Positions 1 through 46,045 of a DNA stretch of 46,045 nt are shown here, piece by piece; within the stretch, counting starts at the first letter, position 1; each line of letters opens with the position of its first letter. The DNA lies in IMG/VR virus record IMGVR_UViG_3300025838_000059, positions 1 through 46,045 of that record; one strand, 5' to 3'. Both the position numbers and the translations under genes were made by a program. The notes below the pieces were generated by a model. That model saw only the letters and a list, made by a program, of their open reading frames with translations, did not search any database and was not told the DNA's origin. Source of the DNA: a virus. Lineage: Duplodnaviria > Caudoviricetes.

Positions 1-2
1 AG

Positions 3-272
3 GCTTTTGCAGGAGGAACTCCTGCGGCAGCACAGGTGACTTGCACGACTGCGGGAACGGTGCAGGTTTTGGCAGCGGTCACGACATCATCTGCGGGACG
101 ATTTGTGTCGAACACGTCAGGCTCGACAATTTATCTTGGCCCGTCAGGGGTGAGCAGCACAACAGGTTTTGCTCTGCCATCTGGCGTTACGCTTGATCTT
201 ACGAAGTCTACTTCTGCCTTGTATTGCGCGACATCTACCAGCACTGCGGTTTTGACCACATTGCAGTATTAA
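3..272 (+). CDS. 5'-truncated small Ser/Thr-rich beta protein, probably virion-associated; possible signal-peptidase site (AFA|GGT) at the window edge
   Basis: Frame open from nt 3 (AFAGGTPAAAQVTCTTAG...), TAA at 270-272; two Cys; composition like the neighbouring fibre proteins. Confidence 0.55.
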   Translation, partial: AFAGGTPAAAQVTCTTAGTVQVLAAVTTSSAGRFVSNTSGSTIYLGPSGVSSTTGFALPSGVTLDLTKSTSALYCATSTSTAVLTTLQY

Positions 273-284
273 AAGGTATTCGGA

Positions 285-929
285 ATGATTGCCTTCCAAG
301 AATTTCCCGGTGGATACCGGCTGATAGATGGCAACCAGCTTAATGACGGGCTGGCGTATCCGCTTTGGGCTTATTCGGAAGGTATAACGGCAACTGCAGG
401 TGGGAATGTTAATAATTCCTACCAGATTTCAAATACCATCACGAATGTGACGAGTGCGGCGTCTGGCGCGGGTGTTGTGCTGCCGCAAGCCCTTCCGGGC
501 ATGATTATGATTGTGGCTAATCAATCTGGCCATGACATTACAGTGTTTGCTTCGCATGGATCTTATATCGGGGCGATTGCTGGAAGCGTCGGTATTGTTC
601 AAACTGTCGGTGTTGCCACTTTTTACATTTCAACAGCAGTTGGACAATGGATCGCACTTCCGATTGATATTGCTGGGGCCACAATTAAAGTTACGAAAAA
701 TCAGTTTTTTGATGCGTTGCCGTTGATGCCTACTCCGGCTGATCCGAATTTGTTGGTGCAGGCGATTAACCCGGATTGGGCAAATGCTGCGACGGTGCAA
801 TTTTACACAAGTTCGTATGTTGTGGTCGGAAGTCCACTTTACGCACTTTGTCAGACGACTTATGGTTACACATCTGGGCAGATGGCAACATTGATGGCGA
901 TTGCTGCGACCTTATCGCCGTGGGGATAA
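285..929 (+). CDS. Putative virion structural/decoration protein, two-domain chimera
   Basis: AAAGGT upstream of ATG; N-terminal ~125 aa resembles ORF 18929-19330, C-terminal ~80 aa resembles the repeats at the start of ORF 17631-18923. Confidence 0.65.
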   Translation: MIAFQEFPGGYRLIDGNQLNDGLAYPLWAYSEGITATAGGNVNNSYQISNTITNVTSAASGAGVVLPQALPGMIMIVANQSGHDITVFASHGSYIGAIAGSVGIVQTVGVATFYISTAVGQWIALPIDIAGATIKVTKNQFFDALPLMPTPADPNLLVQAINPDWANAATVQFYTSSYVVVGSPLYALCQTTYGYTSGQMATLMAIAATLSPWG

Positions 930-931
930 AC

Positions 932-3900
932 ATGAAGAAATTCTTGGTAGCAGGTGTTAGTCTGATTGCTTTGCAGGCCGCAGTTGCTGCGCCTAACATG
1001 ACTCCGCAATGGGGTTGGGATAGCACTCAGACTTTGCCGACAGGCACTCCGCTCCAATATAAAATTGGCACGACTTGGACGGCTATGCCGTTGTTGGCAC
1101 AGAATAATGTTTGGTCAGGGACACAGTTATTTCAAAATAATGTTGTCGCCCAAAAAACATCTACGGCTGCAAACAGCATTTATTCAGCTATTTATCCCAG
1201 CGTCACCTTTAGCGATACAATTCAAAGTGTTGCAGATATAACTGCAGGAACAACAACGATAAACAATACAGGATTAGCTGCTTATGTTAAGAATGCGTCG
1301 GGAACAAATGGCGCAGGACAAGGAAATGGCGTTGGATTATTTGCTGCAGTTCAATCTGTTGCTAATAATTCTTCAGTTTGGGGTGTAAACACTCTTTGTC
1401 AAGATGCTCCTACAAGAGCCATTGCTTCTTTAACAGGTAATTATTGCATTGGAGCGGAACTGGACTTTAATATCATGTCTCCCGCTACACAAGTTATTGG
1501 TGTAAGTGTTGGTGGCAATTCATTAAGCCAGCCTACAACTTCTAATGCTTTTATAGTTAATTCACTTGGAACAGGAATTAAATGGGGCGGAGGTTTTGTT
1601 AGTCTTAGTGGGACTACAAATACTGGCTTGTCGTTAGGGGCAAAATCCGCTTCTGGGACAAACATTGAAAGTCAAAATTTACAATTAGGATGGTTTGATG
1701 GATCAGCAACGGCACAATTAACTTTGATTAGAATGACAAGTGGATATTTATCGATTACCAATTCTGGAGCTTGGAATGGTGTTGCTCTTGCTGGAAATTT
1801 AACTGTTCAATCGCCTTATTCGGCTATATTTGCTGGCGGGGCGTCTATAACAGGCGCGTATGCGGGCTCCTTTACAAATGGGGTGGCCGTTGATTATGTG
1901 TCTCCATTTGTTCGTTTTAGTGGAGGCGCAGGAGACTCATTTGTTTGGTATAATGGTGGAATTGGCGCAGCGCAATTGATGTTGTTGTCCTCGACAGGCA
2001 ATCTTTTATTGGGCAAAACCTCAACAACAACTGGCTCACTATCTCTAGCAAATGCAAGTTCAGCTTATACAACTACCCTACAAGCTGGCGCAAATACCCC
2101 TGCATCTTGGACTTTGACGCTTCCTCTTGCGGTTCCGGCAGCAAATGGTGCGATCCTGACCGCGACAACTGGTGGCGTCTCATCATGGACCTCAATTTTG
2201 CCGGTAGCAAATGGTGGCACGAACTGCTCTGCGTCTAGCATCACATGCTTTAACAACATCACAGGTTATACCGCGACAGGCGCGACCGGCACTACCAGCA
2301 CCAATTTGGTGTTCTCGACCAGCCCGACCATCACGACACCAACAATTAGCGGGAATGAAACTTATACGGGAACGGCTGGACGTATTCTTGCTGACTTCGA
2401 CAATGCGACGGTCAATAGCCGTAGAGCATTTCAGACAAGCACCACAAACGCTACAACCGGCATTTACGCCCTTCCAAACGGCACATCGACTGCGGCAAGT
2501 TGGCAAGCAACCAACAACTCTGACCCCACAAACGCAAGCAAGATTTTAATCGCTACAAATGCCAGCACAGATGTGCAACTTGTCTCCGGCATCAATGGCA
2601 CAGGCACCTATCTGCCGCTTTCCATCTACACAAGCGGTGGGCAGTCGGCGCAATTTAGCACTACAAAAGGCACATTTACGCTTGGTGTAGCTGGCACAGC
2701 TACCGGCGTGTTGAATATGACCGGCGCTACAAGCGGCACGGCAACTATCACAGCGCAAGCCGCAGCAGGCACACCAACACTAACGCTTCCTAATACTAGC
2801 GGAACACTTGTCTCTACAGCATCAGCGCCACTTTCAATTAGTTCAACAACTGGTGCGATCTCGATTACAGGTGCGGCAGGGCAGATCCTTGCAGGTGCGA
2901 CACCAGCCTTTACAGCGACACCAACGCTCGGTGTGAACGCCACAACGACAGGCCAATTGGGCCTTGCAAATGGTGGTGCAACAGGAGCAACGGTCACTGT
3001 CCAGAACAATGGTGCAACCACAGCCTACAATTTCAACTTGCCTACAACCGTCGGCACGGCGGGATATTTGCTAACGTCGCAGGCCGGTGGCGCTTCCGCC
3101 ATGACTTGGACAAGCCCGACAACAACGGTCAATGGGCAAAGCTGCACACTCGGCTCTACCTGCACGGTCACAGCTGTAGCTTCAAGCATTCCGTTCCCTG
3201 CCACAGTTAGCGGCACAGTTACAAGTGGCGGTATTCCGTATTTCTCCAGCACAACTGCGATGGCATCTTCAGCATTGCTGGCACAATATCAACTTGTTGT
3301 TGGTGGCGGTGCAGGTGCTGCTCCAGCTACATTGGGCGCTACAGGCTCGGCAGGTCAGCATCTTCAAAGTGGAGGTGCTGCGGCCAATCCATCTTGGACA
3401 ACTGCAACATTCCCTGCAACCACAACGGCAGGAACGATCTTAGCATCTGGAACTGCAAATACTGTCACAGCAACTGCAACTCCTACGCTCGGAGTTCAAA
3501 GCACAACGGCAGGCACATTAACACTCGCTAATACTAATGCAGGTGCGTTTCCAACCACTCTTGCTTCTTCAGCTTCTTCAACGGCGGCATGGACATTAAC
3601 ACTTCCTGTTGCCACGCCCGCAGCTAACGGTGCTGTTCTGACTTCAACAACTGGTGGTGTATCGTCTTGGGTCACATCGCTTCCTGTTGCCAATGGTGGC
3701 ACGGCCTGCACGGCGGCAAGCATTACATGCTTTAATAACATTACAGGCTTTACAGCTTCCGGCACTACGGGAACAACTTCCACAAATCTTGTATTTTCGA
3801 CATCGCCCACACTTGTGACTCCAGTGCTTGGTGCAGCTACAGGCACGTCGCTTGCTCTTGGTGGAGCTACAATCGGCACAAACGCGCTCGCAGTTACAGG

Positions 3901-5329
3901 CACAACGGCTCTTAGCAGTACATTAACAAGCGCCGCGCATACAATCACATCTTCATCAGCTAATGCTTTAGCTGTAGGAGCAAACGGCACCACAAATCCG
4001 GCGCTTAATGTTGATGCCTCTACTGCATCTTCAGCAACTGGATTGAATATTAAGTCAGCGGCGGCAGGCAATGGTGTCGCGCTTTCGGTAATATCTAGCG
4101 GAACAAATGAAACTCTAACTATAGACTCTAAAGGCACAGGAAATATTACTATAGGTAATAATTCTACAGGAAATATTTATCTTCAAAGATCAACTACGGT
4201 TAGCAATGCGTTTAACCAAATTACATCTACACAATATCAAGGTTACATTCTAAGTAACGGAACATATAGCACGGTCACATTCAATGGACTTTCTGCTACA
4301 AATGATAATGGAACGATGCAACTTTTATCGGCAGGGGCCGCTAAAGTTAATTTTAGTGCCGACGCCGCAATTTCAAATTATCTAACAAAAGCACTTGCAA
4401 ATTCTTTTTCAGTTGGCCCTAACGGCACAACCAATCCAGCATTCAACGTAGATACGTCCACTGCATCCTCTGCCACAGGCCTCAACATCAAATCTGCAGC
4501 TGCAGGCAGTGGCGTGGCCCTTTCGACCATTTCGTCCGGCACGAACGAAAATCTGACCCTTGATGCGAAGGGATCTGGCACAATTGGAATTGGCGCTACA
4601 TCGACAGGAAATGTTGGAATTGGCACCAATTCGCCGTCATATGGTGTCCAGATTGTAAAATCTATACCAAATCTGATTTTGTCAGATAATGCCGGAACAA
4701 ACACCACAAAATATGCAATGATGGGCGTTGCAAACTATTCTGGTTTGTCAGGAACGCCTGTAGCCATTTTTGGCGCGTCATCAGACGCTACAAATAACAT
4801 TATAGCATTTGGTGGCGGGTATTCACAACAATATGCAGCTACATCTATTCAATTTAATACAGCCGCCAATACTACTACGACTATTGGCACGAATAGGATG
4901 GCTATTAATAGTAGTGGTAACGTAAATTTATCTGCAAACATTGCCTCAACTTCAACTTCCAGTGGAACTCTTACAGTATCTGGAGGTATAGGCGCGTCAG
5001 GGGCGATTTATGGCGGCGGCGTTATAAATGCGGCTACTTCCGTTCAAACTGCCGCAGCATCACCAACGATTACCACTTGTGGCACATCGCCATCCGTAAC
5101 GACAGGCAGCAGTAATAATTCTGGTCAGATTACTACAGGATCAACTGCGACAACCGCCTGCACTATTACTTTTGCAACGGCTTATCCGACTTCAGCTTAT
5201 TGCACAGTAAGTCCTGTAAATGCTGCAAATTCTGGTTTGTATATATCGGCCCAAAGTGCATCAGCGTTTACGATCACATATACAAGTGCGACGAGTGCTA
5301 AATTCCAATACACCTGCTTTGGTAACTAA
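932..5329 (+). CDS. Giant Thr/Ser/Gly/Ala-rich tail fibre/adhesin (1465 aa) with N-terminal Sec-type signal peptide
   Basis: ATG at 932, 2 nt after the upstream stop (track start 776 overlaps that gene); MKKFLVAGVSLIALQAAVA|A; fibre motifs LPVANGGT, GNVGIGT, LVFSTSPTLVTP; internal duplications. Confidence 0.8.
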   Translation: MKKFLVAGVSLIALQAAVAAPNMTPQWGWDSTQTLPTGTPLQYKIGTTWTAMPLLAQNNVWSGTQLFQNNVVAQKTSTAANSIYSAIYPSVTFSDTIQSVADITAGTTTINNTGLAAYVKNASGTNGAGQGNGVGLFAAVQSVANNSSVWGVNTLCQDAPTRAIASLTGNYCIGAELDFNIMSPATQVIGVSVGGNSLSQPTTSNAFIVNSLGTGIKWGGGFVSLSGTTNTGLSLGAKSASGTNIESQNLQLGWFDGSATAQLTLIRMTSGYLSITNSGAWNGVALAGNLTVQSPYSAIFAGGASITGAYAGSFTNGVAVDYVSPFVRFSGGAGDSFVWYNGGIGAAQLMLLSSTGNLLLGKTSTTTGSLSLANASSAYTTTLQAGANTPASWTLTLPLAVPAANGAILTATTGGVSSWTSILPVANGGTNCSASSITCFNNITGYTATGATGTTSTNLVFSTSPTITTPTISGNETYTGTAGRILADFDNATVNSRRAFQTSTTNATTGIYALPNGTSTAASWQATNNSDPTNASKILIATNASTDVQLVSGINGTGTYLPLSIYTSGGQSAQFSTTKGTFTLGVAGTATGVLNMTGATSGTATITAQAAAGTPTLTLPNTSGTLVSTASAPLSISSTTGAISITGAAGQILAGATPAFTATPTLGVNATTTGQLGLANGGATGATVTVQNNGATTAYNFNLPTTVGTAGYLLTSQAGGASAMTWTSPTTTVNGQSCTLGSTCTVTAVASSIPFPATVSGTVTSGGIPYFSSTTAMASSALLAQYQLVVGGGAGAAPATLGATGSAGQHLQSGGAAANPSWTTATFPATTTAGTILASGTANTVTATATPTLGVQSTTAGTLTLANTNAGAFPTTLASSASSTAAWTLTLPVATPAANGAVLTSTTGGVSSWVTSLPVANGGTACTAASITCFNNITGFTASGTTGTTSTNLVFSTSPTLVTPVLGAATGTSLALGGATIGTNALAVTGTTALSSTLTSAAHTITSSSANALAVGANGTTNPALNVDASTASSATGLNIKSAAAGNGVALSVISSGTNETLTIDSKGTGNITIGNNSTGNIYLQRSTTVSNAFNQITSTQYQGYILSNGTYSTVTFNGLSATNDNGTMQLLSAGAAKVNFSADAAISNYLTKALANSFSVGPNGTTNPAFNVDTSTASSATGLNIKSAAAGSGVALSTISSGTNENLTLDAKGSGTIGIGATSTGNVGIGTNSPSYGVQIVKSIPNLILSDNAGTNTTKYAMMGVANYSGLSGTPVAIFGASSDATNNIIAFGGGYSQQYAATSIQFNTAANTTTTIGTNRMAINSSGNVNLSANIASTSTSSGTLTVSGGIGASGAIYGGGVINAATSVQTAAASPTITTCGTSPSVTTGSSNNSGQITTGSTATTACTITFATAYPTSAYCTVSPVNAANSGLYISAQSASAFTITYTSATSAKFQYTCFGN
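2040..3825 (+). repeat. Intragenic ~100-codon duplication in the fibre (copies ~2040-2345 and ~3520-3825)
   Basis: WTLTLPxAxPAANGAxLTxTTGGVSSWxxxLPVANGGTxCxAxSITCFNNITG...TSTNLVFSTSPT occurs twice. Confidence 0.9.
3958..4595 (+). repeat. Intragenic ~65-codon duplication in the fibre (copies ~3958-4155 and ~4396-4595)
   Basis: NGTTNPAxNVDxSTASSATGLNIKSAAAGxGVALSxISSGTNExLTxDxKG occurs twice, with mainly synonymous differences. Confidence 0.9.
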
Positions 5330-5331
5330 TT

Positions 5332-5359
5332 CAAGGGAATTGATCGGGCAGTTCTCTTG
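5332..5359 (+). terminator. Stem-loop after the fibre gene (terminator or processing site)
   Basis: CAAGGGAATTG/CAGTTCTCTTG 11-bp stem with two G-U pairs on the + strand; no U-tract. Confidence 0.4.
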
Positions 5360-5391
5360 TAAAACTCTAACCTCCCGAAAAAGGAAGCCAA

Positions 5392-5625
5392 ATGAAAAAG
5401 GTAATTATTGCATCTCTGATTTTAGCGTCTTTCCCAGCATTTGCAGAGGATGTAAAACCTGCTGCTCCAGCAGCTGCATCTGCACAACAGCAAGTCGATC
5501 CAAACACCCCAATCACCATCACAGTTGGTGAATTGCAGGCTCTTTTACAGGCCGAGCATGATAAACTTGCAACTGAGGCTGTAGCCCAGAAGATACAGGC
5601 GCAGATTAAAGCCAAAGCAAAATAG
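5392..5625 (+). CDS. Small secreted coiled-coil protein, possible fibre chaperone
   Basis: AAGGA RBS; MKKVIIASLILASFPAFA|E signal peptide; helical C-terminus; directly downstream of the fibre. Confidence 0.65.
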   Translation: MKKVIIASLILASFPAFAEDVKPAAPAAASAQQQVDPNTPITITVGELQALLQAEHDKLATEAVAQKIQAQIKAKAK

Positions 5626-5635
5626 GAGCGCGTAA

Positions 5636-6163
5636 ATGGACAGGGCATACTTTTTCAACAGAATTAGACATGCCCTGTTCGGCGGGAAACTTACGGCTGC
5701 GCAAGTAGACGGCATCACGCGAATTCTGGACTACCGTGATAGCAATTATAAAGGCGTGACCGACGACCAGTTGGCCTATATCTTTGCGACGGTGAACTGG
5801 GAAACTGGGCATAAAATGGTGCCGGTCAAGGAGCAAGGGAGCTTACGCTACCTAAAGTCAAAGCCTTACTGGCCCTGGATCGGAATGGGTTTGGTCCAAG
5901 TGACGTGGGAGCGGAATGCAAAGCTCTTTGGGGCCGAAAAGCCCGAAGATTTGCTCGCATGGCCAGTAGCACTTCGCGCTTGTTTTGAAGGCATGACAAA
6001 AGGCCTTTTCACGGGCAAAAAGCTCGCAGATTACATTTCCGCAGGGAAATGCGATTATGTCGGGGCGAGAAGAATTATAAATGGTCAGGACAAGGCAAAT
6101 TTAATCGCGGGGTATGCTACCGCATTTCAATACGCCCTTAAACGTGCGAATAGGGGGTCGTGA
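5636..6163 (+). CDS. Endolysin, glycoside hydrolase family 19-like
   Basis: LAYIFATVNWET, GMGLVQVTWERN, GARRIING motifs; AGGAG RBS. Confidence 0.85.
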   Translation: MDRAYFFNRIRHALFGGKLTAAQVDGITRILDYRDSNYKGVTDDQLAYIFATVNWETGHKMVPVKEQGSLRYLKSKPYWPWIGMGLVQVTWERNAKLFGAEKPEDLLAWPVALRACFEGMTKGLFTGKKLADYISAGKCDYVGARRIINGQDKANLIAGYATAFQYALKRANRGS

Positions 6164-6351
6164 TGGACAAAGATTGGCGAATAGTGGCATTCGGCACGGT
6201 AAGCTGGATGGTGCTTCTCTGCACAGCATTAGGGTTCTTGACAGGATGCTCTCAAATCGAAGGTGATGGGTTTGTGAATGACGGCAAACCGCAGCCTCGA
6301 GTTGTGTGTAAAAAGATAACTCCTTCTCTCACAAGATGCTATAATCGATAG
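6163..6351 (+). CDS. Lipoprotein (o-spanin-like candidate)
   Basis: Hydrophobic stretch then lipobox LTG|C; overlaps the endolysin stop (TGATG). Confidence 0.55.
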   Translation: MDKDWRIVAFGTVSWMVLLCTALGFLTGCSQIEGDGFVNDGKPQPRVVCKKITPSLTRCYNR

Positions 6352-6364
6352 GAAAGGGTGCCAA

Positions 6365-6562
6365 ATGGACGTAGTTATTACATGGCTGATCGCAAGATTA
6401 AAAGAACCGTCCACATGGGCGGGCACAGGCTTAATCGCGTCAGCGGTTCACAATTATATCCCCGGATCAATGGGTGATAACATTATCTCCACGCTGCAGG
6501 GGCTTGGCGGTATTCTTGCGGTGATTTTGGAGGAAAAATCTAAAAAGGTTGCACCAAAATGA
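6365..6562 (+). CDS. Holin-like small membrane protein
   Basis: RLKEPSTWAG motif, two hydrophobic segments, basic C-terminal tail, in lysis cluster. Confidence 0.55.
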   Translation: MDVVITWLIARLKEPSTWAGTGLIASAVHNYIPGSMGDNIISTLQGLGGILAVILEEKSKKVAPK

Positions 6563-6876
6563 TGAACGCAGTTTTATCAATTTTAGGGCTTGCACCTTAC
6601 CTTCAAAACGCGCAAACGATTGTAACTGTTACAAAAGATAGTTACGAAGCGATCAAGGCCGCGAAGGAAATGCTTGACGGCCCTGACGGACAAAAATTCA
6701 AAGCGGCGATCCGAAAGGCAATTGACGCTGCGGAAGCGGGCGCAAAGCAAAGTGTCGAAAAAGGTGTGGAGAGGGTTACAAAAAGCGTTCATCCTACCGT
6801 TGAATATGCTGCAGGTAGTTACGAATGGGATGGATTTGAAGGTTGGGTTTGGGTGCCAAAAGGAGCAGAGCAATGA
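6559..6876 (+). CDS. Hypothetical protein (lysis region)
   Basis: ATGA overlaps at both ends; amphipathic N-terminus, Trp-rich C-terminus. Confidence 0.6.
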   Translation: MMNAVLSILGLAPYLQNAQTIVTVTKDSYEAIKAAKEMLDGPDGQKFKAAIRKAIDAAEAGAKQSVEKGVERVTKSVHPTVEYAAGSYEWDGFEGWVWVPKGAEQ

Positions 6877-7298
6877 GCTTATTCTCATCAATAACGAGTT
6901 TCTTTTCGAAAGCAGCGGTCGCAACAGAGGCCGATGTTGTCACATTTAGCACGAAGGTCTGGGCGGAAGCGCAGATTGTGGAAAAAGACGTAATCGCGGT
7001 GGCGAATTGGATTGTCAATGAAATCCCTGTGCTGACCGCAGGTATTGCCCGGATTACTCCACTTGTCGATGCGATTGTTGGCCTTGCTGATCCTACGATT
7101 GCGGCAAAAATGGCTGCATTAAATGCCGCGATGGCAGGGCTAAATGCTTTTGCTGCGTCCACAAAAGCTGGAACACTTACGCCAGATCAAGCGGTCGCGG
7201 GATATTCGTCGCTTAAAGCTGCAAGCGCTGCCGTGCAGGAATTGGCTGCAACTGCATCAAATATTATCGCCGTAACCCCAGCATCAAAACCATCGTAG
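6873..7298 (+). CDS. Hypothetical Ala-rich amphipathic helical protein
   Basis: AAGGAG RBS, ATG at 6873 overlapping the previous stop. Confidence 0.6.
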   Translation: MSLFSSITSFFSKAAVATEADVVTFSTKVWAEAQIVEKDVIAVANWIVNEIPVLTAGIARITPLVDAIVGLADPTIAAKMAALNAAMAGLNAFAASTKAGTLTPDQAVAGYSSLKAASAAVQELAATASNIIAVTPASKPS

Positions 7299-7307
7299 GA
7301 GAGAAGG

Positions 7308-7544
7308 ATGTCTATCCACCATGACAGCCCGTTTTATGACATTCTAAACACCCTTTTCTCGACAACAAGTGAAAAAGCAGGGGCGTTAGTGGCGGCAAGT
7401 ATGATTTCTTCACCCCTCTGGTTACAAACAATTCAGCCGGTGTCGGACGTGGCAGCGGTTTTTGCTCCAATTCTCGGCTGCACATATCTGTCCATGCAGA
7501 TCGGGCTTAAAATATGGGACAGGTTTATTAAAAGGGGATTGTGA
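7308..7544 (+). CDS. Small two-TM membrane protein (second holin candidate)
   Basis: Two hydrophobic segments, basic C-terminus; AGGAG/AAGG RBS. Confidence 0.5.
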   Translation: MSIHHDSPFYDILNTLFSTTSEKAGALVAASMISSPLWLQTIQPVSDVAAVFAPILGCTYLSMQIGLKIWDRFIKRGL

Positions 7545-7798
7545 TGGATAACATGTCAGGCGCAGGTGGAGCTGCTTATTTCAAATCTCAGCATGAAGGT
7601 GAAGGTTGCCATCGTATGGGCGAGCATCACGACATGAAGAAACTTACGAAGTCTTCAGCCATGAATAAGGCTGAGATGAAGACAGTGAAACATTCAGAGG
7701 CAAAAGAAGTTGCGACGAAAGATCGTGAACTTGCTGCAAACAAAAAAGAGTCAACAATGTATGGCATGAAAACCTCAAAGAAACTGGGTGGCAAGTAA
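7544..7798 (+). CDS. Small Lys/Met-rich protein
   Basis: AAGGGG RBS, TGATG coupling. Confidence 0.6.
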   Translation: MDNMSGAGGAAYFKSQHEGEGCHRMGEHHDMKKLTKSSAMNKAEMKTVKHSEAKEVATKDRELAANKKESTMYGMKTSKKLGGK

Positions 7799-7962
7799 TG
7801 GCAAAAGCTCCTCCAAAAAAGATGTCCATGAAAGAGTGGGAAAAATCCCCGATGGACAAAAAGATGGACAAAAAACTCGCCGCAAAAGGGATCAAGGAAG
7901 GCTCGAAAAAAGAGCAGGCCATGGATCGTGCGGCGATGAAAAAGTATGAGAAAAAGAAATAG
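7798..7962 (+). CDS. 54-aa very Lys-rich protein (not in ORF track)
   Basis: TAATG coupling; MAKAPPKKMSMKEWEKSPMDKKMDKKLAAKGIKEGSKKEQAMDRAAMKKYEKKK. Confidence 0.7.
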   Translation: MAKAPPKKMSMKEWEKSPMDKKMDKKLAAKGIKEGSKKEQAMDRAAMKKYEKKK

Positions 7963-7999
7963 TTAGCCCCATTTTGGATTGAATATAGAATGGACCTAA
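7963..7999. repeat. 37-bp palindromic element, copy D (overlaps terL start codon)
   Basis: TTAGCCCCAT-TTTGGATTGAATATAGA-ATGGACCTAA. Confidence 0.7.
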
Positions 8000-9357
8000 C
8001 CGCACAAAATGCCCCACAGGCAAAGGTTGTTGAATGGCCGGAAAAGCTCCAATGCTTGTTCTGGCCAAAGGTCAATGATCTGCCTGTGAGGTATCGGGTG
8101 CTTTATGGCGGGCGAGGTGGAGCAAAAAGCTGGGGAATTGCACGGGCGTTGGTGATTTTGGCGGCAAAGCGGGAATTGCGAATTTTATGCGCCCGTGAAT
8201 TGCAGAATTCAATACGAGACTCGGTGCATAAAGTGTTGAGTGACCAGATTGACCTTTTAGGTTTGTCAGGATTTTACCAAATCGAGCAGGCGAGGATTTT
8301 TTGTCCATCGACAGGGAGCGAGATCTCTTTTGAAGGGATACGCAACAATGTCACCAAGATTAAGTCATATGAAGGTGTGGACATATGCTGGGTTGAGGAG
8401 GCGAACAAGGTCACGAAAAACTCGTGGGAAGTTCTCATTCCGACGATCCGTAAAGAGGGCTCTGAAATCTGGGCTTCGTTCAATCCAGAACTTGAAACTG
8501 ATGATACTTATCAGCGGTTTATTTTGTCTCCTCCTAAAAATGCGATAGTTCAAAAGATTTCGTGGAGAGATAACCCGTGGTTTCCGGGGGTCCTTAAACA
8601 GGAAATGCTCGATCTCAAGGCCAAGGACCGCGATGCGTATCTGCATGTCTGGGAGGGGGAATGCAGAAAGACTTTGGAAGGGGCGGTTTATGCCGAAGAA
8701 CTTCGAGATTGTGCGGAAGAAGGCCGGATCACGCATGTTCCACATCATGCTTCTTCTGCTGTCAATTTGTATTGGGACTTGGGTAGGAGTGACCATACAG
8801 CTATCATTTTTGAACAATATGTAGGAATGCAAAGACGGGTCGTGGATTATTACCAAAACCGTCTGAAAGGCCTTGACCATTACATTCATGTGCTGCGCAC
8901 ACGCCGGTCGGGCACAGGAGAACTTTATGAATACGGGACGTGTTGGTTGCCCCACGATGCAAGAGCTAAAACGCTCGGATCAAAAAAGTCCATCGAAGAA
9001 CAAATGCGAGACGCAGGATTTAGGGTCAGAATTGTCCCGCGTCTTTCTAAATTCGACGGCATTGTCGCTGCAAGGAGCATATTCCCCACTTGCTGGTTTG
9101 ATGCCGCAAGATGTGAAAAAGAACTTCTTCATGCTCTTCGCCATTATCACTATGAAGAAAACCCTGTGACGGAGGTTTTGTCGTCAGAACCTGTGCATGA
9201 CTGGTCATCACACGCAGCTGACGCTTTTCGGTATATGGCGATTGCCTCGCAAGGGGGCGAGACAACGAAACATCGGCATGTTACAAGTGCCTTGAAGAAA
9301 CACGGTCTGATGGGCAAAGTGCAGCAATTTGGCGAAAGCCTTGGATGGTTGGGATAA
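7990..9357 (+). CDS. terL: Terminase large subunit (PBSX/Terminase_3-like)
   Basis: Walker A YGGRGGAKS, Walker B CWVEEA, ASFNP coupling motif, nuclease WDLG and HAADAFRY. Confidence 0.95.
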   Translation: MDLTAQNAPQAKVVEWPEKLQCLFWPKVNDLPVRYRVLYGGRGGAKSWGIARALVILAAKRELRILCARELQNSIRDSVHKVLSDQIDLLGLSGFYQIEQARIFCPSTGSEISFEGIRNNVTKIKSYEGVDICWVEEANKVTKNSWEVLIPTIRKEGSEIWASFNPELETDDTYQRFILSPPKNAIVQKISWRDNPWFPGVLKQEMLDLKAKDRDAYLHVWEGECRKTLEGAVYAEELRDCAEEGRITHVPHHASSAVNLYWDLGRSDHTAIIFEQYVGMQRRVVDYYQNRLKGLDHYIHVLRTRRSGTGELYEYGTCWLPHDARAKTLGSKKSIEEQMRDAGFRVRIVPRLSKFDGIVAARSIFPTCWFDAARCEKELLHALRHYHYEENPVTEVLSSEPVHDWSSHAADAFRYMAIASQGGETTKHRHVTSALKKHGLMGKVQQFGESLGWLG

Positions 9358-9360
9358 AAC

Positions 9361-11592
9361 ATGTCAAATCCTACAAACGAAAACATCGAGAAGTTTCAGA
9401 AAATCTTCAAAAGAGCGCAAGATCGTTTTCGGCGTTGTGAGGATTGGGAGAGCTATGCAAGGCGCATGTTTTTGGATGATTTGAAGTTTGCTAATGCTGA
9501 CGCAGACAACAAATACCAATGGCCGACAAGGATGTGGAACGACAGGCAAAGGGACGAGCGCCCCGCGCTTACGATTAATAAGACCCGTCAGCATAACTTG
9601 AACATTATTAATGATGCCAAGATGAATAAGCCGGGGATTAAGTATCGAGCTGCGGGAAATGGTGCGACCGCAGAGGCTGCAAGAATTTGGGACGGAATTG
9701 CACGGCATATTGAGTATCAGTCAAACGCCCCGGCCCATTATGATGTTGCGACCACTTTTCAAGTCACTGCGGGGCTTGGATTTTTGCGTGTGATTACAGA
9801 CTATGTGTCTGAAGATAGTTTCGACCAAGACATTTACATCACGTCAATTCCAGATCCGATGACGGTCTACATCGACCCGGATGCAAGGGCTCCGGCAAAA
9901 GAAGACATGAGATTTGCTTTCATTTTCGAGGACATGCCGAAAGACGTTTTTGAGAAGAAATATCCGCAGTATGTGAAGTATATGGGGACGGAAGGTCTTG
10001 TTGGTGATCGTGGCTGGCGAGATGATGACCATGTGAGGGTCGCGGAATATTTTGAAGCTGAAGATGTTGAAGATGAATTGCTGATGTTTGACGGCCCGGA
10101 CGGACAACCGGCTACAATTCTTGCGTCAGATTTGCGCAAGGTCGATCCAAAAAGCGCAGTTTTTATTGACCCAATGACAAGAAAGCGCAGCGTTCAAAAG
10201 CGAGTTATCCATTACCACTTTATCATCGGGACTCATATTGTTGAGTCTGAGGAAAAAGAGTGGATTGGAAAGACCATCCCGATCATTCCAGTGGTTGGGG
10301 AAGAAATCATTATTGAAGGAAGAATGGATCGTAAAGGCCACACACGGGCCATGAAAGATCCGCAGAGGATGTATAACTACTGGGCTTCGAGTGCAGTTGA
10401 GTATGGTGCCTTGCAGTCAAAGACTCCTTGGATTGTGGGTGTTGAAACGGTCGAGGGCTTTGAAGAATACTGGGCGACCGCAAACCGTCAGAACCACGCT
10501 TATTTGCCGTATAAATCTGTTGGTGATGATGGCAAACCTTTGCCTCCTCCCGCAAGAGTTGAGCCCCCCGTTCCTTCGCCTGTTGCCTTGAAGGGAATGG
10601 AAGTCGCTGCAATGGAAATGCAGATGGTTTCCGGGCAATACGAAAATCAGATGGGGCAACAAGGGAATGAACGAACTGGAAAGGCGATTGCTGAACGTCA
10701 GCGTCAAGGTGATCGTGCTACTTACCATTTCATTGATAACCTTGCGATTGCGATCCGGCAGGTGGGCAAGATCATTCTGGATCTGGTGCCGAAACTTTAC
10801 GACACAAACAGGATCGTGATGATCTTGGCTGAGAATGGTGAAAGTTTAGAGGTCAAGCTCGATCCACAACTCAAACAGGCTCACATGCTTGAGTTGAATG
10901 AAAATAATGAGGTCATTACAAGACTTTTGAACCCTGCTATCGGGCAGTATGAAGTGCAGGCAGATGTCGGGCCGGGATATGCGACACGCCGTGAGGAGGC
11001 GTTTAACGCACTTACCCTCATCCTCACGCAGTCCCCAGCGCTCACCAATATCATCGGTGACATCATGTTTAGAGCTGGCGACTTCCCGATGGCAGAGGAA
11101 GCAGCCGAGAGACTGAAGCGCATGGTCCCGCCGCAGGCGCTTGGTCAGGGTCCGACGCAAAACGAGCAAATGCTTGGAATGCAAGTGCAGCAATTGCAGG
11201 ATGCGCTCAAGGCTACGATGGACGAGTTGGCGAAGGAAAAAGGCAAGACGCAAGCACGTCTCGAAAAGCGCGAAGTCGATGTCTACGACGCGATCACAAA
11301 ACGTATCGATGTGGTTGGCAAGCAAGGGCTTTCTGCGCTACAATTGGCAAAATTGCAAGACGATGTTGTTCGGGAAAGCGAAGACGTTCCGATCAGCGAT
11401 ACATACGAAGGTCACAAGGAGCAAGGGTCAACTCCGGGGGCGGAATATGCCTCAGAGCGCGATCAACAAATGCCTGCTCCCCTTGAGGATCATGAAATGC
11501 CGGAAGGGGCTTTTAGAGGCCCAGATGGTCACGTTTACGGCCCGCACCCGGAAATGCCGGGGACGATAGCACGGATTACACGGAGAGGTTAA
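9361..11592 (+). CDS. Portal protein (P22 gp1-like)
   Basis: 743 aa after TerL; RPALTINK, KDPQRMYNYW, GPGYATRREEA motifs. Confidence 0.9.
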   Translation: MSNPTNENIEKFQKIFKRAQDRFRRCEDWESYARRMFLDDLKFANADADNKYQWPTRMWNDRQRDERPALTINKTRQHNLNIINDAKMNKPGIKYRAAGNGATAEAARIWDGIARHIEYQSNAPAHYDVATTFQVTAGLGFLRVITDYVSEDSFDQDIYITSIPDPMTVYIDPDARAPAKEDMRFAFIFEDMPKDVFEKKYPQYVKYMGTEGLVGDRGWRDDDHVRVAEYFEAEDVEDELLMFDGPDGQPATILASDLRKVDPKSAVFIDPMTRKRSVQKRVIHYHFIIGTHIVESEEKEWIGKTIPIIPVVGEEIIIEGRMDRKGHTRAMKDPQRMYNYWASSAVEYGALQSKTPWIVGVETVEGFEEYWATANRQNHAYLPYKSVGDDGKPLPPPARVEPPVPSPVALKGMEVAAMEMQMVSGQYENQMGQQGNERTGKAIAERQRQGDRATYHFIDNLAIAIRQVGKIILDLVPKLYDTNRIVMILAENGESLEVKLDPQLKQAHMLELNENNEVITRLLNPAIGQYEVQADVGPGYATRREEAFNALTLILTQSPALTNIIGDIMFRAGDFPMAEEAAERLKRMVPPQALGQGPTQNEQMLGMQVQQLQDALKATMDELAKEKGKTQARLEKREVDVYDAITKRIDVVGKQGLSALQLAKLQDDVVRESEDVPISDTYEGHKEQGSTPGAEYASERDQQMPAPLEDHEMPEGAFRGPDGHVYGPHPEMPGTIARITRRG

Positions 11593-13020
11593 ATGGCACC
11601 GAAGCGCACACAACAGGAAGAAGCGGTAGCTGCGGGTGAACGCAATGTGGTGCCGGGGCAGTCATGGCTTGCGGCTCTTATCCGTGGTATTGGTAGAGAG
11701 ATGGTTGAGAACTCGATGGGCGGTGCGCCTTTCGGGCAGGCTACGCGAGAGGAATTAGGTTCCCTCGGTTACGAACAGATGCTGCGTGAGCAATATCCCG
11801 AAGAATTTGCGAGAGGAAGACTTTATGGCTCCGAAGCGTTTCCGACAGATGTGGCGTCGTTCTATGCAGCGCGTCCCGGTCGTTCAGCATTTACACAAAT
11901 TGCAGGACGTGAAGCCGGAGCAGCTGGTGGTCCTCGCGCTATCGGTGGCGCTGGCGCTCCTGCATTAAGTTACGAGCCAGTCGCAGCGGCCCCAAGAGGC
12001 TCGTTTGATGCGAATATGATGGAGGCCTATCGGCGCGGGGCGGCAGGCTCAAGGGCTCCGGGCAGACCACAAGCGTTTAGACCAGAGGATTTCTTGGCCA
12101 TTGAACAAGGTCCTTTGCCTACAAGCAGAAATGCGTTTGAGGCAAATGCTGTGATGGCGCAGCGTCGTGGGATGCCAAGTCCTGCACCTGCGGCTTATGA
12201 TTATGAAGGTCCTGCAGGTCCGGGCCCTTTCATTGATCGACCTCGTTCTCGCTTTGATGAAAATACAATGGCTGCTTATTACAGGAACCAAGGTAAGGGT
12301 GAATACGGCCCTTACGTTCCTGGCAGACGAACAGGTCCGGGGGCGGTAGAACTCGATTACACCCCAGAAGAAATGGGGCAGGGTGTTGCACTTCGTCAAG
12401 GCTCAATGCCAATGGCACAGCAAGGCGGTGTTCCTGCCGTTCGTGGGGGCCTGCCGACATTTGCGCGTGGCGAATATCAAGCACCAAATGGAGCGTATGG
12501 TGAGTTTCGTGATGTGACCGGGAATGTCCTTTCCGGCCCGCAACAAGGAACCGCGATGATCCCTTATGGGGAGGCTGCAAATGCGCTACGTTCCGGCGGA
12601 ATTCCTTTTGGTAAAATTGCGGCAGGTGCTGCAGGTGTGGGTCTGCCCTTTATGGCAGCTTATTACGGACGCGATGGTGGCGCTCCTGCTGTTCGGGATG
12701 TTGGCGGTGCTATGGCTACACCAACGGCAAGAGGAGCGCAACAACTTCCGCCGATAGATGTTTACGGTCGCCCGCAACAACGTCCTGTAGGATCAGAGAT
12801 GGCTGAGCCAATGGGCGGGGCAGCGGGACAAAAGGCTAAAGGTGGTAAGGGTGGTAAGACCGCGCCTATGCCAACCAAACGTCCTGCAGAGGTTGCTCCG
12901 GCAGATGAATGGGAAGGCAACTTAAACTACAAAATCACTCAAATGTTCGACAAATTGTTTGGGCAGGACGAAGCAGAACGCGGTCGCAAAACCCAGCAAT
13001 ACTACGAACAAAATAGATGA
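11593..13020 (+). CDS. Hypothetical low-complexity Gly/Ala/Pro/Arg-rich protein, possibly internal virion protein
   Basis: GAGG RBS; 475-aa ORF; three internal RxxF(D/E)xN repeats. Confidence 0.6.
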   Translation: MAPKRTQQEEAVAAGERNVVPGQSWLAALIRGIGREMVENSMGGAPFGQATREELGSLGYEQMLREQYPEEFARGRLYGSEAFPTDVASFYAARPGRSAFTQIAGREAGAAGGPRAIGGAGAPALSYEPVAAAPRGSFDANMMEAYRRGAAGSRAPGRPQAFRPEDFLAIEQGPLPTSRNAFEANAVMAQRRGMPSPAPAAYDYEGPAGPGPFIDRPRSRFDENTMAAYYRNQGKGEYGPYVPGRRTGPGAVELDYTPEEMGQGVALRQGSMPMAQQGGVPAVRGGLPTFARGEYQAPNGAYGEFRDVTGNVLSGPQQGTAMIPYGEAANALRSGGIPFGKIAAGAAGVGLPFMAAYYGRDGGAPAVRDVGGAMATPTARGAQQLPPIDVYGRPQQRPVGSEMAEPMGGAAGQKAKGGKGGKTAPMPTKRPAEVAPADEWEGNLNYKITQMFDKLFGQDEAERGRKTQQYYEQNR

Positions 13021-13030
13021 TGAGGGTGAG

Positions 13031-13660
13031 ATGGCGGGGGAGATTAAATACAACTACGAGCCAATCGATAGAAACGCGATAGCGGAATATCTGTCGGATG
13101 AGTTCTACAATCCTCCACCTCAAGGGGGCATTCCGCTGCCCCCAAGACGGCCTGTCGAATATTTTTCGTTTGAGGGAATGCCTTACACGTTTACCCCAGA
13201 AGAACAGCGGCAGGTGAATGAGGGTTATCAACGGCAGACTCTACGTGAACGTGCGTCGAACCTTTATCCGTCAGCAATGCGGGCGCAAATTGGCTCGTAT
13301 TTTGGAAATGAAAACCAGATCACTCAACATAATTTCTCCCCGTCTGAATTGAATGCCTTGCGGGAAGATTATTTACAAAAAAGAGCCGATTATATCGGAG
13401 GGTTTTCGACTAATCCATTGACAGGCTTCCAGAATGAGCGCATTCCTGACGTAAGCCGGTTTGTTCCTTACGAGCAATTTTCACAAGAAACAACAATGCC
13501 GAACATGCAAGGTTGGGGTAGCATGTTTGCCGGGACGAAGCCGTTTTCGCAAGGAGCTTATTACGAACAATCACCAGAGGGAACTCGTTTACGGAATTAC
13601 TATGTTACCCCGTATAGCGAGCGTGATGTGAATGTGTTGTTACCATTGGAGCCAAGATGA
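13031..13660 (+). CDS. Hypothetical protein
   Basis: GAGGGTGAG before ATG at 13031; ATGA coupling to the next gene. Confidence 0.6.
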   Translation: MAGEIKYNYEPIDRNAIAEYLSDEFYNPPPQGGIPLPPRRPVEYFSFEGMPYTFTPEEQRQVNEGYQRQTLRERASNLYPSAMRAQIGSYFGNENQITQHNFSPSELNALREDYLQKRADYIGGFSTNPLTGFQNERIPDVSRFVPYEQFSQETTMPNMQGWGSMFAGTKPFSQGAYYEQSPEGTRLRNYYVTPYSERDVNVLLPLEPR

Positions 13661-13986
13661 GAGAGCCGTTAGTTAAACTCCCCGGTAAAGGGGCACATGC
13701 GCATAAGATGGTCGCGGAAACCGCGAAGAAGATGGCAGAGGAGGTCTACGAAAGCTGGGCCTCAAGAAGCAACGAATTTTATGCAGAACACCGCGATCTT
13801 AAAACTTATGTTTCGTCTTGCTGGCCGCTTTATCTGGACGCAGCAAGAGCTACACTTGCACAATTACTTACAACAAATATGGATGATGTGTTAAAAGATG
13901 AGATCCATGATGCTTTAGTCAAGGATGCGACGTTACGTCGAGGGCGTGAGGGCGTCTTACAAATGAAGAAAGGTAAAGGAGCCTAA
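13657..13986 (+). CDS. Hypothetical helical protein preceding the scaffold
   Basis: GGAG RBS, coupled ORF. Confidence 0.65.
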   Translation: MREPLVKLPGKGAHAHKMVAETAKKMAEEVYESWASRSNEFYAEHRDLKTYVSSCWPLYLDAARATLAQLLTTNMDDVLKDEIHDALVKDATLRRGREGVLQMKKGKGA

Positions 13987-13987
13987 C

Positions 13988-14743
13988 ATGAAAACATTTT
14001 ACAACACCATAAACCGTCAGGCCGAGGGCGAGGCGGGGGCTGCTCCTGTCGAAGCGCCAGTAGCTGCACCAGTTGTAGAGGCTGCAGTTGAGGCCCCGCA
14101 AGAAGCACCGCCAGAGGCACCTGTCACACTCGAGACTGAAAACAAACCGCCGCAGGGCCTTTTAGATCGCATTGGCCAGTTGACCCGCCAAAAGCGCGAA
14201 CTTGAAGAGCGCCTCCAAGCCATGGAAGCCCCGCAGCAGCAGTATTATGATGCCCCACAGTCTGCTGGTGGTGTTGACCCCCGCCAAGTCCAGATGGAAA
14301 TTTACCGTCAGGCGCAAGAACTGGCAAAACAAAACGAGTGGAAATCCACGACTGATAAAATCTGGAATGAAGGGCTGGCTAAATATGGCGATTGGGCTCC
14401 GCAGCTTAACAACATGGCTCAGATCCTTGGTGGAATTCCGACTTCGCTCACGGAAGCAGCGATTGAAACTGGAAACCCACACGAAGTCCTCTACCATCTG
14501 GCTAAAAATCCTGACGAAGCTGCCCGAATTGCACTCTTGCCAACCGCCAGACAGGCTGTGGCAGTTGCTAAACTCGCATCAGCAGTCACCGCACCGAAAA
14601 GAGTGACATCCGCTCCGCCCCCGATTTCTCCGAAGGTTCAAGGGATTGGAAGTGCCCTGGCAACACTTGACGACCCGAACATTTCAATGGAAGAATGGGC
14701 AAGACTTCGCAATGAGCAAGCTATGGCTCGTCGCAAAAGGTAG
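13988..14743 (+). CDS. Scaffolding protein
   Basis: Immediately upstream of coat; acidic Pro/Ala N-terminus, coiled coil, C-terminal SMEEWARLR helix. Confidence 0.8.
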   Translation: MKTFYNTINRQAEGEAGAAPVEAPVAAPVVEAAVEAPQEAPPEAPVTLETENKPPQGLLDRIGQLTRQKRELEERLQAMEAPQQQYYDAPQSAGGVDPRQVQMEIYRQAQELAKQNEWKSTTDKIWNEGLAKYGDWAPQLNNMAQILGGIPTSLTEAAIETGNPHEVLYHLAKNPDEAARIALLPTARQAVAVAKLASAVTAPKRVTSAPPPISPKVQGIGSALATLDDPNISMEEWARLRNEQAMARRKR

Positions 14744-14745
14744 GC

Positions 14746-14896
14746 GAGGACACCTTAAACGTCCTCCCCTTGCTGATCGCAGGGTAAGCGATCTGGGTTG
14801 CCTGTCAAGAGACGGTCGCAGGCTCCGTCAGATGAACAAAGGACTCCCTTTGTATTTTGACAATACCACTGCGCCGTGAGCGCGTAACCCAGAGGA
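14746..14896 (+). promoter_or_regulatory. Structured 5' leader of the coat gene
   Basis: Several hairpins plus long-range pairing 14792-14801/14884-14893 reaching the RBS. Confidence 0.5.
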
Positions 14897-14903
14897 CTTA
14901 GAG

Positions 14904-16118
14904 ATGTCAAATACAATTTTAACAATTAACATGATTACCCGTGAGGCCGTGCGCCTCTGGGTAAACACCAACTCCTTCCTGCAGCACATCGATACGCAGT
15001 ATGATGACCAGTTTGCTGTGACCGGCGCGAAAATCGGTCAGAGCCTCCGCATCCGTCTGCCTAACGATTACACGGTTAGAAATGGCCCTGTAGCGCAGAT
15101 CCAAGATACGGCGGAAACCAGCACCACGCTGACCCTCGCCACCCAAAAAGGCGTTGACGTTTCGTTTAACAGCGTTGAACGCACGATGTCTTTGGACGAC
15201 TATTCCAAACGCATCCTTGCGCCAGCTGTAAACAACCTCGTCGGCGCTGTCGCTGCAGACGTGATGTCAGGTGTTGAAGGCGGCGTTTCCAACCTTGTTG
15301 GTAACTTTGACGCTGCTGGTAACTTGCTCCGTCCGACGCTTGAGACGTTCTTGAATGCAAAAGCACTCTTGAGCTTACGCTCTGCGCCTACGGACTCCCG
15401 CAAGTTCATCCTCGATCCTGTCACGATGGCTCGCACGGTCCAGAACCTTTCTGGCCTGTTGAACCCAGCCACGGAAATCTCTGAGCAGTATCGCAAGGGT
15501 GAAGTTTATAACGCGATTGGCTTCGACTGGTTCGAAGACCAGACGGTTATCAAACACACGACCGGCGCATACACGGGCACGATGACGGTTTCTGGTGCAA
15601 ACCAGACCGGCACGACCATCACCACAAACGCTCTTGGTGGCCCGCTTGCACAAGGCGACATCATCACGTTTGCTGGCGTGAGCGCCGTCAACCGCATCAC
15701 CAAAGTATCAGTTGGTTCGTTGCAGCAGTTCGTTGTAACGGCAGCAGCTGCTGCGGGCGCGACAAGCATCTCCATCTATCCTGCGATTGTTCCACCATCT
15801 GGCGGTTCAACGGTTCAGTATCAGACGGTTACGGCTTCTCCTGCTAACGGTGCAGCGATTGTGACCCTGACGTTGGCAAGCAGCGTTTATCGCAAGAACC
15901 TTGCATTCATTCCAGATGCAGTCACGATGGCGACGGCGGATTTGGAATTGCCAAAGAACATGCAGGAAACGGCAAGAGAGCGTATGGACGGCGTTTCGAT
16001 GCGTATGGTGACAGGTTTTGACATTAAGTCGGACCAGTTCATCACACGTCTTGATGTGTTGTATGGTTATGTCTGGGTTCGTCCTGAGTGGGCGGTTGTT
16101 GTCGCAGACATCATCTAA
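14904..16118 (+). CDS. Major capsid protein (P22 gp5 coat family)
   Basis: MSNTILTINMITREA, KIGQSLRIRLP, RLDVLYG motifs. Confidence 0.92.
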   Translation: MSNTILTINMITREAVRLWVNTNSFLQHIDTQYDDQFAVTGAKIGQSLRIRLPNDYTVRNGPVAQIQDTAETSTTLTLATQKGVDVSFNSVERTMSLDDYSKRILAPAVNNLVGAVAADVMSGVEGGVSNLVGNFDAAGNLLRPTLETFLNAKALLSLRSAPTDSRKFILDPVTMARTVQNLSGLLNPATEISEQYRKGEVYNAIGFDWFEDQTVIKHTTGAYTGTMTVSGANQTGTTITTNALGGPLAQGDIITFAGVSAVNRITKVSVGSLQQFVVTAAAAAGATSISIYPAIVPPSGGSTVQYQTVTASPANGAAIVTLTLASSVYRKNLAFIPDAVTMATADLELPKNMQETARERMDGVSMRMVTGFDIKSDQFITRLDVLYGYVWVRPEWAVVVADII

Positions 16119-16127
16119 TCACTAAAA

Positions 16128-16153
16128 GGAGAGGGCAAAGTGCCCTCTCCCTT
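16128..16153 (+). terminator. Stem-loop after coat gene (weak intrinsic terminator)
   Basis: GGAGAGGGCA-AAG-TGCCCTCTCC perfect 10-bp stem; short CTT tail. Confidence 0.65.
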
Positions 16154-16173
16154 CACTCGTAAGGAGCAAGTAA

Positions 16174-16518
16174 ATGGCTAAAGTTAAACCTTATCTCGGT
16201 GTGTATGAGAGTATGGAATTTCCAGAATATAAATTTCAAGAATATCCGAAGGTTGTCGGATATAAAGATGAGGGTAAAACTGATCCGATCTTGGTCGGAG
16301 ATGCGAAAGAAGAAATCGACTTCATCACCAAAGGCGGTCCGGGGGCCTTTAAGACCCGTGAAGATGAATTACAGGCTGAGTTGGAACGCAAGGCTGTAGA
16401 ATTAGAACTTGCGAAAACTCAGCTTGCAGAGTTGAAGGCACAGAAGGAACTTGTTGAGTCTGCAAAGCCTAAACCTTCATCAAATACTCCTGTGTCTTCT
16501 TTGAAAAAGGACGCTTAA
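16174..16518 (+). CDS. Hypothetical protein following coat
   Basis: AAGGAG RBS; FQEYPK motif, C-terminal coiled coil. Confidence 0.7.
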   Translation: MAKVKPYLGVYESMEFPEYKFQEYPKVVGYKDEGKTDPILVGDAKEEIDFITKGGPGAFKTREDELQAELERKAVELELAKTQLAELKAQKELVESAKPKPSSNTPVSSLKKDA

Positions 16519-16519
16519 C

Positions 16520-17608
16520 ATGATCGCAGGTATCAAAAACTTTTTAACTTTGCTGGTTGCATTGTTGTGGGTAAATGGTGCCTGCGCTCAAACCTATAAC
16601 CAGATGACTTGGGGATTTACCTTACCATCTGGCTCGCCTTACAATTTTGGGGCGAATATTCAAGGGAACTGGTATAATTTAGGAACTGTAAGTTCTGCGG
16701 GTGCTTGGACATTAACTCCTAGTATAATTAATGTAACAAATGCTGGTGCTTTTGATAACACACAGCAATATGATTATGTTGTTTCAAATGTCGGAAATAT
16801 AAATATAGGCCAATTCTTTTCATCATTTTGGGGCGGTTATCATGCTACTGAAGCTCTTGTAGGGGCAGTTATAGAGCCAACAACTGCTACAAATCTTCAA
16901 TCAAATGCAGTTTCTGGATATTCAGATTGTGCAAAAGATTGGACTGGAATTTCACCTAGAGGTGGCTGCGTTTCCGGGTTTTTTGTGGCTAGAGCCAGCG
17001 GAAATGGGGCAAATTTATTTGGTATAAATACTTGGAATGGTGATGCAGGGATTACAAATGTTACTGAGCAAAATGAGTTTGATTTTGACTCAAGAAATGC
17101 TTCGACTATTGTATCGGGATCAGTCGCGTTTCTTTCTGGCACTATACAACCTTCGTCAGCAGTAGCTTGGACGTGTAACGCCACGACAGGATTAAAGTGG
17201 GGCGCTTGTTTATTTTCAAGAGACGGACAAGTTTATCGTGGAGCGTATTTTGGAACTAGAGCAGTTGGTAACGGCGTAGATAGTCAAGAAATAGCGTTTA
17301 ATGGTATTGATGCTGGTGGGGTTAATCGAACAGCCCTTATTTTTGGTTCGCAATATGGAAATATAAATTTACGTTCTGGGCAAAATAATTTTCCGGTTGT
17401 TATTCAAGATTATAATAATGGAAACGGAAGTAACATTGCTTACTTTGGGGCAACTGCTTCTTTTATAAGTTCTCCATTAACCGTAAATGGGACCGCTATA
17501 TTTAATAGTGGAATAAATGTTGGAGCAGCTGTCGGTGTATCTTGTTCGGCAGGCACAGTAAATACATCAACGATGGTAATAACAAACGGGATAGTGACAC
17601 ATTGCTGA
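16520..17608 (+). CDS. AT-rich beta-rich spike/adhesin-like protein with signal peptide; paralogous to N-terminus of the giant fibre
   Basis: MIAGIKNFLTLLVALLWVNGACA|Q; blocks shared with ORF 932; Cys pairs. Confidence 0.65.
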   Translation: MIAGIKNFLTLLVALLWVNGACAQTYNQMTWGFTLPSGSPYNFGANIQGNWYNLGTVSSAGAWTLTPSIINVTNAGAFDNTQQYDYVVSNVGNINIGQFFSSFWGGYHATEALVGAVIEPTTATNLQSNAVSGYSDCAKDWTGISPRGGCVSGFFVARASGNGANLFGINTWNGDAGITNVTEQNEFDFDSRNASTIVSGSVAFLSGTIQPSSAVAWTCNATTGLKWGACLFSRDGQVYRGAYFGTRAVGNGVDSQEIAFNGIDAGGVNRTALIFGSQYGNINLRSGQNNFPVVIQDYNNGNGSNIAYFGATASFISSPLTVNGTAIFNSGINVGAAVGVSCSAGTVNTSTMVITNGIVTHC

Positions 17609-17630
17609 CACTCAACACAGGTCTTAACCC

Positions 17631-18923
17631 ATGACCGCAACCGTATCACGCGAGCAATTCTTCTCCGCAATAGCGGATATGGCGAATTTGGAAACATTTT
17701 CGCAGGCTGTTTTGGCCAATCCAAATACGACCGCGTGGAACCAGTTTAATTCCGCGACGTGCATTTCGTCCACAGATGATATTGCCCTGTTGGTGCGAAC
17801 CACGTTCAACTGGACGCAGCTCCAACTTGACTCGCTTTTCACCCTCGCGGCGACACTTCCGGGTGGAGATGTAGCTTGTGGCGCGACGGTTGTGCCATCG
17901 ACTGTGGCGGCGGTTTCAAGGCAGCAGTTCTTTGCGGCCATTGCCATACAGGCCAATGTGGAATTGCTGTCGCAGGCTGTAACGGCAAACAAAAACGACA
18001 CGCTTTGGATACAGTTTAATTCTGCGGTTTGTATTTCGATCACAGATCAATTGGCGCTTTTGGCTCAGACCACATTTGGCTGGACTTCGGCCCAGTTGGT
18101 TTCGTGCTTCTCGCTTGCAGCTACCCTCCCCGGCGGCAATGCCTCTTGCTCTGTCCAGCCGGTCGATCCTGTTTATCCGACACCTTTCGGCGGGGCGACA
18201 TTTACGGCGCTCGATATTATCAATCTTGCTTATAAAGACGCTGGCGTGTTGGGTGTTGGTCAGTCGCTTCTGGCAGAAGATGTTAATGACGCCTTGACGC
18301 GATTGAATATGATGATTGCTCAGTGGCGGATGAAACGCTGGTTGGTATGGCACCTTGTGGACAAGAGTGTGGTGTCAACTGGGGCCCAAAGCTATACGGT
18401 CGGCCCCGGCGGTGACATAAATGTAGCAGCGCGCCCGGACAAACTCGAAAGCGCGTTTTTCAGAATGCTGGCGGGCGGAAGCGGCACACAGGCGGTGGAC
18501 TATCCGCTCCAGATCCTTTTCTCAATGGAGGATTATGCAAGAATTACGCTCAAGCAATTAGTGTCATTCTCGCAATGCATATTCTATGACTCCGCATGGC
18601 CTTTGGGGCGCATTTATCCTTGGCCGATCCCACAAGCAAACCTTTACGAAGTCCATATCTTGCTCAAAGATGTGTTGACTGAATTCAACAATCTAACAAG
18701 CCCTTTCATATTTCCGCCCGAATACCTTGCAGCTATCCACTACAATCTTGTAGTTCGCACCCGCGCTGCATACCGACTTCCACCAGATCCGACATATGAA
18801 GGGCTGGCGGCAGATGCGCTCCAGACGATCCGTTCTGCGAATGCACAAATACCTAGCCTTGTGATGCCGGATAATCTGGTCCGTCCGAGTGTCTACAACA
18901 TTTACAGCGACCAAACGAGGTAA
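17631..18923 (+). CDS. Head-tail adaptor (P22 gp4-like) with two extra N-terminal ~80-aa repeats
   Basis: TALDIINLAYKDAGVLGVGQ...DALTRLNMMIAQW resembles gp4 N-terminus; position between coat and gp10. Confidence 0.75.
   Translation: MTATVSREQFFSAIADMANLETFSQAVLANPNTTAWNQFNSATCISSTDDIALLVRTTFNWTQLQLDSLFTLAATLPGGDVACGATVVPSTVAAVSRQQFFAAIAIQANVELLSQAVTANKNDTLWIQFNSAVCISITDQLALLAQTTFGWTSAQLVSCFSLAATLPGGNASCSVQPVDPVYPTPFGGATFTALDIINLAYKDAGVLGVGQSLLAEDVNDALTRLNMMIAQWRMKRWLVWHLVDKSVVSTGAQSYTVGPGGDINVAARPDKLESAFFRMLAGGSGTQAVDYPLQILFSMEDYARITLKQLVSFSQCIFYDSAWPLGRIYPWPIPQANLYEVHILLKDVLTEFNNLTSPFIFPPEYLAAIHYNLVVRTRAAYRLPPDPTYEGLAADALQTIRSANAQIPSLVMPDNLVRPSVYNIYSDQTR
17637..18140 (+). repeat. Tandem ~80-aa repeat in the gp4-like gene
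   Basis: VSRxQFFxAIA...SQAVxAN...WxQFNSAxCISxTD...TTFxWT...FxLAATLPGG twice. Confidence 0.9.
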
Positions 18924-18928
18924 CTCAA

Positions 18929-19330
18929 ATGGCTATACCTGATCGTCTTCCCAATGGTTACGCGCTTCAAGACGGATATACTCTTGAAAATCTTATGGCT
19001 ACTCCACAGTGGCAGACAAACTACGGCATCACAGCCCTTGCTGGTGGTGGCCTTTCTTCTTCTACTCCAGTTCTTGTCAACGGCGTGAATGTTGTCACGG
19101 TTGTGGGCACGGCTGCTGACAGCGTTGTGCTTCCAAGCGCAGTTGCAGGCACCATCGTCTACTTGCTGAATGCAGATAGCGCAGACGCTGTGCAGGTTTT
19201 TGCGCAGGGTTCTGACACGATCAACGGCACAGCTGGTGCGACAGGTGTTTCTTATGCTGCAGCTAAACGTGTGCTTTTTATCGCTGTGACGAACAACGTA
19301 TGGATTGCTAACGTAATGTCTGCTACGTAA
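18929..19330 (+). CDS. Small beta-rich virion protein, paralog of N-domain of ORF 285
   Basis: GAGG RBS; PNGYALQDG...GITALAGG...VVLPSA. Confidence 0.65.
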   Translation: MAIPDRLPNGYALQDGYTLENLMATPQWQTNYGITALAGGGLSSSTPVLVNGVNVVTVVGTAADSVVLPSAVAGTIVYLLNADSADAVQVFAQGSDTINGTAGATGVSYAAAKRVLFIAVTNNVWIANVMSAT

Positions 19331-19343
19331 GGGATGTAGTGAA

Positions 19344-20759
19344 GTGGCTCAGATCCAACTTGTTCAAGGTGCTTATGAAGCGCGCTCGGTAATAGCGAAC
19401 GCGCAGAGGTGCATCAATCTGTATCCAGAACAGAACACGAAGGATGCTGAAGTTCCTTACACGCACTACTGCACTCCGGGGCTGACGCTTCTCGCGCAAG
19501 GAATTGTGGCCGAGGTGCGTCAGCTTTACACAGCGTCCAACGGGCTGCTTTTTGCGGTCATCGGGAACATTGTTTATTACGTGCCAGATAATTTTGTGCT
19601 GCAACAATTAGGCAGCATCACTTCTCAATCTGGTCTTGTAAGTATGTATGATAATAAGTTCTCGCTTATTATTTTAGATGGCTCGACGCAGGGATGGAGT
19701 GTTAATCTTACATCGCTTGAGTTTAATGTTTTTAATCCGACCAATTTTGTTGGCGGAAATCAAATTCGCTACATTGACACGTTTTTAGTCTCGTCAACTC
19801 AAAACGCCAACATTCAATCGAGCAACTCGAACGAAACAACTTACCCCGACCTTGGCGTTGCCACGATGTCTGGAGACGCTGACCGACTCCAAATCATTGA
19901 CGTTGTGCATAAGGAAATGTGGAGTTTTGGAAGACGCACAACGGAAGTCTGGACGAATGTTGGATCATATCCGTTTCCGTTCCAGCCCATTCCCGGTGTG
20001 TTTTTGCAGCACGGGATCGCAGCTTTGCGTTCGCTGGCGAAGTGGGGGTTGAATATCTTCTGGCTTTCGGAAGACAACAATGGCCAAGCTCTCATCATGC
20101 AAGGCACAGCTTACAAAGCTGACATTGTTTCTACCCCCGCCATTGCAGATGCTATCGGAAAATATGATAAGATTTCTGACGCTATCGGATTTTGTTATCA
20201 GCAAGGTTCACATATTTTCTACTTCTTAACCTTCCCGTCAGCAAACGCGACGTGGTGTTATGATCTGTCAACCCAACTCTGGCATGAGCGTGGGTATTTA
20301 GATGAAAACGGAAACCTTGTAAGACATCGTGCGAACTGCGTAGCTCATGCCTATAACCGCACAATTGTTGGCGATTGGCAAAACGGTAATCTCTATACTT
20401 TTGATCTCAACAATTACACAGACAACGGAAATCCGATCTTACGTCTTCGCTCCTTCCCACATCTTGTGTCTGACGGAGATCGCGTAAGCTATACAAACTT
20501 TATGGCTGACATCGAGGTCGGCACAGACCTTGATCCTTCCGAAGACCCCCAAATCACCCTTTGCTGGAGTAATGATCGCGGGGTGAGTTTTGGAAATGGC
20601 TTACAACAATCGTTAGGTAAATCCGGCGAATATCGTGCAGTTCCCTCTTGGAGCAGACTGGGATTTGCGAGAGATCGTGTGTTTGAATTGTCTTGGACTG
20701 CTCCTTGTCCTGCAGCCTTGAACGGCGCGTGGATACAAGTTGAGAAGATGGAGACATAA
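19344..20759 (+). CDS. Tail hub / packaged-DNA stabilization protein (P22 gp10-like)
   Basis: GTG start; QRCINLYPE, YFLTFPSANATWCYD, WSNDRG, LGFARDRVFE; size and synteny. Confidence 0.85.
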   Translation: MAQIQLVQGAYEARSVIANAQRCINLYPEQNTKDAEVPYTHYCTPGLTLLAQGIVAEVRQLYTASNGLLFAVIGNIVYYVPDNFVLQQLGSITSQSGLVSMYDNKFSLIILDGSTQGWSVNLTSLEFNVFNPTNFVGGNQIRYIDTFLVSSTQNANIQSSNSNETTYPDLGVATMSGDADRLQIIDVVHKEMWSFGRRTTEVWTNVGSYPFPFQPIPGVFLQHGIAALRSLAKWGLNIFWLSEDNNGQALIMQGTAYKADIVSTPAIADAIGKYDKISDAIGFCYQQGSHIFYFLTFPSANATWCYDLSTQLWHERGYLDENGNLVRHRANCVAHAYNRTIVGDWQNGNLYTFDLNNYTDNGNPILRLRSFPHLVSDGDRVSYTNFMADIEVGTDLDPSEDPQITLCWSNDRGVSFGNGLQQSLGKSGEYRAVPSWSRLGFARDRVFELSWTAPCPAALNGAWIQVEKMET

Positions 20760-20760
20760 C

Positions 20761-21561
20761 GTGCCAATTTTAAAAAGCGTTCCTAACTCTACAACACAGC
20801 TAATTGATGAAAATGGAAAGCCGACACGGCAATTCCAATTGTTAATGGCCGCTTTGGCTGAGCCCGGAAACATCACGTCTTATGATATTGCTGATGGTGC
20901 TATTATCTCAGTAAAACTCGCCAACGGATCGGTTTCGACTGACAAACTTCCAGATAATGTTATTACTGCGACAAAAATTTCCGACAATTCAATCACAACT
21001 TCAAAGATTTTGGCCAATGCCATCACGTCAAATTTGATTGCAGCTGGCGCGATTGTTACGGATAAAATTTATGCGAACTCAATCGTTACTCAGCACATCA
21101 GTATCGGGGCGGTTACGACTCCAAACATCGCATTAAATTCTGTTTCGTATGCTGGCGGGCAGTCGTCAAGTGGTTCTTCTGCGACGATCAATCTTGTGCC
21201 AGTAGAGAACTCGATTGTCTGTATTCTTGGGACGTATGATGGAACGGCTGCAACAAGTTCCGGCACCATCACAATTTCTGTCAACGGAACGCCCATCGAC
21301 TCCGGCACAATTCCGGGCATTTACTTTACATCGATGGGTTTGTCTCCGGGCCCTAACCCCGTCTACGGCGGCGCGTTTTATGGTGATACGTCCAACCATA
21401 CCCAAGTTTATAGCTACGCCCCTGTAACGACTGTCGCGGTTTATCCTCGAACACTTCAAACCAATTATACAGTTCAAAATACCGACACTGCTTTGGCCAT
21501 AACCTGTTCTACAAATGTAGGCGGGCCGGTTAGCGTGTTGGCTTGGGAGCTTTCAAGATGA
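20761..21561 (+). CDS. Tail needle/short fibre protein with 10-residue repeats
   Basis: GTG at 20761 after GGAG; LIDENGKPTRQF N-terminus; about nine decapeptide repeats (ITATKISDNS, ITTSKILANA...); position of P22 gp26. Confidence 0.6.
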   Translation: MPILKSVPNSTTQLIDENGKPTRQFQLLMAALAEPGNITSYDIADGAIISVKLANGSVSTDKLPDNVITATKISDNSITTSKILANAITSNLIAAGAIVTDKIYANSIVTQHISIGAVTTPNIALNSVSYAGGQSSSGSSATINLVPVENSIVCILGTYDGTAATSSGTITISVNGTPIDSGTIPGIYFTSMGLSPGPNPVYGGAFYGDTSNHTQVYSYAPVTTVAVYPRTLQTNYTVQNTDTALAITCSTNVGGPVSVLAWELSR

Positions 21562-21848
21562 CCAACAAAATGTTTATTCACTACGATGACCAAGGGAACA
21601 TCGACTCCTTCACCCATGAGCATGAAGTGTTTTTTGAGATGCGGAAGGCTGCGGGTGAAAAGATTATCGAAGTCGAGCGTAAGTTCGATTATAAAAGTTT
21701 TAAGGTTGATTTAACGACCTTGACTATTGTGCCGAAGACCCCAGAAGAAATTGCTGCGGCTCAGCCAAAACCCATTGCTATTCCGATAGTTATTCAGCCT
21801 GTTGCTCCAACAACTTCTCCCGAAACCCCTATCCCTTCGGGGAGTTAA
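21558..21848 (+). CDS. Hypothetical tail-associated protein
   Basis: GGAG RBS, ATGA coupling. Confidence 0.6.
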   Translation: MTNKMFIHYDDQGNIDSFTHEHEVFFEMRKAAGEKIIEVERKFDYKSFKVDLTTLTIVPKTPEEIAAAQPKPIAIPIVIQPVAPTTSPETPIPSGS

Positions 21849-21891
21849 GTATTATGATGTGTAGGCCGGATTTGACATTTAGGAGATTAAT

Positions 21892-22791
21892 ATGGACCCC
21901 GTAACTTTAGCCATGATGGGCGGCGGATTGCTGGCGGGAAATCTCCTAAAAGGATTTGGGGGACAGCAAGCGTCCAACATTCAAGCTGGTGGTGCGCAAA
22001 ATGCCGCACTTTGGCAGGCCCTTGCCGCAGGCCAAGCTCAACAAAATTACGCCCAGTATTTTAATCAAGCAAAAGCGGCCTTGAACCCTTACGTTCAAGC
22101 TGGCCAAACTTCCATGAACACCCTGCAAAGTTATTTGACAGGGAATGCTGCAAAAACTGCAGGTATCGGCGGGGGAGGTGACACGTTAATGTCCACCTTC
22201 CAGCCTACCCAAGCGCAGCTTGAAAGCACTCCGGGCTATCAATGGGCGAAAACACAGGCCCTTGGAAGCATGGCAAATTCTGGTGCAGCAAAAGGCCTTG
22301 GCACATCCGGCAATCTTGTGCAGCAAATCGGCACGACAGCAACAGGGCTTGCGTCACAAACATTCCAGCAACAACTCCAAAACTATATGAACCAAAACCT
22401 TCAAGCCTATAACATGCTATTCCAGCCTTCACAGCTGGGCGCACAGGCGGCAGGGCAGTTGGGGCAAGCGGCTTTACAAACTGGCCAGTTGACTGGAAAT
22501 GCGATGATGGGTGCAGGCACGGCACTTGGTCAAGGTGTGATGGGTGCAGCAAATGCACAGGCCCAAGGAACAAATGCGCTTTATGGTGGGATTGCATCTG
22601 GCCTAAGTTCTACCGCATCTCTCCCAATAATGGCGCAGTTGGCTGGACAAGGTGTCATGGGCGGCGGGAATGTCAGTCCTTCCGGCCCAGCAGATTTGTG
22701 GAATTTTGCTACTGGCAACACAAGTCCATTCCCTTCAAGGGGCTATCAAACCTCTACAAACGCTTTAAACTATACCGGCGGATTAAAATAA
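21892..22791 (+). CDS. DNA ejection protein (P22 gp7-like)
   Basis: Gln/Gly/Ala-rich; ALNPYVQAG, LESTPGYQW, AAKGLGTSG; AGGAG RBS. Confidence 0.8.
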   Translation: MDPVTLAMMGGGLLAGNLLKGFGGQQASNIQAGGAQNAALWQALAAGQAQQNYAQYFNQAKAALNPYVQAGQTSMNTLQSYLTGNAAKTAGIGGGGDTLMSTFQPTQAQLESTPGYQWAKTQALGSMANSGAAKGLGTSGNLVQQIGTTATGLASQTFQQQLQNYMNQNLQAYNMLFQPSQLGAQAAGQLGQAALQTGQLTGNAMMGAGTALGQGVMGAANAQAQGTNALYGGIASGLSSTASLPIMAQLAGQGVMGGGNVSPSGPADLWNFATGNTSPFPSRGYQTSTNALNYTGGLK

Positions 22792-22801
22792 GGAGCCTCA
22801 G

Positions 22802-24346
22802 ATGGCTGGCGAAATTCCATACCCACAAGCTCCAGAAGGCCCAAGGTTTACAGAAAGTAATCCTTTGGAAATGATGTCGCAGATGCAAGGCATTGCTTTG
22901 CGGAATGCTGAAACTCGCCGTGCAGAACAAGCGGCAGCTATTCAACAACAACAATTTGTTGCAAAGCAGGCGCTCGGCCAGTTGATGCAGCATCATGTGG
23001 ACCCAAAAACTGGGGAACTTAACAACGAACAATTCCTAGTTCATGCCTCTACTGTTCCAGAAATCCGCCCGATCATGGGCGAAGTTATGACGCTCATGCT
23101 TAACAACCAGCATGTGCATGAACAAATTCTTGGCCAACAGTTAATGAATGCTGAGAAAAAGTTAGATACAAATGCTGGGATTATATCTTCTATTTACCAA
23201 GAAAAAGTGCGGAAGGGTTTGAAAGGCCCGGAGGCTGATAAGCAAGCTGCGGCGGATTTTGTGGCACAACAAATTGCAGCTGGAACTTTAGAGCGAGGCC
23301 CGCAATCGCAACAAGCATTGATCCAGATGACAAAAGCGATTGACGGCGGGCAAAAGTTTGATGACTTTGCTCGCACTTTTGCGATGTCAGCGCCAAGAGG
23401 GATTGAAGGTATTAAGGCTGCAGGTCTGACATTGGGGCAGCTTACCGCTCCTATCGAAACCTTTGACGACAACCCTGACTCTCCAACATACGGACAGAAA
23501 ATAAAGGTTCCTGCCTACAAGGTTCAAGGTGCGCTGCCAGAAGGTGCTGCCGATCTTATGGGAGAACCAATGAATGCTGCGCAGGGCGGGTCGGCTCCTC
23601 CCGCTGCTGGCGTGGCTCGGCAGGGGCCTCAACCCTCTGGGGCTCCTGCCACCCAATACAAATATCTTCAAGAAGCGCCTATTGCTGCGCAGCGTGAATC
23701 TGCCTTCCAAAAGGGTGAAGGGGATTATGCAAAACTTGGACAGGAGATTGGCGAGGCTGCACAAAGTGCAACTGGAAGTCAGCAAGCCATCTCAGAAACA
23801 AGAAGTTTGTTGAAAGACATTGAAGCTCTTGGGAAGTCAGGAACAGGACCAACTGCTCCAATGCGAAAGTCGGCAACTAAACTATTGATAGATGCTCAAA
23901 ATGCTATCGGAGGAGAAGCTGAAGACTCTCCTATGCGGAAATATGCAAGTAAGTTGCTAGAAAAAGCTGGCAAAGTCGTCACAGGATCAGATAATCCAAG
24001 AGAATGGGTCGGCGCGGCAGAAGCCTTTGAAAAATTAGCGGCAGTTTCGGCAATTGCTGGATTACGAACTGCAGTAGGTGCTTCCAATAAAATTGGGCAA
24101 TTGGAGACTTTGAAGTTTATGGATATATTTCCGGGGTTAGCTTCTTCTCCCGGCGGTATTAAGCGTATGTTAGACTATGTAGAAAAGGTCAACACATCTG
24201 CTCTTGAGCGCCAAGAACATTTCAATCGTTGGAATAAAAAATACAGAACTGATCGTGAAAGAGGTTTTGTGGCGAATAAGTTCAATGAAGACTGGAATAA
24301 TTATCTAAAAGAGTCGGGTAGGATAAAGTTTGAGGAGCCAGAATAA
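22802..24346 (+). CDS. DNA ejection protein (gp20-like position)
   Basis: Helical Gln/Ala-rich, second of three large ORFs after the tail genes. Confidence 0.65.
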   Translation: MAGEIPYPQAPEGPRFTESNPLEMMSQMQGIALRNAETRRAEQAAAIQQQQFVAKQALGQLMQHHVDPKTGELNNEQFLVHASTVPEIRPIMGEVMTLMLNNQHVHEQILGQQLMNAEKKLDTNAGIISSIYQEKVRKGLKGPEADKQAAADFVAQQIAAGTLERGPQSQQALIQMTKAIDGGQKFDDFARTFAMSAPRGIEGIKAAGLTLGQLTAPIETFDDNPDSPTYGQKIKVPAYKVQGALPEGAADLMGEPMNAAQGGSAPPAAGVARQGPQPSGAPATQYKYLQEAPIAAQRESAFQKGEGDYAKLGQEIGEAAQSATGSQQAISETRSLLKDIEALGKSGTGPTAPMRKSATKLLIDAQNAIGGEAEDSPMRKYASKLLEKAGKVVTGSDNPREWVGAAEAFEKLAAVSAIAGLRTAVGASNKIGQLETLKFMDIFPGLASSPGGIKRMLDYVEKVNTSALERQEHFNRWNKKYRTDRERGFVANKFNEDWNNYLKESGRIKFEEPE

Positions 24347-26748
24347 TGTCAGCTCTCGACGACTACTGGAAAAAACACCATGAGGAAGGGGTGGACACTT
24401 CTTCAATACCAGCCCCTGCTCCTTCTGCATCTGCCCCCATGAGTGCCTTAGATGCTTATTGGGCTGAAAAGCATGAAGGCTCGACGGCAACAGAGCGCCA
24501 AGCCCAACAGGCGAAGGCCAAAGGTGAGCCATTAGGCAATGTCAATATTTCGTATTTAGGGGAATATGGGCGTCCGAAAGCGCAAGGTCATCTTAGCCCT
24601 GCACAACAATATCAGCACCTTTTGAGCCTTGGAGCCTCTCCTAATGAGGCACACTTACTAACATCTGCCGCTGCATCCGAAAGCGAGTTAAATCCTGCCG
24701 CACATCACGACCAGAACACAGGCTACGGACTGTATGGCCATCGATTAGAGCGCCTCGACGCTATGCGGAAGTTTGCTGGCGCGGAATATCCTTCTTGGCA
24801 ACAACAAAATGCTTTCGCCTTACAGGAGTTGCGCTCAAGGCCAGAATACAACCTTGTGCAAAATGCTAAAAACGCCCGTGACCTTGCTATCGCACAGATG
24901 CACTTTGAACGTCCGGCAGGATATTCCCCAGAGAACCCATCCGCTGGTCACAACTTCGCAGGGCGTCTTACAACCTTAAACCAATTCGCAGGGCTTCGCG
25001 GAGAGGATCGTATTCCCCGTGGTGAACTTGCGCCAGAATGGGGAGTTGGTCATTCCCTTGCGACCGGCGCGACGTTAGGTTTTGCTCCACAAATCCAAGC
25101 CGCTTTTGAGGCTGGTTATAATCCGTTTGTTGGTGGCAGACATGCCATGAACCAAGAGCGTTACCAACAACGTCTTGCGGAACTCCAAGAACAACGTCGC
25201 CTTTACAATTTAGAAAATCCACTTTCTGGCTATGGCGCGGAAGGTTTGGGCTCTGTTGCCACAACCGCGATCCCATTGGCAAGAGCTGGGCAGGTTTTAG
25301 GTCAGGTCGCTGAACGGGTTGCCCCGATGGTTGCCCCTGCGGTCGCACCTTATGTTCCACAAGCAATGAGATTTTTAGGCGGTGAGGCTGGTCAAGCGAT
25401 CCCGCAAGTGGCTGAACAAATGCCAGGACTCGCCGGGGCGGCTACAAGGCTTGGGTCTGCCGGTGCGCAGGGCGCAATTCAAGGTGTGACGCAAACAGGC
25501 CTTGAGGCTGCAAGTCGTGCGATGGGTGGATCACTCGGTGATACAGAAACCCCGTTGATGGAACAATTCGGAACAAGCGCGCTTTTAGGCGGAACGCTTG
25601 GCCCTGCACTTTCGAAGTTGGTTTCACCACGGGCTGGTGGAGCGTTAGCCCCGGAATGGGAAGCCGGTCCACGTCAAGTCGGACAACAGGCGCTTGAAGA
25701 ATTCAATATTCCTGTCTATCCCGGCCAATTTGCAAAGGGCGAGGCTGCAGAATTCTTTCGACAAACTGCGCCACAATCACTTCTTGACCAGCAAAACAAA
25801 AGGTTCTCGGAAGAAGTTTCGAAGATCATCGGATCAAAAGACCTTACCCCTGCGGAAGTTGAAAAAGCTGCACAGGATGTTGGAAGTAAAATGAGCGCAG
25901 TTGCGGCAGGTGTGGCCCCGCTTCGTGCAACTCAAAAAGCTGCGACAGACCTTTACAATGTTTATACAGACTCCTTTACACTTCGTGATGATAACATTCG
26001 GAAAATTGTTCAAGGGATCATTCACGACATTGGAACTGATCTTGCAACTGGACAATTAAATGGAAAAGTATTTCAGAAATACACTCAGAAAGGCGGCATT
26101 ATTGATCGCCAACTTTCCGCCGCATCAAACTCCATCAAGAAGTTTTATGGCGGTGAACTTCGAAATGTGATGTTTGATCTTCTTGCAGCAAACGATCCAA
26201 GGGCTGCAAAAGAATGGGCGGGCTTACGTTCACGCTACCGCGACATTATTAATGTCGATCCACACACCACCACCAGCGGGATTGTTGACCCAAGAGCTAT
26301 TGCGAATGCTGTTGGAAAGAAAGGCTCGACTTCACGTCTTAAAGACCTTGCACCTGTAGGAGAATTCTTGCGCGGCACTGAGCCTTCCGGCGCGGCCACA
26401 CCATTTTCTCGTGGAGGTGGCGGAATGAGCCCCGGAGAAATCTGGCAAACCCTTAAACAAAATTGGCGTCCATTGACATTTGGTGGATCTGCCGCATCGG
26501 TGTTTGCTCCGGGCCTTTCTGACATTGCTGCTGCCGGTGGCCCTTTAATCCAATACGCCCTTCCAACTGCACTTGCAGGCGCAGCCACAACTTTTGCGGC
26601 GCGAGATTTGGCGACAAAACAACTTCTAAAAAGTCCCGCAGTTCGTAAGCAAGTTTTTGCCGGGACTTTTGGTAAAGAAAAGCGTAGAGCTGCGCGGAAT
26701 ATTGTGAGGGGCGCGGTTTCACTTAATCCATTGGCAGGGGAAGAATGA
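24346..26748 (+). CDS. DNA ejection protein (gp16-like position) with phage tail-lysozyme domain
   Basis: ESELNPAA...GYGLYGH...QQNAFALQEL...FERP lysozyme-2-like signature; Gly/Ala-rich hydrophobic segments. Confidence 0.7.
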   Translation: MSALDDYWKKHHEEGVDTSSIPAPAPSASAPMSALDAYWAEKHEGSTATERQAQQAKAKGEPLGNVNISYLGEYGRPKAQGHLSPAQQYQHLLSLGASPNEAHLLTSAAASESELNPAAHHDQNTGYGLYGHRLERLDAMRKFAGAEYPSWQQQNAFALQELRSRPEYNLVQNAKNARDLAIAQMHFERPAGYSPENPSAGHNFAGRLTTLNQFAGLRGEDRIPRGELAPEWGVGHSLATGATLGFAPQIQAAFEAGYNPFVGGRHAMNQERYQQRLAELQEQRRLYNLENPLSGYGAEGLGSVATTAIPLARAGQVLGQVAERVAPMVAPAVAPYVPQAMRFLGGEAGQAIPQVAEQMPGLAGAATRLGSAGAQGAIQGVTQTGLEAASRAMGGSLGDTETPLMEQFGTSALLGGTLGPALSKLVSPRAGGALAPEWEAGPRQVGQQALEEFNIPVYPGQFAKGEAAEFFRQTAPQSLLDQQNKRFSEEVSKIIGSKDLTPAEVEKAAQDVGSKMSAVAAGVAPLRATQKAATDLYNVYTDSFTLRDDNIRKIVQGIIHDIGTDLATGQLNGKVFQKYTQKGGIIDRQLSAASNSIKKFYGGELRNVMFDLLAANDPRAAKEWAGLRSRYRDIINVDPHTTTSGIVDPRAIANAVGKKGSTSRLKDLAPVGEFLRGTEPSGAATPFSRGGGGMSPGEIWQTLKQNWRPLTFGGSAASVFAPGLSDIAAAGGPLIQYALPTALAGAATTFAARDLATKQLLKSPAVRKQVFAGTFGKEKRRAARNIVRGAVSLNPLAGEE

Positions 26749-27878
26749 TGAAAAGAACAACAGCAGGGCTTCTTGCCTTTTTACTTTCAAGTTCAAGTCT
26801 GCACTCTGCTACGCTTTTGCCTAACGGCCAACAACAATTCGTTGATGGAAACGGTAAGCCTTATGCTGGTGGCACGGTTACATTTTATTCAAACTATCCT
26901 GCCTGCACGGTTTTGAAAAATACTTGGTCGAATTCTGGCCAGACCGTTTTAAACACAAATCCTGTGGTTTTGGACTCCGCTGGTCGTGCGACGATTTTTG
27001 GGTCAGGAACTTACTGCCAAGTTCTAAAAGACCTTAACGGCAACACGATCTGGACAAAAGAAACAGGCGATGCTGCAAGCACCTCGACGTTAGGCTGGGG
27101 CTCGGTAAGTGGCGGCACGGCGAATGCGCAGACCGTAACGGTTTCGGGCTTTGCCAGCACCAACGGCCAAACCTTTTACTTTGTCGCAGGGGCAACGAAC
27201 TCCGGGGCGTTGACGCTTTCTGTTAATGGCGGCTCACCAATTTCTGTCGTGAAGCCAACGGCTGGCGGCACAGCGATCTTGACAGGAAGTGAAGTTGTTT
27301 CTGGAAACGTCATCGGTGTGACGTATTATTCCACGACAAGTCAATTTCAGCTTGTCACCAACAACATAGCTGTTTCAACACCTCCGGGTCAGGTTGCGTC
27401 CTATGCAATGGGAAGTTGCCCTGCCGGTTGGCTTGCCGCAAACGGTGATCCTATTTCACGATCTACTTATGCAGTTTTGTTTTCGAACATCGGAACGGCT
27501 TGGGGAAATGGTGATGGCTCGACGACGTTCAATCTCCCCGATCTTCGCGGTATGTTTGTTCGTGGCACTGGCACAAACGGGACATATCCTACAGCCATCG
27601 GCGGAACAATCGGCACAACTGGGTATCAAGCTGACACGTATTTAAACCATAACCATCCTGCAACATCGACCGACTCCGGCCATACGCACGGTTATACCGC
27701 TACATCATCAGCATCGGGTCCGGCAGCGGGCGGTTTAGGTGGCCAAACACCTTCACAATATTCCGCAACAACCGGCTCAGGCACTGCCAACATCACCACA
27801 ACAGTTGCGGACTCAACAACGGGCGGCACAGAAACAAGACCGAAGAACTATTCAGTCTTGTATTGCATTAAATATTAG
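26745..27878 (+). CDS. Tail fibre: signal peptide + podophage particle-attachment domain + tail collar domain
   Basis: QFVDGNGKPYAGG...NTNPVVLDSAGRA; PAGWLAANG...YAVLFSNIGTAWGNGDGSTTFNLPDLRGMFVRG; ETRPKNYSVLYCIKY. Confidence 0.85.
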   Translation: MMKRTTAGLLAFLLSSSSLHSATLLPNGQQQFVDGNGKPYAGGTVTFYSNYPACTVLKNTWSNSGQTVLNTNPVVLDSAGRATIFGSGTYCQVLKDLNGNTIWTKETGDAASTSTLGWGSVSGGTANAQTVTVSGFASTNGQTFYFVAGATNSGALTLSVNGGSPISVVKPTAGGTAILTGSEVVSGNVIGVTYYSTTSQFQLVTNNIAVSTPPGQVASYAMGSCPAGWLAANGDPISRSTYAVLFSNIGTAWGNGDGSTTFNLPDLRGMFVRGTGTNGTYPTAIGGTIGTTGYQADTYLNHNHPATSTDSGHTHGYTATSSASGPAAGGLGGQTPSQYSATTGSGTANITTTVADSTTGGTETRPKNYSVLYCIKY

Positions 27879-27911
27879 GCCCATTCGAGACTCAGTATAG
27901 AGTGGGTCTAA
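27875..27911. repeat. 37-bp palindromic element, copy A (junction of the two convergent arms)
   Basis: TTAGGCCCAT-TCGAGACTCAGTATAGA-GTGGGTCTAA; both convergent TAG stops lie in its arms. Confidence 0.85.
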
Positions 27912-29095
27912 GCAAGGCCGTGCATATTGCGGGCGCGAGGGATGTAAGTTTCCGTGCCCGCCACACGCTCGAAAATGCCGGACTTTTCCATTAAGGACAA
28001 AATGCGTTCGGCCTTTTCGGCTGGTGTGCGTTGGGCAAGAAAGCGCAGGATCTGGGCCGAGGCCAAAGGCGTCCTGTGCTTTAAGTAAATCTCGAAAGAA
28101 TACTGGAACACTTCTTCGATGACTTGATCGTCTGAGCGCATAATCATGTCGCGGAAAATGCAAGGCATCAAAGCCTCAATTTCTAACAACCAACCTCTTG
28201 CCCTCTCAACATCCTGCAACCTAATGGCAAGCGTCTCACCTCTTGACATTGCGGCGACCATTGCGAGCTTGACCATGAAGATCGTCCCGCGACGTGGAAG
28301 ATAGTTTGCGAGTTTTGGATGGTCAGGAACCGGGGCCCATTTGTCTTTACGCCAGCGTTCCATCTCCGCAATCGCGGATTGATCCCATTTCATTTCACCA
28401 TAATAATCTGCGACTTCATCGAGCTTTTTCACAAGTCCCGACATGATCTTGTCTTGGTTTTTGTATTCGCCAAAGAGCGGAACATCGGGGGCAGTCGAAC
28501 TGTAAACCATGAGCATTCGTGAGGTCCAACCCATCGTCCATGCAGCGTCGGGCAAAAGGGTGGCAAGAAATCCCGGCTGTGATCCCACAAGAAGAGTTGT
28601 CATGGGCTTTGGAATGTCGATAGGGTCTTTGAGCGAATGTCTGCGTTCTTCCCGGTAGGAGTCTTTGTGGTCAAACAATTCGTTTATGATGGAAAGAAAG
28701 TTTAGATCGTGAGTATTTAAGAACACTCCGAGTTCTGCAGCGAACACGAAGATGTGATGGTATTGTAGAAGTTTGTTGTCAGGGAGAAGCACAGTCCTAT
28801 GCGCCTTGACAAGTGCATCAATGAAGCTTGCAGCGGTCACGCTGTTTGGTGCGATGTTGTATTTCTTTGTAGACTTCAACAACTGCTCTGCAGGATTGAT
28901 TGCTTGTGATTTGCCCACACCCGGAGGGGCCACAAGCATCACGTAAAGATTTGCGAACTGTGGACCTGCTTTGGTCATCGTCCAGACGCGCTTTTCGAGC
29001 GCACCTGATAGCGTTGTGATTGCGGCCCACTTACGGAAAATTTCCGGGCTTGGCCGTTCTTCAGTAAACTTTACAAATTGATCTACAAAATCCAC
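27908..29095 (-). CDS. DUF3987-like P-loop ATPase / putative replicative helicase
   Basis: NLYVMLVAPPGVGKS Walker A, FAAE Walker B, SRML arginine finger; next to polymerase. Confidence 0.7.
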   Translation of the reverse strand: MDFVDQFVKFTEERPSPEIFRKWAAITTLSGALEKRVWTMTKAGPQFANLYVMLVAPPGVGKSQAINPAEQLLKSTKKYNIAPNSVTAASFIDALVKAHRTVLLPDNKLLQYHHIFVFAAELGVFLNTHDLNFLSIINELFDHKDSYREERRHSLKDPIDIPKPMTTLLVGSQPGFLATLLPDAAWTMGWTSRMLMVYSSTAPDVPLFGEYKNQDKIMSGLVKKLDEVADYYGEMKWDQSAIAEMERWRKDKWAPVPDHPKLANYLPRRGTIFMVKLAMVAAMSRGETLAIRLQDVERARGWLLEIEALMPCIFRDMIMRSDDQVIEEVFQYSFEIYLKHRTPLASAQILRFLAQRTPAEKAERILSLMEKSGIFERVAGTETYIPRARNMHGLA

Positions 29096-29116
29096 GACCG
29101 GCCCCAGTTCTGAAAA

Positions 29117-30598
29117 TCAAAGTCTTTGTGAAAGGATAGGCGTTCGCTTGCGCTCGTCCTTTTTGTTTTTGAATTTTGCCAAGCCGTCAGGATTGATTTT
29201 GGGATCGAAATTTCCCCAATTCCATCCGACCTTGGCTTCTCCGGGGACGACCAACTTATGCCCGGAGTGTTCGAAGGCTATGTCGAAAAGTGACAGGGCC
29301 TTTTGAATGATCTCAACTTCATCAGCACTTTCACGGTATTGGAAGTATAAGGCGTCATGGACTTGGGCGATGAGCTGCACTTCTGGCATGTGATACCAGA
29401 CTCTCCACAATACCAAATTCAACCTATCCGCCGTCGCGCTCTGCGGTGAGAACGCAATCGCTTCCCGGAGCGTCGTGTCGTCGTTCGCACGACCGAAGAA
29501 GGTTCGCTGGCGTCCGAGCGGCGTGGTGATGCTGTGGGTTGTTTGGAGTTGTTGAGCAACCCATCGGTGCCACTTTGGTATTCCCGCAAATCGCTCGAAA
29601 TAGGCTCGTTGGAATTGTTCGGCTGTGGCGGTGGGGATTTTTGCGTGTCGAGCCATGGTCGGGGGAAGGCCTCGGTAATTGCTTCCATGGCCGAGTTTCT
29701 TTGCCATATCCCGGTAGGTGAGGTTTCGGTAGAACGGTGTGTCAGCGATTTGGCGATTGCGTTTCGGATCAGAGCCCCATCCGAGGGAAGGCCAAGCTGT
29801 CTGTGCAACAAGGGTATGGAGATCACCACTATAACAGGCGTCAAGGTAAGACCAGTCATTGCAAATGACGCCAGAAAGCCATCCAACTTCACGGCTTTCA
29901 GCTTGTTCCAGATCGATCCCGCAAATCTTCCAGCCGGGATCTGCGATGAACATTGTGCGGAGAGACGCGGTGATGTTTTGTAGGTTTGTGCCAGTGCCAA
30001 AAGCGTTTGTTGAACTGCTAAAGCGCCCCGTCTCTGTGCCCGCAACATTGTATGAAGTGCGCATTCTACCATCTGGATCGACCTCGGTGCGAAGAACTGA
30101 AAGTTGTTTAACGGCGTCTCTTATGGCCAGAATAGTCGCAACAATTGGCCTTGCATGATAATAGTTGTCGAGCTTTTCGAGTGCCTCTCGGTCCATTGAT
30201 AGTTTTCGTTCACCCTTTTTTGAGGTCCAGATTTCTGGAATTCGCATATGGATGAAGAAGAATTCTTGGAGCATCTTTGGTGAGTTTGCTTTAAGGGGCT
30301 TGTCCCAAACAGCATCTGCAAGACGGTCCAAAAGGCATGTAAGGCGCTCAATCTCGCGCTCGAGTGTTTCGATGCCTTTGGATCTTTCATATCCATCGAT
30401 CTTAAATCCTCTCTGCATCATGTCGAGAACAGGGGCCTGGAGGGCCCTTGCGAAGTTGTAGATTTTTGGAGCATCGCCAAGGCCACGTATGGCCTCAAGC
30501 ACTTCGTGGGTAATACAACAGTCGAGGCCGTTATAGATTTGTTCGTTTTCTGGAAGGGTCACGCCTTCCTGCAGCATGGAGGTTTCGATGATGGGCAT
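29117..30598 (-). CDS. polA: Family A DNA polymerase, C-terminal part (ExoIII + polymerase domain)
   Basis: TETGRFSS, NLQN, motif A DLEQAESR, motif B RDMAKKLGHGSNY, motif C QVHDAL; N-terminal YNGLD. Confidence 0.92.
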   Translation of the reverse strand: MPIIETSMLQEGVTLPENEQIYNGLDCCITHEVLEAIRGLGDAPKIYNFARALQAPVLDMMQRGFKIDGYERSKGIETLEREIERLTCLLDRLADAVWDKPLKANSPKMLQEFFFIHMRIPEIWTSKKGERKLSMDREALEKLDNYYHARPIVATILAIRDAVKQLSVLRTEVDPDGRMRTSYNVAGTETGRFSSSTNAFGTGTNLQNITASLRTMFIADPGWKICGIDLEQAESREVGWLSGVICNDWSYLDACYSGDLHTLVAQTAWPSLGWGSDPKRNRQIADTPFYRNLTYRDMAKKLGHGSNYRGLPPTMARHAKIPTATAEQFQRAYFERFAGIPKWHRWVAQQLQTTHSITTPLGRQRTFFGRANDDTTLREAIAFSPQSATADRLNLVLWRVWYHMPEVQLIAQVHDALYFQYRESADEVEIIQKALSLFDIAFEHSGHKLVVPGEAKVGWNWGNFDPKINPDGLAKFKNKKDERKRTPILSQRL

Positions 30599-30600
30599 GA

Positions 30601-30717
30601 TTATACAAACATTAAAATGATGCAGAGGAGAGCAAGCCAGCCCATGAACGCGCCTTCATAACCTGTAAGGATGTAATAAATGAATGACCCAGCGGCCATC
30701 GTCGCAATAACAAACAT
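30601..30717 (-). CDS. 38-aa hydrophobic membrane peptide (not in ORF track)
   Basis: MFVIATMAAGSFIYYILTGYEGAFMGWLALLCIILMFV; TGATG overlap upstream, stop 2 nt before the pol ATG. Confidence 0.55.
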   Translation of the reverse strand: MFVIATMAAGSFIYYILTGYEGAFMGWLALLCIILMFV

Positions 30718-30938
30718 CACAGAACTCCTTTTGTATGGAGGTGATTAAATATCCTTCGGCAGATGTAACTTCGAATTATGCTAATGATCGTGAAGATTGT
30801 GGTGATGTAAAAGTTTGCTGCGAAGGATGGGTGGAGGTCGAAAACGGGAAATAAGAACTCTGTAACTACAAGGGAAATTACGAAACCAGATGCCGTGTTG
30901 ATGATGGCTTCGAAAAGGGAATGCTTTCGGCTTTGCAT
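30717..30938 (-). CDS. Small two-TM phage protein
   Basis: MQSRKHSLFEAIINTASG...RSYICRRIFN pattern typical of small phage membrane proteins; AGGG RBS. Confidence 0.7.
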   Translation of the reverse strand: MQSRKHSLFEAIINTASGFVISLVVTEFLFPVFDLHPSFAANFYITTIFTIISIIRSYICRRIFNHLHTKGVL

Positions 30939-31411
30939 TTTGTTAAATCCCTCGCACGTTTGTGTAACAGTAAATGGTATGCCTGATTGGGGCAGATAAC
31001 TAAATTAAATGGTGTAAAATTATCAGCAGGTTTTTCATTCATGTGATGAACAACTGCTTTTCTTGGCAAAGGTTTGCCTAAAGCCTTTTCTGCTAAATAA
31101 ACATGTTCATAAACTCTTTTTCCATTTACCGTCAGAACACGATAACCATTTGCATTAAGGGAACCTTTTCCACTTTTTGCTTTCACATTACTCAAACGAC
31201 CGTAGCGAGTTAAGCGTAAATGGTGTAATTTGCAGTAACCTTGCGAGTGATCAAGTCTTGAACAAGACTCAACAACGCATTTAGTTCGCTCCATTTTTAG
31301 CAATGTAGTTGTAGGGTTTCCGTGTCTCCACTGACGTTTATAATGAGTTGTGCAAAGACCTTTTACATAAGAAACTTTTTCACAATTTTCGATGAAGCAT
31401 TTAGTTGTCAT
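30878..31411 (-). CDS. HNH homing endonuclease
   Basis: Two Cx4C...CxxH motifs then EHVYLAE...VVHHMNEKPADN...NLVIC; AT-rich. Confidence 0.85.
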   Translation of the reverse strand: MTTKCFIENCEKVSYVKGLCTTHYKRQWRHGNPTTTLLKMERTKCVVESCSRLDHSQGYCKLHHLRLTRYGRLSNVKAKSGKGSLNANGYRVLTVNGKRVYEHVYLAEKALGKPLPRKAVVHHMNEKPADNFTPFNLVICPNQAYHLLLHKRARDLTKCKAESIPFSKPSSTRHLVS

Positions 31412-32462
31412 CTTTTTTGAACTCCGTCATTTTCTTTCCGCGCATATGCTTCCAGCTAACTTCTTGTGTATAAATTGAGCCTAAAAAGCCAAGGCCCTTT
31501 TGCATTTCGGGATAAAGAGCGTGATGATATAACATAGTATCTTCACGGCAACCTCTCGGTCTATATCCTTCTTTCATAAGATACTGAAGGTCAAATAGGC
31601 CGTTTTGGAAGATTTTTGTTATGGACGGATTTTCTAAAAGGCGCTTGACCACACCTCTTGCGTCGGACTCAATGCGTGACGAAGCCCAGTAGTTTCCGCC
31701 TTTTGACTTGTCCCAGAATGGAACAACCATGGCGTCGGTCGGGCTGGCGCTAAAGCCAACCATCTCGATCATTCCGAACTTTGTCTCGATGTCACAGGCA
31801 CATTCGGAGCGCACGTTGCGGTCGATCCAATCATGGCATTCAGCGATTGTGGGGTTGACAAGAATTCTGCGGGAGGGGCGTTTGATTTCTGGGTAATCCG
31901 CTTCGCGCTTGGCCTTGATTAAATCTGCGATGGCGATAGGTCGCCATGCCCAATTCCGTAAAACCCCAGAGGGATGGTAAGTTGGGAGGACCTTATGCGG
32001 AACGAGAGTTGACGTTGCAACTGTTCCTCGTAAAGCGCCAATCCCATTAGTAGAAAGCAAAGCCCAACAAGCAGTGCCACCAAGAGCGATAATAAGGTTT
32101 GGAGCCACGGAGGTAAGTTCATCGCGTAACCGATCCAACTCAGGAAGGTATTCTGGTTTTAGATATTGCCCGATTTTTCCCAGATGGGGGAGGGCATAAC
32201 CCTCCCCGCAAGAAGTTTTATTGCAACAAAGTGCTGCGAGGTCGTTGTTTGGTGGGCGCAAGGCCAAAACATTTGTTAGAAAGCAGTCACGTCTGGAAAG
32301 ACCTGCCTCTTGCAACATGCGGGTAAGTTCCTGCCCGGAATAACCTTGAAATGGTTTTCCGATGAGTGCTTCTTGCTCACCCCATGCCTCCCCCACAATT
32401 GCAATCTTTGCATCCTTGGGTCCAGAAGAATGTGCGAATGGAAGTGTGGGGGAGTAAGACAT
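31401..32462 (-). CDS. Uracil-DNA glycosylase (family 4-like) fused to N-terminal part of a 3'-5' exonuclease; N-terminal part of the polymerase
   Basis: IVGEAWG...PFQGYSG, TNV...RPPNN, PTYHPS; then ExoI CDIET, ExoII QNGLFD, DTML. Confidence 0.85.
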   Translation of the reverse strand: MSYSPTLPFAHSSGPKDAKIAIVGEAWGEQEALIGKPFQGYSGQELTRMLQEAGLSRRDCFLTNVLALRPPNNDLAALCCNKTSCGEGYALPHLGKIGQYLKPEYLPELDRLRDELTSVAPNLIIALGGTACWALLSTNGIGALRGTVATSTLVPHKVLPTYHPSGVLRNWAWRPIAIADLIKAKREADYPEIKRPSRRILVNPTIAECHDWIDRNVRSECACDIETKFGMIEMVGFSASPTDAMVVPFWDKSKGGNYWASSRIESDARGVVKRLLENPSITKIFQNGLFDLQYLMKEGYRPRGCREDTMLYHHALYPEMQKGLGFLGSIYTQEVSWKHMRGKKMTEFKKDDN

Positions 32463-32905
32463 TACGCGCCTTCTTCAGCAGCGATAACAAGCAACAGCAA
32501 GCTGTAAACAACGAGATCATCAATGCGCTCAGAAAACGGTTGGGATCTGTGCCTTGATGTATTGTTGCGAGTGTCGATGACGTATTGCTGGATTGAGTCG
32601 ATGTGCTTTCCGGCAAGGAACATCCATGCAGTTGACATCGGAACACCTTGTTGTTCTGCGAGACGACGGAAGTTGCCTAGAATGTCTCCGCTATCGCCAT
32701 ACTCGGAGTTCTTTGAAGCGAACAATTTCTCTGCGCGCTTCATGCCTTCTGCAATGATTTCGAGCTGCGGGTTGGCGGGGGCTTGTTGTGTCGTCACAAT
32801 CTTTGGCCTTGCAGATGGTGGAGGAGGGGGAACGTCGCCAATTTGGTGATAGGCGTTTTCTAAAAGATCAAGATCGAGTTTGTCTGCGATTTTAGGATTG
32901 CTCAT
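32462..32905 (-). CDS. Nucleotide-modification-associated domain 1 (DUF1599)/all-alpha NTP pyrophosphatase-like protein
   Basis: KNSEYG...NFRR...KH...ERIDDLVVY; AAGGAG RBS before ATG 32905. Confidence 0.6.
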   Translation of the reverse strand: MSNPKIADKLDLDLLENAYHQIGDVPPPPPSARPKIVTTQQAPANPQLEIIAEGMKRAEKLFASKNSEYGDSGDILGNFRRLAEQQGVPMSTAWMFLAGKHIDSIQQYVIDTRNNTSRHRSQPFSERIDDLVVYSLLLLVIAAEEGA

Positions 32906-34325
32906 TGTTTTGCTCCTTTTGAATTGAAGATGCTTTTTGGTGAATACGGAAATGCTGCAGCGCCCTTCTCGCGTTCGCAACGTATTCGTCGTTGATCTCG
33001 AGGCCAAGAACATGGTCGGCTCCGAGAGCTTCAGCTACGCGGAGGGCCGAGCCTCCACCACATGTCGGGTCTAACAGGCGAGTGTTAGAGTCCACAAACA
33101 TTGACAAGAAATGTTTTAGCACTGGTTCTGGTTTGGTGTGCGGATGATGCTCCTTGTTTGTGGGATGGGAGATTGCATTGCTAACGGGCTTGACTAAAAG
33201 GCGATCTTCCCGGCTGGCAATTAGTGCGGTTTCGTAAATGCGTCTGGGCTCACGCTTTGGGTCTGGGACAATTCCAACATTGTCACTCTTGACCCAGACA
33301 AGTGGGAAGTTGCAGAACGCGAGTTCTGGAGCGAGTTGGGAAAACATCTGTAAAGTTTTAGCTTGTATCGTGATGTCTCCGGACAGCCAGAAAACCAGAT
33401 GCCCGCTATGTGCCATGATGTTATCGAGGTTCTCGCATAAGCATGTGATGAGTTTTTCATAGATGTCTGCCGTATCCTGGTATCCAGATGTCGTTTGTTT
33501 GCCTGACCACTTTCCACCAAACACGTTGACCCCGTAGGGGAAGTCACAGTGGATTAGATTGAAGGGCTCGCCCTTGTAGGCTGGGGCCCAGTCGAGGAAG
33601 GATTGCTGCAGGATTGAATTTTCAACCGGCGCAATGGGTGGGATGTTTCGGGCGCTTTTTGCGGGCGCATTGGCGGGCTTTTCCGGGGCCGTGGATGCGT
33701 TCAAAAGATCATCTAAGGGATCAATACCCCCTTCCCCGTCGAAGGCCTCATTGGCCGCTTTTGACGCCGATGATAGGATGTTACTAACAGCATCCGCCGC
33801 CACCCGCTCGTCTTCACGGGACAGGAAATTGTAGGCTCGCGTTGCCGTGTCCATTGTTCGGACGTTATCGCGGTGGAGTTCCTTTGCGATCCGGCAGCAT
33901 CTTTGAACCCATGCCTGACCATAGCCGATGTTTTCAGCGGTCTTCGCGTAAGTCCAATCGGACTCGGAATGTTGCTGGGAAAGGACATCGTGAATTGTTG
34001 CGATGGCGATGCACTGGTCCTGCCAACCCAGATCCTTCCGGCGCAGATTTTCTTCGAGTTCCACGATGCGTTGCTCTGTGGGGGAAAGGTCTGTCAAGAG
34101 CCTTGCAGGGATGTCGGGAAGGCCGAGCTTCCTGCTGGCCGTGTAGCGCCGTTCACCAGCAATAAGTTTGTAGGGTTGTTCTGCGGGTCCGGGCTCGGCC
34201 ACCACAATAATCGGGACCAGCACACCACGTCTGGGAATGCTTTCGAGGAGATCATCAATCACAATCTCCTTCCGCTGGCGGGTGCCGCGATCAATCCAAA
34301 TGTCTTTGAGAGCAATGCTGGTCAT
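32892..34325 (-). CDS. ParB (CTPase + HTH) fused to an N4/N6 amino-DNA methyltransferase
   Basis: LIAGERRYTA, EENLRRKDL, HTH; MTase IHCDFPY, HPHTKP, LLDPTCGGGS in beta-class order; alternative TTG start at 34358. Confidence 0.85.
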   Translation of the reverse strand: MTSIALKDIWIDRGTRQRKEIVIDDLLESIPRRGVLVPIIVVAEPGPAEQPYKLIAGERRYTASRKLGLPDIPARLLTDLSPTEQRIVELEENLRRKDLGWQDQCIAIATIHDVLSQQHSESDWTYAKTAENIGYGQAWVQRCCRIAKELHRDNVRTMDTATRAYNFLSREDERVAADAVSNILSSASKAANEAFDGEGGIDPLDDLLNASTAPEKPANAPAKSARNIPPIAPVENSILQQSFLDWAPAYKGEPFNLIHCDFPYGVNVFGGKWSGKQTTSGYQDTADIYEKLITCLCENLDNIMAHSGHLVFWLSGDITIQAKTLQMFSQLAPELAFCNFPLVWVKSDNVGIVPDPKREPRRIYETALIASREDRLLVKPVSNAISHPTNKEHHPHTKPEPVLKHFLSMFVDSNTRLLDPTCGGGSALRVAEALGADHVLGLEINDEYVANARRALQHFRIHQKASSIQKEQNNEQS

Positions 34326-34347
34326 GTTGGCCTTCTGGGGTTTGAGT

Positions 34348-34377
34348 AGAGGGGGCAAATGGCTCCTCGCCCCCTCT
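34348..34377 (-). promoter_or_regulatory. Stem-loop between SSB-like and ParB-MTase genes
   Basis: AGAGGGGGC/GCCCCCTCT 9-bp stem, loop contains GAGGAG on the - strand. Confidence 0.45.
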
Positions 34378-34397
34378 GTGATTAATAGGCGTAAGCC

Positions 34398-34835
34398 TTA
34401 TGCCTCACCTTTTACCGACTTGATGTTGTTGCGTGGCGGATCATCAGGGCGTTCTGGATTGAAACGCTGCGTGACATACGCGATCACGCTTTGACCAACA
34501 GCTTCCGGGATTAACTCATCAAATGAGCCCCCGTCAGTCTTGAGGCCGAGAGAAACAAGGAATTCCTTGAGTCTCCAACGGGCGTCTGGTGTGAGGTAGA
34601 AGTCCGTGGAGAGCTTGCGAGATGCGAGGTCGATGTCTGCAAGGTCCTTTGGATCTACGTCGTCTGAGGTTGAGTGGAATTTAAGAGCAAAACGAACGTA
34701 AGGGGTCTTATTCTTATTGTTGTCTCCGTATTCGAAAGAAGAAATTGTGCCGTGGTATGTGCCTTCTGGAAGGGCTGATGGTGCTTTTACGTCATCGAGT
34801 TTGGTTGATAAGAGGTCTTTGAAGTTTACTGACAT
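34398..34835 (-). CDS. Putative single-stranded DNA-binding protein (DUF669-like)
   Basis: LPEGTY, OB-fold-like pattern, RNNIK end; follows AAA and nuclease genes. Confidence 0.6.
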   Translation of the reverse strand: MSVNFKDLLSTKLDDVKAPSALPEGTYHGTISSFEYGDNNKNKTPYVRFALKFHSTSDDVDPKDLADIDLASRKLSTDFYLTPDARWRLKEFLVSLGLKTDGGSFDELIPEAVGQSVIAYVTQRFNPERPDDPPRNNIKSVKGEA

Positions 34836-34855
34836 ATATTTTCTCCGTTAAAATA

Positions 34856-34896
34856 GACCCAGTGATGGGCCGGTTTTCCGCATTTGACTGCGGAAA
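34856..34896 (-). promoter_or_regulatory. Two hairpins upstream of the SSB-like gene
   Basis: TTTCCGCA/TGCGGAAA and GGCCCA/TGGGTC followed by TATTTT on the - strand. Confidence 0.4.
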
Positions 34897-34903
34897 CTTG
34901 TGA

Positions 34904-35398
34904 CTACAACGCAGTTCCGTTGTAATTTAATTCTTTCTGCCGTAAATGAAGCAGCATGTGGTATGCTTGGTCTGGACACACTACTAAATTGCAATTGCGA
35001 TTATCTGCTGGATTTCCGTTCACATGATGAACAATTGCTTTGAGAGGTAGTTTCTTGCCCAATGCTTTTTCAGCAATAAGTCTATGTTCAAGAACTTTTT
35101 CTCCAGCAACCATAAGTTCTATGTAGCCCCCTTTGTGTATTGTCCCAGATCCTTGTTGCCTTCGTAAAAGAGCCGCACCTCCTAATGGCTTTCCTGACAG
35201 ATGACGATGGTAGTGCATGTTGCATAGACCAAGTGCTCTTGCGTCTTTTCCGCAGTCCATCACTTCACAAACCATATTAGAAGGTCTGCGAGATCTGTAG
35301 TTTACGTCACCATGTTTAAGAAAACGCCTATAGTGCAAATTACACATTCCTTTTCGGGAAGGAGCATTTTCACAATTTTCTACAGAGCATTTCATCAT
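34904..35398 (-). CDS. HNH homing endonuclease (paralog of 30878-31411)
   Basis: Two Cx4C...CxxH motifs; EHRLIAEKALGKKLP...VHHVNGNPADNRNCNLVVCPDQAYH. Confidence 0.85.
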   Translation of the reverse strand: MMKCSVENCENAPSRKGMCNLHYRRFLKHGDVNYRSRRPSNMVCEVMDCGKDARALGLCNMHYHRHLSGKPLGGAALLRRQQGSGTIHKGGYIELMVAGEKVLEHRLIAEKALGKKLPLKAIVHHVNGNPADNRNCNLVVCPDQAYHMLLHLRQKELNYNGTAL

Positions 35399-36204
35399 TT
35401 TGTCTCCCTGATTGCTTTGAAGTAATCAGCCAAACCAGTCTCAAGCGGATATGATTGTGGGACTTTTGAAGGGACGGTTGTTTTACACTCCACAGAACCT
35501 TGGGATGTTGTAAATATCTGACGTTTAATATTTGCACCTCTGCCCGAAGACTGGGCAAGAAGGACTGTGTTAAAATATCTACCAACTTTGGGGGGCAACG
35601 CTTTGCCTAGTGTATTGGGATAGAACTTATCAGCCCCATTATCGTCCCCCATGGGCTTGATGTGGCAATTTATAATCACATTGCACTTGACTCCCTCGTC
35701 GTAGAGCATTCGCAAAAGGTTCTCGACCAATGCTTGCGCAAGGCCCCAATCGGCTTGATGTGGGTGCTGGCCAAGGCGTCCGTTCATGGCGAGAATGTAG
35801 GATAGAGCGGCATCGGAAAGCATGGTGAGACTGTCGATGACAAGGACTGTGTTGTCATCCCATGTGGTGATGGAGCCAAGGCTGCGGTCGCCGTCCTTCC
35901 AATCGCCTAGCATCCCAGCGACACGCTGCCAGACAGAGGCCTTGGCGGGCACCAACTTGCCCCCTTGGTTCTTCATGGGCTCAGTGATGGTGACATACTC
36001 GACGTTCTCAATGGCGTCTTTTGAATATTTGCCGTTGGTGAGGAGGTCGCGTAGAACGTCTACTCCGTTGTCAAGGTCAAGAATGCGAACCTTGAACCCG
36101 GCAGATGCGAGGCTGGCAAGTGCGCCGGTCTTTCCTGCTCCGCTATCGCCAACGAAAAGCAGCTTTGTGGTTGTAGATGAATGATGTTGTGAAAGTGGAG
36201 GCAT
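35395..36204 (-). CDS. AAA_24/Sak4-like ATPase (recombination)
   Basis: GDSGAGKT, ILDLDNG, LVIDSLT; nuclease-ATPase-SSB synteny. Confidence 0.8.
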   Translation of the reverse strand: MPPLSQHHSSTTTKLLFVGDSGAGKTGALASLASAGFKVRILDLDNGVDVLRDLLTNGKYSKDAIENVEYVTITEPMKNQGGKLVPAKASVWQRVAGMLGDWKDGDRSLGSITTWDDNTVLVIDSLTMLSDAALSYILAMNGRLGQHPHQADWGLAQALVENLLRMLYDEGVKCNVIINCHIKPMGDDNGADKFYPNTLGKALPPKVGRYFNTVLLAQSSGRGANIKRQIFTTSQGSVECKTTVPSKVPQSYPLETGLADYFKAIRETK

Positions 36205-36205
36205 G

Positions 36206-36280
36206 TTATTGGTTCCATAAAGCTGCGAGGGTGATGGTGATGACGAAGGTTCCTACGAGGAGAATTATGAAATCTGTCAA
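36206..36280 (-). CDS. 24-aa single-TM peptide (not in ORF track)
   Basis: TTG start overlapping nuclease TGA, GAGGTG RBS; MTDFIILLVGTFVITITLAALWNQ; fills the gap exactly. Confidence 0.45.
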   Translation of the reverse strand: MTDFIILLVGTFVITITLAALWNQ

Positions 36281-37215
36281 ATGTCACCTCGGACCTGTAA
36301 GGGGTCCCAGATCCGTTGGGTGAAGTCGGCCTTGAGCCATTCCTTTCGGACAGAAGGCGGAAGGCTGCATATTTTGCGGAACGGGCAACCGCCATACTGG
36401 CCACAAGATTTGTCGTTCATCGGCCAGTAGCCATTGGCGGCATACAACTCGGCAGTAGCTAAATACTGCCCGAGGTCATAATACCATTCCTCTAGGACTG
36501 GTTCGGACCTTGGAACTGTGCCTCGTAGAAAGCGTGTGAATGATTGTGCGATCTGCGCGCCGTCAACAATGATCCCCTCGATCTGGATGTTGTAAACGAC
36601 CTTCCCGGCGATAGCGTAAAGGGTCATCTGGTTATCGGGAGAGAACTTGTCAAAGAATGAAGAATTGATTGTGGATTTTGTGGTCTTGCGGTCAAGCACG
36701 AAGGCTTTACCATTCAGCATTGCTAACCTGTCTAAATGCCCGCACAATAAAATGCTCTCGCCTTGTGAGGTGGTGTAACCACTGTCAAAGCGGAACGAAA
36801 GTTCGACTGCTGGTTTGCCGTTGGCGAGGCGCACCGTTTCAATAGGGTCATCTGCGAATTGCAGCAAATACCAAATGACCGAGCGCAAAAGTGTCAGCCT
36901 GTTTTTGTTTGGATCGTCTGAGATCCACGGACGATTTTTCTTCTCGTCCCATGTAATTGTCAACACATACTTCACGACTTCACGAAGTGCTTGGTCGTAG
37001 TCCATGCCGCCAAAACGCAGATGATCGTATTTCTCAAGGGCTGAATGGAAGTGTAGGCCGAAGGTTAGATGAACGCTGATCTCGCGTGGTTGCCACCCTT
37101 CAAGTATCGAAAGCTGATACAAGCGTGGACACGTCTTGAATGCGCCGATGGATGTCGAGTCCCAAGCGATTTGAAAGTTGGGGGAGATTTTGGAGAGTGA
37201 ATTGTTAGTGGTCAT
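36277..37215 (-). CDS. PD-(D/E)XK exonuclease (RecB/Cas4-like, 4 Cys)
   Basis: CPRLY, GLHFH, GHLDRL, VLDRKTT, QMTLY, CGQYGGCPFRKIC. Confidence 0.85.
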   Translation of the reverse strand: MTTNNSLSKISPNFQIAWDSTSIGAFKTCPRLYQLSILEGWQPREISVHLTFGLHFHSALEKYDHLRFGGMDYDQALREVVKYVLTITWDEKKNRPWISDDPNKNRLTLLRSVIWYLLQFADDPIETVRLANGKPAVELSFRFDSGYTTSQGESILLCGHLDRLAMLNGKAFVLDRKTTKSTINSSFFDKFSPDNQMTLYAIAGKVVYNIQIEGIIVDGAQIAQSFTRFLRGTVPRSEPVLEEWYYDLGQYLATAELYAANGYWPMNDKSCGQYGGCPFRKICSLPPSVRKEWLKADFTQRIWDPLQVRGDI

Positions 37216-37229
37216 GGGGCGTCCCTGAC

Positions 37230-37433
37230 TTAGTTGGTGGAATGTTGGCCGCTGCCGGTCTGAATGAACCGATAGCCTTGCTTTAATTTTGCGTCGATAA
37301 GTGTTGAGCGCTCGTGGATTTTTAATGTGTATTGAATAAGTCTCTCGAGTTGCTCACACGCCTCGTCCCCCATCCACGTCCCTGCTTGATGGCGCAGAGA
37401 GTCAACGAGTTCTTGTAGTTCTGAAGATGTCAT
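37230..37433 (-). CDS. Hypothetical protein
   Basis: AAGGAG RBS. Confidence 0.65.
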   Translation of the reverse strand: MTSSELQELVDSLRHQAGTWMGDEACEQLERLIQYTLKIHERSTLIDAKLKQGYRFIQTGSGQHSTN

Positions 37434-37454
37434 GCCAAGGGCTCCTTTGGCGGT

Positions 37455-37733
37455 TTAATCTAGGCCTGAGAGTAATTCATCAACGGATAGTTTTGGTTTT
37501 GGGCCTTTTGCGGGAGCCTTGCGCTCCTTCTTGACTTTTGGCGTTGCCTCTTGCTGCGCAAACTTTTCCCTCTGGGCACGAAGATATGAAATGATCTGAT
37601 CAGCTTCGAGGTCGGAAATTTGCGGGGCGCGGTTCATAAGTTCTTCGAGGGAGAATTCTGATGCCTCCTCGAGCGGATCGCCGTCAGGCAATGATGTCTG
37701 CGATTGTTGGGTCGAATTTGACTGGTTTGGCAT
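37455..37733 (-). CDS. Hypothetical protein
   Basis: GGAGAAG upstream of ATG 37733; acidic then basic halves. Confidence 0.6.
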   Translation of the reverse strand: MPNQSNSTQQSQTSLPDGDPLEEASEFSLEELMNRAPQISDLEADQIISYLRAQREKFAQQEATPKVKKERKAPAKGPKPKLSVDELLSGLD

Positions 37734-37914
37734 TTGATTTCTTCTCCAGATGCGAAAGGTAAGAATGGATGATAAGGCGAAGGGCCTTGGAGCGTCCGAC
37801 CGTGCGATGCCCCTGTCGGCAAAAGAGCGCGTCAATTCGTTCAAGATCCTTTGAGAAAATATGGAAGTGAATTTTAGTCGTTTCGTCTTCGAGCCTCGCG
37901 CCCATGTTAGTCAT
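37684..37914 (-). CDS. Hypothetical, possible ribbon-helix-helix DNA-binding protein
   Basis: Alternating beta strand KIHFHI, helix, GRSKALRLII helix; GGAG RBS. Confidence 0.5.
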   Translation of the reverse strand: MTNMGARLEDETTKIHFHIFSKDLERIDALFCRQGHRTVGRSKALRLIIHSYLSHLEKKSNAKPVKFDPTIADIIA

Positions 37915-38197
37915 CTCCGAGAAGGTCGGCTAGGGAGTAAAGAGGTCCGTCGCCTTGGGGGTTTTGTTTAATGGTCTGCGCCTGTGGCGCGTTCGGATGG
38001 CGCAAAGTGTCGTTTTTAACTATCCAGATATGATTGTGAGATGAGGGAGATTTGAAGATTTGGATGATTTCGAGGTCAGGATCTTTACGTTTTGCTGCGT
38101 ATAGTTTTTGCAGTGATACTTGGTAATTGCCGAGAAGCTCGACTTCTATTCCAAAGTCGGAGTGATAGGCTTCGTAGAGGAGTTCAGCTTCACGCAT
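37907..38197 (-). CDS. Hypothetical protein
   Basis: ORF in co-oriented cluster. Confidence 0.6.
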   Translation of the reverse strand: MREAELLYEAYHSDFGIEVELLGNYQVSLQKLYAAKRKDPDLEIIQIFKSPSSHNHIWIVKNDTLRHPNAPQAQTIKQNPQGDGPLYSLADLLGDD

Positions 38198-38217
38198 TTA
38201 AGGGCACTCTGTTTTCT

Positions 38218-38257
38218 AAAAGGAGGGAGCAAAAAGATAGGTGCGCTTTTCGCTCCC
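38218..38257 (-). terminator. Intrinsic terminator
   Basis: GGGAGCGAAAAG/CTTTTTGCTCCC 12-bp stem (one G-U on the - strand) followed by TCCTTTT. Confidence 0.7.
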
Positions 38258-38264
38258 CCAAGTG

Positions 38265-38353
38265 CAGGGGCGGGAGGTATATGCCCCTGTTTTCAAGGAG
38301 TCGAACCTTGAACGAAGACCAACACTTGAGCTTTCGCATCAGCGGTGCTGGCC
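38265..38353 (-). ncRNA. Candidate structured RNA (GNRA hairpin + T-loop hairpin + GC hairpin)
   Basis: GGCCAGCAC/GTGTTGGTC stem capped by GC-GAAA-GC; TTCAAGG-TTCGACT-CCTTGAA; CAGGGGC/GCCCCTG. Confidence 0.45.
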
Positions 38354-38363
38354 GTGTTTCCTA

Positions 38364-38840
38364 TCATGCCGCCTCGTCAAGAAGATCGTCCAAAAGATCC
38401 CCGGCGATTTTGCGGCTTGAGTCGATGCGTCTTGCAGCTTCTTCCATGATTTCTGGTTTGTGCTGCAGAACTTTCGTGACGTATTCTGCAATTTGCTCTG
38501 CAGAATAGTCTGCAGGATTTCCGCCCTTCTTGCGGATTGCTGCGAACACTTGTTCCTTTGCGATTTTGTTTGCCTCTTTCGCCACGGGATCAGCTGCGTT
38601 TTTAGGTGTGCGGATTGAGAAGGCGTAGTTGTTAGCGAACTGCTGGAATTGCGCTTCCACCTCTGCATGGTCCACGCTGTCGTTGTCGAGCTTCTTTAAC
38701 TTCGACATCAAAGATGTCCTAATGCTATCGGCAAAGACTTGGTTGAGCTTTTCAGCTTCGGCTGCGGTCAACACATAGCCTTCTTCGTAAGGCTGGGCGA
38801 CTGTGACTGAGATTTCATGGGGGAGATTAAGTGTGCGCAT
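38364..38840 (-). CDS. Hypothetical helical protein, probably highly expressed
   Basis: AAAGGAG RBS, own promoter and downstream terminator. Confidence 0.7.
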   Translation of the reverse strand: MRTLNLPHEISVTVAQPYEEGYVLTAAEAEKLNQVFADSIRTSLMSKLKKLDNDSVDHAEVEAQFQQFANNYAFSIRTPKNAADPVAKEANKIAKEQVFAAIRKKGGNPADYSAEQIAEYVTKVLQHKPEIMEEAARRIDSSRKIAGDLLDDLLDEAA

Positions 38841-38870
38841 CAAAAAGGCTCCTTTGTTTGTGCATTGTAT

Positions 38871-38899
38871 ATAGTGCCATAAAGTTAAACCCATTGCAA
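38871..38899 (-). promoter_or_regulatory. Putative sigma70 promoter with palindrome half-site in the spacer
   Basis: TTGCAA-N17-CACTAT with TG extension; half-site TTAAACCCAT at 38885-38894. Confidence 0.5.
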
Positions 38900-38927
38900 G
38901 AAAATAATCGCGCGCTGGGGGAAAAAG

Positions 38928-38964
38928 TTAAACCCATCTTATACTGAGTCTACAATGGGCCTAA
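38928..38964. repeat. 37-bp palindromic element, copy B
   Basis: - strand: TTAGGCCCAT-TGTAGACTCAGTATAAG-ATGGGTTTAA. Confidence 0.85.
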
Positions 38965-39188
38965 AGCCCATACCACTTACACATCATGTAAACTCTCCCC
39001 GGCTTTTTCTTCTCGACACGGCGCTCAAGCGGCGAATGGTCTTGAGGGAGCTTTTTGTCACCTTGGGGAATTTCCCTTTGGATTTGTGCTTGGGCTTTCC
39101 GGGTTTCTGCCTTTTCGTTTTTCTTCTTACGTCGATACGCAGCACGTCTGATCCTCTGGGCCTCTCGGTATTCTGGGTCATTCGCCAT
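38961..39188 (-). CDS. Small basic protein
   Basis: ATG 39188 overlapping end of the GcrA-like gene; MANDPEYREAQRIRRAAYRRKKK... Confidence 0.6.
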   Translation of the reverse strand: MANDPEYREAQRIRRAAYRRKKKNEKAETRKAQAQIQREIPQGDKKLPQDHSPLERRVEKKKPGRVYMMCKWYGL

Positions 39189-39432
39189 TCTCTCTCGATG
39201 TGAGGCGTTTCGGCGCAAGCGACGGCCTTCCATTAGCGCCAACTTGCGCTCCGCTTCTTTTTGCTTTGCGGAGTCGGTGGATGCGTCCTGCGACGGCGCA
39301 TCTGGAGATTGAGAATTTGATGGCGATTTGGGTGTAAGAGAGTCCATTGTGTATGCTCCGCTCAAGCTCTTCGTCGAGTTCGGGGGTCCATTTGATGTTG
39401 ACAGGAACGCGCTCAATGTCTTCTGGGGTCAT
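39178..39432 (-). CDS. GcrA-like N-terminal HTH regulator
   Basis: WTPELDEELERSIHNGLSYTQIAIKFSISRCAVAGRIHRL matches the GcrA pattern WT...GLS..QIA...TRNAVIGKVHRL. Confidence 0.7.
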   Translation of the reverse strand: MTPEDIERVPVNIKWTPELDEELERSIHNGLSYTQIAIKFSISRCAVAGRIHRLRKAKRSGAQVGANGRPSLAPKRLTSRENGE

Positions 39433-39632
39433 GGGTGGGCTCGACGGATTGCAGACGCGATGTTGTTGGTGGGGTCAAGCGCCTCGGCGTAACGGGCACA
39501 TTCCTCACGGATCTGTGGCTCGATGTAATCGAAGGCGATCTCCGCAAGGTCTTTCATTGTGAAATACGTTGGCGCATCGTCGAAGAAAGTAGCGAGACGC
39601 AGAATGAGCGCTTCCTTTTCACTTTTGGTCAT
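39429..39632 (-). CDS. Hypothetical protein
   Basis: Coupled ORF; REECA...IASAIRR motif common in small phage proteins. Confidence 0.6.
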   Translation of the reverse strand: MTKSEKEALILRLATFFDDAPTYFTMKDLAEIAFDYIEPQIREECARYAEALDPTNNIASAIRRAHP

Positions 39633-39840
39633 TGCACCTGCTCCATGCCGCGAGTTTGAGCTTGTGGTTTATGATGGTGAATTTGTTCGAGATCGTGTTG
39701 ATGCTGGCTTTGTAATGGGCGGCGATTTGTTTGTGCGTTAGGCCGTCGCGCTTTAGATCGAGAAGGGCTTGCTCGTAGTCTGTAAGTTCCGCAGGGTCTT
39801 TGTAAAGCCGCGACTGCGTGTCAGTCCTGACGTTGTTCAT
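39619..39840 (-). CDS. LuxR/sigma region 4-type HTH protein
   Basis: LTDYEQALLDL..DGLTHKQIAAHY..SINTI. Confidence 0.7.
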   Translation of the reverse strand: MNNVRTDTQSRLYKDPAELTDYEQALLDLKRDGLTHKQIAAHYKASINTISNKFTIINHKLKLAAWSRCNDQK

Positions 39841-40028
39841 TTGTGAAGCTCCTTGATGGCGGCGATAAGTTCTGCCTTGCGTTCCTCAATCTTCATCTTG
39901 CCCACAATGTATGGATCGTAGGGAGCAAAGTTTGCGATGACCTTGGCAACTGCGTGTAACGCATCGTTGTAACCTGCCTCGTAGAATATTTTGAGAAGTG
40001 CGCCTTTTGTTGATGCGGAGTTTGACAT
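39837..40028 (-). CDS. Hypothetical protein
   Basis: GGAG RBS, coupled on both sides. Confidence 0.55.
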   Translation of the reverse strand: MSNSASTKGALLKIFYEAGYNDALHAVAKVIANFAPYDPYIVGKMKIEERKAELIAAIKELHK

Positions 40029-40135
40029 CAATAATCTCCGCTTATAAGCAGGTGCGCAATGTAAGCCACACCCCCAGCAAAGAACACAATCGCGGCGTAG
40101 ATAGCGATCTCGTTTAAGATTGCGTCGTTGATCAT
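40028..40135 (-). CDS. 35-aa single-TM peptide (not in ORF track)
   Basis: MINDAILNEIAIYAAIVFFAGGVAYIAHLLISGDY; GGGAG RBS, ATGA/TGATG coupling. Confidence 0.55.
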   Translation of the reverse strand: MINDAILNEIAIYAAIVFFAGGVAYIAHLLISGDY

Positions 40136-40251
40136 TTCAATCTCCCGATGGTCATCTTCCAAAGGGCTCGGAACATGAACAAGCCCCAGAGGATTGTCAC
40201 GATGGCGAAGGGGATCTCATTCCCCGTAAGGGGCTGCGATTGCGGGGCCAT
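40132..40251 (-). CDS. 39-aa single-TM peptide
   Basis: AAGGAG RBS before ATG 40251; MAPQSQPLTGNEIPFAIVTILWGLFMFRALWKMTIGRLK. Confidence 0.5.
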   Translation of the reverse strand: MAPQSQPLTGNEIPFAIVTILWGLFMFRALWKMTIGRLK

Positions 40252-40474
40252 AGGATGCTCCTTCATAAGCTCCAGAGGAGCCATAATAACTTGTTGCGCC
40301 GTAATTGCTGTAGGAGTTCCCAAGGTATGCCCCCGATGGTCCGTAGTAACTTGTCGATCCGCTGTTCGTGTAAGCACTGCCTTCGTAAGCGCCAGATGGC
40401 GAGTAGAAGGATGTGGATTGCGCGAATGCGGAATTGGATAGCAAGAGTGCTGCGATTGTGTAAAGAGTTTTCAT
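40217..40474 (-). CDS. Secreted Tyr/Gly/Ser repeat protein
   Basis: MKTLYTIAALLLSNSAFA|Q; three SxYxxSGAYxG repeats; GAGGGG RBS. Confidence 0.7.
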   Translation of the reverse strand: MKTLYTIAALLLSNSAFAQSTSFYSPSGAYEGSAYTNSGSTSYYGPSGAYLGNSYSNYGATSYYGSSGAYEGASYGPAIAAPYGE

Positions 40475-40842
40475 TCTAATCCCTCTAAAAGTTCGTCGAA
40501 GTCTAACGGGCTGAGCGGTGTAGGTGGTGGCGCAAGGGTGCGCACAGGTGCGCTTTGCATTGGCGCGTCTGCGGGTTTCCATTGGAAGGCTTTGCGGGCG
40601 CAATCCTCTGGATCAGAAAGCCAGTGTTGCCAGAATTCTGGAAAGTCACCCACAGGGATCTCGGTCACAAAGCGTGAAGAACGATTTGCGCCGACCGAAA
40701 AGAAACCTGAGATCTCGATGGTATCACCCCCAGAACGTGGGGCGAAGTAAAGCGCGGGGATCACTGAGATCCCCACACCCTGTCCCGGTGCGAATGCTGG
40801 TAAGCCCGATATGCGCGGGCGTGAAGGGTCGAAGAAGTCCAT
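40471..40842 (-). CDS. Hypothetical protein
   Basis: AGGAG RBS. Confidence 0.6.
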   Translation of the reverse strand: MDFFDPSRPRISGLPAFAPGQGVGISVIPALYFAPRSGGDTIEISGFFSVGANRSSRFVTEIPVGDFPEFWQHWLSDPEDCARKAFQWKPADAPMQSAPVRTLAPPPTPLSPLDFDELLEGLE

Positions 40843-40854
40843 GACACAAGGCTC

Positions 40855-42345
40855 CTATTGTTCGAAGTCAGAAAGGTTTGCAAGGATGAGGGTGTGTTTT
40901 GTGCGAGTCTCGAGGACGTAACGTAGGTTTGCTTCTTGGCGTTGCTCGCTTTCGGTCTTTGCGTATTTCGAGGGTATGCGCCAAGGATCGAGGTGGATGA
41001 CGTTGTCCCATTCGAGCCCCTTCGCTTTGTGTCCAGTTGCTAAAATGACCTGCCCATTGTTTTTTGCGAATAAAAAGGTAAGCTCCTCAATAAGCTCTGC
41101 GACAGTGCGGGGCTTTTTCGCGGAGATGACTGCGATGATGCTTTCATATTTGTCAGTCGTATTGGCAGCTTTGGTGCTATCGCCGTTTGCTTCAGCCTTG
41201 GACTTTTCTGTTTCATGCCAGTTTGTGAGAAGCGGCAAGAACTGATCGACCTTGGTTGTTAAGTCAGGGCAGAGCTTTTTGACGATTGTTGAAAGGCCAC
41301 GTCCTATCTCGCGTCCCAACATATTCACGCCAATACCCTGACGGATCAGCTTGAAGGCCATAGAAATGAGCGGCGCGTTATTGCGGCAAAGCACTGCCGT
41401 GTCACCTGCGGGTATGGCTTCCCATGTCCACTTTTCACCAGACAGATCGTAGATCGCGCCGCGAGGATTGCTTTCTGCCGCTCGGTATTGCGGGGCGTGA
41501 TTGTGCTGGCGTTCGACGACGCTTAACGGGCACCTGAATGTGGTGTTGAGGGGGAGTTCAATCCACTCGGATCGCAGGGCTTTGATGGTGTCCATGCTCG
41601 AACTGTCTGCGCCTCGGAAAGCGTAGATCGCTTGTCGGGGGTCGCCAACGACGATGAGCCTGTTAGCGGCGCATTTACGAAGCATCTGGTGGTTGAGTGG
41701 GGAAAGGTCTTGGGCTTCATCGACAAGGACTGTGTTGAAGCGAGGAAAGTCGCCTGTGAAAACCACGGGGAGGTAGATCTGGTCATCATAGGTTATGACT
41801 CCTTTTAGGCCTTCTTCGATGCTTTCGCATAAAATGCGACGGGACAATTTGCACTCGTCTGGGGTGAGCAAAAGGTCGTAGTCAGATGCAATCTCCTGCC
41901 ATGTATCCGGCGTATCCGGCAAGAGCCCTTTGGCGTTTTGGAATTGGGTAGGAACTACGCCTCTCTGCATGGCGTAGACGACGAGTTGTCTGATCTCGTT
42001 CCATGAGCCCTTGCTGGAAGGGAAGGCCTTGAGCGCCTCTGTGGTGAGCCTTCCAAGTTTCTTGTCGTCGATGAGCATCTTGGGCTTGTTGATGGTCTTG
42101 CCCCATGCGCGATGGCCGAGTCCATTCATGGTCATAACTGTAAAGTTCGAAGGGAACCGCTTTTCGAGTTCCTCTTTGATCTTCTTGTTGAACGCGAGCG
42201 CGAGGATAGGTTCTTTGGGGAGAACGGATGCGAGCATCTGCAAGGTGGTGGTCTTGCCGGTGCCTGCGAGGGCGTTAATCATAATGGACGAAGGGCTTTT
42301 GGCCGCTGCGATGATGTATTGCTGTTCTGGGGTTGGAGATAACAT
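40855..42345 (-). CDS. Superfamily 1 (UvrD/Rep-like) helicase
   Basis: ALAGTGKTT, LVDEAQD, VGDPRQAIYAFRGA, TFRCP, TGHKAKGLEW, YVLETR. Confidence 0.92.
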   Translation of the reverse strand: MLSPTPEQQYIIAAAKSPSSIMINALAGTGKTTTLQMLASVLPKEPILALAFNKKIKEELEKRFPSNFTVMTMNGLGHRAWGKTINKPKMLIDDKKLGRLTTEALKAFPSSKGSWNEIRQLVVYAMQRGVVPTQFQNAKGLLPDTPDTWQEIASDYDLLLTPDECKLSRRILCESIEEGLKGVITYDDQIYLPVVFTGDFPRFNTVLVDEAQDLSPLNHQMLRKCAANRLIVVGDPRQAIYAFRGADSSSMDTIKALRSEWIELPLNTTFRCPLSVVERQHNHAPQYRAAESNPRGAIYDLSGEKWTWEAIPAGDTAVLCRNNAPLISMAFKLIRQGIGVNMLGREIGRGLSTIVKKLCPDLTTKVDQFLPLLTNWHETEKSKAEANGDSTKAANTTDKYESIIAVISAKKPRTVAELIEELTFLFAKNNGQVILATGHKAKGLEWDNVIHLDPWRIPSKYAKTESEQRQEANLRYVLETRTKHTLILANLSDFEQ

Positions 42346-42375
42346 GTGAATACCTTTCGAATACGGCGGGAGGGC

Positions 42376-42798
42376 CTAGATGTAGAACGTGACTTGGTAT
42401 GTGCCAGAGGGGGTGAAGGATAGCTTGGCCTCGAGGCCGTCCACGAAAGGCCCGTTGCCGGAGATCATGGAGTCAACTTTAAGGGACTCAAGCAGAAGGC
42501 CAATGGCCTCGATATGTAGGGCCGCTTGTTCCTTTGCCATGTAGCCAACGTGGAAGTCGCGCTGCTCATCGATGCTTTCGAGGTCAAAGCCGGTGCCTTC
42601 GAGGGTTTCGGCTAGTTCCTCGCGGGCCTCGGATGGTAAGGTCTTGGTGTCGAGCCAGACGGCGACGGCGTTGGGATCATATGGGTTCTCGGGTTCGGGA
42701 CGAAGCTCGAGAGGATGTCCGGCGGGAAGACTTGCCAGTAGCGCCTTGGCTGGTGGGCGGAAGTGTGCGCCTACAAGGGGGGCGTGGTGTATGGGCAT
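42376..42798 (-). CDS. HIRAN-domain protein
   Basis: VGAHFR...LRPEPENPYDPNAVAV...HVGYM. Confidence 0.8.
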   Translation of the reverse strand: MPIHHAPLVGAHFRPPAKALLASLPAGHPLELRPEPENPYDPNAVAVWLDTKTLPSEAREELAETLEGTGFDLESIDEQRDFHVGYMAKEQAALHIEAIGLLLESLKVDSMISGNGPFVDGLEAKLSFTPSGTYQVTFYI

Positions 42799-42834
42799 GG
42801 TAGTGGCTCCTGTGAGGTTGTGGGCGTGTTGTGC

Positions 42835-43143
42835 CTATTGGGGGGTTGGGTAGGTGTTGGTGAAGATCTCGGCGGCTTCAAGGGCCGCTTCGATGTTGGG
42901 GCCGCTTTGCTTTAGCACATCGGTAATCATGGCGAGCGTGATAGCGACGGGGTGCTTGTGCTTTGTGGCGGCATAAGACGCGATGCAAAGCATTAGAAAG
43001 CCAGCTTGAATAGCGTTGATCGATGCGACCGCGAGAACGTCAGGATTGGACTCGTGAAGATCGAACTGATCTTTGAGAAAGTCGTGGGTTTTCTGGTATG
43101 CGAAAAGCCCAGCGTCTTTGAGGATGTGGTCAGGAGTTGACAT
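42835..43143 (-). CDS. Hypothetical protein
   Basis: AAAGGA RBS before ATG 43143. Confidence 0.6.
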   Translation of the reverse strand: MSTPDHILKDAGLFAYQKTHDFLKDQFDLHESNPDVLAVASINAIQAGFLMLCIASYAATKHKHPVAITLAMITDVLKQSGPNIEAALEAAEIFTNTYPTPQ

Positions 43144-43381
43144 GGTTATATCCTTTGAGTTCACGGATGCGCTCCATCATCTCGTCGATGATTTCGGCAA
43201 TTTCGAGTTTAGAAAAGCGCCCAGCTTTCCCACGTTTTTCAACGTCGTTGAGGGAACGAGTCCATTGGGCGATGAGGCGGCGGTAGAGTGCGAGCTTTGC
43301 GTCAGGGCTGGAGTTGGTGGGGTGGACGCATAGAGCGTCCACGGCTGCAAGGTATTGGGAGACGATGGGGGACATGGACAT
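43130..43381 (-). CDS. Hypothetical protein
   Basis: Co-oriented ORF filling the gap. Confidence 0.55.
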   Translation of the reverse strand: MSMSPIVSQYLAAVDALCVHPTNSSPDAKLALYRRLIAQWTRSLNDVEKRGKAGRFSKLEIAEIIDEMMERIRELKGYNHVNS

Positions 43382-43390
43382 GACGGGCCC

Positions 43391-43681
43391 TTAGAAGTTG
43401 ATCTCGCGTTCTGGGGTGGCGTCGATTGACAGGAGAGGGATCTCGAAGCCTTTGGAGAAGGTGAGGGTGTTGACGATGGCCTCGACCTTGCCCCAAGCGG
43501 CCTGTAGTGCGTCCTCAACATCTCCACCCGTCCCGCGAGCTTTGAGCTGCAGGTCTTTGGCTTCGTGTTTGATCTCGATGGCTGCAGTCCAGCGGTCATC
43601 TGAATACTGGTATGAAGAACGGAAGAGCGAGATCTCTGCGTTCATGGACTCGAGACGTGCGATGATCTGGGCAAATGACAT
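43391..43681 (-). CDS. Hypothetical protein
   Basis: AAAGGAG RBS before ATG 43681. Confidence 0.65.
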   Translation of the reverse strand: MSFAQIIARLESMNAEISLFRSSYQYSDDRWTAAIEIKHEAKDLQLKARGTGGDVEDALQAAWGKVEAIVNTLTFSKGFEIPLLSIDATPEREINF

Positions 43682-43707
43682 GATAGGCTCCTTTAGGTTA
43701 GGGCACG

Positions 43708-43744
43708 TTAGGCCCATTGAATACTGAGTAGAGAGTGGGTCAGA
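43708..43744. repeat. 37-bp palindromic element, copy C
   Basis: TTAGGCCCAT-TGAATACTGAGTAGAGA-GTGGGTCAGA. Confidence 0.85.
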
Positions 43745-44099
43745 AGGTGAGGTCTAAGAGTGCGTCGAGTTCGGCTAACTGATCCTCCTTGCTTTTGTGC
43801 TTGAATCGCTCGGCATCGGCGCGTTGCTTTGCGCGCTCGAGTTTGGTGGCGGCGTCGGGGGTTGAGCGCTGCCAAGCGTCCACGACGTATTGGATCGGCA
43901 TGGACGGCTGCGCGATGGCGACTGGATGGGTGTAGGAGTAGACCTCGCGCTGGCGAAGGACACGCAAGAGAGACTCAGCGCCTTCGGTGGTAGCGGGGAA
44001 GGTTAGCTCGGAAGTGTAGCCTTTGGGGGCTGGAAGGTGGAGATGGATTTTGTCACCTGCTGAATAGACTGTGGCGGAATGTGCTGGAATACGTGGCAT
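43740..44099 (-). CDS. Hypothetical early protein
   Basis: AGGAG RBS, first gene after a strong promoter. Confidence 0.7.
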   Translation of the reverse strand: MPRIPAHSATVYSAGDKIHLHLPAPKGYTSELTFPATTEGAESLLRVLRQREVYSYTHPVAIAQPSMPIQYVVDAWQRSTPDAATKLERAKQRADAERFKHKSKEDQLAELDALLDLTF

Positions 44100-44124
44100 T
44101 GGTTAAGCTCCTGATTAATAAGGT

Positions 44125-44153
44125 ATAATAGCATATCGGTGGGTCTAAGTCAA
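44125..44153 (-). promoter_or_regulatory. sigma70 promoter with palindrome half-site in the spacer
   Basis: TTGACT-N17-TATTAT with TG extension; half-site TTAGACCCAC at 44139-44148. Confidence 0.75.
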
Positions 44154-44179
44154 TCACAAAGTTGTGCGCTGGATGCGGC

Positions 44180-44362
44180 CTATTTGTTGTGGAGTATGGC
44201 GGAAAAGAGCCCGTTAGGGCAGTAGCGTTTGCGTTCGTCGGGGCTCCAAAAACATGTGTAGGAGAGGATGAGGGAGAAGTTGAAGAAGAAGTAAAAGAGG
44301 CTCCAAAAGAGGAGCCACGATACTGTGGCAGAGAGGAAAAAGAGGAGCGCAAGGAAGTGCAT
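44180..44362 (-). CDS. Small hydrophobic membrane protein
   Basis: GGAGG RBS; Phe/Leu-rich. Confidence 0.5.
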   Translation of the reverse strand: MHFLALLFFLSATVSWLLFWSLFYFFFNFSLILSYTCFWSPDERKRYCPNGLFSAILHNK

Positions 44363-44365
44363 GGA

Positions 44366-44752
44366 TTAGTCCTCCCAGCAGGCGTCATGTGCGCGCTGGC
44401 GCATCTCGTCGCGTTCACGATAGTCCTCGCGGGAGTAGGCGATGTCGTCCCACTCGTCGTCTTCGTGTTGTTCTTCCAGTTCAACGATGTGGTCGAGGAT
44501 CGCGTCATCTACGGAACGGAGAGATGAGAGGGTGTAGAAAAGTTCGCCTGTTGCCTCAAAGGCTGGGCCGAGGCCGTCGAGTCGCAGGACGAGAGTTACA
44601 ATGTCGAAGTCAGGCTCGGAGCCTGGGTCGTAGTTCTCAGGGGGCCCGTTGAACTGGCCGGACTGGGCGGTGCCGAAAGAGCGAACTTGGATTTCAATTT
44701 CGAGTTCGAAGTCAAAGCCCATGAGGGAGACGTTGGCGTGTGTAGTAGACAT
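44366..44752 (-). CDS. Hypothetical acidic protein
   Basis: AGGAG RBS; GPPENYDPG motif. Confidence 0.65.
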   Translation of the reverse strand: MSTTHANVSLMGFDFELEIEIQVRSFGTAQSGQFNGPPENYDPGSEPDFDIVTLVLRLDGLGPAFEATGELFYTLSSLRSVDDAILDHIVELEEQHEDDEWDDIAYSREDYRERDEMRQRAHDACWED

Positions 44753-44791
44753 ATTTGGCTCCTATGTAGTGTGAAGGTGACAGGGCGGTCG

Positions 44792-45208
44792 TTAGACCGG
44801 CCAGAAGTAGGGAAGGTCATCACGCTCTGTCCAATTGAATTGAGCGTAGTGAGATCGGTCTTTACGGAGAAGATTGGAGCGGTGTGAGGCGTGGACTGCC
44901 TCAAGGCCGAGCCAATAGGGTTTGGCGGGGTTGGAGTCGGAGGAGTCGAAGAAGGCTGCGATTTTGGGGCCGGTGTTGTCCTCGTAGCCGCGCTTGAGCC
45001 ACTCACGGCACATCTCGATGCCGTAGGTGCAGAGGAGTTGTGTGCAGCCGCGCCACATGTTGACGGCGGGATGTGACTGCCAGCCGTAGCGGGGGTTGGT
45101 GAGGGCGTTGAGGATTTGGAGAGTCTCGACGCGCTGTTTGCCGAGGCGTTGGCGGTCGAGGCAACGGGCGGTCTGGGTGAAGTCAGCGTAGGGTAAGAAG
45201 GTTTGCAT
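44792..45208 (-). CDS. Pyrimidine-dimer DNA glycosylase (DenV/MSMEG_6728-like)
   Basis: MQTFLPY...LDRQRLGKQRVE...HPAVNMWRG...SHRSNLLRKD; AGGAG RBS before ATG 45208. Confidence 0.85.
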   Translation of the reverse strand: MQTFLPYADFTQTARCLDRQRLGKQRVETLQILNALTNPRYGWQSHPAVNMWRGCTQLLCTYGIEMCREWLKRGYEDNTGPKIAAFFDSSDSNPAKPYWLGLEAVHASHRSNLLRKDRSHYAQFNWTERDDLPYFWPV

Positions 45209-45216
45209 TGGGGCTC

Positions 45217-45393
45217 CTAGTATGTTGTGCGCAGGATGTATTGGCGCTCGGCATAATCGTCGAGCGCAGATTGGAATTCGGACAGGGCTTCTTTGAGAAG
45301 AGCTGCGTCGAGTTGGTGGCAGTCTTCCATGTAGAAGCCCATGAGCCTGCAGACCTCCTGTAAGGCGTGAGGGTCGATCTCGAGTTCGATCAT
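45217..45393 (-). CDS. 58-aa acidic hypothetical protein (not in ORF track)
   Basis: MIELEIDPHALQEVCRLMGFY...; GAGGAG RBS, ATGA coupling. Confidence 0.55.
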   Translation of the reverse strand: MIELEIDPHALQEVCRLMGFYMEDCHQLDAALLKEALSEFQSALDDYAERQYILRTTY

Positions 45394-45566
45394 GCCTCTG
45401 ACTCCTCAAAGCAAGCGTCTTTGAAACGATCTGGTTTGAACGTGCTGGATGCTTGACTGCAAATGTAAGACATCTCGTCCACAAGGTTGAGGTAGGCATC
45501 TGGAGTCATGTGGGGCCGCGCAGCGCGGAGGGCGTTGGCGATGGAGTTGAATTGCTTTTTGCTCAT
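45390..45566 (-). CDS. 58-aa small phage protein (not in ORF track)
   Basis: MSKKQFNSIANAL...FKPDRFKDAC pattern; GAGGAG RBS. Confidence 0.65.
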   Translation of the reverse strand: MSKKQFNSIANALRAARPHMTPDAYLNLVDEMSYICSQASSTFKPDRFKDACFEESEA

Positions 45567-45847
45567 TGTAGATGCTCCTCGAAGATTGGCAGGGCTGATT
45601 TCATGGTTTCAATCCAGATGTGGAGGTCGCGCATGGCGTCCTCGGTCTGGGTGCGTTTGTATTTTTTGCCAGTGATGTTGGTGGTCAGGGCAAGCATTTT
45701 GGTAATGCCCATCCCGCGAGTTGGGATGACTCCACATGAGCGATAGAGTTTGATCGCAGAGCGGAGGGTGATGGCTTGCTGGAGGCGTATGGCGTCGGGG
45801 CCGGAGAATAGCACACCTCCGGCTGTGTGTTGGATGAAGGAGTCCAT
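45563..45847 (-). CDS. Hypothetical protein
   Basis: GAGG RBS, coupled. Confidence 0.65.
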   Translation of the reverse strand: MDSFIQHTAGGVLFSGPDAIRLQQAITLRSAIKLYRSCGVIPTRGMGITKMLALTTNITGKKYKRTQTEDAMRDLHIWIETMKSALPIFEEHLQ

Positions 45848-45848
45848 T

Positions 45849-46043
45849 TTAGAACCTCACTGAGATGCGGAGATCAGCGTTTTCGACGGCGCGCTCGACA
45901 GCCTCTTGCGCGAGATCGTCGAACTTGGACTCGTCGAATTTTGACTCCACAATTTCGTGGAATGTGTCGGAGTGAACAAAGTTCTCGAGCGCGTCGAGTT
46001 GGAACTGCAGATTTTCGATGCGCGCTTGAAGTGCTGCGATTTG
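45849..46043 (-). CDS. 5'-truncated hypothetical coiled-coil protein
   Basis: Open frame QIAALQARIENLQFQLDALE... to TAA at 45849. Confidence 0.55.
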   Translation of the reverse strand, partial: QIAALQARIENLQFQLDALENFVHSDTFHEIVESKFDESKFDDLAQEAVERAVENADLRISVRF

Positions 46044-46045
46044 AG

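Follow-up and report, generated by a model that had tools for sequence, protein, structure and literature searches.

A P22-type podophage whose tail fibres carry secretion-type leaders and paired cysteines

Three large fibre-type proteins of a P22-type podophage, among them the one predicted to dock on the virion, begin with leaders of the Sec type and have even numbers of cysteines in their mature parts. From these sequence features we propose that the fibres are probably exported by Sec, folded with disulfides introduced by the host, and docked on heads at or after lysis. With a little less confidence, we lean toward a broader reading: that such phages form a widespread class of tailed phages with two-compartment virions, in which heads and necks would be made in the cytoplasm, the host-recognition gear would be made in the periplasm by way of Sec and disulfide formation, and particles would be armed at lysis, the switch having occurred repeatedly in phages of Alphaproteobacteria and Acidobacteriota.

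Genes and leaders of the window

The window, i.e., the whole 46,045-nucleotide stretch analysed (IMG/VR record IMGVR_UViG_3300025838_000059), holds a partial P22-type podophage genome, as judged from its portal/coat/gp4/gp10 set (Pfam and PHROG). PF16510 and PF11651 scored above the cut-off, and the ejection genes gave a phrog_598 match. No tRNA genes were found in the window, a promoter and terminator scan of 14700-28200 gave signals at shuffle level, and no close prophage was found when the collar fibre, coat and endolysin were searched against named genomes. Proteins are named by start position in the following list.

3..272, plus strand: edge ORF, the 3' part (residues 47-135) of a 135-aa protein with 4 mature Cys
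285..929, plus strand: leaderless; related to 18929 in its N-terminal part and ending in a helical "SRQ" domain of ~80 aa
932..5329, plus strand: giant Ser/Thr-rich fibre-like protein 932 (1465 aa); leader 932-988, 12 mature Cys
5392..5625, plus strand: small leader-bearing protein 5392, partner of giant fibres; leader 5392-5445, no Cys
5636..6562, plus strand: lysis genes (phrog_181, E 2.7e-20; one lipobox call), comprising the next three entries
5636-6163, plus strand: endolysin, leaderless
6163-6351, plus strand: lipobox protein
6365-6562, plus strand: probable holin
9361..11592, plus strand: P22-like portal, leaderless (PF16510, E 1.6e-150)
14904..16118, plus strand: P22-like coat, leaderless, no Cys (PF11651, E 4.1e-38)
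16520..17608, plus strand: spike-slot protein 16520 (362 aa); leader 16520-16588, 6 mature Cys
17631..18923, plus strand: gp4-like head-tail adaptor, leaderless (phrog_637); two N-terminal SRQ domains
19344..20759, plus strand: gp10-like tail hub, leaderless (phrog_578, E 1.1e-96)
20761..21561, plus strand: fibre/needle-like protein 20761, leaderless; tail-fibre PHROG matches over a repeat
26745..27878, plus strand: predicted virion-docking tail fibre (26745/26748, the collar fibre); leader 26748-26807, head-binding domain ~26808-27071, collar domain, T4 gp12-like tip

Leaders were called with a rule-based scan for n-, h- and c-regions, not with SignalP; the rule was written after the leaders had been seen, and a few minus-strand starts are approximate. 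Leaders that pass it have the anatomy expected for Sec and signal peptidase I: a basic n-region, an uncharged hydrophobic core, a small residue at -1 and a small or aliphatic one at -3. Four of 57 window genes were called (exactly 932, 5392, 16520 and 26748), relative to a background of 6 of 1879 internal segments, and a purine-rich, ribosome-binding-like stretch lies 5' of each of the four starts. These results bear out an earlier note on this DNA, which had read leaders on the same four proteins and none on the core virion proteins: the portal, coat, gp4-like, gp10-like and 20761 proteins are all leaderless. The closely spaced Cys pairs that it listed for the fibres are likewise present as written. 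Its assignment of AFA|G as the cleavage site of the truncated edge ORF did not hold, but the full gene does have a leader. In L168, a contig 100% identical across the first 9 kb of the window, the complete edge gene (L168 9070-9477) has AFA as internal residues 47-49 and a real leader of 24 residues, upstream of the window, which is also present in L169, L170 and L171. The edge-ORF protein possibly decorates the particle. Just ahead of the edge gene, at L168 8535-9020, a sixth gene also has a leader.

The fibre leaders are rich in Ala, Gly, Ser and Thr, and the core of the 26748 leader is moderately hydrophobic (mean 2.3 vs 2.7-3.1 in the other three). For 26748, the rule placed cleavage at residue 15, and alignment with leaderless forms placed the mature start at residue 21. 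No Tat-type RRxF motif was found in the six leaders, and no lipobox Cys at +1 was called among the four window leader genes; a Cys in the 16520 leader is missing in L066. In-frame Met codons immediately follow the leader in 932 and 16520, and are not kept in L169 or L176, while in 26748 no ATG or GTG separates the leader from the domain.

The docking fibre, its relatives and the other leader-bearing proteins

The N-terminal domain of 26748 matched the Pam1 (7eeq, E 5e-10) and Pan3 (9vyg, E 1e-9) tailspikes by profile, and by fold it matched Pan3 (E 1e-4) and both Pam1 and P22 (E 1e-3 to 4e-3). According to their entry titles, solved P22 structures have this domain on gp4/gp10. The C-terminal half matched T4 gp12 (1ocy, 1pdi; E 3e-15), including its His-x-His motifs, as well as PF07484. 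The chain of 26748 does not start at the head-binding domain; the 20-residue leader comes first. The gene occupies the slot of leaderless tailspikes, after the ejection proteins, and there is one head-binding gene per genome, with a leader in G006, G009, G015 and G024 and with none in G010-G012. Because 26748 is the only head-binding-domain protein in the window genome, as are its counterparts in all four near-complete leader-bearing relatives, the exported form appears to replace the virion spike, and docking on particles, which the earlier note had proposed, is the favoured fate, with presence in virions predicted from this gene content.

The earlier note had also suggested looking for the leader in homologues, where its anatomy proved to be kept: it precedes the docking-fibre domain in 119 of the 120 closest homologues with a visible anchor start. 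Among these 119, K or R occurs within the first 7 residues of all, the core is uncharged in 116, and G, S or A at -1 and L or A at -3 are each found in 117. Sequence identity was 0.42 in the leader vs 0.79 in the 20 residues that begin the mature chain; pN/pS of the leader, measured in 13 loci, was 0.53 vs 0.17, with the reading frame kept and purine-rich stretches 5' of the leader start. The leaders diverge in sequence while the signal-peptide anatomy stays, and many unrelated leaders stand ahead of the same domain.

A leader-free profile gave a two-peaked picture among its best 150 matches, with 66 starting at the domain, 72 carrying an extension of 17-37 aa, and 12 others. The leader rule was passed by 71 of these 72 extension-bearing homologues; the 0 of 66 calls among leaderless representatives arise by construction and were not counted as evidence. 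Leaderless relatives begin exactly at the predicted mature-chain start, e.g., the P26218 fibre, which starts M-ATLLP, the predicted mature start of 26748. All seven GenBank relatives examined are leaderless, six of them isolates (P26218, PAE2, PBR31, X14, BA3 and H6/1), and the annotated start of phiAX1_450 lies downstream of what appears to be its leader. A tree of 164 head-binding domains, built without rows of <250 aa, left 80 of 155 forks open, and the best tree has at least 13 leader changes whose direction is not readable; a single clade holds most of the leader-bearing representatives, and supported branches provide only three independent contrasts, too few for a statistical test. Not every such phage need export these proteins, and some sets are mixed: L036/L178 has a giant fibre with a leader alongside a docking fibre without one, and the 16520 slot of close relatives holds leaderless spikes (coat 97% in L063, 87% in L075 and L077). 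Two complete leaderless spikes in that slot have 8 Cys each.

Mature Cys counts are even in all four leader-bearing window proteins (932, 12; 5392, 0; 16520, 6; 26748, 4), and those of 26748 pair as 53/90 and 224/373. Among homologues, even counts were found in 68 of 72 leader-bearing proteins vs 26 of the 57 leaderless ones with any Cys, a contrast that kinship inflates; median gaps were 17 within and 107 between pairs in leader-bearing proteins, and 31 and 26 in leaderless ones. The head-binding pair is complete in 101 of 119 homologues, missing in 18 and never single, and the pair joined by co-occurrence between the collar start and the C-terminal strand is complete in 114 of 120, missing in 5 and single in 1. 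Cys also occur in leaderless proteins (six in the gp4-like and seven in the gp10-like protein), and pairs are not exclusive to proteins with leaders. Even, locally paired and co-varying Cys are the pattern of disulfide-bonded exported proteins, and the sequences of the leader-bearing fibres conform to it.

The N-terminal module of 932 is shared with 16520 (24% identity over ~270 aa, E 2e-7), and 932 itself has no Pfam or PHROG match; four of its six other homologues have leaders and even Cys. In 16520, a conserved ~45-aa N-terminal module precedes a variable body; all 11 of its other homologues pass the leader rule, 10 have even Cys and two carry beta-helix Pfam domains, and leaderless syntenic counterparts match tailspike/depolymerase families. 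No solid family match was found for 16520 in Pfam or PHROG, the ESM Atlas gave weak fibre-like rows under the bar, and a Pfam match to Legionella_OMP (E 8e-4) was below the cut-off and was rejected. A 5392 homologue with its leader follows a long fibre frame in nine of nine loci, and 5392 is a putative, candidate fibre chaperone. It gave no Pfam, PHROG or ESM Atlas match, and none in G006, G009, G015 or G024, near-complete relatives that carry the leader-bearing docking fibre. The gp4-like protein, with its SRQ domains, is a candidate for docking the 932/16520 module or assisting its assembly. The SRQ domain had no Pfam or solved-structure match (best Z 4.7), which does not in itself establish a new fold, and the 18929 family heads leaderless long fibres in relatives.

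Proposed route and its alternatives

Conserved leaders and paired cysteines suggest that the host-recognition parts fold outside the cytoplasm. The comparative evidence, namely leader anatomy, leaderless start points and even, paired Cys, gives good support to the earlier proposal that the receptor-binding proteins are exported and disulfide paired, and from it we would predict the following order. Heads and necks would be built in the cytoplasm, the head, neck and endolysin genes being leaderless, while the fibres would (i) be translocated by Sec and cleaved by signal peptidase I, and (ii) be oxidised and folded into trimers in the periplasm. We assign this second step to host enzymes because no phage-encoded disulfide oxidase was found among 29 plus-strand and 26 minus-strand window proteins and the nine proteins of the L168 region missing from the window. 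The parts would (iii) meet once holin lesions have opened the inner membrane, or else in the lysate, and (iv) the head-binding trimer would bind the gp4/gp10 neck, as in P22. Finally, (v) 932 and 16520 might conceivably attach through their shared N-terminal module, perhaps to SRQ domains.

It is unlikely, but worth weighing, that the proteins are exported but work apart from the virion, serving as receptor blockers, decoys, adhesins or matrix-degrading enzymes that the infected cell displays or releases. The MAT proteins of Bdellovibrio are signal-peptide-bearing, phage-like trimeric fibres described on cells (PMC10769870), the phiAX1 structural region has a leader-bearing gene annotated as a glucanotransferase, and 932 and 16520 have no recognised virion anchor. 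However, the head-binding domain of the docking fibre is strongly conserved and encoded by a sole gene in the tailspike slot, and virions would be left with empty spike sites. This alternative fits 932, 5392 and the two small upstream proteins better than it fits 26748.

Rather improbable is a dual routing, in which a cytoplasmic fraction, arising from an internal start or from precursor that slips past a saturated Sec pathway, arms virions in the ordinary manner while the exported fraction does something else. The Met codons after the 932 and 16520 leaders would permit it, and close relatives get by with leaderless versions of that module, but these codons are not conserved, 26748 offers no such start, and the strict pairing of Cys points to folding of all copies in an oxidising compartment. 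Less credible still is that leaders whose cleavage is delayed or absent tether the fibres to the inner membrane as signal anchors or signal-arrest-release domains, timing their release or pre-positioning them for lysis. Signal-arrest-release domains are Ala/Gly/Ser/Thr-rich and weakly hydrophobic, as are the fibre leaders in composition and the collar-fibre core in hydrophobicity; against this, 117 of 119 homologues retain the residues at -1 and -3, and leaderless forms naturally begin at the same boundary. It is very unlikely that heads pass or bud through the envelope with no lysis straight away, gathering exported parts. Such passage would account for the split between compartments, and filamentous phages are assembled at the membrane from exported coat proteins, but the window phage has a leaderless endolysin adjoined by membrane and lipobox genes, and no secretin or extrusion ATPase match was found among the proteins searched (Pfam, PHROG). 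That we have mistaken chance hydrophobic N-termini or wrongly called starts for leaders is scarcely credible, even though fibres are rich in small apolar residues and the rule was tuned on this case, given the low background, the many unrelated leaders preceding one domain, and the frame and purine tract kept in 13 loci.

Significance and comparison with known systems

The usual view is that tailed-phage particles are complete before lysis, while still in the cytoplasm. A secretion leader on a single-copy, virion-docking fibre implies that the last assembly step would join parts from opposite sides of the inner membrane. If export followed by docking is the true course, Sec, signal peptidase and Dsb enzymes would count among the host factors that infectivity requires, defence might act on them, and the evolution of paired cysteines in such fibres would be explained. 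If virions are indeed made in two compartments, intracellular particles would be non-infectious, released spikes might arm heads across cells, and fibres could take up disulfide-locked modules from secreted proteins. A further warning concerns gene callers and expression constructs, which may get such N-termini wrong, as the annotation of phiAX1_450 illustrates. A prophage of Methylobacterium persicinum NBRC 103628 (NZ_BPQX01000021.1), with its coat gene at 106078-107280 and one head-binding fibre gene starting at 116906, offers a system for testing the proposal in a host that is cultured and non-pathogenic.

The predicted leader on a single-copy head-binding tail fibre appears to be a variant of the known P22-type tailspike for which we found no precedent in tailed phages; the literature searched held no description of a secretion-leader route for their fibres, and the main text of the Tunturi paper makes no mention of a signal peptide. 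The "processed esterase" of phi24B was considered as a precedent and set aside, as the portion of its description available to us reports no signal-peptide processing. Spanins, antiholins and SAR or signal-peptide endolysins are also phage proteins that use host Sec and Dsb, and the gp40 esterase of PBR31 has a signal peptide and resembles tail-associated hydrolases, its authors suggesting, in the part of the report we drew on, a role in lysis (PMC10975493). All of these serve lysis or its control, however, and none is a head-binding tailspike.

Among virion proteins, pIII and pVIII of filamentous phages have cleavable Sec leaders, and pIII is a disulfide-bonded receptor-binding protein. Inoviruses, however, are assembled at the membrane and extruded, whereas the window phage is tailed, packages its genome in a capsid and encodes an endolysin. 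The MAT fibres of Bdellovibrio bacteriovorus are described, in the sections of the source used here, as phage-like trimers with a signal peptide and swappable tips; they serve as adhesins of the cell, and a ~130-aa domain of their own follows the signal peptide, with an S74 chaperone in most members (PMC10769870). No S74 match was found among the window proteins by Pfam search. Unlike MAT genes, the window fibres lie in a phage morphogenesis operon, and one has a virion-docking domain.

T4 gp12 has a collar and receptor-binding tip like the C-terminal half of 26748, but in 26748 the tip is fused to a P22-type anchor, with a leader and a co-occurring collar/C-terminal Cys pair. That anchor resembles, by profile and fold, the head-binding domains of P22 gp9 and of the Pam1 and Pan3 tailspikes, and the native P22 tailspike has no disulfides according to the excerpted account (PMC3357383). 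The window phage has the portal/coat/gp4/gp10 set and the post-ejection gene slot in common with P22-type phages and the leaderless isolates; unlike their tailspikes, 26748 adds a secretion-type leader of ~20 residues and paired Cys.

Leader-bearing genes of the window

The record, a single linear virus sequence of 46,045 bases with an estimated completeness of 82%, carries on its plus strand lysis genes and a P22-type morphogenesis set (terminase, portal PF16510, scaffold, coat PF11651, gp4-like adaptor, gp10-like hub, and ejection genes), and on its minus strand a family A polymerase, a helicase, and nucleases. Among isolates, its coat is closest to those of Pseudomonas phage PAE2 (57%) and of Acetobacter phage phiAX1 (42%).

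932-5329: giant Ser/Thr-rich fibre-like gene (932)
5392-5625: small leader-bearing gene (5392)
11593-13660: two genes without a family match between portal and scaffold, 475 and about 209 aa
16520-17608: gene in the spike slot (16520)
26745-27878: predicted docking tail fibre (26748)
29117-32462: split family A polymerase, with a uracil-DNA-glycosylase-like plus exonuclease gene apart from the polymerase gene, and one HNH and one DUF7220 gene between the two
32892-34328: DNA methylase fused to a ParB-N domain
42376-42798: early gene with a HIRAN domain
44792-45208: early gene for a pyrimidine-dimer glycosylase

The earlier note had described signal-peptide-like leaders on 932, 5392, 16520, and 26748 (there 26745), and both these and the Cys pairs it listed were borne out. 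Leaders were called by our own simple rule, not SignalP; as it was written with these leaders in view, the homologue tests weigh more than its selection of exactly these four among 57 window genes (background, 6 of 1879 internal segments). The edge ORF, a cut gene at 3-272, fared differently: the proposed cleavage site AFA|G falls at residues 47-49 of a 135-aa gene in L168, a contig identical over the window's first 9 kb, and the true 24-residue leader lies outside the window. Directly upstream, L168 has a further leader-bearing gene of about 160 aa, so that the phage has six, a lipobox protein apart; no twin-arginine motif was found in any of the six leaders. The exported-type protein of ~160 aa at L168 8535-9020 has a C-terminal Cys-paired module in common with the tips of five 16520 homologues. 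The mature N-terminus of 5392 (window 5446-5490) is rich in Ala and Pro and includes a Ser, while Ser/Thr make up 19-31% of the exported-type fibres; both resemble periplasmic O-glycosylation targets and may be such targets.

A predicted docking fibre behind a leader

In profile comparisons, the first mature domain of 26748 matched the head-binding domains of the tailspikes from the cyanophages Pam1 (E 5e-10) and Pan3 (E 1e-9). The predicted model (mean pLDDT 63, about 80 in the head-binding domain) matched the solved fold of Pan3 (E 1e-4) and, more weakly, those of Pam1 and P22 (E 1e-3 to 4e-3), and the C-terminal half matches T4 gp12, suggesting that 26748 is a virion-docking fibre preceded by a leader. 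The start of this anchor domain was visible in 119 of the 120 best homologues, a list biased by a query that included the leader; among these 119, a leader of at least 18 residues was present in 116, a small residue at -1 in 117, and Leu or Ala at -3 in 117. Identity was 0.42 in the leader and 0.79 just after it.

Of the viral loci (46 of 57 examined), 13 were leader-bearing, 19 started directly at the anchor, and 14 had a collar-only match or were cut. Purine-rich stretches precede the leader start codon in 13 loci, for which pN/pS (uncorrected, near saturation) was 0.53 in the leader versus 0.17 in the mature start. The leader was absent from all seven phages checked in GenBank, of which six are isolates, and the P26218 fibre begins M-ATLLP, the predicted mature start of 26748. 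A leader-free head-binding profile built from 10 leader-clade and 6 leaderless rows matched 29,563 clusters; in the best 150, 66 begin at the domain, 72 carry a 17-37 aa extension (71 passing our rule), and 12 are other (8 of them over-long gene calls that begin ahead of a leader), a split that is not a prevalence because the seed mix sets its proportions. Leaders were rarer in named bacterial genomes (75 of 76 loci examined): four passed the rule and two more were leader-like by eye. Five of these six come from Acidobacteriota and one from Methylobacterium persicinum. At the M. persicinum locus, a P22 coat lies 10 kb upstream, and the single head-binding gene is followed by a second leader-bearing gene. 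In a P22-coat locus from Edaphobacter (L244 7929-16247), the ejection genes are followed by a series of Cys-rich genes with leaders. In two phages with leaderless fibres (G010, gene end 38859; G012, gene end 28722), one small, conserved protein of 77-79 aa nevertheless bears a leader.

The window contains a single head-binding gene. The same holds for four relatives that are 97-100% complete (G006, G009, and G015, coat identity 86-87%; G024, 53%), where the gene is leader-bearing in all four, and for three complete, more distant phages, where it is leaderless in all three. We infer that the exported-type docking fibre is a replacement of the leaderless one, not an additional copy. Further, G006, G009, and G015 retain the ~160-aa leader-bearing protein and lack 932, 5392, and a leader-bearing 16520, suggesting that the constant exported core consists of the docking fibre and the ~160-aa protein, the others being mobile modules.

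Associated fibre genes and the SRQ domain

932 and 16520 are related across their first ~270 residues, including a ~45-aa module after the leader; neither has a family match, and their putative 'fibre' and 'spike' labels are based on their composition, the bodies of homologues, and the gene slot. Leaders were found in four of six other 932 homologues and, by our rule, in 11 of 11 other 16520 homologues, whose bodies are variable and 10 of which have even Cys. In the close relatives L063, L075, and L077, the 16520 slot holds a leaderless version of the module followed by tailspike or depolymerase bodies, which confirms the predicted role of the slot and shows its putative export to be optional; L036/L178 has the opposite mix, a leader-bearing giant fibre with a leaderless docking fibre. 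In all nine loci out of nine, 5392 comes after a long fibre frame, so it is probably a partner of giant fibres; the chaperone role proposed earlier is a guess.

SRQ, a helical domain of ~80 aa, is fused in two copies to gp4 (window 17631-18149) and in one to the leaderless gene 285 (687-923). Of 32 records, 7 have the domain, and each of them is one of the 8 holding the 932/16520 module, with profiles built partly from those records; four partial loci (L073, L082, L087, L103) have SRQ without an adjoining module gene. Its model (pLDDT 92) is similar to phage proteins that are uncharacterised, including one with the name tail-fibre-assembly-like, and a dock is a candidate role. Relatives also carry a free-standing SRQ domain after the coat region, and SRQ copies have paired Cys despite having no leader. 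The leaderless 285 family occurs twice in the window (285-929 and 18929-19330) and, in relatives without an exported giant fibre, forms the start of long fibres that are leaderless and 750-1100 aa in length (for instance, L170 823-4107); it is possibly a head-fibre anchor.

In phiAX1 (L139 25419-28313, LC644973), gp4 and gp10 are separated by two leader-bearing genes. The second carries the annotation cycloisomaltooligosaccharide glucanotransferase and has an in-frame leader upstream of the annotated start. Micrographs published for this strain show long-tailed particles (PMC8566455), which does not fit its P22-type genome.

Cysteines and the predicted route

Mature Cys counts were even (2 to 24) in 68 of 72 leader-bearing representatives and in 35 of 66 leaderless ones (26 of 57 without zero-Cys rows), a contrast that Fisher's p of 3e-10 overstates, as most leader-bearing rows form one clade and only three independent contrasts are supported. 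Median gaps within and between consecutive Cys pairs were 17 and 107 in leader-bearing proteins, versus 31 and 26 in leaderless ones. The head-binding-domain pair was complete in 101 of 119 homologues, absent from 18, and single in none; the collar pair was complete in 114 of 120, absent from five, and single in one. Counting against a leader-specific Cys argument, leaderless gp4 has six Cys and leaderless gp10 seven. The eight Cys of the native P22 tailspike are reported to stay reduced (PMC3357383), in contrast to what is predicted for the leader-bearing fibres, and Cys by themselves are thus no proof.

In the most economical reading, which we consider probable, the fibres would be exported via Sec and cleaved, undergo host-driven disulfide folding, and dock on heads once lysis opens the inner membrane, or in the lysate. 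Among the phage's proteins examined, none was of Dsb type. P22 tailspikes are added last, and their addition works in vitro. An endolysin without a leader reaches the wall only through holin lesions; that of the window is leaderless, so such lesions would be required.

That the exported proteins function off the virion is unlikely for a set that includes a predicted docking fibre. Dual routing is improbable, and membrane tethering, with cleavage-type residues kept at -1 and -3, slightly more so. Non-lytic exit, in a phage with lysis genes, is very improbable, and an artefact is barely conceivable; judged from sequence, the leader is a real, conserved, and selected feature. No description of Sec-exported virion fibres of tailed phages was found in the literature searched, in which an earlier mention may have been missed. 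The parts belong to known families; their predicted routing appears to be undescribed and new for P22-type tail assembly.
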